Below, in pieces: positions 1-64,000 of a stretch of DNA of 64,000 nucleotides; positions within the stretch are counted from its first letter, which is position 1; each line of letters starts with the position of its first letter. A program made the position numbers and the translations under genes. Origin of the DNA: Bugula neritina (taxonomy: Eukaryota; Animalia; Bryozoa); the NCBI GenBank assembly GCA_964035545.1, contig OZ037770.1, forward strand, positions 1,550,001 to 1,614,000. Reading direction: 5' to 3'. The notes beneath the pieces are model-generated. The model searched no databases. It saw only the letters and a program-made list of their open reading frames with translations, and was not told the DNA's origin.

Positions 1-274
1 ACTTGTAGCATATCAACATCGAACAGCACCATTCCACTACTCTAAGCTTACGGTTTTGGCTGCATTAGATCAACAGGTAAGTTTAATAGTTTGTATTTCG
101 TACACTATTTCATGATGTCTGTTCAGCATTTACTTGGTAGCACACATTTATAGATTTTGCATTCTTTTAGTTTTTTGCAGTACAACTTTTCTACGCAACT
201 ATTACACTGTTGTTGCTGTTAATTGTAGTTTATTCTGCTTGACCATGCAATTATTGAATTATGTTGCAAAGGTG

Positions 275-680
275 ATTGAGTCCTTTTATTTAATTTAGTA
301 CACACTGGAAATCTGCAGTTTTTAGCCATTTTTACATTTTAGCTGCTAATGAACAATGCTTTTTGCTTAAAATTAGTGAGACATCAAGAAATACACCTAA
401 ATAATCAAGGTTCTTCTTAATTTTGCATGATTTCTCATGTTTTTTCCTATTTATTCATTTTATTTGGATTGCCTACTGTTACAAACTAACCGTGGCGATC
501 CCCAGTCAGAAGTTGCTGTAATTAGAAAAAAAGCATAGGAAATCAAAGAAAATTAAAAAGAGCCTTGATTATTTAGGTGTATTTATTGATATTTTTTTAG
601 TTTCGGGCCAAAACTCATGTTCATTAGCAAAAACTTGAGATCTTCAGTATGTACTAACTTAAATAAAATGAACCAATCCC
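275..680. mobile_element. MITE-like imperfect inverted repeat
   Basis: aatacacctaaataatcaagg (~390) / ccttgattatttaggtgtatt (~563) and ttagtacacactg / cagtatgtactaa are symmetric about ~480. Confidence 0.55.
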
Positions 681-2139
681 AGTAAATTTCTGCATTTTCT
701 AATACTTCTTAAATTTACACCTAAAATAGTGCTGTCTTAAGAAAATGACACTAGCTGCTGTTTTCATGTATGTGCCCCAATTGTATATAATGCTGTTGAT
801 TTGTTTAGTGCTTTTTCTATTTGTTTGTTATATAACTTTTCTTTTATGGTTGTTGCCAGCACCTAAAGCATTATTCATTAGTGTCAATTAATTTCTACTC
901 ACAGTTTTACTGTTACATAGTTTATAAAGCCCTTGTGTCAACTTTTCTAAATATCCTGGTTAAAATTGTTCTACTTGATGAATGGCATAGGGCATATGCA
1001 ATAGCAAAACAGTTGCAGGCTGTTTTGGAAAAAAAATTGTGCATATAACCTTTATTTTATACACGTTATTTAGGCTTTGGTAGAACTGTTGGAGAGCCTT
1101 CCTCTTGAATAAAGCTACTCAACTTCCCGGATTCTACTTTATTGACATTAACCCACTACCTACAAAACGCCTTGAAATTTAGCTAATAAATTATGTATTT
1201 TGTGATTTTTTTTAAATGTACAATGTTATGTATAAATTACAATCAGTTTATATATATATACATATCTTTTACTACTTAGTATTACAGTGTAAAAAGCATT
1301 TCAGGGTTAACAATTTAATTAATTGGCCCTAACAGTAATTATGTATAATACAGATTTGCAGATGCTTTAAATGAACCCAAAAAGCTGATGTTGTTAAACA
1401 GTGTACAAAATAGTCACCTCATATCAGCCAGACATGCTTAGTCATTACCTAGCATTAAAATCATATTATGAATGCAGTCAAGTTTTGATATACATCCCTA
1501 TTATTGATAGTTTGTGAACCAGCAATTAAATATCAAGAAGCAATATTACTAACCAATGTGCTGGTTAAAGAGTTTCAAGTTGTAGTTATAGTATCAAACT
1601 ATTATAATGGCATAAAAACTATCAGTTAAAACATCTTATTAATATTTACTACAGGAATACATATTATAGGTGTGCTAAAAATCTGGTAGAAGCATCAATT
1701 ATTTTAGATGTTTTGGATTTAGTATCTCTGTACTATAATGTAATATACAGAACATCAGGTGCTGTCTCCACAGTGCATTGATGGCACTAATGAATATTGA
1801 TACATGCAGGCAGTGTTGGTAATGATTTATTGAAATAGGAGTTTAAAAACTGTTTAAACAACAATAAAAAGCCTGAGATTAGTCCAAGGAGAGGGGTATT
1901 TCAAGCTAGCAGATGAGCAATATAGATGTGAAAGTCTTGCCTAAAAATCATTATTGTTATATCTAGTCATTAATTTCTTGCAATAGATCAATTTCACTAT
2001 TGAGAAGAACAAAATTAGCTAGTAAACACTGTAATAGAGTCAAGGCACTTTGGCAGTGCTAGTTTAAAATAAACCTGGGATAGTCGAATAGCAGAAGTAC
2101 TTTTTGATGCATAATATAATTATGTACAGCTTAAGATTT

Positions 2140-2430
2140 TGCAATACTGTGTTTTCAGTGCGATATTAATTTCAATAGCTACATTAAAATAATGTACAAT
2201 TCTAGCAAGTGATGCAAAATCTTCTAAGATGCTATGACTGTAGCAGTTTGCTACTAGTCTCAAGTAACAAACCAAATAGCCTTTCTTTGTGCCATCATTC
2301 AAATGCCAAACAAATAACTCATTCACTCTGTAACAACAAGGTGGTCTCCCAAGTAGATTGTTGGACATTTCAGGCATTAATAACCAAAAGCTTTTCACTT
2401 TGGCATAATTGTATAGTTACCCAGCTAAAT
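2140..2430 (-). pseudogene. Highly decayed non-LTR retrotransposon RT C-terminal fragment
   Basis: Minus frame ..MAQRKAIWFVT*D**QTATV resembles the LE.VQRRA.RFV..DY....SV motif of CR1/L2-type LINEs; many stops. Confidence 0.3.
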
Positions 2431-5400
2431 AAATAATGTATTCATGGTATTGTAATTCCAAGCCATGCATTTATCTGTGAATGCAGCTAAGTATTTAATA
2501 CGGCCATATATTTATGTACTATGTAGCAATGCCTAATGTAGCTGTCAAGCTTCTACTTATACTCATTTTACTGATGCTTTACTTCTGATTACATGATTAC
2601 AAACATAGCAGTTCAAACAAAATTATTTTAGATAGGAATAAATATAATGCTCCTAGCAAATGTTGTAAAACTATTTTCCAAAAACATATACTTTGCAAAC
2701 AAACTTTTCAGAAAGTTATAATGCATTTATCATATTATTGTTTCATTTAAAAGTTATAATGATAGAATATTATACTTAAAACACACTCAAATTTTTAGAT
2801 TCTTGTAATATTGTTAAACAAGAGTTAACAGTAAGATTGGCTGTAGAGTAGAATGTTTAGCTGTTTGTACTGAAGCTAACAAGTAACTGGCATTAAAAAG
2901 AGATGTAGATAAAAAGTGACAGAATAACAACTGGCTTGTATATTGGTAGTGCAAAAAGCTGTATATAACAGTTTAAACAAATACCCATTAGAATAAATGG
3001 TAACCCAGTACTTAAAATGTGGTATGTCATAATACATATTTGTGGTGTATTGACTAGGCTAGATCAACACATAGCACTATATAATTGCTTTAGTATTTAC
3101 AATTAGTTTGTGGTCTGGTGGGATTTGTTGATAGCCATTGTCTTTATTAACATAACAGTTTCATAAAATTAGCAGTTTTCCTTACTCACCTAGTTAATTT
3201 TTAAGATTTATGTACAATATTTACATATTAGGATCTAAAAAATATCTTCAACCAGTGAATATCAAAATAATGATTAAAGACATATTTTATGTCATATTTT
3301 TGTGGCAATCTAAATAATAAGCTGGTCTAAATTGTACTTGTGCAAACAGAACCAGCTCATGAATATATGTTGTCTTCTTTTAACTTGACAGTTAATCTAA
3401 TATGGATGTGTATTTTATACTTGCTTTTGTGTTTAAGGTGATAAAATTGCACTGGTAAGGTAAATAAACATTGCTTGTTTGGCATGCTTTTGCATGGCAT
3501 TGCATATTATGCTAAACTAATGGCCAGTTTTGCAGTAGCTTCACCATAACCTTCAAAAGAATGCAAATATCATCTAATTATTGTAAGCTTTTTAAGTTAA
3601 TTTGTCTAGCTATAAACACATGTAAAACTATTAGGCTATTCCAATTTCACGATATACATAGCTCTATAATTCTGAAAAACTGCTAGGTAGAGTGGAAATT
3701 AAACATGATCTATTCATTGCTAAAGTATTACAGCTAAGAATAATATATATGTGATTACCTGAGTGATATCACAATCTTCACTTGCTAAGTTAGTTTAAAT
3801 ATACAGGAAAAAAAATTAATCTGGAGAAAGATTATATATTATGAGAAGCTGTTTTTGTAATAATCTCCTGCTCTAGGGTGATTTAGAAGAATTGTTTTAA
3901 TGCAAAACTTTTGCATACATGAGTTGAATAAAATCATTGAGAGTTTTATGAAGGTCTATTTGTGTATAGGTAGCCCTAATGCATGTCACAACTCAAGTTT
4001 TTAAATTTTATGTAATTTGTGGTGCAAAGTTGCAAATAAAAACCTTATTTTAATAATACTTAGACATATGCAAGCAATAAAGATAATGAAAAAAATGCTA
4101 TAGTTGCTAATTAGCTAATATTACTTGCATATGATGCAAATATTTGTATGCATGCATGTTTAGTTTATTAGCATTGGTTAGATATAATTGAATATATAGA
4201 TTTGATGTGGAAATTGAAGAAAATCAATATGTTGTGTTCTATATACAACAACAGTTTTTAGATTGGTTTGTTAATTACTTCATAAATCATTTATTACTTC
4301 ATGCAATATTTGTTCCTGCAATTTTGCAGAGTGGCAAAATGCATTTCAAAGACATATATTAAGTGATTTTAATTATACTAGAATTTTCAAACCAAGAATT
4401 TTTGGGGAGTTTTCTTCTTCCTAAGACATATGTGGCAATTGAACACATAATAAGTTGTAGGCCACAACTCCTTTATACAACCTTGCAAGAAATTATGCAG
4501 CCATTTAAATAAAAAAGGAATTATTGAATTTATTAATTCAACATCATTAGTATTTTATAAATATTTGTTGCATTTAATTAATAAGCATAAAATTTGTTTT
4601 ACAAATACTGTAATTAACAGCATGGTAAAAATATATTATATATACTGGTATATATTTTGTATTGTATTAGATTTAGGCTACATTGCTAATTAAAATAAGT
4701 TAATGGCTAAGTTTAAATATCTTCGACTTATAGATTACATTTTAATGTGCTATAAAAATTTAACTCGTTTGTTACGACATTTCTCCATGCATAAAAGCAA
4801 AACTTACGGCAAGAAATCCTTAGCTAGAAAGATAAATAATAATTTACTTTAATTACATCAAAAGCTAATATCAGCAAGCATTCTATAAATAATGGGAATT
4901 TACCTAGTGTAATTTTTCTTAAACTAGCTAAGCTTGCTTGGTACTTTAATAAGTTTATTGGCATAGTGTATTATGTTATACTTATATATTTTTAAGACTT
5001 TAAGGAAAATGATGTTTTAGCTGCGTTATTCCTAATGCAAGCCTTATAAATTTACAATATATACTAAAATATTATATTTGTAATTAGAAAGAAAACAAAT
5101 TACTTTCATAAACTTATAATTATTGCATTCTGTTATTGTTAATGCTAGAATAACAAATTGAACACGGCATATGCTTCCCTAACCAGATGCTTTTAAACGG
5201 ATTAAAAATAATTTGTCAATTTCTAATTATGAGGAACAAACTCCTCGGTAGTTTCTACATTTGCGCATGATTTTATCAAGATAGGCTTGCTTTTGTGTCA
5301 ACCTTTAGCCAGTGCAACTATACTTTATGTAACGAGTAAAACAGACTCATTTCAAAGTACACAGTCTAAAGGGTAGGAATTACTACAAAGAAAAGTGCCG

Positions 5401-7369
5401 GTTAAAAGTTAATTATAATTGGAAATAAGGTGAAATATCAGTCAGAAATTAAAAAGTGTCAACTAAAAAGGTGTATTGTTATTTCTTTTTGGCTTAATGG
5501 AAATGTTTTTTGAGGAAGAAGTACGAGAAACATCTAGGAGGGGTTCATATCCACCACTGGCGACTACCTGTTTATTGATGAAGAACTATCCAATGATAGT
5601 ACAGTATTATGGTCTTTTGCCTTATAATTGGCTTTGATTTTTTTATGTCTAATTACGAGATACTAAACAGATGCACAGTATGTTGTGCATAGGCAGTTTT
5701 TTTATGTCTCTAAACAACATTCTAGGAAAATATATACTGGCTACAGCAGTGGAACATGGAGGGCTTAAAATTTTACTTATTATGCAACAACTTTTTCAGA
5801 AATTTCTTTTGAAAAACTAAAAAAGTATATAAAAGAGGAGTGCAAGAGCTAACTTTTCATGTATAATTTGTTAATGTGAGACAAAAACTGTTTGAGCTAT
5901 CCCCTGGAAACCGTTCATATATAACATAAAGCAGTGCCTGAATCTCGAAAGTAGTAACCTTTAACTAACTGTGTTGCCTCACAAAAAAGATAATTGTTTT
6001 CCTATATAAACTCTAAAGAGTTGAGTCAAACGAGTGTGGTGGTCAGGTTTTAAAGTTCATTATAATTCACAGCGCGCAGATTTACCTAATGAAAAACAAC
6101 AACATGTTAGCCAATAATAGAGCTAAAAATAGGAAGTCTTATATATTATTCCAGCAGCATTTGTATAACCTAAAGCATTTCATTTTAGTACATTATTTTG
6201 AAAAGGTCTTTTATAGAAAGGAATGAATTGGTGCATGGCTACTAGTCCCATGTGGGAAAGTCATATGCACACTTTATGTATTTAAAGCAAATTCCTGTTA
6301 TAAGCTCATGTTGCCTGAGGCTAACTTTCATCAATCTAACGTTTATGCTGTAACTGGGTGGATGATTGCTTAGGAAATGGGATGATCAGGATTGTTTATG
6401 GCTTTGTTCGTGCAAACACTTCGATGCACCATTAGCTTGCCAGCTATATTATTCTTCAAAGTAGGTAATTAATTTTGGTGATTCTAAGTTCATTTGGGTG
6501 CCGCAATGTTAATTTTGTTTTTAGGTATGTGTTGAAATACTTTATATGCACTTTCATAAATTCTCGTTCTACATACCTTCTTTTGTTGCTGCTTGCATAT
6601 TTCCAAATAAGCGTAACTTTTAAACGGAATTACATTTTACCACATTATCCAATCTAAAGATCTCCAAATAAAATGATTCTTAAAAAGCCCCATAATAAAC
6701 TTAGAACAGCAGTTGCATGAGGCAATACCTAAGCACCCTGCATTAGCACCTGTTTCTAATTAAAGTGTGTCGCTATTTGAATCAAATTAGTGTCTGGAAA
6801 AAGTATTTACAGCTGTAATTAACATAACTCATCATATGGTGGGAAAAATGTTCAATCTTTAATTGCAATCACTATATCTGTAAATGCAAGTGTATCCTGC
6901 CTTAGAAATGTATGCTGTAAATAACTCAAAGCCCTGTCATTGATATTCCAGACTTGACTAACGAAGACTCATCAAACTGTGCTTAAATACATTTGCTTTT
7001 CATGCATTCAGCTGATTATAGCTACCAAAGTGCTTGTGAGCAAAACTGTTGTGGCCTATGTGCTGTGTACAACATATTATATAGCACTTTTGTTCATACA
7101 TTTCTTATTTAAGTTACATCTTCTGTTTATGAACTCTCATTTAGTCTTCTAACTGTTAAGTAGTTTTTAGGTACAGTTTTCTCTAACTTGTCATAAGTCA
7201 CAAAGCCATGCTTTACGTGTATTACCAAAATTTTGTTTCACAAACCCATTGTTTACAAAATGTAATTGTTTGAAAGAGATGCAAACTTTCTTGTGTGCAA
7301 AAATATCACACTGGTAGTACTATGCAAAAACAACTATATATGGTTAGACATTTGAAACATGAACTTAGA

Positions 7370-7720
7370 TAAAAATGGCACAGGTAAAAATAGTGCAGCT
7401 TAAATATTGGGGTTTGCGGTGAGGATTAGAAATTTAGAATGGGGTTTAGGTTGAGGGGTTTAAGGGCTGGTGGCTTGAGTTTGGGCTTTGAGTTAAATTA
7501 ATGTTAATTTTTCCAAACCACCATCTAAAACCTCAACCTCAAACTATTTGGAGGTGGTTTGGGGTTTAAAGAAATGCATTGCAATAATTTAATTTATATA
7601 GACCTCAACCCCAAACCCAAATCTCTACTCCCAAACCCCATCCTAAATCTCCAATCTCTCACCTCAAACCCAAAAATTTAAAATGTGCCATTTTACCTAC
7701 TGTTCCATTTGTGCCATTAT
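7370..7720. mobile_element. MITE-like imperfect inverted repeat with G-rich and C-rich arms
   Basis: aaaatggcac..ggggtttg..atggggttt on the left mirrors aaaccccatc..caaaccc..gtgccatttt on the right. Confidence 0.5.
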
Positions 7721-8005
7721 TACTGACGTGCTATGATCACTAATATGATAAGCAGTGCATAAAGTGCATTCATTTTAGATTGAATGAATTTATTTTGAAA
7801 TAAAGAGTTTATTGGGGACACACGCACACACACACACATATATATGTATGTATATAATATGTATATGTATACATACACACACATATATATATATATATAT
7901 ATAGTAAAATGAGGGTTTATAAAACGTTACTAGAGTGCTCTATAGAAATAAATCTAGAGCGTAAACATTAGAAGAAATAAAATGAGATTTGATTAATATA
8001 ATGGC

Positions 8006-8058
8006 ATTTATTACTAGTAGTTTCGTACACAAGAACGATGTGCACTCGTCAGATAAAT
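8006..8058 (-). ncRNA. Minimal type I hammerhead ribozyme (inverted copy)
   Basis: Reverse complement of 8769-8821, located 3' of the GIY-YIG ORF in the element's sense orientation. Confidence 0.8.
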
Positions 8059-8164
8059 TAGCCACTATGAATGCTTACAACTATAAATAATGTAATATGC
8101 AAATGTACACAGATTAAAGCTAGAAGATCAAAATATAACAAAAAGTAGCATTGTAATTAATTGG

Positions 8165-8660
8165 CTATGTTACAGCATTCTTGAGTAGAAATTTACTACT
8201 ATGTCTGCATATGGATAAAAAGTCATAGCGCTTATTGAGGGAAGACAACTGTGGCTTATAAAGAATGAAAAATTTTTCCCATGAGCATAGCTGACAGATT
8301 TTAGTGTTGTTGTTGTATGGTTGAGTTTTTCTGAGAATTTTCCAGGATATGGTAAAATCCAGACCTTTGTCTTTTAAGGTCCAGATGTGTTTACTCAACT
8401 CAGTTTGCATGCGCTTGGTTGGGTGTCTGAAAGAAGCAAGGTGGTTGTAGTATCTTGCCTTGAATGCAGTGGAGGAAATTCCTATATATGTTTCAGCAGT
8501 ATCTTTTGATGGGACGGATACTTTGGCCTGGTACACAATGTTTGAGGTGGTGCATTCTCCTGGGAGCGGGCATGTCTTTACATTTCTACAGTTACAGCCT
8601 GCCTGTGATATAGTGGTAGTGTTGCATTTAGTAACACTTCTGTTGTGAGCAGTGATGGTC
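8165..8660 (-). pseudogene. GIY-YIG endonuclease fragment of the Penelope-like element
   Basis: CNCRNVKTCPLPGECTTSNIVYQAKV..TYIGIS..FKARYYNH..TELSKHIW..WKIL..CQLCSWEK..LNKR..CRH; no RT upstream. Confidence 0.85.
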
Positions 8661-8768
8661 TGCTCTAAATTTTTGTTATTTGTTTTTGTTATATTTTGAT
8701 CTTCTAGCTTTAATCTGTGTACATTTGCATATTACATTATTTATAGTTGTAAGCATTCATAGTGGCTA

Positions 8769-8821
8769 ATTTATCTGACGAGTGCACATCGTTCTTGTGT
8801 ACGAAACTACTAGTAATAAAT
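8769..8821 (+). ncRNA. Minimal type I hammerhead ribozyme
   Basis: atttat-CTGACGA-gtgcac..gtgtac-GAAAC-tacta-GTA-ataaat: stem I atttat/ataaat, stem II, minimal stem III, GUA cleavage triplet. Confidence 0.8.
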
Positions 8822-8853
8822 GCCATTATATTAATCAAATCTCATTTTATTTC

Positions 8854-9142
<289 letters not shown>

Positions 9143-12100
9143 CACAGCTATAGTAATTCCTAAAGGAAGCAAAATAAAGCATATTTATAATGCGCACTAT
9201 AAATTTATTATAGATAAATTGTGACTTATATAACATAAACCACATCCATAAATACAAAGTATTTGTTTTGGTTTCAAATACAATAACCATATGGTTACAA
9301 TTCTACAATTTTATACAAAATTGGAGTTATATATTATAGTCTATATATCAGACCCTTTGTACGTTGAAACTCTTAGTAGTCCCGCTTCATCATATATTCG
9401 GTCTGCAAAAAAAAACACAATTTTGTTTGCACATACAATACTCTATTATACTAAAACAATATGATTGTTATGCTGAAGCAAAAGTACATGTCATATTCAT
9501 AACAAAATATATTGCAATAGCTATAAAAATTACCACATATTATATTAAACATCAATTGATTGTTAACATCAAGTGAAAATATTTTATTTTTATTTTTAAG
9601 AGATCTTTTCCTGTTTTCTAAATTTTAAATAGTGTTTTTATAATTTGAAGTAATTAAATAAAACATATAGTCCATTGTTTAGCTCAGCATTGAAAATTAC
9701 TGTTTTATAGAGATTTTCATGTCATGCGAATAGCACAAAAAGGAAATAGCAATAAAGAGCTCAAACCTATACACCACTTAAAAAACAATAATGTATAATC
9801 ACTATACTAAGTGTTAAATTTGAAAAAACACCCCTGAATGTAGTTAGAACTTTTCAAATTAGCTTATGTTTAATAATTGCTTTGTATTAATAATTAAATT
9901 AATTCATTAATAAGTAATTATAAGTAATTGGAGCAAAAGTGCGTTGTGTGACGTACTTTTGCTTTTAATTACTTTAGAATGACATTTCCCAGCTATAGAA
10001 TCATTTGCATATAGATAAATTATTACAACTGGAAAACAAGTTTGTCACTACTTATGACTTGCAGTTTCTATAAAAATAGCATACTTTTGCTTTTAATTAC
10101 CTACTTTGAGTTCATCTAAGTACTTAAAATACAGCACAAAAACATAACTAAATGACCAATGTTAGTTCAGTTATAATGAAACTATTTTGTTTAATGACTT
10201 AAATAAATATTTGAAAAACGAAATTAATAAAGTTATCTTATAGCATGTTTAAAGTCTCAAATGAGAATTTTAAGCTAGTTTGATTTTAATTTTGCTCAAA
10301 TTAATTTTAATGACAAAACATTTAGACTTGAGCAACTTAGTATATTATGTTATTATAAATAGCAGTAGCAAATAACGATTGTTTTATTTTCTTACCTGCT
10401 CTGGTTTTGCAAATAGATGTGATTACAAGAGTCAGAAGTAAAGGATACAATAGTGACAGGTGCTTCATTGTGGTAGCAGGTGCTTGACAGATAAATTGCT
10501 AGAGAGAGCTTGCTAATTCCTCAAGTTGAAAATAATTAAATAAAACTCTTTATATTATTGTGCTTTTATAATATTATAATTATGGAATGTCAGCCAATCA
10601 GCTTACATGTTCAGTATATTACTCACAATATAACTGACGCAGCCGAATGTGTTATAATAATTTTATTTAAATATTCACAATATATGTTAAGTGACTTAGC
10701 ATTTTACTTTTAAACAACAAAATGAAGTATGGATATAAAAGGCTCCTTATAACACAGCGAAAAGACAATTGTTCAAATGAAATGAGTTATATATAAGCCC
10801 TGGCTTATTGCATATAGCAAGAAATTATTAACTTTGTTGTTGAATCTTTTTGAAATACAGAACGCCAGACTTGTACCATTGCAATGTCAAAACTGCCAAA
10901 GTAGAGATTGCATAAGTTATAATTTTATTGTAAAAATATTTTTTCCTTCCTATTCTTGTTTAGTCAGTTTAATTTAATTTTTTTATAGATAAACATTTCT
11001 AAGCTTTTTTAAGTTATAAATATTTTTGTTAATTTTAGTACAGAAAATATAACTTCTTGTAATGATTTTTAGGTATAGAATAAAAAAACTAAAAACTGTG
11101 TATAGGTAGTTTTTTCTTTATATTCATAAATAGTTACACATTTAATAACTCAACTTTTTTGTAATAAATACCAATGTTTTATTTATATAGTAGCCATAAC
11201 TTAAGCTAAATATATGCTTTCAAGAGTTGCCTATATATTTTAGCTGCTATATTGCTAAAATTTTCTTCAAAAGATATTTTAATCATCAACAATCCCTGCA
11301 ACTATTCTTACGCTTATCATGTGTTTAAGAAAATTACCACCTTTTTGAACCATTTAATGATGGGTCCTAATTTGCTATAGTTTGCATTAAATAGAGTATA
11401 TGACTGACCCAATTCTGTCTATTATTTAAAACAATATGTGTTTCGTAATTATTTCACTCAAGTGTCCAGCAATGCAATGTATTTATTTTAAAAATCAGTT
11501 GACAAAAAATTATGCAAAGACATAAATTTTGCTTTGATTTGCAATATAATACTGATAAATTGACTAACATAAAATGACTTATTTAATAATTGAACATTTC
11601 CCAGTATCATTGTAACAAATGCAGTTGAATAAAAAGACATTGAGCTATCAACAGCATTAGAGAAATTGATGTAAAGTCAAAGAATGACACATCATCAGAC
11701 TGAAAAACAATTTGTGTTCAAATCTGGAAGCATTAAAGATTGATATTTCAAAAACTATTATAGTAAAAACTTACAAAAAGGAACTATACGAAGCTTTGTT
11801 TAAATATTTTCTGTAATAACTATATCTGGTGTTTATAAAAAGCTGTTTTTGAACATTTTGATTTATAAATTAAAAAGTAACAGTGTTTGATTAACACATG
11901 GTATAACTATGGAAACTGTGAATTTAAAGTATTTTTTCTTTATATTCTTTTATGCTAAAATAAATATGCTGCTATATAATATTTATGAGTATTATTTCAT
12001 ATCCTGTATATATGGCTAATATATAGTATATAGTCACATATATATGTTATCCCTGGGGAAATAGATATCTATATATGTTTCTGCATATATCTGTGTATAT

Positions 12101-12152
12101 GTATGTTAGTGTGTAATAATATACTAGGCAATGAAAATCCTCACTTAATTAT

Positions 12153-15100
12153 TTAATCTATCTGATAAAACAGCACTTCTCCACAAAACCTGGGTACAAT
12201 CAGAGTATTTCCTGTCACATGGAGATCATACACATTAGAATCCCTTCTTACAGTCGAATCTGATATCTCTGTCAGCAGTTTACCTAAAACAGTATAAGTC
12301 AATATACACACTGTTTCTAACAAAACACTAAATCACCAAGATCTTCTAACTTTGTGATTTTTTATTAACTTTACTTTTTACAATAGCAAATATGGCAAGC
12401 AGACAATAACCACTTGGTGTGTGTGAATTAATATGCCATAAAATTAACCTGTGTTTCCATCCAGTATCCAGATTTTGGTGGTAGCACTCTCAATAGCTAC
12501 ATACACTCTCCCTTTGCAGAATGCTACATCCCGTGGTCCAGTCATATGTTCAGATGTCCATTCAACTTCTCCACTTGAGATATTCACTTTGAATACTTTA
12601 GAAGATTCATAATCAGACACAACAACAGAGATATCATCTACAGCACATACTGATACTTCACCGGTACTGAGTAGAGGGCAGCTTATGTGTTTTTGTACCT
12701 CCCCAGTAAGAGAGTAGACTACTAGTCGCTTGTTCTTTCTATCTGGTATAATGATTTGATCATTAACAATAGTCAGTTTGTTGAAGCCGCTGCTTTGAGC
12801 ATCAGAATGGGTCCAGCTGGTGAGGAGTTTCCCTGTCAGATCATATATTCTGACTCTGTAAGGGTTACCATATACTAAAGTATACAGTCTGTCCTTGTAT
12901 ACAGCTACACTCTCTACCCAGGCAGTAGCTTTTATAAACTCCCTGTTAGACTGATTATTCCCCTCTAATACATCTACTCCACTAAAATGTCCTACATAAG
13001 TATTACCCTGATAACTACAGACTGAAGTAGAGCAGCCAGATACAGGAACTGTATGTAAGAGATTTAATTGTTCAGGTAGAGTATCAGTAGTAGTCAGCTC
13101 ATGTTCACTGTGCACAACACTCTCTGGGAAGGTGACAATTTCTAATTCAATCTCTCTTCTTTCTCCTGTGGGTAAAATAAGAAGCAAATTATTGCAGCCT
13201 CATACAATTTACAATTACAGTTATATTAATAGTTGTGTTTAACTGTTGATACAGTATAGAATCTGCAAAATTCTCTACAAAAGGAAAAGGGAATTTCTAA
13301 CAGCTATATTCACAGTACATCACGTTATATGCCTGAACTATAGTGCTGTGTTTGTTTTTTCTTTAATATAATACATTGGACTATATAAAAGGGCGTTTTG
13401 GAGCGTACATAAAAACATACAACAACATCTAAGAATATAGTGAAACAAATTATAGGAACCTAATTGACTTCACACAATCCAATTTTGCATCAAAATATCT
13501 TGCTGTCGGTCTAGTGCGTATATGTGCATTTATAGCCGTGAGCTGAAGTAATCAGTCTCAGATTGGCTATGTATAATATTCACATTCCCAGATGAAATTT
13601 AGCTGACTCTAAATCACAGTAAACTATGAAGCATTATATACATAACACGTGAGTTAGTATAATTGTGTACATGTATTAGTAACTATAATTGCATAAGTTT
13701 TGAAATGTTGCAAGTGAGAGATTGAAGATCCTGCATGTGGGTGGCTACTAATACAAGGCTATGTTTTTCAAACAAACAAAACAAGTAAGGTAGGTAACTG
13801 AAATATTTGAAAAGGGTTTACAATATGAAAAGCTTGTTTAATTTTCTCTATAGTAATATTATAAAGTTCTTTTGATATTTTCCTTTATATCAGATAAAAA
13901 AGTACCATTTGTTATGACGATTTAGTTCAAATTGTTTCATTTATGTTTAGTTATCTAAGAACATAACTACCTATGTGAATGTTAATGGAGGTGAAGAAAA
14001 ATAAACAACCTTAAACTAATATATATGCTACTATGTAAACTTCCATAAAAATATTTGAATTTTTTTAAAGACTGAAAGGTGTCCAGCTCACTTTCAGTCA
14101 ACTTTTATAAGAGATTACTGACCTTTGACCTGTAAACCAGACTTTGATATCTCCAGAGTAGGAAACTCAAGAGCTAACAACTTTCTGATATCCTGCATTG
14201 TCTCCTCATGTCTTGTTACAATATCCACCTGCATAATAGATTCATACTGACACCAGATATCTGTATTAGTATATGCAGCATATTTACATTTCTTATTTCA
14301 TTATTCTCGGCATCATGTGCTAAATGTATACGATTGAATTAAAAATATATCTTTTATCTCGATTATATTCAAAAACATAAATACAGTATCTTTAGGCTTC
14401 ATACCTGGTGATTGTGTTTGTGTCTAGCCTCAATCTGTAGTCTTTGTCTATTCAGATCAGATAATTTAACTCCAACATTTTGTTCTGTGAACCTTTCCAG
14501 TTCCAACTTTCCATTTTCTCTCAGCTTCAGCATTTCTTCTTCCAGTTTTTTGTATTTTAACTCAATACCCCGGATCTAACAAAAGGATACAAATGTTCGG
14601 CTAAATAGTATGAGGTAAAGAAAATAACAACTACAAATACAGCTTTAAACTAAGCTAATTTTCTAATCACTAGAAAGTTTAAAATCAAAATCAAAATACC
14701 TAGAATCTATCACTAAAATGAATGCACAATATAAATATTTAAATGAGCATTTCAGTGCATGAAAGAATTGTTCAAAAATATTCAAGTTTTTGCCAAACTC
14801 CTGGTTTATCTCTAAAAAATTTTTTTTGTTTTTTGATATACTTGTCTTTTATAATCTGAAATCTTGACAAATTAATAGAGTGTACAATTACATATATACC
14901 TGTTCATCTCGGGTTTTATGGAGTGTCTCTATCATATCTCTAGTCTCACTATCATAGTCACATAATACTCTAGTCATGTGTTTTATCAACTCTTGAAACT
15001 GATCTTCTTTCTTCAGGACTTCTGATCTCATCTCATTCATTTCTCCAGACAGTTTAGCCACCAGCCCATTTATTGTCATCAGTTGGTGTGGAGAACCTGT

Positions 15101-16414
15101 ATGAAATAAAATTTTTTTTCTGTGACATCCTAATATACTTCCCACCATATACAATAAGCTGCATATTTATTTGATTATATGAAATATAACATATTTCAGT
15201 CCAAGTCTCAGTGTGTAAATTTGCTGTACTTAAATTCCAAAAATAACATTGAACCTGTATGAGTGTGCTGTTAAATTTTGAAAATGGTTAGCAGCAGCAC
15301 TGGCATCTATTTTGGCTAGTTTGTTGACTGTTGGGTTTCATTGCTTATTTCTGTGTATATTATATATTTCAAACCTATTGACTCTGCAAATTAAAATAAT
15401 ATAAAAACAAAGACTTTAAGAAACAAATATCTGGTGTGTTTTTGAACAGTCAGATAAAAAGAAACTTACCATCATCACAGTTTGGTGAGCTCTCAATGCA
15501 AGCATTACAGAGTACAGAATAACAACTCCTACATGCCATGGCATAGGGTAGTTCGCGATGTTCAGAGCATAACCTGGTTTCTAGTTTTCTAGCCTCCACT
15601 CTGTAGTCAGTCATTGTAATCATAGGGTGAGCTCCATGGAGGTCATCATGAGACTGTGATATACAAGCTTATATATAAATAGCTGTAACCAATATACGTG
15701 TTTAGCGACAGTTAGGCAACACTCCTTCAAAAATTCTAGCTCTTGAGGTCTTTATTTAAAATAATTAGCACTGTAATATATAATTTGAATTACATTGCCC
15801 TGTATCTGCTATACTGTATTATAGTTGGGAACAGACAGTGGTGATGTAACATAGTAAGCAAAAAGTGTCAATTTTCAAATAAAAATTAAGATGAGCTGTA
15901 GAGTAAGTTTTAGATATCCTCACCTCTCTGTGTTTAGCACAGAACTTAGCAGTACATGTCTTACAATAAACAACAGCTTGTTGATTGGCTACACCTTTTC
16001 TAGTACAGGTGTCACAGCATAGAGACAAGTCATCTCTTGTGTTGGAGGTAGGAAGTGAGTCTATCTCAACATCATATACTTCTCTGTAATACAAAACAGC
16101 AGCTAGCAGTGTCCCTAATGCTAGTAGGCAACTTAATCAGGATGAGTCATTGTAAGTAGATCAAACTATTAGACAAATTGTTTGAAGCTGTACCAGCAAA
16201 TAATTAGACAGGAAGCAGTATGATTCAGTGTAGGCAGAACTATGTAAACATACCTGCAGAAGGGACATCTGACTATTCTACTAACTTCAAAGCTTCCTGT
16301 CAGACATCTTGAACAGTGTATGTGTCCACAAGGTAGAGATCTTGGATCTTCCAGATCTTCCAATCTACCAACACAGAACCCACATTCTATCTGGTTGTCT
16401 CTTCCTTCAGCCAT
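12153..16414 (-). CDS. TRIM-family protein copy A (RING, B-box1, B-box2, coiled coil, NHL-like beta-propeller), ~608 aa, 8 coding exons
   Basis: Exons with GT-AG boundaries and consistent phases: 16414-16254 (MAEG..CGFC..PCGHIHCSRC..CPFC, RING), 16083-15924 (CDTC..YCKTC..FCAKH), 15653-15470 (CSEH..CRSC..LCNAC), 15096-14900, 14575-14405, 14228-14123 (coiled coil), 13165-12449 (propeller repeats), 12283-12153 (..VLFYQID*). Total 1827 nt, open throughout. Confidence 0.9.
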
Positions 16415-16563
16415 TTTTAGGAATAAGAACACTCCGCTAAAATTTTCTAAAATACATCAACATATAGAATATTTAGGACATAAATAATGTAAAGGTTTTG
16501 CCTCTGTTTTACCCCACAGCTGCTCCCATAACATTTGTATAGAAATAATAAAATAATACTTAC

Positions 16564-16780
16564 CAGTTCTCTGTATTGTTTCTCCACTCAGGTAACTTTA
16601 TATGGAGCCGAGGATTCTTATAGTGTGACTTGTTGAAATCTCAGAAAGAGATGTGACTAACAAAGTATAGCTACCCACTCGATATGAAATAATATAATGA
16701 TGGGTGGCTAAAACTAGTTTGAACTTGACGTATATGGACATGCTTCACCTCCGTGGTTCATATCTGTTACTTATTATGTA
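16564..16780 (-). promoter_or_regulatory. Putative non-coding first exon and core promoter of copy A
   Basis: Donor G|GTAAGT at 16564/16563. Motifs atgggtggctaaaactagttt and tggttcatatctgt are shared with B (~22080), C (~44503) and D (~61355) at a similar distance from an equivalent donor. Confidence 0.45.
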
Positions 16781-18451
16781 GATAAGAATTATTGTTTGTC
16801 TAAAATCACACTGCGCATGAGATAATGAAGTCAATATGTGTGCTTGTAAGTTAATAACTGTGCCTCTATTTACATAGATAACGCAGTGTGAAAGTATAGA
16901 ATCTAGATATGAGACTATGTTGTTTATACAATGATTTGCCACACTTGAAATACATCAGCAGTTTCATGAACCCACTAAATATATAATAAGTCTAACAATA
17001 AAGTGTGCAAGCAACTATCTGCTTTCATATACTGCTGGTGAAAGCTCAACGCAAAAATTTGATTTCATGCACAAAATCAAATTTTTATTTTACACATTCC
17101 AATATTCATAAATATTTACAAAGAGAGATGCTTGCTAAAATGTATTATATCTTGGTGAAAAACTGATCAAATAAAAGTGACAAACTTGCATTACGCTTTC
17201 AACATATTAAACTTAATATGCTATATTTTGTAGAGGTCCATGCCTCAATATATCAGTGTACTATTACTTTATATAATCTATTAATCTCAATTATGAGCAT
17301 GTTATTGTTTCTCAAAAACCCAGGACTGCATGGTTATGAAAAGTTTAGTTTATATTCACAAACATAATTTTAAGCTTTCAAGTTTTATTGTAATATACCA
17401 ATGTTTTTTTCAAATGATAGCCATATAATTTAGGAAAAAATAGCTTTCAAGAGATGTCTATTTTTCTTTGCACAATTGTCTACAATCATATTTTGATAAC
17501 AAACAATGCAATTAGATGCACTTAATTTGTTGCATATATTTGTAAACAGGATTGAAATATTACTACCTTATTGGTACTTTTAAAACCCTTACCTATTTTT
17601 TTCATTGATCTTATTTTGCTATATTGCATTAAACAGAATAAATAAATGACCCAGTTTCATCTACCATTTAAATCAGTATTCTTTTTCAAGATTATTTAGC
17701 TCAAGTACGGATGCTGCGTTAATTTGGAATTTTTTTTTGGAAAATTCAATACATAATCATATTACCGCAGACAGAAATTGTGCTTTAGTTGCTTTGCTAT
17801 AATGCCGATTAATTAACAAATGCCATTTACTGAAACTTTTGAACTACTATAGTTTCTTGTTCAGCCTGTCTGGTATGACAACTTGATCATTAACAACTAC
17901 CGGTTTGATGCAGCGCCAGTTTTGAATATCAGGATGAATCCAGCTGGTGACGAGTTTCCCTGTTAGTGCATGTACTCAGACTGTGTGAGGTTTACCATAT
18001 ACTAAAATATATAGTCTGTCTTTGTATACAGCTACACTGTGTACCACTAAATAGATATTTTAAACCCCTTGCTAGACAGATTATTCCCCTCGATTATAGC
18101 TTCTCCCTCATCACTAAGTCCAACATAAAATTGCCGAGATAACTACAAACTGAAGTACAGTCACCAGATACAGGAACTGTATGTAGGAGAGTTAATTATA
18201 TAGGTAGAGTATCAGTAGTAGTCAGCTCGTGTTCAGTGTGCATACGTTTCTCTGAAAGGAGAAAATATTTAATTCAATCTCTCTTCTCTCTCCTGCAAGT
18301 AGAATAAAAACTAAGTTATTGCAGTGTGATTCAACCTATGATGGTAGTTGTTCAGGTAGCTTAAGAACGCCACCTATATGTTTAATATTTGGTCTTTCTC
18401 GCTGTTGCAATAATAAAATGATCAAATATTATATATTTACGGCATATGCAG

Positions 18452-18554
<103 letters not shown>

Positions 18555-18667
18555 TTCTATAATTAAAAATGAATCAAAGAACTCAATATTTCGAAAAATA
18601 GAGTATTTATATTTGGTACACTAACAATACTAATTTTAAAACAAAATCACTCAAGCGTACACACAAC

Positions 18668-18712
18668 GACCTGATGATCGTAGCTCGCACTACGTGAAAC
18701 AATATTGTAGTC
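18668..18712 (+). ncRNA. Minimal type I hammerhead ribozyme in a ~215-bp insert within a TA tract
   Basis: gac-CTGATGA-t-cgtag-ctcgca-ctacg-t-GAAAC-aatatt-GTA-gtc; palindromic stem III (acaatattgt); stem I only 3 bp. Confidence 0.7.
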
Positions 18713-18762
18713 AATAGAATGAAGATCTAAGTTTATTTTTATATCCAAAATTGTATTAGTAC

Positions 18763-18800
<38 letters not shown>

Positions 18801-19715
18801 CGATAAGTTAAATGCACCAATTACTAGACTCACTTAGTTCAGGAGATACTTCATTTAGGCTGAGGTAAAGATATTCAGAAAGGTTTAAAAGTTACAACCG
18901 CAACATGAGGCAAAAAAAAATTGGCCTTTGGTACAGTTAAGAAGATGATGCCAAAGAATGGAAATTGTGATGATTATGCTAAATTTTAAAACTTCTACAA
19001 GAAGTTGGTTGGTCAAAGACTGCTGAGTAACTTTGGTAAAAGCTTTCACAAAAAACCTAATAAGATGAAAAGTTTTCCACTCAGATTCAGTCAAATATGC
19101 AAGCTTAAAGCAAAGCCTGTAAACATGTTTAATAGACTACTAACCTTTGACCTGTAAACCAGACTTTGATATCTCTAGAGTAGGAAACTCAAGAGCTAAC
19201 AACTTTCTGATATCCTTCATTGTCTTCTCATGTCCTGTTATAATATCCACCTGAATATTAGAATAATATCAATACCAGAGTTTTGCAATATTATATGAGT
19301 ATCATCTGTACATATCTCATTTCAATTATTGGCGTCATGTATTAGTTGTATATTACAATCAAATTAAAAATATAGTTTTATTTAAATCAAAAAATATAAT
19401 TACAGGTTCTAGGTTCCATACCTGGTGATTGTGTTTATGTCTAGCCTCAATCTGTAATCTATGTCTATTAAGATCAGATAATTTAACTCCAACATTTTGT
19501 TCTGTGAATCTTTCCAGTTCCAACTTCACATTTTCTCTCAATTTCAGCAACTCTTGCTCCAGTTTTTTGTATTTTAACTCAATACTCTGAATCTATCAAT
19601 AGGATTAGTGCACAATATGCATATTTGAATAAACATTTTAGTGCATGAAAATAATTGTTCAAAAATATTCAGTGCTTTAGCAAGTTTTTTTGTCTATCTC
19701 TAGAAGATATAGTAT

Positions 19716-20111
19716 TGTAGTTTTATGCACTACCAAGTTGGGTGCTTTTGTATGCACCAGTAATTATTGCATGTCCACAATGAGGTTATGGAAAGAAGCG
19801 AAATAGTTGACGTTTTAAGTAAGAGCCGTATTGAAATTATAATTACATATATTTAGAGTCATAGCGGAAGTAGCAAAAGAGTACAGATTGGAAAACGGTT
19901 ACACAGGTTAACCTATCTAGCTGACAGTGATTTTCCAACTCAAGCTGAGTGCCGGAAGGTATAACAGTTTATATCCAAAAGGTTGGTCCTGATTGGGTGG
20001 TATAGGGTTCCTGTGGTATTGCCGTAGTGAGTGACATGGTGCCGCAAAGAGTTGCGGTAACGCTAACGGAGTTGTGGCTATTTGGAACTTTATGCCTCAT
20101 ATTATAATACA
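19716..20111. mobile_element. Possible solo LTR in intron 4 of copy B
   Basis: TGTA...TACA-bounded, GC-richer block absent from intron 4 of A/C/D; no clean TSD. Confidence 0.4.
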
Positions 20112-22756
20112 AATACTTAGGTAGAGGTTCTAGGAGATATATTTCTCACAGCCATTTTTAATAGCTTTTTAAATTTTAATCCAATTGCCTTCTTTTAGCT
20201 AAACTTCTAACATGTTTATGGGCTGTTTTTATATACCTGTTCATCCCGTGTTTTATGGAGTGTCTCTATCATATCTCTAGTCTCATTATCATAGTCACAT
20301 AATACTCCAGTCATGTGTTTCATCAACCCTTGAAACTGATCTTCTTTCTTCAGAATTTCTGATCTCATTTTATGCATTTCTCCAGAGAGCTTTGCCACCA
20401 GCCCCTTCAATGTCATCAGTTTGTGTGGAGAGCCTGTATAGACAAAACAATTCTTTGACCAGGCATTCTTCTTACTGTAGTATCTGTTAGATTGTACAAT
20501 ATACTTCACTTCAAGTGTCAGTTTGGTAGTTTGCTGTACTTACATTATAGAATTATTAATGAGCCTGCGTGTATGTTATAATTTTGAAAATATTTAGTAG
20601 TATTACCAGCATATTGAAACATCAGATAGATAGAAACTTACCATTATCACAGTTTGGTGAGATCTCAATGCAGGCATTACAGAGTACGGAGTGACAAGTC
20701 TGACATCCCATAGTGTAGAGTAGCTTTGAGTGTGTAGAGCATAGCCTGGGTTCTAGTTTTCTAGCCTCTACTCTGTAGTCAGTCATTGTGATCATAGGAT
20801 GTGGTCCATGGAGATCATCATGTGACTACGAAACACATTTTTACAACTCGTATTTGTTTTTAGCTTTGATTAGGCAGCAGGCCTCCAAAATTGAAATCTT
20901 TATTGGAAAGGATTTGCATCAGCACAAACTGCTTTGTTATATGTAGCATACATGTACTGTAGTTAGAAAAAGACATAATATATTGTCGCAGTGTCCGTTT
21001 TCAAAAGTAAAACTCAACAAATTTTACATAAATTCATAGTTTTGACTGCCAGGAAAGCAAAACTTTGAAATAACATATATTATATTTGCGTGTTAAATAT
21101 TCTCACCTCTCTGTGTTTAGCACAGAACTTAGCAGTACATGTCTTACAATAAACAACAGCTTGTTGATTGGCTACACCTTTTCTAGTGCAGGTGTCACAG
21201 CATAAAGACAAGTCATCTCTTGTGTTGGAGGTAGAAAGTGAGTCTATCTCAACATCATATACTTCCCTAAAATATAGGAAACAATTAGACAAATTGTTTG
21301 AAGCTGTACCTGCAAATAATTGGACAGGAAGCAGTATGATTCAGTGTAGGCAGAACTATGTGAACATACCTGCAGAAAGGACATCTGACTATTTTACTAA
21401 CTTCAAAGCTTCCTGTCAGACATCTTAAACAGTGTATGTGTCCACAAGGTAGAGATCTTGGATCTTCCAGATCTTCTAATCTACCAACACAGAACCCACA
21501 TTCTATCTGGTTTTCTCCTCCTTCAGCCATTGTTTATAGCTCTGAGAATCTTCCGCTGTAATTTGCAATAGTGAAAAGCTCAAAGAAAAGTTTATGAAAT
21601 AACTAAAAACAACAAAAAGATCACCAAAAAGCTATTGTATTTAACAATTACATAAACTCAGTAACGTCTACTAAATATGTATGTAGATTTAGAGTTAGAT
21701 TTGTTTAATTAGTCTTGGTTATGTAAAAAGTTTACACACTTTCTATTGCCATCGTACCTGTGAAGCAGCAACAAACTCAAAAAAAGTAAAAATTAAACCT
21801 ATTATATATATTATTTTGAGAATTTACGAGACATTTTGAAAAAAAACTTATACTTAAAACAAGTAAGAAAACACAATTAATTGCACTTTGACATGTCACT
21901 GCGGATTAGAGATTTACTGAACTATATAAGTGTCAATAAAATCACAAAATAAAATACTCACCAACTTTGCAATATTATATACTTCTTAGCTGAGATAAGT
22001 TTAATCGAAGTCTGGTAGCTTAAGTTGAAGTCCTGGAGAGGTGTGATGGAAAAGCAGCTATCTACTAAATATATTATAATGATGGGTGGCTAAAACTAGT
22101 TTAAAATTGATATATAGACATGCTCTCCGTTCATGGTTCATATCTGTACCTTATCATGTATATATATAGCAGATAAGAATTCTTGTTTGTTTAAATCACA
22201 CTGAGTATATAAGATGCTAGGCTCAATATGTATGCTTCTATATAGCTAAGTTAGTAACTGTGCGTCTACCTACACTGATAACACAGCGTGCAAGAATAGA
22301 AGTGAGACTTATTTAATATTGTTTATATAATGATTTGCCACACTTGAAATACATCAGTAGTTTTGTAGACCCACTAAATGTTTGAACCAGCAATATTGAA
22401 GTGTGCAAGAAAATGCTTGTTTTCAAATATGCCTACTGCTGAAAAAAATTTATCATGAAATCAAAGTTACGTTCTGCACATTCTAATTTATAAATATTTG
22501 GTAAATCTTGTAATAATGTTTGCTAGAGTTAACGTAATAACTGTGACTCTATCTACTCTGTGAGGGTCTAAACATGATACTGTTTGAAGTTTGTATCTTA
22601 GTCTGCCTTGTTCAAAATGGCCTCAGTTGTTACATAACATTATTACTAAAGTGTGCAGGCAAATCATTATAACTACTTGTTCTGCTGACAAAGCTCATTA
22701 TGCAGGTAAATACCAATTTACCATAAACTAATAAGCTTATTCACTGATGATTGTAT

Positions 22757-23121
22757 TGTAGGAGTTGTATCCTCTTGTATATCGAAAAGGCGATTCCAAG
22801 CGTATCTCCTTAGTGTTCCAAGTATACTAGCGGAGCCTACATCTAGCCTAGTACAACGCCTACTAACTCTCAGACAATGGATAGCAGCTTACGATGTAAT
22901 CAATGCATGAGGCTGCCTAATTAGAGTTGATTGACAGCTCGCTTGGATGAGCGCAATTGAATAGCAGCGTTAAATTAGATAAGTAGTGTTTTGCTATCAG
23001 TAATAATGTAGTACTTTTCCTATTTTCTATGATTTCTAAGTATATTTTTAGTCTTGAGCACTTAAGGAATGCATTATAATGAGTAAAAAAAAGAATAGCT
23101 TTTTCCACATACTATTCTACA
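22757..23121. mobile_element. Probable solo LTR, 365 bp
   Basis: TGTAG...CTACA ends, flanks tgtat/tgttt (5-bp TSD with 1 mismatch), higher GC than surroundings. Confidence 0.5.
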
Positions 23122-24324
23122 TGTTTTTGCATGCCATCATATAGTATCTCATATTATTCATATTGGATATGTTTTTTTTTAAATGTTCCTATTGCCAATA
23201 TAACTAGATCACTTTTAAAAATTCTTTTCTGTGCAAAATCTGTTTGGTAAATATAGTTGAATTTTACTTAGAATGGCAATACTAACAATAGTCAGCATAT
23301 CTCATAAACGACACTGCCCCCAAATTCTATTATTGTATGAGAGCATAACTACATATACAAATTGACGTGTAACCGCAACCCTTCTTTTGTTAGTACCAGG
23401 TCAAAGGTTCACTCTATTTACTATTTATCTTCTTGGATGCATCTCCACTGCTGAGATAATTACAAGATTAATTAATTAGAAGAGAGTTAGAGTTAAAAGA
23501 AAGTGACGGCGGCGGGAAAAGATTAAAATTCTCAGACTACATATAGCCGCTAAAATACCTGTTGCCCCTGATTACATCAAGGATAATGTAATATATTAAT
23601 GCTATCTATTTGCATTTAATATCATAAACTTAAAGAAAAACCTCTAGTTATTTATTTATTTTGGGTCTAATAAAATATTAAAAATTGTAGTTATGACAAC
23701 TGTATGAAGACATTGTAAGCATTGGGCAGTCCCAAATAAATGCATTTGCCAGTACCTTTGTAACGAATGCAGTTAATCCAAATATTTATGCCAACAACAA
23801 CACATAAGGATAATCATTATTGTCAAAGAATACTTCATCAAACTGCAAAAAAAACTTGAGTCTAAATCTGGAAAGGCTTATTAAATAATTATATTTCAAA
23901 ACAATTAGCATAAAGCCTTAAAAAACAAGCTTAAATAAGCCTTCCTTATAGGTGTCTGCATGCTTGAAACAATTTCCTTGTTATTAAAAAATCAGTATTT
24001 AAAAAATATTACTTTACAAATTAGAAAAGCGTGGCAATAGTATTTGATTGACTTGAAAACGTATAGAAAATGTTAATTTGAAAAGTTCATTTTTTATTAT
24101 TTTGAGCTAAATATACATGGTTATATTTTTGAATATTATTTCTTATTATGTAATGCAGCTGATATATTAAAAAGTCAAACATGTGACTATATGCATTACA
24201 GCTAAAAAATTAAATATTTATATATGATATACCTGAAAAATAAATATATGTAAGTCTGCGTTATTTCTGTGTATGTATGTGTGCAATAATATATTAGACA
24301 ATGTTAATCTCATGTCATGAATAT

Positions 24325-24438
24325 TTAATCCATCTGATAAAACAGCACTTTATGTGCTCGGCTTCTGGGGACAATCAGAGTATTTCCTGTTACATGAAGA
24401 TCACACACATCAGATTCAAGTCTCACAGCAGAATCTGA
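24325..24438 (-). pseudogene. Orphan terminal exon (exon 8) of a further, deleted TRIM paralog
   Basis: Reads SDSAVRLESDVCDLHVTGNTLIVPRSRAHKVLFYQMD*, homologous to exon 8 of A/C/D. A diverged copy of the 3' flank lies at ~23700-24320. Homology stops abruptly at ~24438 with no acceptor. Confidence 0.8.
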
Positions 24439-25404
24439 GCTAGTAGAGTCAATCAAGTAATAATATAATATCTGTAAATAGGTATAGTTTTGTGACTAAA
24501 TAATATTTATTACTAACATCTGCATTGGGTTATAATCAAAAGCACCAAAATATATAAAAGTAACTTTTTGATACGTTATATAATACCTTTTTAAGATATC
24601 TTTCAAAAAATTAATCGCATCAAAATTTATAGTCGTCTTGTTGAGGTCCAGTTTTTGTTTTCATAACGCATTTCATTTCATAACAGCAATCATCAGTATT
24701 AGAGCATTCATCTAGAAATAATTGCACCAAAAGGCAAATATATATAGAAATTTTTATTCAACAGAGGTAAAGTTTCCTGTAAGACAGCCAAGCTTCATGA
24801 TATCTTTTAGGAGTTGTACGACCTTCACTTTACGCTGGCTGAAGCTGGTTAAAGCACTGGCTTGCTAAACACGAGACCATGTGGGTTCAATCACGAGTAA
24901 CCATCATTGGAGATGTTAGGAAGAGTATTCAGTCATAATTACTTCTGTAGCCTGCTTTTCAAACTCCCTTTCCATCAAAGGTTTCTCACATGGATAGTAA
25001 TTATAAACTTGCATGAGCTTTTTGTTATAATTATATAATGTGATTTGATTGGAAAAATTTATTAGATTACTTTGCCAACTGACTGAGTGCTCATGAAGAT
25101 ATAACCATCATATTACGAGATAACTTACTGCTTTGAAGATAAAGTTGAAAGTAACGTACCCCCTCTCTTTTTACAATAGTTTTCTATCTTCATCTTGGCA
25201 GCAATAACTAACATATACTCCAGGAGGTCAGCTAAAGAGCTTCTAAACAGGCATTTAAAATAAAATATACCTATTAGTATACATGTAAATATTATAATGA
25301 ATTTAAGTATAGTATATGTTGTAGTATACATATGGTACAATTATAGTATATATTGTAATGACGTGGTATGTATTATAATACAATTAGTATATCTATGTGA
25401 ATAA

Positions 25405-25605
25405 GGGAGCAGCCGTGGTCTAGGGGTTAGAGTGTTTGCCTATAGTGAATGCAGGTTCATGGGTTCGAGCCCAGACAAAAACCATTGGCGATACTAAGAA
25501 AAACATTCAGACATACTTGCTTCTGAGCCTCATTTAAATAAGTCCTTAGCCCACTTTACCAAAAACCTTTTCCATCAGGGGTTTCTCATAGGGATAGTGA
25601 CTATA
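25405..25605 (+). mobile_element. tRNA-derived SINE, same family
   Basis: A box tggtctagggg, B box ggttcgagccc, body matches the other copies. The paralogous copy at 53684-53728 is truncated by a TA tract. Older related copies at ~24830-25010 and ~53080-53230. Confidence 0.75.
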
Positions 25606-25950
25606 TACAAACTTGCATGAGTATATGTATTGTGAATAAAATTGTACATGCATGCTTAGCTACATAGTTTACAATGATAACTATTACTACACCAATTATA
25701 GATGTCAATGTATTTCAATATATGTAGGGTGAGTTGTTTATTGCACTCTATAACCAAATTTGTACACGGAAAATAAAACTTAGTTAGAAGCCACCAGAAT
25801 GTAATAGGTTGTGGCATTTTTTATGCTGATTACAAATAATTATAAGACAACAAGTTGAGAGGTAATCCTGCACAAATAAAGTATATATTGAACAGCTGCA
25901 TAGTAATTTTCTGATTAAAATCTTTTGTTTTTGGACCAAAAATTTAGCAA

Positions 25951-26220
<270 letters not shown>

Positions 26221-27239
26221 TTAAATGTGGTTTCATAGGGGGCTGCTCATAGGGGGCTTATATGCATTTGGTATATTTCGATACCATAGGGGGCCTATAA
26301 ACAGAGCCCCCTCTGTTATCAGAATATATCATATTATTTTTACTTCGAAATTGTCTTCTCATTTTTACTTTTTGAGTAATAAAAGCTATATTACATTTGT
26401 ACTATGCAAAGTATAGAAACTCAATTGGTTTTGTTCTACTTTGTCTGCTATAATTAATTCTCCAACAATTTCAGTTAAAAAAAATTATTTTTCAACTTCT
26501 ATTCACACTATGCCATTAATCTCTGTAAGGAACTGATATAGCCATGCATTCAAAATAAAAAAAATTACACTTCAATTTCCTATGTTATGTATTTCCTTTT
26601 TAAAATCGAATAAGGATTTTCATGTCTAATAATTCGAAGTGCACCCTGTATCATCCTCATTACATTTGTTGATGTTTTGCTTATTCTTATATTTTGTTCA
26701 GGTAATGAAAGTTGTATATATATATTTTTTTATATAACAGGAAAAGTTCAATTAAATTGAACCAAGTGTATATAGTTTTAAACTGTAAAAACAAGTACTT
26801 TGAAAAAGAAATTGCACGTCATTCAATAAGCAAGTGAAGTAAAATATTGTAATAGCAAAAATAGAATAGCAGTTAGTTGACAAAATACAGATATAATTAA
26901 TTAATTAAAAGTTGCCTCAAATTATTATAAGCCTATATTGTATACTTAAAGAATGAATGAAACATATAATGTATATTTTATTTTAAAAATTACTCAATTT
27001 GATTGCAGCCAGTTTATACTGTAATATCTAATATCTATAGTATTTTCCTGTATTAAAAAATATGTGTGTTAAGTTCATTTAGCTACCATGCATATACCTA
27101 CTATAATTTGGACAAAGCAAGATAAAACTAATTTCTAATCTAGCTATATGTTCTAAAGTTTTTTAATAAAAAACAATTGGATAGATAGCACCACTATATA
27201 GGTATTATACTAAAAAAAACGGCCAAGTATGCACTTCTA

Positions 27240-28700
27240 TTTACCAGATGCTAAACGATTTGCTTCAAAGGCTTATTTTTGAAGTTTTACTAGCTATTCC
27301 TTTCATTAAATCAACCGTATAGGTACAGTATTTTGCAGATTTCTTAAAAGTCTGCCTCAGTGATTCTTTGAACAGTTATATAGATGGCAATTTGAGAGCA
27401 CTGTTTGTAATCAATCATTAAAGAACACGCAGAACACCATTGCTTTAAACTAATCTTAAGAATATTAGCACATTTTCTGCACTTCATCTTCATGATGCAT
27501 CATATGAGAACAAAATGTCCTACTAATATTTTTGTCATTGCTAATATTATTTGAAGTACTAATGCACAATAGGCTGATAATTTTTTAATATTTATTTCAA
27601 AATAATTATAGTATTCTATTTGAATTTACATAACAAAGAGACTTGTAATATATGATAGGATTAAACCAATTAGAATATATTTTTCACAATCATTTATATC
27701 TGAAAATGTACTTTGAACTGTGATTCTTTGCTATAGTGCACACAAAACAGTCGGCTAGTACACTTTCATATGCTCTAAAGTCTATAGAGATTAACTCAAC
27801 GCTTCAGTAAAATATATTGAGTTAAAGCTGAATGTAAAGCTACTAATTATATGCTCTTTCTTCTCAAACCCATATCTGAGTTCTTTTTTTAAATGCTTTA
27901 CGGAGCACATATAAGAGCAACCCCTAACTATATCTTTCACAGTTGCTAATATATAAAATAGTGCTTCTTAAAAAACCTGAAGCTATGTGTACTAAAACAA
28001 AATTTGAAAACCATGTTGTCTAGCCTTTTATAAGCTATTGAAACTTTTTGTTGGCTAGAAATGCAGCAGTTACACTACAAATTACTCTTTAATTGCAATA
28101 GCTTCAAAAGAAATATATTAGCAAGCTTCTGAATGTGCCTTGATTTTTTTTTAATCTTTAGCAGTAACTTTTATAGATTTAATGTTAACAATTAGTGGTA
28201 TAATATACAAGCTTCTTCAAAACTGCTCCCAACTCTTAGCAATTGGGCATTTTGTTTGCATGAGCAGACGTTTCAGAACTCGTCTATGTTACTGCTTTTA
28301 CATACTTTTTATTTAATCTTGTACTGGTAAACTACATTTTCTTACTGGCCTTACCTGGCATAAATATATTGACAATTCAAATATTGGCACAACAATTTGT
28401 AAGCTAGGATAGCAGTTTATGCACAATCGCACTATATATGCAACTGGTTTATCTCTCTTTTTGTCCTAATGCTAGAGAGACAAATTAACATAATATTTAT
28501 GACAAGCACCAGATTTTTTCCTATTTTTTTTGTTTGGGTATCAGTCTACTACTAGCATTACGACATAGCCTTGTAAACTAAGACAAGTAGACAACTTTCC
28601 TTCTACAATGTGTAAGTCATCTTCCATTGAAATACAGAATGTTTAATGCATGCTTTATAAACATCAGCAAGACTTTCCTGGTACTTTATAGTAATATATT
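27240..28700 (-). pseudogene. Decayed spliced tyrosine-recombinase-like gene
   Basis: A phase-consistent splice (donor ~27711, acceptor 27519) gives LISIDFRAYESVLA..KNHSSK|TFCSHMMHHEDEVQKMC*. The TAA at 27467-27465 is 9 codons after a His, where the catalytic Tyr would be. Upstream HK(T)- and CR-like motifs need frameshifts. Confidence 0.35.
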
Positions 28701-29809
28701 ATTAAATTTTTCTTTCAATTATTTTCCGAAACTATTGTGTGTAACACAATGCTACTTTAAATCTTAATTAAACAACTTGGCTATATAATTACAGGTTATT
28801 AACTAAAGCTTGCCAATTTTCACAAAAGCTAAACTTCAGAATAAGCAATTTTGGCTTTCTTTGTTGATAGCCTACCATGATAGAGAGCAATCCAGTAAGT
28901 TGAGTATGGGGTAAATGTTTCAATTTGTTTTAAGTTTCATCAACAGCTCTTTCAGTAGCTCTTTTCACAAATTGATAGAATAAAATAATGCAAAATATTG
29001 AGGTAGAGATACAAACTGAACAACAATGTATGGTGCTACCATTAAACATGTTTTTACTTTGAGAATATTTTAAATTTGATTTATCTTGTAAGAGCAAAAT
29101 GTAACAGGTATCTAGTCATAAAAAGCAATTTGAATCCTCTGTCTGCAAGCCAGAGTATGGCAAGTAAAGCACCCTGGACTATCAATAGGTTACAAGTGCT
29201 AGATGGTGCTAGATAGTGCTAGTTCTTCATTCTTAAAGCCTAGGGCCTAGAGTAAATAGAACAGCCTACAAACTAATAAATAATTAGGTAACTGACTGAA
29301 TAGATAGAACAAACACTGCTACACTGCAGGAAAGCTTCAAGTGAAACTATTAGAAACAATATAACAGTTGTTCTTTCCACAACTGAAATGTTAATTTAAC
29401 TAAAGAAAACTTTTTTTGATATAAAATACAAAATTATACAACTTTTCATGATTTATTCTGTACTTTATGATTAGTTTTGCAAAATAAATGGCTTGCTCTA
29501 TGTTTCATTATTCAGCCAGAGCTGCACGGCAACATCAAACAGTTTTACAAAATGCAATTTATCTTCGTTAAAAAGATTTCTTGCTGGTATGGAGTTTCAG
29601 CAAGTTGAAAAAATGTGTTTAAAGTTTACATTTGTTAGGTATAATATTAATTCTTTGGGGAATTGCCAGCAAAATTGCTTCAAACTTCATGTCCTATGTT
29701 ATACTTATTGTAGTTGTTGTTGTCCTTATGTAGCCCTTTGTGTATCTCTATAAGGTTGGAGCCTGTTATTAGCTCTATAATGAAAGCCATTACCTCTAAA
29801 ATTACTTAG

Positions 29810-32207
29810 ACCATGTAAAAGTCAGCCAATCAGCAAAGTGTACCAGGTCAACACCCCACTAATATAGCTTATATAAAATTCTGCAAGTTCAGTTGCAAAA
29901 TGCATTCTTCTAGAAAGCAGTTGTGCAACTTTTTTTAAGTGCATTACTTTATTTCATATCTTAAATTTATGACACTCTGATGTATTTTCAAAACATCTAA
30001 AGTAAGTGTGTATAAAATGCAATTAAAAATTGCATGTCTAAAAAAATGACCTGGTACACTTTTGCAGCTGAAGGCCAGTTGTTACATAACTCTTAGCTTT
30101 ATTTGTTCTCTATTATACTAGTATGAACTCTTGTTCTCCAATATGCCAGCTTTTGGTACAGAACTCTGATTAGCTGGATTTTTGAATGGTTTTCTAATAC
30201 ATACATCTGATTGCCTGAATAGTGTACACTCCGTCTACCTTTACATGGTGCAAGCTACAAGGTAGTATTATACCATCTTTCTGTTTACCAATCTTTTGTT
30301 CATAATAGTAAATAGGCTATTCAGCAAGGATTTTATGGCATGTAAGCCATGGGAACTACTAAAGAAGTTTAATCAACCATCACTGCTGCTAATATTGCTT
30401 ATGCATCTGTCCCATTATAGTTCTTTCTACTAAACTTTGAAATTGTTTCAATAAACATTAGTAGTTAAACCACATGTATTTATTATTTATCTGTAGGGTT
30501 TAGCAGTTTACATATTTAGAAAAGATGTTTTATATAGAGTATTCATCTATCACCTAAAGTAGTTCACTTGCTGTCTTGACTTATTTAGTTAAGGTTATAA
30601 TTTAACATGCGACAATCCTATACTCAGTAAAGAATAAACTTTTTTGGTTGCAATTGTTTTTAGGAGTAAATTAGCTTCATTTATACTTGTCTTTAAAGTC
30701 TATCAAAAGTGACCACCTCATTACTAGTCATTGCCCGATAATACTTCAGTGTTTAAAGTAAGAATGATTTATACCCATTGCTTAAACACAACATTCATTA
30801 AAATTATTGTTGTTATAGCTGCATGGGTTTAAACCAGCTACTAAGTAAAGCAATAGTTGTTTGTCAGAAGTATTTGCTTAAATTCATGAACAAAGCCTTG
30901 TCTCATACAGCCAGATTACTATGCATAGTCACAACATTATGTAATGCATGTTGACACCCATTACATTCTGTTTGAATGGTAAAGTATTGGGTAAAGCCTT
31001 CAGCTAGCATTTCTTGAAAGTCCTATTGTCTGCTGGGATCTCTGCAATCTGCAGCCACCCTCTATAACTGATGAAGTCTAGTACTTTCTCTATAACTGAT
31101 GAAATCCAGTACTTTCATAAAAATTTTCTTACGATATTTTAAAGCTATGAGATTAGATCGTGTAAAAACATTATGTTATCATAAGCAGCATAAATTGCAA
31201 TTTCTCTACACCAATAATTTATGTGTTTATAATTCATTGAAAAAAAAACCTATGTTGTTGCTAAACTTCGCATTTTAAATCCTGCAAGTAAATATAATAT
31301 GACTAGTTCAACCTATTGTCCAAATATAAGAGACAAACAGTATTTTAGGTTCAGAAACGGCCAACTCAGGCTTAGCATAAGCTGCAATACAAATTTTTTA
31401 AGTTATGGTATTGGTAAGCTGAAGAATAGGGTAGTCTAAAAGAAATGCATTTAAAAACTGTACATGATAGTTTACCAAAGCTAAATCATTGAATGATTGC
31501 TTGTTATTTTCTATGAGTGAAGGAGGGATTTTATTATCTGAAGAAAATTAAATAAGTTTATATGAGAATATTGGTAGTAACACTATGATGTAGACTTGCT
31601 ATTACAAGCTAAAATATATACAGCAGAGAGGGTTGATAGTTCCCATGGCTTACATGCCATAAAATCTTTGCTGAATAGCCTATTTACTATTGTGAACAAA
31701 AGATTTGTAAACAGAAAGTTGGTATAATACTACCCTGTAGCTTGCACCATGTAAATGTAGACGAACTGTGCACTATTCAGGCAATCAGATGTACGTATTA
31801 GAAAACCATTCAAAAACCCGGCTAATCAGAGTTCTTTCTGTACCAAAATCTGGTGGCTCATTACCAGCTGGCATATTGGAGAACAAGAGTTCATACTAGT
31901 ATAATAGAGAACAAATAAAGCTAAGAGTTATGTAACAACTGGCCTTCAGCTGCAAAAGTGTACCAGGTCATTTTTGTAGACATACAATTTTTAATTGCAT
32001 TTTATACACACTCAATTTAATTGTTTTGAAAAATACATCAAAGATCATAAATTTAAGATATGAAATAAAGTAATGCACTTGAAAAAAGTTGCACAACTGC
32101 TTTCTAGAAGCATGCATTTTGCAACTGAACTTGCAGAATTTTATATAAACTATAATAGTGGGGTGTTGACCTGGTACACATTGCTGATCGGCTGACTTTT
32201 ACATGGT
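29810..32207. repeat. Long inverted repeat (~550-bp arms, ~1.3-kb spacer)
   Basis: 29810-30358 is the reverse complement of ~31636-32207 with scattered mismatches and small indels. Each arm contains a ~240-bp MITE-like unit with aaagtgtaccaggtca inverted ends. Confidence 0.85.
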
Positions 32208-34299
32208 TTTACACGCCAGCTGTTCGAGTTCTCCATAAACTTTTAGTAGTCAATTAAGTTGCTTAGCCTGGTTGGGCCCAGGCCGAGAAAGGCAATAGTA
32301 AATAAGTTGAGTCTAACCTTTTGCCATTAATTTCAAATCACAAACTTACTTTAGGTGTTTATACATAAAAATATTCAAGCATTTAATGAGCCACGGTTGT
32401 AAAAATCTTAAACTTCTTTTGCTGAGGCAGAACATTTTATTAAGTTTCCTGTGTAACAGGTTAGCTACTTGACTAATACTACATGTCTTACAATTGCTAG
32501 CCTTTGCTAAGTCTAAACTAAATGGCTGTTTTTTCTTCAAAATAGGAAAGAAAAATGTAAGTAGCTCCAAAAAAGTTAGGCAATCTAAAGACACCCATCA
32601 TTAATTTCAATTTGCCGTAGTTCTTGGCCTAATGTATTGGGATAGGAGGTTGTTAAAAGATTTTATTTTGTAAATTCTTACTTTGCCTGTCACTTAGTAA
32701 GGATAAGAGCAAATCCACTGTTAAGCTATTATACTAATTACCAAATAGCCACAATGTCCACATTCATGTCTATTTTTTAGTTGAATTGTTTAGAGATATT
32801 ACAGCTGCAAATATTTAGCCATTCTACAGTTAGCTAGTGTATTTGCTCCAACTGTGTTTACATGAGACATACTCAGGGTTTCCCCCAGCTTCTATTAATT
32901 GCATGCAACAAAATATTTCCAGCAAAATACATATTATTTATAAAAAGTACAATTTTCATTTTCTAACGCTTTTAAATATAGCTGTTCAGTAGGCAGTCTA
33001 AGTAGAATATATTGTTTGGCGTCTATATGGAGGGGATTGTCTATTTGGAATTAAACTGAATTGTTACTCTTATAGAGACGGATGACCAGTGTAACACTGG
33101 TGCTACATGCCTTTTTCAAACTTTAAAACTAGTTGCTGAATTGGTTTCCCTGTTTTGAAAATTTTTCAAGTAAAATAATGCAGCTAGAAAAAGTATTGTT
33201 CGCGCAATGGGTGAATAACAAAATCTAAACTTCTTGCTAGTCATATAATTTGACTACCAACAAAAAGAGTAAGACGTGTATAAATAGTTTTCAATAATAT
33301 GTGTTAATAACTTTGAATTCATCATCTCTACTGATTCCCATTAGATTTATTGTGAATAAAACTTGGTGTAGGGCCTATCTTATATTCTACAGGGTCTAAT
33401 ATTTAGTAGCAAAGGTAAGCTGCAAGCATTTCTTAATATTTCCTATTATAAAAGTCCGTGTTGTAGTGACAGCAGACAAGATCTCAGCTATTATGCTCTC
33501 AGTCAGTTGAAAAAGGTCTCTCATAGAGACTATAAACTCTGCGTGTACTGAGATAACACAAAACCAAGAAAAATAGAACAGCTAGCTTGAAATTTTTTCT
33601 TTATTGTACAGTATTTGAGGGTAAACTCCTTCAAAAGAATTTATAAATATGAGAGTGCTTTTGAAGTTGCAGCCAAATAGGCTAATTATAGGATTTCTGT
33701 ATAAGGTTCAAACTAAGGTACCCCTCTTAGCAGCCATTTTTAGTAAATTAAAAACTTCTAAGCTCACTTAAGTTTCCTGATTAAAATTATTATGAAGATG
33801 CAAAGAAACTAGGCCCAAAACTACAGGGGGTCTATTATCTTTTGCATAATTGTAGGGATGTGGTCTCCCTCTATAGACCTTAGTAGAAGTAATTGCAGGA
33901 ACAGATAATTTTCTCTGTTACTAGCAGTATATGTATACGAGAAATTTTGTCAAAGCTGCTATTCTGACACTGGAAAGTTACATTTCAGCTAAGTAAAGGT
34001 TGCTAGGAAACCATATAGTACTTTTAAACACTATAACTAAATTGTTAGAAAAAATGCCTGTTTCTACCAGAAGCAAAAACAAAAAATTGAGCAGCAAATT
34101 GGAAACAGCAAAAGGTATGTATCTTCTTAGGTTGATAATTTTTTTAATTTGAAAACGTGCTGCATATAACAAAAAAAACTTCTAAAGCTGAAAGTCATAA
34201 TTGCAGAGAAAGACATCAAATTAAAAATATGCAAATTAATAAACCTACTATGATACACATCAGACGCTGTGGACTGTGCTTGCTGATATAGGGCACACA

Positions 34300-36717
34300 T
34301 AGTATACATCAACTCATATGGGGCAGATATAGTATACACAGGCTTATGGGGATCGCATACATGCAGCATATATGAGCTCATAAGGGGCACATATAACATA
34401 TCTAGGCTCATAGCGGCACATAAATAGTATATGAGCTCAAAGATGGCACATAAAATATATACAAGTTCATAGGGGGCAGATATAGAATATATAAGCTCAT
34501 ATGGGGGCAGATGTAATATATATATAAGTTCATAGGGGGCAGATATAGAATATATAAGCTCATAGGGGGCAGATGTAGAATATATAGGCTTATAGGGGGC
34601 AGATATAGAATGTATAAGCTTATAGGGGGCAGATATAGAGTATATATAGGCTTATAGGGGGCAGATATAGAATATATAGGCTTATAGGGGGCAGATATAG
34701 AATGTATAGGCTTATAGGGGGCAGATATAGAATATATATAGGCTTATAGGGGGCAGTTATAGAATATATAGGCTCATAGGGGGCAGATATAATATATTAT
34801 ATAAGCTCGTAGGGGGCAGATATAAAATATATAGGCTTATAGGGGGCAGATATAGAACGTATAGGCTTATAGGGGGCAGATATAGAATATATATAGGCTT
34901 ATAGGGGGCAGTTATAGAATATATAGGCTCATAGGGGGCAGATATAAGATATTATATAAGCTCATAGGGAGCAGATATAATATATATATATATAAGTTCA
35001 TAGGGGGCAGATATAATATATATATAGGTTCATAGGGGGCAGATATAGAATATATAGGCTCATAGGGGGCAGATATAATATATATATAAGTTCATAGGGG
35101 GCAGATATAATATATAAGTTCATAGGGGGCAGATATGGTATATATAGGCTCATAAGGGGCAGATATAATATATATAAGCTCACAACAACTCAAATATAAT
35201 TTTTTTAACGGAGATGCAGGCCAGATTTCTATACAATAGGGGGCAGATATAATATATATATATAGGTTCATAGGGGGCAGATATAGAATACATAGGCTCA
35301 TAGGGGGCAGATATAATATATATATAAGTTCATAGGGGGCAGATATAATATATAAGTTCATAGGGGGCAGATATAGAATATATAGGTTCATAGGGGCGCA
35401 TAAAATATATATAAGTTCACAGGGGGCAGATATAACATATATAAGTTCATAGGGGGCAGATATAATATATATATAAGTTCATAGGGGGCAGATATAATAT
35501 ATAAGTTCATAGGGGGCAGATATAGAATATATAGGTTCATAGGGGGCGCATAAAATATATATAAGTTCACAGGGGGCAGATATAGTATATATAAGTTCAC
35601 AGGGGGCAGATATGGAATATATAGGCTCATAGGGGGCAGATATGGAATATATATAGGCTCATAGGGGGCAGATATAGAATATATAGGCTCATAGGGGGCA
35701 GATATAGAATATATAGGCTCATAGGGGGCAGATATAATATATATATAGGTTCATAGGGGGCAGATATAGAATATATAGGCTCATAGGGGGCAGATATGAT
35801 ATATATATAAGTTCATAGGGGACAGATATAATATATAAGTTCATAGGGGGCAGATATAGAATATATAGGTTCATAGGGGGCACATAAAATATATATAAGT
35901 TCACAGGGGGCAGATATAATATATAAGTTCATAGGGGGCAGATATAGAATATATATATAGGTTCATAGGGGGCAGATATAGAATACATAGGCTCATAGGG
36001 GGCAGATATAATATATATATAAGTTCATAGGGGGCAGATATAATATATAAGTTCATAGGGGGCAGATATAGAATATATAGGTTCATAGGGGGCGCATAAA
36101 ATATATATAAGTTCACAGGGGGCAGATATAGTATATATAAGTTCATAGGGGGCAGATATGGAATATATAGGCTCATAGGGGGCAGATATGGAATATATAT
36201 AGGCTCATAGGGGGCAGATATAGAATGTATAGGCTCATAGGGGGCAGATATAGAATATATAGGCTCATAGGGGGCAGATATAGAATATATAGGCTCATAG
36301 GGGGCAGATATAATATATATATAGATTCATAGGGGGCAGATATAGAATATATAGGCTCATAGGGGGCAGATATGATATATATATAAGTTCATAGGGGACA
36401 GATATAATATATAAGTTCATAGGGGGCAGATATAGAATATATAGGTTCATAGGGGGCACATAAAATATATATAAGTTCACAGGGGGCAGATATAATATAT
36501 AAGTTCATAGGGGGCAGATATAGAATATATAGGTTCATAGGGGGCACATAAAATATATATAAGTTTACAGGGGGCAGATATAGAATGTATAGGCTTATAG
36601 GGGGCAGATAATAAATATATAGGCTCATAGGGGGCAGATATAGAATATATAGGCTCATAGGGGGCAGATATGGTATATATAGGCTCATAGGGGGCAGATA
36701 TAATATATATAAGCTCA
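34300..36717. repeat. Minisatellite, ~28-32-bp unit catagggggcagatatagaatatataggct, with 576-bp higher-order repeat
   Basis: Tandem units are directly visible; identical translated ORFs at 35719-35904 and 36295-36480 give the 576-bp period; the right-flank sequence 36717-36770 is also present at 35183-35237. Confidence 0.95.
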
Positions 36718-37138
36718 CAACAACTCAAATATAATTTTCTTAACGGAGATGCAGGCCAGATTTCTATACAAGTTCTACCTTAAGCCCTGGCACAATTATA
36801 GCAACTGAAATGATATTATTATCAATGTAATTAAGTGTTTCCAACAGTGAAAAAAACGTTACATTAGTTTTTGGGAAGACAACTCCCTAATTTGATATTT
36901 TATAATACCATAGGGGGCTTTTTGTATATATATACAGAGCCCCCTCTGGTATTGGAAAATATCAAATTGTCCTTCTGTGAGCCTATTTTTAAAATAGTGT
37001 CTATATACCATAACAGACTGTTCTGAGTAATTTAAAACACTCAAACATGGTGCCCCCTATGAGCAGCCCCCTATGGGCATAGAGCCCCCTATGGATGTTT
37101 TACATACCAAATTGACCACCTATGAACCCAAATATGAA

Positions 37139-37233
<95 letters not shown>

Positions 37234-38002
37234 CACAGCTATAGTAATTCCTAAACGAAGAAAAGTAAAGCATATTTATAATGCGCACTATAAATTAATT
37301 ATAGATAAATTGTGACTTATATAAATACAGAATACCTGTTTTGGTTTCAAATATAATAACCATATGATTACAATTCTATGATTCTATACAAAAGTGGAGT
37401 TATATATTATAGTCTATATATATACAGACCCTTGGTACGTTGAAACTCTTAGTAGTCCAGCTTCACCATATATTCGGTCTGCAAAAAATAAACATCTTCG
37501 TTTTCACATACAATATTATATTATTATACTAAAACAATATGATTGTTATGCTGAAGCAAAAGTATATGTCATATTCATAACAAAATATAATACAATAGCT
37601 ATAAAAACTAAAATTATATTGAACATCATTTGTTGATTGTTAACATCAAGTGCAAACATTTTTTTTTATTTTTTAAGTGATCTTTTCCTGTTTTTAAAAA
37701 TTTTGAATAATGTTTTCATTATTTCAAGTAATTAAGCAAAACATAAAGTCCATTGTTTGGCTGAGCATTAAAAGTTACTCTTTTATATAGATTTTCATAT
37801 CATGGGAATCGCACAAAAAGGAAATAGCAATAAAGAGCTCAAACCTATACACCATTTTAAAAACAATAATGTATGATCACTATAATAAGTGTTAAATTTA
37901 AAGAAAACCTGAATGTAGTTAGAACTCTTTAAACCAGCTTATGTTTAATAATTGTTTTGTATTAAAATAGCTAAATTAATTAATTAAGCAGTAGTAGTAA
38001 AT

Positions 38003-38269
38003 GGTCACATTTGGTCACCTTTCACCGCCGTGGTCCTGCACGGGTGGCGGGTAAAATTCACACAAATTTATAGTCGCTATCCCTGTGAGGAAACCCCTGA
38101 TAGAAGGGGTTTTTGTTAGATTGGGCTAAAGACTTATTAAAATGAGGCACAGGAGCAATTATGACTGGATGCTCTTCCTAACATCACCAATGGCCTTTGT
38201 CTGGGCTCAAGCCCATGACCTTTGTGCTTACTAGGCAATCGCTCTAACCCCTAGACCACGGCTGCTCCC
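38003..38269 (-). mobile_element. tRNA-derived SINE, full length, 18-bp TSD
   Basis: 5' gggagcagccgtggtctaggggttagagc (A box), B-box-like ggcttgagccc, core tggtgatgttaggaagagcatccagtc; TSD taagcagtagtagtaaat at 37985-38002 and 38270-38287; absent from the paralogous flanks of A and D. Confidence 0.85.
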
Positions 38270-40516
38270 TAAGCAGTAGTAGTAAATAATTAGGTAATTA
38301 TTAGTAATTGGAGTAAAAGTGCGTTACGTAATGCACTTTTGCTTTAATTACTTCAGAATGACGTTTCCCAGCTATATATAGTCACTTGCATATGGATAAA
38401 TCGCAACTGGAAAATAATTTTTTCACTATTCATGACTTGCAGTTTCTATGAAGAAAGCATGTTTTTGCTTTGACTACCTTTCAATTACCTAATTTGAGTT
38501 AATTCAAGTACTTATAATACAGCTCAAAAACATAACTAAAAAATCAATGTTAGTTTAGTTATAATGAAACTATTTTGTTAATGACTTAAATAAATATTTG
38601 ATAAACAAAATTAATAGAGGTATCTCACGTTCAAAAGTCTCAAATGATAACTTTAAATTGGTTTGACTTCATTTTCGCTCAAATTAATTTTAATGACAAA
38701 ATTTTTAGACTCAAGCAATTTAGTATATGCTATTATAGATAACAGTAGCAAATAATTATTGTTTTACTTTCTTACCCGCTCTGGTTTTGCAAATGGAAGT
38801 GATTACAAGTGTCAGAAGTAAAGGATACAATAATGACAGGTGCTTCATTGTGTTAGCAGGTGCTTGGCAGGTAAATTGCTAGAGAGATCTTGCTGATTCC
38901 TCAAGTTGAAAATAATTGAATAAAACTCTCTATATTCTGGTGCTTTTATAATATTATCATTATGGAATGTCAGCCAATCAGCTTACAGGTACAGTATATA
39001 ATTCACAATACATCTGACGCAGCCAAATGTGTTATGATTTTATTTAAATATTCACAATGTCATGTGACTTAGCATTTCACGTTTAAACAATAAAATGTAG
39101 TATGTGGATATAAAAGGCTTCAATTATAACAAAGCTGAAAAATAAATTATCAAATAAAATTAATTTAAAGCCCTGGCTTATTGCGTACAAAAAATAACTA
39201 ATACATTTTTTGTTGTTGATCTTCCTTGATCGAAATACAGAACACAATTTATAAGACTTGTACTATTGCAATGTCAAAACTGCCAAAGAAGAGGTAGCGG
39301 ATTATAATTTTATTGCAATAATATTTTTGAGTTCCTTCAAAGCTATTTTCGTTTAGTCAGCTTAATTTAAATTTTTAATAGATAAACATTTCTAAGTTTT
39401 TTTGAGTTATAGATATTTTTCTTAATCTTTGCACAGAAAATATAACTTCTTGTAATGATTTTTGGGTATAGGATAATGATCATGTGTTTGATCCCAAAAA
39501 ACTAAAAAGTGTGTTTAGGTAATTTTTTCTTTATATTCGCAAACATGCAGTTACACATTAAATTACTCAACTTTTTTGTAATAAATACCAATGTTTTATT
39601 TATATAGTAACCATAACTTAAGCTAAATATAGGCTTTCAAAAGTTGCCTATATATATTTTAGCTGCTATATTGCTAAAATTTTCTGCAAAAGATATTTTA
39701 ATCATCAACAATGCATGCAACTATTTTTATGCTTATCATGTGTAAGGAGTTTAAGAAAATTGCTACCTTCAATAGTTTGATCTTTTGGAAACATTTAATG
39801 ATGGGTCCTATTTTGCTATAGTTTGTATTATAATAAATGGAGTAAATGACTGACCCAATTCTATCTACTATGTAAAGCAATATGTGTTTAGTAATTATTT
39901 CACTCAACTGTCCAGCAATGCAAAGTATTTATTTTAAAAATCAGTTAACAAACAGTGTTGAACATTTCCCAGTATCATTCTAACAAATGCAGTTGAATAT
40001 AAACATTGAGATATCAACAGCATTAGAAAGACTGATGCAAAGTCAAAGAATGATTCATCATCAGATTGAAAAACAATGTGTGTTCAAATCTGAAAACATT
40101 AAAGACTGATAATTCAAAAAATATTATAGTAAAACCTTACAAAAAGGAGCAATACGAAGCTTTGTTTAAATATGTTGTTTAGTAAATATATGTGGCGTCT
40201 AAAAAGCTGTTTTTGAACCTTTGAATTTATAAATTAAAAAATAACAGTGTTGGATTAACACATGGTATAACTATGGAAATTGTGAATTTAAAGTATTTTT
40301 TTCTTTATTGTTTTATGCTAAAATAAAATATGCTGCTATATAATATTTATGAATAGTATTTCATATCCTGTATATATGGCTAATATATAGTATATAGTCA
40401 CATATATATGTTATCCCTGGGGAAATAGATATCTATATATGTTTCTGCATATATCTGTGTATATGTATGTTAGTGTGTAATAATATACTAGGCAATGAAA
40501 ATCCTCACTTAATTAT

Positions 40517-43500
40517 TTAATCTATCTGATAAAACAGCACTTCTCTACAAAACCTGGGTACAATCAGAGTATTTCCTGTCACATGGAGATCATACACATT
40601 AGAATCCCTTCTTACAGTCGAATCTGATATCTCTGTCAGCAGTTTACCTAAAACAGTATAAGTCAATATACACACTGTTTCTAACAAAACACTAAATCAC
40701 CAAGATCTTCTAACTTTGTGATTTTTTATTAACTTTACTTTTTACAATAGCAAATATGGCAAGCAGACAATAACCACTTGGTGTGTGTGAATTAATATGC
40801 CATAAAATTAACCTGTGTTTCCATCCAGTATCCAGATTTTGGTGGTAGCACTCTCAATAGCTACATACACTCTCCCTTTGCAAAATGCTACATCCCGTGG
40901 TCCAGTCATATGTTCAGATGTCCATTCAACTTCTCCACTTGAAATATTCACTTTGAATACTTTAGAGGAATTGTAATCAGACACAACAACAGAGAGATCA
41001 TCTACAGCACATACTGATACTTTACTGGTACCAAGTAGAGGGCAGCTTATGTGTTTTTGTACCTTCCCAGTAAGAGAGTAGACCACCAGTCGCTTGTTCT
41101 TTCTATCTGGTATAATGATTTGATCATTAACAACAGCCAGTTTGTTGAAGTCGAGTAAGAATGTTTTAGCATCAGAATGGGTCCAGCTGGTGATGAGTTT
41201 CCCTGTCAGATCATATATTCTGACTCTGTAAGGGTTACCATATACTAAAGTATACAGTCTGTCCTTGTATACAGCTACACTGTCTACACAGTCAGTAGCT
41301 GTTTTAAACTCCCTGCTAGACTGATTATTCTCCTCTATTATAGCTACTCCCTCACCCCATAGTCCAACATAAGTATTACCCTGATAACTACAGACTGAAG
41401 TACAGTAGCCAGACACAGGAACTGTATGTAAGAGAGTTAATTGTTTAGGTAAAGTATCAGCAGTTGTCAGCTCATGCTTAGTGTGCAAAATTATCTCTGG
41501 TAATGAGACAATTTCCAATTCAATCTCTCTTCTTTCTCCTGCAAGTAAAACAAGAAGCAAATTATTGCAGCGTCATATACAATTTACAATTACAGTTATA
41601 TTAATAGTTGTGTTTAACTGTTGATACAGTATAGAATCTGCAAAATTCTCTACAAAAGGAAAAGGGAATTTCTAACAGCTATATTCACAGTACATCACGT
41701 TATATGCCTGAACTATAGTGCTGTGTTTGTTTCTTCTTTAATATAATACATTGAACTATATAAAAGGGCGTTTTAGAGCGTACATAAAACATACAACAAC
41801 ATCTAAGAATATAGTGGAACAAATTATAGGAACCTAATTGACTTCACACAATCCAATTTTGCATCAAAATATCTTGCTGTCGGTCTAGTGCATATATATG
41901 TGCATTTATAGCCGTGAGCTGTGCTACTATGTAAACTTCCATAAAAATATTTGAATTTTTTTAAAGACCGAAAGGTGTCCAGCTCACTTTCAGTCAACTT
42001 TTATAAGAGATTACTCACTTTTGACCTGTAAACCAGACTTTGATATCTCTAGAGTAGGAAACTCAATAGATAACAACTTTCTGATATCCTGCATTGTCTC
42101 CTCATGTCTTGTTACAATATCTACCTGCATAATAGATTCGTACTGACACCAGAGATTTGTATTAGTATATGCAGCATATTTACATTTCTTATTTCAATTA
42201 TCGGCATCATGTGCTAGACGTATGCAATCAAATCAAAAATATATTTTGTATATCAATTGTATTCAAAAACATAAATACAGTCTCTTTAGGCTTCATACCT
42301 GGTGATTGTGTTTATGTCTAGCCTCAATCTGTAGTCTTTGTCTAGTGAGATCAGATAATTTCACTGCAACATTTTGTTCTGTGAATCTTTCCAGTTCCAA
42401 CTTTCCATTTTCTCTCAGCTTCAGCAACTTTTCTTCCAGATTTTTGTATTTTAACTCAATACTCCAAATCTATCAATAGGATTAGTGCACGATATACATA
42501 CTCGAAAGAAAATTTCACTAAATGAAAATAATTGTTCAAAAGCATTCAAATTTTTGCCAAGCTCCTGGTTTATCTCTAAAAGTTAGTTTTCTATATTTTA
42601 ATGTACTTGTCTTTTTTGATCTGAAATTTTAATGACTTTATAGAGTTTGTATATATAACCTGTTCATCCCTTGTTCTCTGTAGTGTCTCTATCATATCTC
42701 TAGTCTCACTATCATAGTCACATAATACTCCAGTCATGTGTTTCACCAAATCCTGAAACTGATCTTCTTTCTTCAGGATTTCTGATCTCATCTCATTCAT
42801 TTCTCCAGACAGTTTAGCCACTAGCCCATTCAATGTGATCAGTTGGTGTGGAGAACCTGCATAAAAATAATTTTAATAAACAACATCCTATAATATATTT
42901 CCCACCATATACAATATGCTGCATATTTATTTGATTATATGAAATAAAATATATTTCAGTCCAAGTCTCAGTTTTTTTGACTGTTGGGTTTCATTGCTTA
43001 TTTCTTTGGTGAGTGTATATTATATATTTCAAACCTATTGACTCTGCAGATTAAAATAATATAAAAACAAAGACTTTAAGAAACAAGTATTTGGTGTGTT
43101 TTTGAACAGTCAGATAAAAAGAAACTTACCATCATCACAGTTTGGTGAGCTCTCAATGCAAGCATTACAGAGTACAGAATGACAACTCCTACATGCCATG
43201 ACATAGGGTAGTTCGGGATGTTTAGAGCATAGCCTGGTTTCTAGTTTTCTAGCCTCCACTCTGTAGTCAGCCATTGTAATCATAGGGTGGGGTCCATGGA
43301 GTTCATCATGAGACTGTGATATACAAGCTTATATAAATAGCTGTAACCAATATACATGTTTAGCGACAGTTAGGCAACACTCCTTCAAAAATTCTAGCTC
43401 TTGAGGTCTTTATTTAAAATAATTAGCACTGTAATATATAATTTGAATTACATTGCCCTGTATCTGCTATACTGTATAGTTGGGAACAAACAGTGGTGAT

Positions 43501-44002
43501 GTAACATAGTAAGCAAAAAGTGTCAATTTTCAAATAAAAATTAAGATGAGCTGTAGAGTAAGTTTTAGATATTCTCACCTCTCTGTGTTTAGCACAGAAC
43601 TTAGCAGTACATGTCTTACAATAAACAACAGCTTGTTGATTGGCTACACCTTTTCTAGTGCAGGTTTCACAGCATAGAGACAAGTCATCTCTTGTGTTGG
43701 AGGTAGGAAGTGAGTCTATCTCAACATCATATACTTCCCTAAAATATAGGAAACAATTAGACAAATTGTTTGAAGCTATACCCGCAAATAATTGGACAGG
43801 AAGCAGTATGATTCAGTGTAGGCAGAACTATGTAAGCATACCTGCAGAAAGGACATCTGAGCATTCTACTAACTTCAAAGCTTCCTGTCAGACATCTTAA
43901 ACAGTGTATGTGTCCACAAGGTAGAGATCTTGGATCTACCAGATCTTCTAATCTACCAACACAGAACCCACATTCTATCTGGTTGTCTCCTCCTTCAGCC
44001 AT
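40517..44002 (-). CDS. TRIM-family protein copy C (RING, 2 B-boxes, coiled coil, beta-propeller), ~611 aa
   Basis: Exons 44002-43842, 43738-43579, 43313-43130, 42856-42660, 42469-42299, 42124-42019, 41538-40813, 40647-40517; GT-AG boundaries, 1836 nt, open. Confidence 0.9.
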
Positions 44003-44937
44003 TGCTTATAGCAATCAGAATCTTTGCTGTATAATTTGCAATAAAGACAAACTCAGAAAAGAGTTCATGAAATAAAAAAAGCAACAAAAATATCACCAAA
44101 AAGCTAGTTTATTTAACAATTACATATAAACTCAGTAACGTCTACTGAATATGTATGTATGTTAATCTAGAATTACATGTGCTTAGTCTTGCTTATGTAA
44201 AAAATAAGCGCTAATTATTGCCCATCATACCTGTGAAACAGCAACAAACTCCCAAAAAAGTAAAAAAGGTGTAACATATTTCTTTTGAAAAATTGCGAGA
44301 TATTTTAAAAAACCTAGACTTGAGATTTGCTGAACCATAACGTGTCTATAAAATCATAAAGAAATATTCACCAGCTTTCTATATGCTTCTTCTTTGCTGA
44401 GATAAGTCTGGGATACTCAGAGCCTGCTCGATCTTGTTGTATGGTGACTTGTTGAAGGTTCAAAGAGGTGTGACTGAGAAGCAGCTATCCACTAGATAAA
44501 ATAATGGGTGGCTCAAACTAGTTTAAATATTGACACGCTCTACCGTCGTGGTTCATATCTGTTACTTATGAAGTAGATCAAAAATTTTTGTTTGTTCGAA
44601 TTCACACTGAGTATGAGATACCAGGGTCAGTATGTATGCTTCTAGCTTAGTTAATAACTGTGACTCTACCTACACTGATAACACAGTGTACGTACAAGGG
44701 TAGAAATGAGACTTATATGGTGTTTATACAATGCTTTGCCACACTTGAATCACATCAGTGGTTTTATGACCCCAATAAATATATGAGCCTAGCAATAAAG
44801 ATTACAGGGAAATACTTGACTTCATATGGGCCTACTGCTGATGATAATTCATCAGGAAATCAAGGTTTTGTTATGCACATTCTATTTTATAAATATTTAG
44901 TAAATCTTATAATAATTATTGTTAAAAGGTGTTATAG

Positions 44938-45357
44938 TGTAATGGATTTCAGTGGTGTAATTAATTGTTAGTTATTATATCGAAAGGGTCGACTCTATAT
45001 TGTATATATTATTGTGGAGATCCACTGCATCGACCTCCAGCGACTTGTATCTATGGTCGACAGTGGCACCACTAGTAACAACCAATCAGGACTGACATAC
45101 TAATTGATAGCAGGTGGAGCTAACTACTGGTAGTGGAAGCGCGCTGAGTATCTAGCCGGGCAGAGCAGCTTGGGACTTCATTCAGAGTAGTTGTGTGTAA
45201 AGGCTCACTTATTATGTAATCATTTCAATTCATGTTAGCAGTAATTAGAGTTTCTTGTATCTTGTAAATAATAAACTTGTCATAACGTAAATAACCTGAT
45301 GTAGTAGCTTTGTTTAAGTCCACCCACATAATATAGTGAATTGCGAGATTCACTACA
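44938..45357. mobile_element. Solo LTR, 420 bp, 4-bp TSD (Gypsy-like)
   Basis: TGTAATGGAT...ATTCACTACA ends, atag repeated on both sides (44934-44937, 45358-45361), internal AATAAA; the flanks rejoin to match the uninterrupted upstream region of copies A/D. Confidence 0.7.
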
Positions 45358-46559
45358 ATAGCTTGGTGAACAATTTATCAAATGCTGGTGACAAACTTTC
45401 GTTTCACTGTTAGTCAGCATTATGATATAATTTTTTAGTGGTCAAGCCAGGGGACATTATTTGCAATGTAACTACATATATACACTACGTTTCCATAATT
45501 GCATTAATCAAATGGAACTTTTCATTAGTTCTATGGAAACAGTTACATTGAAGCAAAACTGCAGTCGAAATTTCATTCGGACGGCTCCTCCTTCAATGAA
45601 AAGTTTCCTTCTCATCATGCAAATAATGAAATTGGATTCCTTGATTAAATAAAAAAAACCTTTTTGTGGCGGAAAGGGGAAGGGTGGGGCGGGGCAGAGA
45701 TCAGTAAAAAGTTACATAGTTACAATATGTAAACAATTATTATAAGCTCTACAACCTATGCTAAAGTTTACTTCGTCTCATAATAATTTTAATCATTCCA
45801 TTTATCCTAGCTGCTATATATATTTAAAGTAACTACTAAGCAACTTTAATTTGTAAACCTGTAAGCTAAAGCATTCCCAAACCAAAAGTAAATCATTGGG
45901 AGGTATTTTATTTTGAAAATTTGAATTGCGCTTAAGCTTTAGTTTACCAGTCACAAATCACCTGATGCTTTTATTGGTTTATGTCTTTTCAATTTAAATA
46001 CATTGACTTAAAATTTGTGTATTTAGTCTATCAAACTGGGCATGAACCTTGACTTAAAGCTGGCCATATTATTTCACATTTTATTTCAGCTGCTGCATTT
46101 GCAAAGAGAAGATAATTTTGTACGGATTGCGCATAGGATTGTGCATGTAGTTTTCCGTTGATGTAATCGATACAGGCATCCATACAAATTCATTCGCCAT
46201 TATAGAAGGGCAGTAAAACCTATTAATATTAAATGACTGTAATGTGGTTATAAATATTAAACATTTGCATGCTTCAACCTGGTTTTAAACTGTGTGTGCT
46301 TTTAGCTACATTAATATCTGCGTGACTTTTTCTACACACTGATAACACAGGGTGAGAGCCTATTATAGATATGATACTGTATGTAGTTTGTATACTAGCC
46401 TGTTTTATTTATAAGGGCTTCAGTTATTACATGAAAACACTAGTAATGACATTATTATTAAGGAGTGCAGGCAATTAATGCTTACTTCCCTATATACTAC
46501 AAACAAAACTCATCTTGCAATCTAATTTGTACATTTTGCATCTTCCTAAACTTGGTTTC

Positions 46560-48560
46560 AGAATATTCGGTGCATGATTATGTCAATCTCCTCTGGTGTA
46601 GTTATGGAGTTGGTCGTTGCATATTTCAAAGCATCTAGCAGAAGCCCCTGAGTAATGCTAGGGTAAAAGTTTATAATGTCAAAACTTATGAAAGTATAGT
46701 TTTGCTTATTTTTGATGCCACTAAACCAGAGTAATACTTATTGTGTGTTTTTCCATTGGTTTATTTTCGTGGAGTCACGGATTTTGGTGTTTATAGTTTC
46801 CAAAAGTTGCTTGCTTATTCTCTCTTCTTCTAATTTTGCAGGGTTGATGAGTCTATATTGCGGGTTGCTGTTGAAATTTTCTTAATGATCTTTGATGGTT
46901 GTAAATGGTTCCCTATATAGGTGTCATGGCTTGTACTCTGTCATCTAGATTAAGTGAGCTCGCAATTTTTTTAGCTTCGTTGTTTATGTTGTCAAGTGGT
47001 TTCTGATTTGTTTTCCTGTAGTCTTTGTTGATGCATTTGTGCAAGGCAGATTGATAATCCTTTGATGATACTTGGTAAAAATTGGATGTTTTGTAAGCTG
47101 GTACGATAATGCTCATAGACCTTTAAATTTTGTTGGTGTGATTTATTATAAGCTTTTGTTGAACTTGTTCAAGTTGGAGATGTCAGAATTTGATAGATTT
47201 TATTAGGTGTCCCATTTCATCTTTAAACTGTCTGAGTTCAATTACAGTAGGTGGAAACTTTCTTGGTAGGCACGTATATCTTCAATTTACTACCCGCAAA
47301 AGAACTACAAAATAGTATCGGACTATACCGTGACGATGGTTTAGCCATATTGAGAGACCAACCCAGACAAGTGGAAAACACTAAGAAAGTAATATGCAAA
47401 ATGTTTAAATCCATTGGCCTAGGAATTACTATCGAAGCTAACAAAAAAATTATTAACTTCTTAGATATCACCATCAATCTTGCTGCTGCCACTTATAAAC
47501 CATTTAATAAACCTGGCAACACACCTATCTACATTCACCATAACAGCAACCACCCCCCATCTATTATTAGAAACATTCCTAAATCCATCAACAAACAGCT
47601 ATCCATGCTCTCATCTGGTAAAGAGAACTTTAATAGTGAAACACAAATCTATCAGAATGCCTTAAATAAGAGTGGATACAACTTCACAGCACAATATGAG
47701 AAGCAGCAAACACCTTGTAATAAACCTAGAAGGAGGACCAATATATGTTTCAACATACCCTTCAGTAAACATGTTGCAACCAACATAGGAAGGCAATTCC
47801 TCAACATAGTATGCAAAGTGTTTCACTCAAAGCATCCTCTAAGAAAAATATCTAATAAAAACACACTCAACTGAGCTATTCTTGCATGCCGAACATAATG
47901 TGCAAAATTAATAGGGAGAACAAAAGGAAATTGGCTTACCAAACGACAAGCTCTCTAACAACCACCAGTAGCACTATGAAAATCTGCAATTGTATAAGGA
48001 AACCAAACTGCCCACTGAATGGCAAGTGCTTACTCTCTAATATTATATACCAGGCCACCATAACATTACCAAGCAGCTCCAACACATACATCAGACTATG
48101 TGAAACTGACTTTAAAAAATCCCCATACGATCATACCTGCTCCTTTAAGCATAAAAGATACAGAAACGTCACAGAGTCAAGTAAGCATATACGGTATCTA
48201 AAAGACAAAACTGCCAGCTACACAATCAACTGGAAGATCATTAGCCATGCACCCAGCTATAAAACCAACTGTAAACGTTGCATGCTATGCATTTTAGAAA
48301 AATATTATATTTTAAGCAAACCCAGCCTATGTACATTAAATAAAAGATCTTAGTTAACATCATTATGCAAGGATAGCTCCAAATATTTCTTGAACCCGTT
48401 CTAATACATTAGCTTTGTTTTATGATAATGCCCATTTTCCCTTTTTTACATTCCAATTCTGTTGTTTCACTATTTTATACATCACCCTGACGAGTGGCAG
48501 TAATTTAATGCTACGGAAAAAATTAGTAAGTGATATAATTGATTTTAAATAACAGATATT
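46560..48560 (+). mobile_element. Degenerate Penelope-like retroelement with 5' inversion
   Basis: Plus strand: RT C-terminal half 47251-47874 (GLYRDDGL, INFLDITINL, YIHHNSNHPPSI) and GIY-YIG 47886-48353 (CNC..CPLNGKC, YIG changed to YIR). Minus strand 46560-47235: RT N-terminal half with stops (RLINPAK, FDIINFYPSI). Confidence 0.9.
48481..48534 (+). ncRNA. Degenerate hammerhead ribozyme at the Penelope 3' end
   Basis: atcac-c-CTGACGA-gtggca..tgctac-gGAAA-aaatta-GTA-agtgat; extra G and loss of the C after GAAA suggest decay. Confidence 0.55.
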
Positions 48561-49587
48561 AATCAATTACAACCTTCATACTTATAGTATGAAAATATAT
48601 ATCTATAAATAAACATATCCAACAATCACTAGTATTAAGGGCTGATAAAATATTATGCTCTACTCCAGCACTTAAGACCCAAGAATTACTAAACTATATT
48701 CGAAATGTTTTTGAACATAAAAAGGGTTACCCTAAATATGTAATAGAGAAAACTATTATCAACATTGGTGACGGACTACTCAATGAAAAAGACAACAGGA
48801 AACACATTTTACTCCTATACTGCCAGTTTCTATAATTGTCATGCCAATCAGCCACCACTGCCTCTTCTCTAATTTCACCATTCCATTGGCTCCGGCCATA
48901 GAGTAGAACTTTCTATCGCCAATCCACATACTTTTATTAACATATGGAACCCAGTGTAAAAATAGTTTCAAATCATTGAGACTTTCATATTATAAAAAGC
49001 TTTATTAAAATAAATTTTGTAAAGGATATATATTTATAGAAAAAATTCCCCTCTTCCTCTTACTTAACATATTCATAACTGTAGTGATAGGCTTACCTTG
49101 GTACTGCATGCATGGTGATATCACTTATTAGACATATAGTTGTAGTTGTAGTTATGACTTTATAGTTTAGGTCTTATACTATTAGTTTTTCTATATAAGT
49201 ATTAGTATTACTGTGTCTGTAGCCCACAGCCTTTGTCTCAGTCTCTTGTCAGTCTCTAAATATAAGGTCAGTTAGTATTTGAGTTATATCAGTTATTATA
49301 TATAATGAGGTGTATTCTCAAGCACTAGTAAAGGGCTTGTTTCAATTGTTATAGGTATCTCTTCTAAATTTATTCACTCTCTCTATCTCAATCTCCGTTT
49401 GTTCTCCCCCCCCCCCGCACGCTTTACATTTAATTGGTTTTTTGTCATTCAAGAGCAGACAACTCCAGAAATACTGAATTTTTTAGTAAACATTCTGATA
49501 AGTACTTGAGAAGCTCACTTACTTTAGACTTAAGTTAGTAGAAAGTGAATCCATAAGATGTTGTTGCATTGAGTATTCTTATATTAT

Positions 49588-49800
49588 ACTCACGCACGTT
49601 TAGAGTCACTATCCCTGTGAGAAACCCCTGATGGAAAGGGTTTTTGTTAAAGCGGGCTAAGGACTTATTTAAATAAGGCACAGGGGCAATTATGACTGGA
49701 TGCTTTTCCTAACATCACCAATGACCTTTGTCAGGGCTCGCACACATGACCTTCGTGTTTACTAGGCAAACGCTCTAACCCCTAGACCACAGCTGCTCCC
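49588..49800 (-). mobile_element. tRNA-derived SINE, same family
   Basis: Same head and body; TSD tgagtattctYatattat at 49570-49587 and 49801-49818 (1 mismatch). Confidence 0.8.
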
Positions 49801-52800
49801 TGAGTATTCTCATATTATGTTGTATGTGTATATAAATACTATAATAAGTCATTTTATTGACAGATAAATTGACAGATAAATTGACTTTCAATTGGGTAGT
49901 AAACTCACCTGTAATGATTTAACCACAAAAGCACATATACAAACTGCTATAAAATTTTGAGTCATGCAAATACATCAAATACTAGCTTATATAACTGCTA
50001 TAGTTACACAGAGTATAATAATTTACACAGTATTTGTTGGTTTATATATTAATATGCTCTCTGAAATAGTCATTTTAGTCAAACGGAAACTAATCTAGTG
50101 GATCGTTACCATGGAAACCAACTAGACTCTATAGCATGATTATGCGTATATATAAATATTATTTCCTTTTTTGGGTCTAGTGCTCAGCTAATTATATGTT
50201 TTTAGAGAAACCACGAGTCATAGTTTTGAAATCTAAAGTGACAGCCAATTAAATAAACATGTTTATATTATCAGCCACTTTTTGTATCACAAGGCACATC
50301 GTTTCAAACTTCAAACTAAATTACTATGCAGGAGGCAAAGTCTTGACATATAAATACACTAATTACTATGACTTGCTGGTAAAACTGCTGCATAAGTTCT
50401 TCCTGGTGTAAAATTTTCTTAACATATTATATTGAACAGTTCAAATGACAGCTTCAATTGTTGGGGTGAGTCTGATAAACAAGATTCATCAAATACAACT
50501 GGTTCAGTATTATATTGTCTCTCTCTTTGCTATCTCTCTAAGTAGAGTATGATGTCTGTCTACAGCTGTTTGTGAATATAGCTTGATGACTTCTGAGTCC
50601 TATCAGTGATTTGCATATGCGGAAGCATTTGAGGTCATCATGCACTCGGTGTGTCTGTTGAGCTAAGCCTTCTTGGGGCCAGCCCTATGTATTATATAAA
50701 TTTAATTCTAACAAGGCAAACAAGTTAAATAGTTACAAATGTATCCAAGGAAACCAGATGCATGCATGCACCTGGTTTCGTTGTCACCATTAAAATCAAT
50801 TTAAGTTAGATTTATTATGGTTCAATTTGTTAAATAAGGTAGTTGAAAAATCTTTTTACTTCAGGCATGACTCATATTATACTGACAACCAATTTAATTA
50901 TAGCACCAGAAACTATTTATTGTAAAACTTCAAACCAATAATTAATACGAAATGTATTGATAATGAGAAAAAATTTGTGTTATGTAAATATATTGACAAC
51001 TAGCTTATATAAGAGATAGTTACTTAGAGTAATCGATATAAACCGGTAATTTATGCAAAATTAAAGGAGCTTTGAGGTCAAAGCTTAAAAGATTAATAAA
51101 TATTTTGCCAAAAAGTTGTCTCATTAAACTGTCTGCATTTGATGGTATATATAAAGAGAATGTTTTCATACCTACTTCATTGTTACGTCTTTGTTTATGC
51201 ATTCAAGTAGTGCTTGTAAAAAACAGGCTTTGCAAATAGTTCCTTGGTTCCTGCATCCAGGATAAATATTTTGGATATGAATCTGTGTTTAAGTGCTACA
51301 AGTAAGATTCTAGTCATTTTGATGTTATTCTTTTGTTTTCAACAAATCACAAGTAGGAGACCAAGAGATTCTAGATTGAGACGTGACAGATGGCCTTGGC
51401 TTGTAAGTGAAATTCCATTGTCCATAGTTGTTTCTTCTTCCAATGTTTACAAAGGTTAACCATCCTTACATATTATATACATGATAAATGTATTTGATGA
51501 TAATAATTGTGCTTTAGTAGTTTCGAGACTCATGTTGCTATATAATAACATTTTCAGGATTCATTCAATTTCTTATATATTATTATTCTTTCTAAACAAT
51601 TATGTAATGCTGATTGACAAGTTTGTCTCTGTGTCGAATTTTATATATATATTATATACATGATAGATGTTTTTGATAATAATAATTGTGCTTTAGTAGT
51701 TTAATGAGACTATCATTATTCTTTCTAAATAATTATGTAATGCTGATTGACGTTTTTTATGCACTCTCAATAGTTTTTGAATGTTAAAGCTATTTTTGAA
51801 ATTTATTTTCATAGGAAACTGTAAGATTAAGATTTGCAAACCGAAGAGAATTTAGATTCGGAAGATTGAGATTTTGCAGACCAAGATATGTATGTCAACA
51901 TAGAAAAAATGAATGCACTCCAAGGATATTCTGTTTTTAAGATCAATTATATGCATAGGCCTATATTATTTTCTACTATACCACAACTTTTTGTTGCAGA
52001 ATGTAAATGCATTAAACAATTTTAATATTCTATGTCTGAACTCTTCAATTTAAATATTTCTAATTATAAGTGTGCCAAAAGTATTTTTATGAATCCTTAT
52101 AATGTAAATAAATTTAGCAGACTGTGTGAGTTTCCGTTTTGATTTCGGAGTATTAATTGCTATAAAATTCAAATAAGTTATTGTCAGTTTATTGAAATAT
52201 TATATATTTTTCTAACAAATTTATTCTAAATTATTTGAATTGGAGCAAATATAGCAAATATAGCTGAATACAAGGCTGTGTATGTTTTTCTCTATAATAA
52301 CTACTATAGCCTACTATTATCGCTATAATTATACTTTTATTAAAAAAAAACTTGATACTTGCAAATTTTAACAGAAATGGGATACACAATTATATAGTAA
52401 TGTTTTAGGTTTTACCTTTATTGTAAAATATTAAGCTAGATTATATTGTTGAAACAATATATTTTAAAAACTTCCCACAAACATAACATGTTGCATATAT
52501 ACGAGGAAGTTCAGTCATCCTATTGGTATAGCCTTTGCCCTTTTTCAACCGAAACAAGACCATCTTGGGGGTCTCAATCCAATCAGCCATCACTGAGTTC
52601 TTTCTATTACTACTATCCCATTGCCCATTGACAGATGAATAAATAGTTAGTGTACGTATTATAGATGCTTGAAAGCTGTAGATTAGTTTTGATTTAAATA
52701 TATTTAGCTTAGCCATGGTATATAGGTCAAGTGCTAGAGCCGTGATTGGTGCAGCTACTGAGCTATAGTAGAGTTAATCAGGTAATATAATATCTGTATA

Positions 52801-53391
52801 TAGATAGTTTTGTGACTAAATAATATTTATTACTAACATCTGCATTGGGTTATAATCAAAAGCACCAAAATATATTAAAGTAAATTTTTGATACATCATG
52901 TAATAACTTTTTAAGATATCTATATACAGAAAATTAATCGCATTTAAATTTATAGTCATCTTGTTGATATCCAGTTTTTGTTTTCATGACGCATTTCATT
53001 TCATAACAGCAATCATCAGTGTTAGAGCATTCATCTAGAAATAATTGCACCAAAAGGTAAATATATATAGAAATAGAAAACACGAGACCATGTGGGTTCA
53101 ATCACGAGTAACCATCATATGGAGATGTTAGGAAGAGTATCCATGCAGTCATAATTACTTCTGTAGCCTGCTTTTCAAACACCCTTTCCATCAAAGGTTT
53201 CTCACATGGATAGTGATTATAAACTTGCATGAGCTTTTTGTTATAATTATATAATGTGATTTATTTGGGAAAATTCATTAGATTACTTTGCCAACTGACT
53301 GAGTGCTCATGAAGATATAACCATCATATTATGAGATAACTCACTGCTTTAAAGATAAAGTTGAAAGTAACATACCCCCTCTTTTTTTACA

Positions 53392-53512
53392 ATAGTTTTC
53401 TATCTTCATCTTTGCAGCAATAACTATAGTTATTGCTGCAAAGATGAAGATAGAAAACTATAGCTGACCTTCTGGAGTACATGCTATAGCATGTACTCCA
53501 GGAGGTCAGCTA
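53392..53512. repeat. Two abutting palindromes (70 bp perfect; 52 bp with 1 mismatch)
   Basis: 53392-53461 centred at 53426/53427 and 53461-53512 centred at 53486/53487; the paralog at ~25180-25235 has only the outer arms. Confidence 0.9.
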
Positions 53513-53727
53513 AAGAGCTTCTAAACAGGCATATAAAATAAAATATACCGATTAGTATACATGTAGATATTATAATGCATTTAAGTATAGTATATGTTAT
53601 AGTACATAATATAGTACAATTATAGTATATATTGTAATGACGTGGTACATATTATAATACAATTAGTATATCTATGTGAATAAGGGAGCAGCCGTGGTCT
53701 AGGGGTTAGAGCGTTTGCCTATAGTGA

Positions 53728-53889
<162 letters not shown>

Positions 53890-56800
53890 TTAATGCACAC
53901 TATAAATTAATTATAGATAAATTGTGGCTTATATAACATAAACCACATCCATTAATACAAAGTACATTTTTCGGTTTCAAATATAATAACTATATGGTTG
54001 CAATTATATGATTTTATACAAAAGTGGAGTCATATATTATAGTTGTTATATATCAGACCCTTGGTACGTTGAAACTCTTAGTAGTCCCGCTTCATCATAT
54101 ATTCGGTCTGTAAAAATACACAGCTTTGTTTTTACATACAATATTCTATTATACTAAAACAATATGATTGTTATGCTGAAGCAAAAGTATATGTCATATT
54201 CATAACAAAATATGCAATAGCTATAAAAATTACCACATATTATATTAAACATCAATTGATTGTTAGCATTAAGCGAAAACATTTTATTTTTTTTTTTAAG
54301 AGATCTTTTCCTGTTTTCTAAATTTTGAATAATGTTTTCATTATTTGAAGTAATTAAATAAAACATAAAGTCCATTGTTTGGCTCAGCATTGAAATTTAC
54401 TGTTTTATAGAGATTTTCATGTCATGTGAATAGCACAAAAAGGAAATAGCAATAAAGAGCTCAAACCTATACACCACTTGAAAAACAATAATATATGATC
54501 ACTGTAATAAGTGTTGAATTTAAAAAAAACAAACCTGGATGTATTTAGAACTTTTCAAACCAGCTTATGTTTAATAATTGCTTTGTATTAATAATTAAAT
54601 TAGTTCATTAATAAGTAATTATTAGTAATTGGAGCAAAAGTGCGTTATGTGACGTAATTTTGCTTTAATTACTTTAGAATGATGTTTCCTAGCTATAGAA
54701 TCACGTGCATATAGATAAACCACAATTGGAAAATAAATTTGTTACTATCTATGCTTTGCAGTTTCTAGAAAGAAAGCATATTTTTGCGTCGACTATCTTT
54801 TAAGTATCTACTTTGAGTTAATTCGGGTACTTCTAATATAGCTGGAAACATAACTAAAAAATCAATGTTAGTTTAGTTATGATGAAACTATTTGGTTAAT
54901 GACTTAAATAAATATTAGAAAACTAAAATTAATAAAGGTATCTCATGTTTAAAAGTCTCAAATGAGAATTTTAAGCTGGTTTGATTTTATTTTTGCTCAA
55001 ATTAATTTTAATGACAACATATTTAGACTTAAGCAATTTAGTATATTATGTTATTATAGATAACAGTAGCGCAAAAAATTGTTTTATTATCTTACCTGCT
55101 CTGGTTTTGCAAATAGAAGTGATTACAAGTGTCAGAAGTAAAGGATACAATAATGACAGGTGCTTCATTGTGGTAGCAGGTGCTTGGCATCAGGTAAATT
55201 GCTAGAGAGAGAGCTTGCTGATTCTTCAAGTTGAGATTAATTGAATATAAATTTCACTATATTCTTGTGCTTTTATAATATTATCATTATGGAATGTCAG
55301 CCAATCAGCTTACAGGTGCAGTATATAATTCACAATGCATCTGACGCAGCCAAATGGGTTATAATTTTATTTAAATATTAACAATAAATGTTAGGTGACT
55401 CGGCATTTCACGTTTAAACAGTAAAATGTAGTATATGGATATAAAAGGCTCCAATTATAACAAAGCTGAAAATCAAATTCTCAAATAAAATTAATTTAAA
55501 GCCCTGGCTTATTGCATACAGCAAATAACTAATACATTTTTTGTTGTTGATCTTTTTTAAACTACAGAACACAATTTATAAGACTTGTACCATTGCAATG
55601 TCAAAACTGCCAAAGAAGAGATTTCGGATTATAATTTTATTGCAATAATATTTTTGAATTCCTTCAAAGTTATTTTTGTTTTGTCAGCTTAATTTAAAGT
55701 TTTTAAAATATAAACATTTATAAGTTTTTTTAAGTTATAGATATTTTTCCTAATTTTCGCACAGAAAATATAACTTCTTGTAATGATTTTTGGGTATAGG
55801 ATAATGATCATGTGTTTGATCCCAAAAAACTAAAAATTGTGTTTAGGTAATTTTTTCTTAATATTCACAAACATGCAGTTACACATTTAATTACTCAACT
55901 TTTTTGTAAAAAATACCAATATTTTATTTATATAGTAGGCATAATTTAAGCTAAATATATTATGCTTTTAAGAGTTGCCAATTTTAGCTGTTAATTGCTA
56001 AAACTTTCTGCAAAAGATATTTTAACCATGCATCAACAATGCCTGCAACTATTCATATGCTTATCATGTGTTTAAGAAAGTTGCTACATGCAGTAGGTTG
56101 ACTTTTTGGAATCATATAATGATGGGTCCTAATTTGCTATAGCTTCCATTAAATAGAGTATATGACTGACCCAATTCTGTCTATTATTTAAAACAATATG
56201 TGTTTAGTAATTATTTCACTCAAGTGTCCAGCAATGCAATGTATTTATTTTAAAAATCAGTTGACAAAAAATTATGCAAAGACATAAATTTTGCTTTGAT
56301 TTGCAATATAATACTGATAAATTGACTAACTCAAAATTACTTATATTTAATAATTGAATAGTTCCCAGTATCATTGTAACAAATGCAGTTAAATATAAAC
56401 ATTGAGCTATCAACAGTATTACAGAAATTGATGCAAAGTCAAAGAATATGATTCATGATCACACTGAAAAACAATGTGTGTTCAAATCTGGAAGCATTAA
56501 AGACCGATATTTCAAAAACTATTATAGTAAAAACTTACAAAAAGGAACTATACGAAGCTTTGTTCAAATATTTTCTGTAATAACTATATCTGGCGTCTAT
56601 ATAAAGCTGTTTTTGATTAACATTTTGATTTATAAATTAAAAAGTAACAGTGTTTGATTAACACATGGTATAACTATGGAAACTGTGAATTTGAAGTATT
56701 TTTTCTTCATTGTTTTATGCTAAAATAAAATATGCTGCTATATAATATTTATGAATAGTATTTCATATCCTGTATATATGGCTAATATATAGTATATAGT

Positions 56801-56918
56801 CACATATATATGTTATCTCTGGGGAAATAGATATCTATATATGTTTCTGCATATATCTGTGTATATGTATGTTAGTGTGTAATAATATACTAGGCAATGA
56901 AAATCCTCACTTAATTAT

Positions 56919-59900
56919 TCAATCTATCTGATAAAAGAGCACTTCTCCACAAGACCTGGGTACAATCAGAGTATTTCCTGTCACATGAAGATCATGCGCA
57001 GAAGATTCCCTTCTTGCAGTCGAATCTGATATCTCTTTCAGCAGTTTACCTGAAGTAGCATAAGTCAATATACACAACTGTTACTATCAAAACACTGAAT
57101 CACCAAGATCCTCTAACTCTGTGATTTTTTATTTACTTTACTTTTTGCAATAGAAAGTATGGCAAGCAGACAATAACCACGCGGTGTATGTGAATTAATA
57201 TGCCATAAAATTAACCTGTGTTTCCATTCAGTATCCAGACTCTGGTGGTAGCATTCCCAATAGCTACATACACTCTTCCTTTGCTGTATGCTACACCCCG
57301 TGGTCTAGTCACACGTTCAGATGTCCATTCAACTTCTCCACTTGAAATATTCACTTTGAATACTTTAGAGGAATTGTAATCAGACACAATAACAGAGATA
57401 TCATCTACAGCACATACTGATACTTTACCGGTACCAAGTAGAGGGCAGCTTATGTGTTTCTGTACCTTCACAGTAAGAGAGTAGACTACTAGTCTCTTGT
57501 TCTTTCTATCTGGTATAATGATTTGATCATTAACAACAGTCAGTTTGTTGAAGTCGGGTAAGAATGTTGTAGCATCGGAATGGGTCCAGCTGGTGATGAG
57601 TTTCCCTGTCAGATCATGTACTCTGACTGTGTAGGGTTTACCATCTACTAAAGTATACAGTCTGTCTTTGTACACAGCTACACTGTGTACCCAGTCAGTA
57701 GCTGTTATAAACTTCCTGCTAGACTGATTATTCTCCTCTATTATATCTACTCTTCCATCACCTAGTCCAACGTAAGTACTACCGTGGTAACTACAGACTG
57801 AAGTAGAGTAGCCAGACACAGAAGCTGTATGTAGGAGAGTTAATTGTTTAGGTAGAGTATCAGTAGTAGTCAGCTCATGTTCAGTGTGCACAACACTTTC
57901 TGGAAAGGAGACAATTTCTAATTCAATCTCTCTTCTCTCTCCTGTAAGCAAAATAAGAAGCAAATTATTGCAGCGTCATACAATTTACAATTACAGTTAT
58001 ATTAATAGTTGTGTTTAACAGTTGATACAGTATAGAATCTGCAAAATTCTCTACAAAAGGAAAAGGGAATTTCTAACAGCTATATTCACAGTACATCACG
58101 TTATATGCCTGAACTATGGCGCTGTGTTTGTTTCTTCTTTAATATAATACATTGAACTATATAAAAGGGCATTTTAGAGCGTACATAAAACATACAACAA
58201 CATCTAAGAATATAGTGGAACAAATTATAGGAACCTAATTGACTTCACACAATCCAATTTTGCATCAAAATATCTTGCTGTCGGTCAAGTGCGTATATGT
58301 GCATTTATAGCCATGAGCTGAAGTAATCAGTCTCAGATTGGCTATGTATAATATTCACATTCCCAGATGAAATTTAGCTGACTCTAAATCAAAGTAAACT
58401 ATGAAGCATTATATACATAACACGTGAGTTAGTATATAATTGTGTACATGTATTAGTAACTAATTGCATAAGTTTGGGAATGTTGCAAGTGAGAGATTGA
58501 AGATCCTGCATGTGGTGGCTACTAATACAATGCCATGTTTTTCAAACAAACAAAACAAGTAAGGTAGGTAACTGAAATATTTGAAAAGGGCCGTTTACAA
58601 TATGAAAAGCCTGTTTAATTTTCTCTATAGTAATATTATAAAGTTCTTTTGATATTTTCCTTTATATCAGATAAAAAAGTACCATTTGTTTATTTGGCAG
58701 ATTTAATTCAAACTGTTTCATCTATGTTTAGTTATCTAAGAACATAACTACCTATGTGAATGTTAATGGAGGTGAAGAAAAATAAACAACCTTAAACTAA
58801 TATATATGCTACTATGTAAACTTCCATAAAAATATTTGAAATTTTTTAAAGACCAAAAGGTGTCCAGCTCACTTTCAGTCAACTTTTATAAGATATTACT
58901 GACCTTTGACCTGTAAACCAGACTTTGATATCTCCAGAGTAGGAAACTCAATAGATAACAAATTTCTGATTTCCTTCATTGTCTCCTCATGTCTTGTTAC
59001 AATATCTACCTGCATAATAGATTCATATACCAACACTAGAGTTCTGTATTAGTATATGCAGCATATTTATATTTCTCATTTCATTATTCTCGGCATCATG
59101 TGCTAAATGTATACGATCGAATTAAAAATATATCTTTTATCTCGATTATATTCAAAAACATAGATACAGTATCTTTAGGCTTCATACCTGGTGATTGTGT
59201 TTGTGTCTACCCTCAATCTGTAGTCTTTGTCTATTGAGATCAGATAATTTAACTCCAACATTTTGTTCTGTGAATCTTTCCAGTTCCAACTTCCCATTTT
59301 CTCTCAGCTTCAGCAACTCTTCTTCCAGATTTTTGTATTTCAACTCAATACTCCGAATCTATCAATAGGATTAGTGCACGATATACATACTCGAAAGAAA
59401 ATTTCACTAAATGAAAATAATTGTTCAAAAACATTCAAATTTTTGCCAAGCTCCTGGTTTATCTCTAAAAATTAGTTTTCTATATTTAAATGTACATGTC
59501 TTTTTTGATCTGAAATTCTAATAACTTTATAAAGTTTGTATATATAACCTGTTCATCCCTTGTTCTGTGGAGTGTCTCCATCATATCTCTAGTCTCACTA
59601 TCATAGTCACACAATACTCTAGTCATGTGTTTCACCAAATCTTGAAACTGATCTTCTTTCTTCAGGATTTCTGATCTCATCTTATCCATTTCTTCAGACA
59701 GTTTAGCCACCAGCCCATTCAATGTGATCAGTTGGTGTGGAGAACCTGTATGAAACAGAATATTTGTCTGCGACATCCTAATCTACTTTCCACCAGATAC
59801 AATATGCTGCATATTTATTTGATTATATGAAATATAATATATTTCAGTCCAAGTCTCAGTTTGTAAATTTGCTGTACTTAAATTTCAAAAATAACATTGA

Positions 59901-61066
59901 ACCTGTATGAGTGTGTTGTTTAATTTTGAAAATGGTTAGCGGCAGCACTGGCATCTATTTTGGCTAGTTTGTTGACTGTTGGGTTTCATTGCTTATTTCT
60001 GCGGTGAGTATATATATTATATATTTCAAACCTATTGACTCTGCAGATTAAAACAATATAAAAACAAAGACTTTAAGAAACAAGTATTTGGTGTGTTTTT
60101 GAATAATTAAATAAAAAGAAACTTACCATCATCACAGTTTGGTGAGCTCTCAATGCAAGCATTACAAAGTACAGAATAACAACTCCTACATGCCATGGCA
60201 TAGGGTAGTTCAGGATGTTTAGAGCATAGCCTGGTTTTTAGTTTTCTAGCCTCCACTCTGTAGTCAGTCATTGTAATCATAGGGTGAGCTCCATGGAGGT
60301 CATCATGAGACTGTGATATACAAGCTTATATAAATAGCTGTAACCAATATACGTGTTTAGCGACAGTTAGGCAACACTCCTTCAAAAATTCTAGCTCTTG
60401 AGGTCTTTATTTAAAATAATTAGCACTGTAATATATAATTTGAATTACATTGCCCTGTATCTGCTATACTGTATAGTTGGGAACAGACAGTGGTGATGTA
60501 ACATAGTAAGCAAAAAGTGTCAATTTTCAAATAAAAATTAAGATGAGCTGTAGAGTAAGTTTTAGATATCCTCACCTCTCTGTGTTTAGCACAGAACTTA
60601 GCAGTACATGTCTTACAATAAACAACAGCTTGTTGATTGGCTACACCTTTTCTAGTACAGGTGTCACAGCATAGAGACAAGTCATCTCTTGTGTTGGAGG
60701 TAGGAAGTGAGTCTATCTCAACATCATAAACTTCTCTGTAATACAAAACAGCAGCTAGCAGTCTCTCAAATGCTAGTAGGCTACTTAATCAGGATAAGTC
60801 ATTGTAAGCAGATCGAACTATTAGACAAATTGTTTGAAGCTATACCCGCAAATAATCGGACAGGAAGCAGTATGATTCAGTGTAGGCAGAACTATGTAAA
60901 CATACCTGCAGAAGGGACATCTGACTATTCTACTAACTTCAAAGCTTCCTGTCAGACATTTTAAACAGTGTATGTGTCCACAAGGTAGAAATCTTGGATC
61001 TTCCAGATCTTCTAATCTACCAACACAGAACCCACATTCTATCTGGTTGTCTCTTCCTTCAGCCAT
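56919..61066 (-). CDS. TRIM-family protein copy D (RING, 2 B-boxes, coiled coil, beta-propeller), ~611 aa
   Basis: Exons 61066-60906, 60735-60576, 60310-60127, 59745-59549, 59358-59188, 59009-58904, 57941-57216, 57049-56919 (TGA); GT-AG boundaries, 1836 nt, open. Confidence 0.9.
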
Positions 61067-62873
61067 TTTTAAGAATAAGAACACTCCGCTAAAATTTTCT
61101 AAAATACATCAAAATACAGAATTTTTAGGACATGAATAATGTAGTTAAGGTTTTGTCTCTGTTTTACCCCACAGCTGCTCCCATAACATTTGTATAGAAA
61201 TAATAAAATAATACTTACCAGTTCTCTGTATTGTTTTTCCACTCAGGTAACTTTATATGGAGCCGAGGATTCTTATAGTGTGACTTGTTGAAATCTCAGA
61301 AAGAGATGCGACTAACAAAGTATAGCTACCCACTCGATATGAAATAATATAATGATGGGTGGCTAAAACTAGTTTGAACTTGACGTATATTGACACGCTT
61401 TACCTTCGTGGTTCATATCTGTTACTTATAACAAAGATAAGAATTATTGTTTGTTTAAAATCACACTGCGCATGAGATACTGAAGTCAATATGTATGCTT
61501 GTAAGTTAGTAACTGTGCCTCTACCTAAACTGATAACACAGTGTGCAAGTCTAAATATATGACTATGTTGTTTATACAATGATTTGCCACACTTGAAATA
61601 CATCAGCAGTTTCATGAACCCACTAAATATATAATAAGTCTAACAATAAAGTGTGCAGGTAACTATCTGCTTTCATATACTGCTGGTGAAAGCTCAACAC
61701 AAAAATTTGATTTCATTCACATAATCAAATTTTTGTTTTACACATTCTAATATTCATAAATATTTACGAAGAGATATGCTTGCTAAAATGTATTTTATAT
61801 ATTGGTGAAAAATTTATCAAATAAAAGTGACAAACTTGCATTACGCTTTCATCATATTGAGCTTAATATGCTATATTTTGTAGAGGTCCATGCCTCAATA
61901 TATCAGTGTACTATTACTTTATATAATCTATTAATCTCAACTATATGAGCATGTTATTGATTCTCAAAAATCAGAACTGCATGGTTGAGGAAAGTTTAAT
62001 TTATATTCACAAACATACTTTTAAGCTTTTAAGTTTTATTTTAGTATACCAATGTTTTTCTCAAATGATAGCCATATAATTTAGAAAAAAATAGCTTTCA
62101 AGAGATGTCTATTTTTCTTTGCACAATTGTCTACAATCATATTTTGATAACAAACAATGCAATTAGATGCACTTAATTTGTTGCATATTTGTAAACAGGA
62201 TTGAAATATTACTACCTTATTGGTACTTTTAAAACCCTTACCCATTTTTTTCATTGGTCTAATTTTGCTATATCGCATTAAACAGAATAAATAAATGACC
62301 CAGTTTCATCTACCAATTCCATTTAAATCAGTATTCTTTTTTAAGATTATTTAGCTCAAGTATGGATGCTGCGTTAATTTGGAATTTTTTTTTTAAAAAG
62401 TCAATACATAATCATATTAACGCAGACATAAATTGTGCTTTGCTTTGCTATAATGCCGATTAATTAACAAATGCCATTTACTGAAACTTTTGAACTACTA
62501 TAGTTTCTTGTTCAGCCTGTCTGGTATGACAACTTGATCATTAACAACTGCCGGTTTGATGCAGCGCCAGTTTTGAACATCAGGATGAATCCAGCTGGTG
62601 AAGAGTTTCCCTGTTAGTGCATGTACTCTGACTGTGTGAGGTTTACCATATACTAAAATATATAGTCTGTCCTTGTATACAGCTACACTGAGTACCCATC
62701 AAGTAGATATTATAAACCCCTACCTAGCCAGATTAATCCCCTCAATTATAGCTTCTCCCTCATCACTAAGTCCAACATAAAATTGCCCTAATAACTATAG
62801 ACTGAAGTACAGTAGTCAGACACAGGAACTGTATGTAGGAGAGTTAATTATATAGGTAGAGCATCAGTAGTAG

Positions 62874-63101
62874 TCAGCTCATGTTCAGTGTGCATACATT
62901 TCTCTGAAAAGAGAAAATATTTAATTCAATCTCTCTTCTCTCTCCTGCAAGTAGAATAAAAACTAAGTTATTGCAGTGTGATTCAACCTATGATGGTAGT
63001 TGTTCAGGTAGCTTAAGAACGCCACCTATGTTTAATATTTGCTCTTTCTCTCTGTTGCAATAATAAAATGATCAAATATTATATATTTACAGCATATGCA
63101 G

Positions 63102-63192
<91 letters not shown>

Positions 63193-64000
63193 CGATAAGT
63201 TAAATGCACCAATTACTAGACTCACTTAGTTCAGGAGATACTTCATTTAGGCTGAAGTAAAGATATTCAGAAAGGTTTAAAAGTTACAACCACAACCTGA
63301 GGCAAAAAAAATTGGCCTTTGGTACAGTTATAAGAAGATGATGCCAAAGAATGGAAATTGTGATGACTATGCTAAATTTTAAAACTTCTACAAGAAGTTG
63401 GTTGGTCAAAGACTGCTGAGTAACTTTGGTAAAAGCTTTCACGAAAAACCTAATAAGATGAAAAGTTTTCTACTCAGATTCAGTCAAATATGCAAGCTTA
63501 AAGCAAAGCCTGTAAACATGTTTAATAGACTACTAACCTTTGACCTGTAAACCAGACTTTGATATCTCTAGAGTAGGAAACTCAAGAGATAACAACTTTC
63601 TGATTTCTTCCATTGTCTTCTCATGTCTTGTTATAATATCCACCTGAATATTAGAATAATATCAATATCAGAGCTTTGCAATATTATATGAGTATCATCT
63701 GTACATATCTCATTTCAATTATTGGCGTCATGTATTAGTTGTATATTACAATCAAATTAAAAATATAGTTTTATTTAAATCAAAAAATATAATTACAGGT
63801 TCTAGGTTCCATACCTGGTGATTGTGTTTATGTCTAGCCTCAATCTGTAATCTATGTCTATTAAGATCAGATAATTTAACTCCAACATTTTGTTCCGTGA
63901 ATCTTTCCAGTTCCAACTTCACATTTTCTCTCAATTTCAGCAACTCTTGCTCCAGTTTTTTGTATTTTAACTCAATACTCCGAATCTATCAATAAGATTA
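62874..64000 (-). pseudogene. TRIM copy E (partial; 5' exons lie beyond the window), same propeller frameshift as copy B
   Basis: Exon 5 (63985-63815) and exon 6 (63643-63538) are open. Exon 7 starts at 62944 with the same 1-nt deletion and TGA at 62876-62874. Decayed propeller remnant extends to ~62510. Confidence 0.8.

What the first reader, a model, noticed from the sequence alone, without database searches (positions are those of the whole stretch)
12153..61066. TRIM beta-propeller gene array with variation focused on one face of the propeller: candidate diversifying recognition system
Seen: RING/B-box exons and intron 6 are almost identical among A, C and D, but the adjacent propeller exons differ in short clustered spots (A/C/D): GCST/GYCT/GYST, GHFS-G/GLWGEG/GLGDGR, AWVES/DCVDS/DWVHS, YGNPYR/YGNPYR/DGKPYT, QS--SG/KTFLLD/TTFLPD, STGE/GTSK/GTGK, YES/YNS/YNS, HMTGPRD/HMTGPRD/RVTRPRG, IES/IES/IGN, VRRDSNVY/VRRDSNVY/ARRESSAH, RFCG/RFCR/RSCG. 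Indels are in frame. Established: NHL propellers such as Brat and LIN-41/TRIM71 bind ligands with the top face formed by d-a and b-c loops, and antiviral TRIM clusters (TRIM5, fish finTRIMs) diversify their C-terminal recognition domain. Inference: the variable spots fall in d-a and b-c loops, so this looks like an E3-ligase sensor family under diversifying selection (immunity or self/non-self recognition) that uses a propeller rather than B30.2.
Basis: partly seen in the sequence, partly recalled or inferred. Interest (0 to 1): 0.85.

Follow-up and report, generated by a model that had tools for sequence, protein, structure and literature searches.

The report
Hypervariable-faced TRIM-NHL ligase gene array
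These are tandem copies of a ubiquitin-ligase gene from a family of well over 150 members in a bryozoan. The enzyme half is conserved, while about 20 positions on the binding face of the propeller are driven to change, as expected for an inherited repertoire of intracellular sensors of foreign molecules.

Summary
Confirmed, with corrections. The window holds three intact 8-exon genes (A, C, D) encoding RING, two B-boxes, a coiled coil and a six-bladed NHL propeller. It also holds two copies with a dead propeller exon (B, E) and an exon-8 relic. The genome (a bryozoan, probably Bugula neritina) has roughly 180 related propeller exons in tandem arrays.

A/C/D alone are too few to show selection (propeller dN/dS about 1.0-1.3), and 'intron 6 versus exon 7' is partly a conversion mosaic. 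With paralogs, site models give 7-10% of propeller codons dN/dS 5-10 (2dlnL 156-243), against 0 for the N-terminal half. This survives indel masking, multi-hit models, per-segment trees and null simulations, and recurs at equivalent sites in three other arrays. The sites lie at strand-a starts and b-c loops of all six blades, the Brat/LIN41 ligand face. They are Tyr-rich and neutral, not a basic RNA patch. The dead exons of B/E show no hotspot there.

Most likely an intracellular non-self-recognition E3 repertoire, like TRIM5/finTRIM but built on NHL; ligand and immune role are inferred. The scan already reported this family on other DNA of this genome (s1-444292, s1-444352).

The parts
12153..16414 (-). 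Gene A, intact, 608 aa. Coding exons 16414-16254 (RING), 16083-15924 (B-box 1), 15653-15470 (B-box 2), 15096-14900, 14575-14405 (coiled coil), 14228-14123, 13165-12449 (linker and blades 1-5), 12283-12153 (blade 5d and blade 6)
   Evidence: Pfam RING E=1e-7, B-box E=2e-4, NHL E=1e-4
12449..13165 (-). Exon 7 of A, carrying most positively selected codons (A residues 371, 386, 387, 409, 411, 427, 449-453, 470, 496, 512, 513, 538, 552; codons at 13034-12489)
12153..12283 (-). Exon 8 of A; selected codons at A residues 582 (12236-12234) and 600 (12182-12180)
12187..12518 (-). Gene-conversion tract: A identical to C at 32 consecutive variable sites (end of exon 7, intron 7, most of exon 8), while D differs by about 9%
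   Evidence: permutation P=1e-4
17846..21530 (-). Copy B. Exons 1-6 open (326 codons, RING-B1-B2-CC, all splice sites intact). Exon 7 (18292-17846) frameshifted, with stops, cut off at about codon 148; no exon 8. Possible propeller-less TRIM
24322..24438 (-). Relic of an exon 8, with related 3' flank to about 23735, from a further lost copy
40517..44002 (-). Gene C, intact, 611 aa. Exons 44002-43842, 43738-43579, 43313-43130, 42856-42660, 42469-42299, 42124-42019, 41538-40813, 40647-40517. Chimera: B/E-type upstream region and 103-bp intron 1, A/D-type from intron 2 on
56919..61066 (-). Gene D, intact, 611 aa. Exons 61066-60906, 60735-60576, 60310-60127, 59745-59549, 59358-59188, 59009-58904, 57941-57216, 57049-56919
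62497..64000 (-). Copy E, twin of B. Exon 5 63985-63815, exon 6 63643-63538, dead exon 7 62944-62497. Exons 1-4 lie just beyond the window (start at G000:C6:1615931) and are open

Best explanation
A lineage-expanded family of TRIM-NHL E3 ubiquitin ligases that works as a germline-encoded repertoire of intracellular non-self sensors. SHOWN: the architecture (C3HC4 RING with Arg after the last Cys, two B-boxes, coiled-coil region, six-bladed NHL propeller, no filamin domain, no signal peptide); about 180 copies in tandem arrays; purifying selection on the N-terminal half; recurrent positive selection at about 20 positions around the top face of the propeller; birth, death, chimera formation and conversion. 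INFERRED by analogy with TRIM5alpha, TRIM21 and finTRIMs (own knowledge): the coiled coil dimerises; each paralog's propeller face binds a different fast-evolving ligand, most likely a protein of viruses or intracellular parasites/symbionts; B-box-driven clustering on the target activates the RING and leads to ubiquitination, degradation or signalling. Point substitution under selection renews the face, and unequal crossover and conversion reshuffle blades between neighbours.
For: M1a/M2a 2dlnL is 155.6 for 11 own-genome genes and 230-243 for 19 genes; omega2 6-10 on 7-10% of codons; M8a/M8 228. It holds with indel-flanking codons masked (37-116), with double/triple hits plus site-rate variation (52-117), and in each of five segments on its own tree (19-43). 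Null simulations with up to 20 genealogies give at most 4.7. The N-terminal half of the same 10 genes gives 2dlnL 0 and omega 0.31, against 143 for the propeller. Three arrays on C3 and C6 that contain no window gene give 112-146 at equivalent sites. Selected sites: 11 of 47 top-loop vs 0 of 32 bottom-loop, P=0.002. All 65 genes sampled have a different 20-site string (mean 15.6 differences); these sites are 18.6% aromatic vs 3.4% in bottom loops, with mean net charge -0.1. The dead exon 7 of B vs E shows no excess on top-face codons (OR 1.1, P=0.83). Best fold matches are Mei-P26, Brat and TRIM2 NHL, Z 27-28. Family members are spliced at the predicted introns in public contigs.
Against: No ligand, E3 assay, induction or tissue data. 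Averaged over all top-loop codons, omega is only about 1.4-1.5 (1.0 in the C3 array), and synonymous rates there are about 1.4-1.8 times those of the core, so single-site omega values may be inflated. Positive selection does not identify the opponent. The codon models are my own implementation with naive empirical Bayes posteriors, not codeml.
Confidence: 0.65

Rival explanations
1. Intragenomic conflict: the ligases target proteins or RNAs of transposons or other selfish elements, or act in germ-line drive and suppression, rather than against pathogens.
For: It predicts the same arms-race signature. The genome has young mobile elements (a 4.2-kb repeat at 98-99% identity in 36 or more places; Penelope-like fragments). 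TRIM-NHL proteins are germ-line regulators in flies (PMC9070667).
Against: No direct evidence. A repertoire of about 180 different faces fits many external ligands at least as well.
Confidence: 0.13
2. Diversified RNA-binding regulators of the Brat/LIN41 type, each paralog reading different host or viral RNA elements.
For: The same face binds RNA in Brat, Mei-P26 and LIN41, and its specificity evolves fast (PMC5908797, PMC9070667). Brat R875 aligns with selected site 84 (residue number inferred from the construct offset).
Against: No conserved basic patch: Lys+Arg are 7.5% at the variable sites and net charge ranges from -6 to +4. Host mRNA regulators would not be expected to show recurrent positive selection in every array.
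Confidence: 0.1
3. Allorecognition or gamete self/non-self recognition: downstream intracellular specificity factors, comparable to plant S-locus F-box proteins (own knowledge).
For: Bryozoans are colonial. Collaborative non-self recognition by many E3 adaptors has precedent in plants. B. neritina is highly heterozygous (PMC7576161).
Against: The genes lie in many arrays on most large contigs, not at one locus. The proteins are cytosolic, whereas known animal allorecognition factors are surface proteins (own knowledge).
Confidence: 0.07
4. No adaptive diversification: relaxed surface loops, mutational or conversion hotspots, misalignment, or mis-assembled alleles create the pattern.
For: A/C/D alone give omega near 1. 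Conversion tracts exist. Synonymous rate is somewhat raised on the top face. The A-B and D-E blocks resemble each other and read depth could not separate alleles from paralogs.
Against: Bottom loops are under purifying selection (omega 0.5-0.7). The dead exons show no hotspot. The signal survives masking, multi-hit models, segment trees and null simulations, and recurs in three unrelated arrays.
Confidence: 0.04

Closest known systems
TRIM-NHL proteins (class VII, subfamily C: Mei-P26, Brat, NHL-2, TRIM2/3, TRIM32, TRIM71/LIN41)
   Same: RING, two B-boxes, coiled coil and six-bladed NHL propeller closed by an N-terminal outer strand. Z 26-28 to Mei-P26, Brat, TRIM2, NHL-2 and LIN41; profile E=2e-12 to Brat. 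The variable face is their ligand face.
   Different: Known members are few and conserved; here about 180 tandem copies have a positively selected face. No filamin domain, no conserved basic RNA patch, only 11-17% identity to the solved NHL domains.
TRIM5alpha and fish finTRIM/btr/hltr clusters
   Same: Multigene tandem clusters, conserved RBCC, positive selection and recombination in the C-terminal ligand-binding loops (PMC3137616).
   Different: They use B30.2/PRY-SPRY; this family uses an NHL propeller and is in a lophotrochozoan. No antiviral function is shown here.
Nematode and plant F-box and MATH-BTB adaptor expansions
   Same: Birth-death ubiquitin-ligase families with positive selection in the substrate-binding domain only, proposed to degrade foreign proteins (as summarised in PMC4334554).
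   Different: Those are cullin adaptors; here RING and receptor are one polypeptide.
Watersipora subatra 'uncharacterized' and 'tripartite motif-containing protein 2-like' proteins (e.g. XP_067944401.1, XP_067940339.1)
   Same: Same length (about 600 aa) and propeller family; many divergent paralogs on several chromosomes.
   Different: Annotated only. They fall outside the clades sampled from this genome, with weak support; no evolutionary analysis found in the library.

Membership tests
TRIM-NHL | N-terminal C3HC4 RING | tested here: met
   Pfam zf-C3HC4 29.1 bits above cut-off 21; zf-RING_2 E=1e-7; all eight ligands present in A-E
TRIM-NHL | One or two B-boxes after the RING | tested here: met
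   Exon 3 matches zf-B_box E=1.7e-4 (22.1 bits, just under cut-off 24.1); exon 2 matches a B-box-like model weakly (E=0.005); Cys/His patterns seen directly
TRIM-NHL | Coiled coil between B-box and C-terminal domain | tested here: inconclusive
   No coil predictor run. Residues 170-290 are E/K/L-rich, and the same region of a Watersipora homolog weakly matches coiled-coil Pfam families
TRIM-NHL | Six-bladed NHL beta-propeller | tested here: met
   Model of natural spliced homolog P0048: 24 strands, pLDDT 91.9; top six structural matches are all TRIM-NHL domains; NHL Pfam above cut-off for exon 7 of A, C and D; Atlas hits NHL
TRIM-NHL | E3 ligase activity | not testable with these tools
   RING intact and under purifying selection (omega 0.29); activity not assayed
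RNA-binding TRIM-NHL (Brat, LIN41, Mei-P26) | Conserved basic patch on the top face | tested here: not met
   At 20 variable top-face sites in 65 genes Lys+Arg are 7.5%, Asp+Glu 8.0%, mean net charge -0.1. Composition only; no electrostatic surface was computed
TRIM5/finTRIM (class IV) | B30.2/PRY-SPRY C-terminal domain | tested here: not met
   The C-terminal domain is a beta-propeller
TRIM5/finTRIM (class IV) | Tandem expansion with positive selection confined to ligand-binding loops | tested here: met
TRIM5/finTRIM (class IV) | Induction by virus or restriction of a pathogen | not testable with these tools
   Only contigs were available; no challenge RNA data

The most novel reading that the evidence does not exclude
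Bryozoans have turned the TRIM-NHL scaffold, known as a small conserved group of developmental RNA regulators, into a germline repertoire of about 180 cytosolic, paratope-like E3 ligases for non-self recognition. Retained propeller-less copies (B, E) may act as RBCC-only partners or decoys.
Probability: 0.55. Interest if true: 0.85.

Novelty: new variant of a known kind. Interest (0 to 1): 0.72.

Why it matters
Arms-race evolution of TRIM ligases has been described for B30.2 domains in vertebrates (PMC3137616), while NHL-type TRIMs are treated as conserved developmental regulators. A large NHL-based repertoire with a positively selected binding face would be an independent origin of TRIM-type intracellular recognition in a phylum whose immune system is little studied. 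It gives testable candidates: about 20 defined residues per gene. It would also be a natural library of propeller binders fused to an E3. No paper describing it turned up in 10 library searches; most subscription journals are not covered.

Tried and rejected
- Pairwise dN/dS on A/C/D alone: omega about 1, not significant except A-C in blades 1-3; rejected as sufficient evidence.
- Intron 6 as a neutral yardstick: rejected, because introns range from 0 to 20%.
- Mutational hotspot at top-face codons: rejected by the B/E dead-exon control (28 differences, so moderate power).
- B/E dead exons as donor cassettes for the variable patches: not supported; they are 18-20% from every close intact exon 7 and share no obvious tract; not tested formally.
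- Read depth for A/D as alleles: only contigs were available. An A-specific 437-bp contig at depth 56 and shared contigs at 117-324 fit several copies but cannot separate alleles from paralogs, and run X1 may be the source sample.
- Exons were searched one by one by reference, and the full six-blade fold comes from the natural spliced homolog P0048. Exons were joined only inside local scripts.
- Only 65 intact exon-7 sequences from this genome were analysed; the C8 arrays were not tested for selection.
- Two paper look-ups by DOI and one by a PMC id recalled from memory found nothing; the F-box work is cited through PMC4334554.
Full report
ANATOMY. The window is G000:C6:1550001-1614000 of a 216-Mb genome in 321 contigs. 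On the minus strand lie three intact genes, A (16414-12153), C (44002-40517) and D (61066-56919). Each has eight coding exons with GT-AG sites and encodes 608-611 aa. Exon 1 is a C3HC4 RING, exons 2 and 3 are B-boxes, exons 4-5 a probable coiled coil, and exons 7-8 a beta-propeller. B (21530-17846) and E (from C6:1615931 to window 62497) have open exons 1-6. Their exon 7 shares two frameshifts, a stop and a truncation at about codon 148, and there is no exon 8. A relic exon 8 lies at 24322-24438.

ORGANISM AND FAMILY. Full-length relatives are Watersipora subatra proteins named 'uncharacterized' or 'TRIM2-like', so the host is a bryozoan. Bugula neritina fits by size (214-221 Mb, PMC7576161) and by a 'symbiont metagenome' holder; the species is an inference. 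Exon 7 finds 150 matches, the scoring cap, of which about 135 are long and stop-free, in tandem arrays on contigs C1-C9. RING exons lie a few kb upstream of many of them. A more distant propeller from C8 finds about 48 further loci. About 180 loci is therefore a lower-bound estimate. Public contigs skip predicted introns 1, 2 and 5 in family members, and one contig encodes a spliced coiled coil plus whole propeller (P0048). Expression of A, C or D themselves was not shown.

FOLD. Exon 7 of A folds with pLDDT 85.5 into four-stranded blades. The spliced homolog gives the full 24-strand, six-blade propeller with pLDDT 91.9. Its six best structural matches are the NHL domains of Mei-P26 (Z 28.3, rmsd 2.3), Brat, TRIM2, NHL-2, LIN41 and TRIM71; the profile hits Brat at E=2e-12. 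As in LIN41, the first strand completes blade 6, and LIN41's ligand face is the one opposite its N-terminal domain (PMC5908797); here that corresponds to the d-a and b-c loops (inference from topology). In the profile alignment Brat R875, at the centre of its RNA-binding surface (PMC9070667), falls on exon-7 site 84; the residue number is inferred from the construct offset. I had strand assignments but no coordinates, so faces were assigned from secondary structure.

THE OBSERVATION. Among A/C/D, 28 of 64 top-loop columns vary against 5 of 37 bottom-loop columns (P=0.002). Two points need correction. Introns differ by 0-20% depending on pair and position. A equals C over 12518-12187 (P=1e-4), C equals D in intron 4, and C carries a B/E-type upstream region and intron 1, so the array is a recombination mosaic and intron 6 is no clock. 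And with three genes the propeller's dN/dS is only about 0.9-1.4.

SELECTION. I fitted codon site models (own GY94 implementation) to exon 7. For 11 own-genome paralogs M1a/M2a gives 2dlnL 155.6 with omega2 9.4 on 7% of codons. For 19 sequences, including contigs from another sample, it gives 230-243; M8a/M8 gives 228. Masking two codons on each side of every indel leaves 37-116. Five segments, each on its own tree, all stay significant (19-43). Allowing double and triple substitutions and site-rate variation leaves 52-117. Twenty-four null simulations with up to 20 genealogies never exceed 4.7. In the same ten genes the N-terminal 326 codons give 2dlnL 0 and omega 0.31, and the propeller gives 143.

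Three other arrays (C3:30.8-31.3 Mb, C6:10.3-10.5 Mb, C6:9.1 and 11.5 Mb), analysed without any window gene, give 112-146 with largely the same sites. The sites come in pairs around the ring, strand-a start and b-c loop: 44/46 with 59/60, 82/84 with 98-100, 122-127 with 143, 167-169 with 185/186, 209/211 with 225, and 255 with 273 in exon 8 (add 327 for A numbering). Bottom loops have omega 0.5-0.7 and the core 0.3-0.7. Caveat: pooled top-loop omega is only about 1.4-1.5 (1.0 in the C3 array) and synonymous rates are raised there. As a control, differences between the dead exons of B and E are spread evenly (9 of 134 top-face vs 19 of 311 other nucleotides; P=0.83), so these codons are not simply hypermutable.

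CHEMISTRY OF THE FACE. In 65 intact genes every 20-site string is different (mean 15.6 differences). The sites are 12.9% Tyr and 18.6% aromatic, against 0.8% and 3.4% in bottom loops, with balanced charge. That resembles antibody-like protein-binding surfaces (own knowledge) more than the basic cavities of LIN41 and Brat (PMC5908797).

PROPELLER-LESS COPIES. On the B/E lineage the dead exon 7 is compatible with neutrality (stem omega 0.9). Exons 1-6 have omega 0.20 on the stem (P=0.0006) and 0.40 on the terminal branches after the shared lesions (P=0.035), with all splice sites intact. B/E may therefore be kept as RBCC-only proteins. This is tentative: the estimates are noisy and conversion from intact neighbours could contribute.

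MECHANISM. The best reading (0.65) is an intracellular non-self recognition repertoire: a conserved dimeric RBCC engine with a paralog-specific propeller face that binds fast-evolving foreign ligands and triggers ubiquitination. The evolutionary half is shown; ligand, E3 activity and immune role are inferred from TRIM5/finTRIM (PMC3137616) and F-box/MATH-BTB (PMC4334554) precedent. Rivals are genomic conflict (0.13), diversified RNA regulators (0.10), allorecognition (0.07) and artefact (0.04). Whether A-B and D-E are paralogs or mis-joined alleles is unresolved, but it does not affect the selection result.

CLASSIFICATION. By architecture and fold these are TRIM-NHL proteins. They are not class IV TRIMs (no B30.2) and lack the basic patch of the RNA-binding members. 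They evolve like TRIM5 and finTRIMs. No description was found in the paper library. Two earlier reports of this scan describe the same family elsewhere in this genome; the tests here were run independently and agree, which is not independent support. Verdict: new variant of a known kind, interest 0.72.

Noticed in passing
window 1483-5740: A young non-coding dispersed repeat of about 4.2 kb, 98-99% identical at 36 or more places genome-wide, with no ORF over 92 aa. One copy lies between the RING exon and exon 6 of the neighbouring paralog at C6:1455850-1484700, whose two ends are 28 kb apart.
   Followed up: partly
window 47251-48353 (+) and 7825-8990: Penelope-like retroelement fragments (reverse-transcriptase end and GIY-YIG-like ORFs, judged from the translations; weak GIY-YIG Pfam hit for 8165-8536). 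7987-8144 is a perfect inverted copy of 8683-8840.
   Followed up: no
window 26216-37140: About 11 kb between TA microsatellites with no long ORF. It contains a 91% inverted repeat (29810-30358 / 31637-32207) and an 80-copy 30-bp tandem array (34291-36717). It separates the A-B block from C.
   Followed up: no
window 24904-25017, 25394-25625, 38058-38273, 49589-49814: A short dispersed repeat of about 220 bp in both orientations, SINE-like by appearance.
   Followed up: no
L080 (Logan SRR4125604 contig), 86-1495: A spliced transcript encoding coiled coil plus full propeller but no RING or B-boxes: the reverse of B/E, a possible receptor-only family member.
   Followed up: partly
G000:C8:6.6-7.2 Mb and 9.3-9.4 Mb (L088, L089): A second, distant TRIM-propeller subfamily of about 48 loci, about a quarter with a stop in the propeller exon; not tested for selection.
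   Followed up: partly
L073 (JGI 3300002729): A gene with B/E-type intron sizes and an N-terminal half that groups with B/E, but with an intact propeller exon, from another sample.
   Followed up: partly
window 17846-18292 vs 62497-62944: The dead exon 7 differs between B and E by 6.3%, against 2.6% in their introns (P=3e-4); probably patchy conversion, unexplained.
   Followed up: partly
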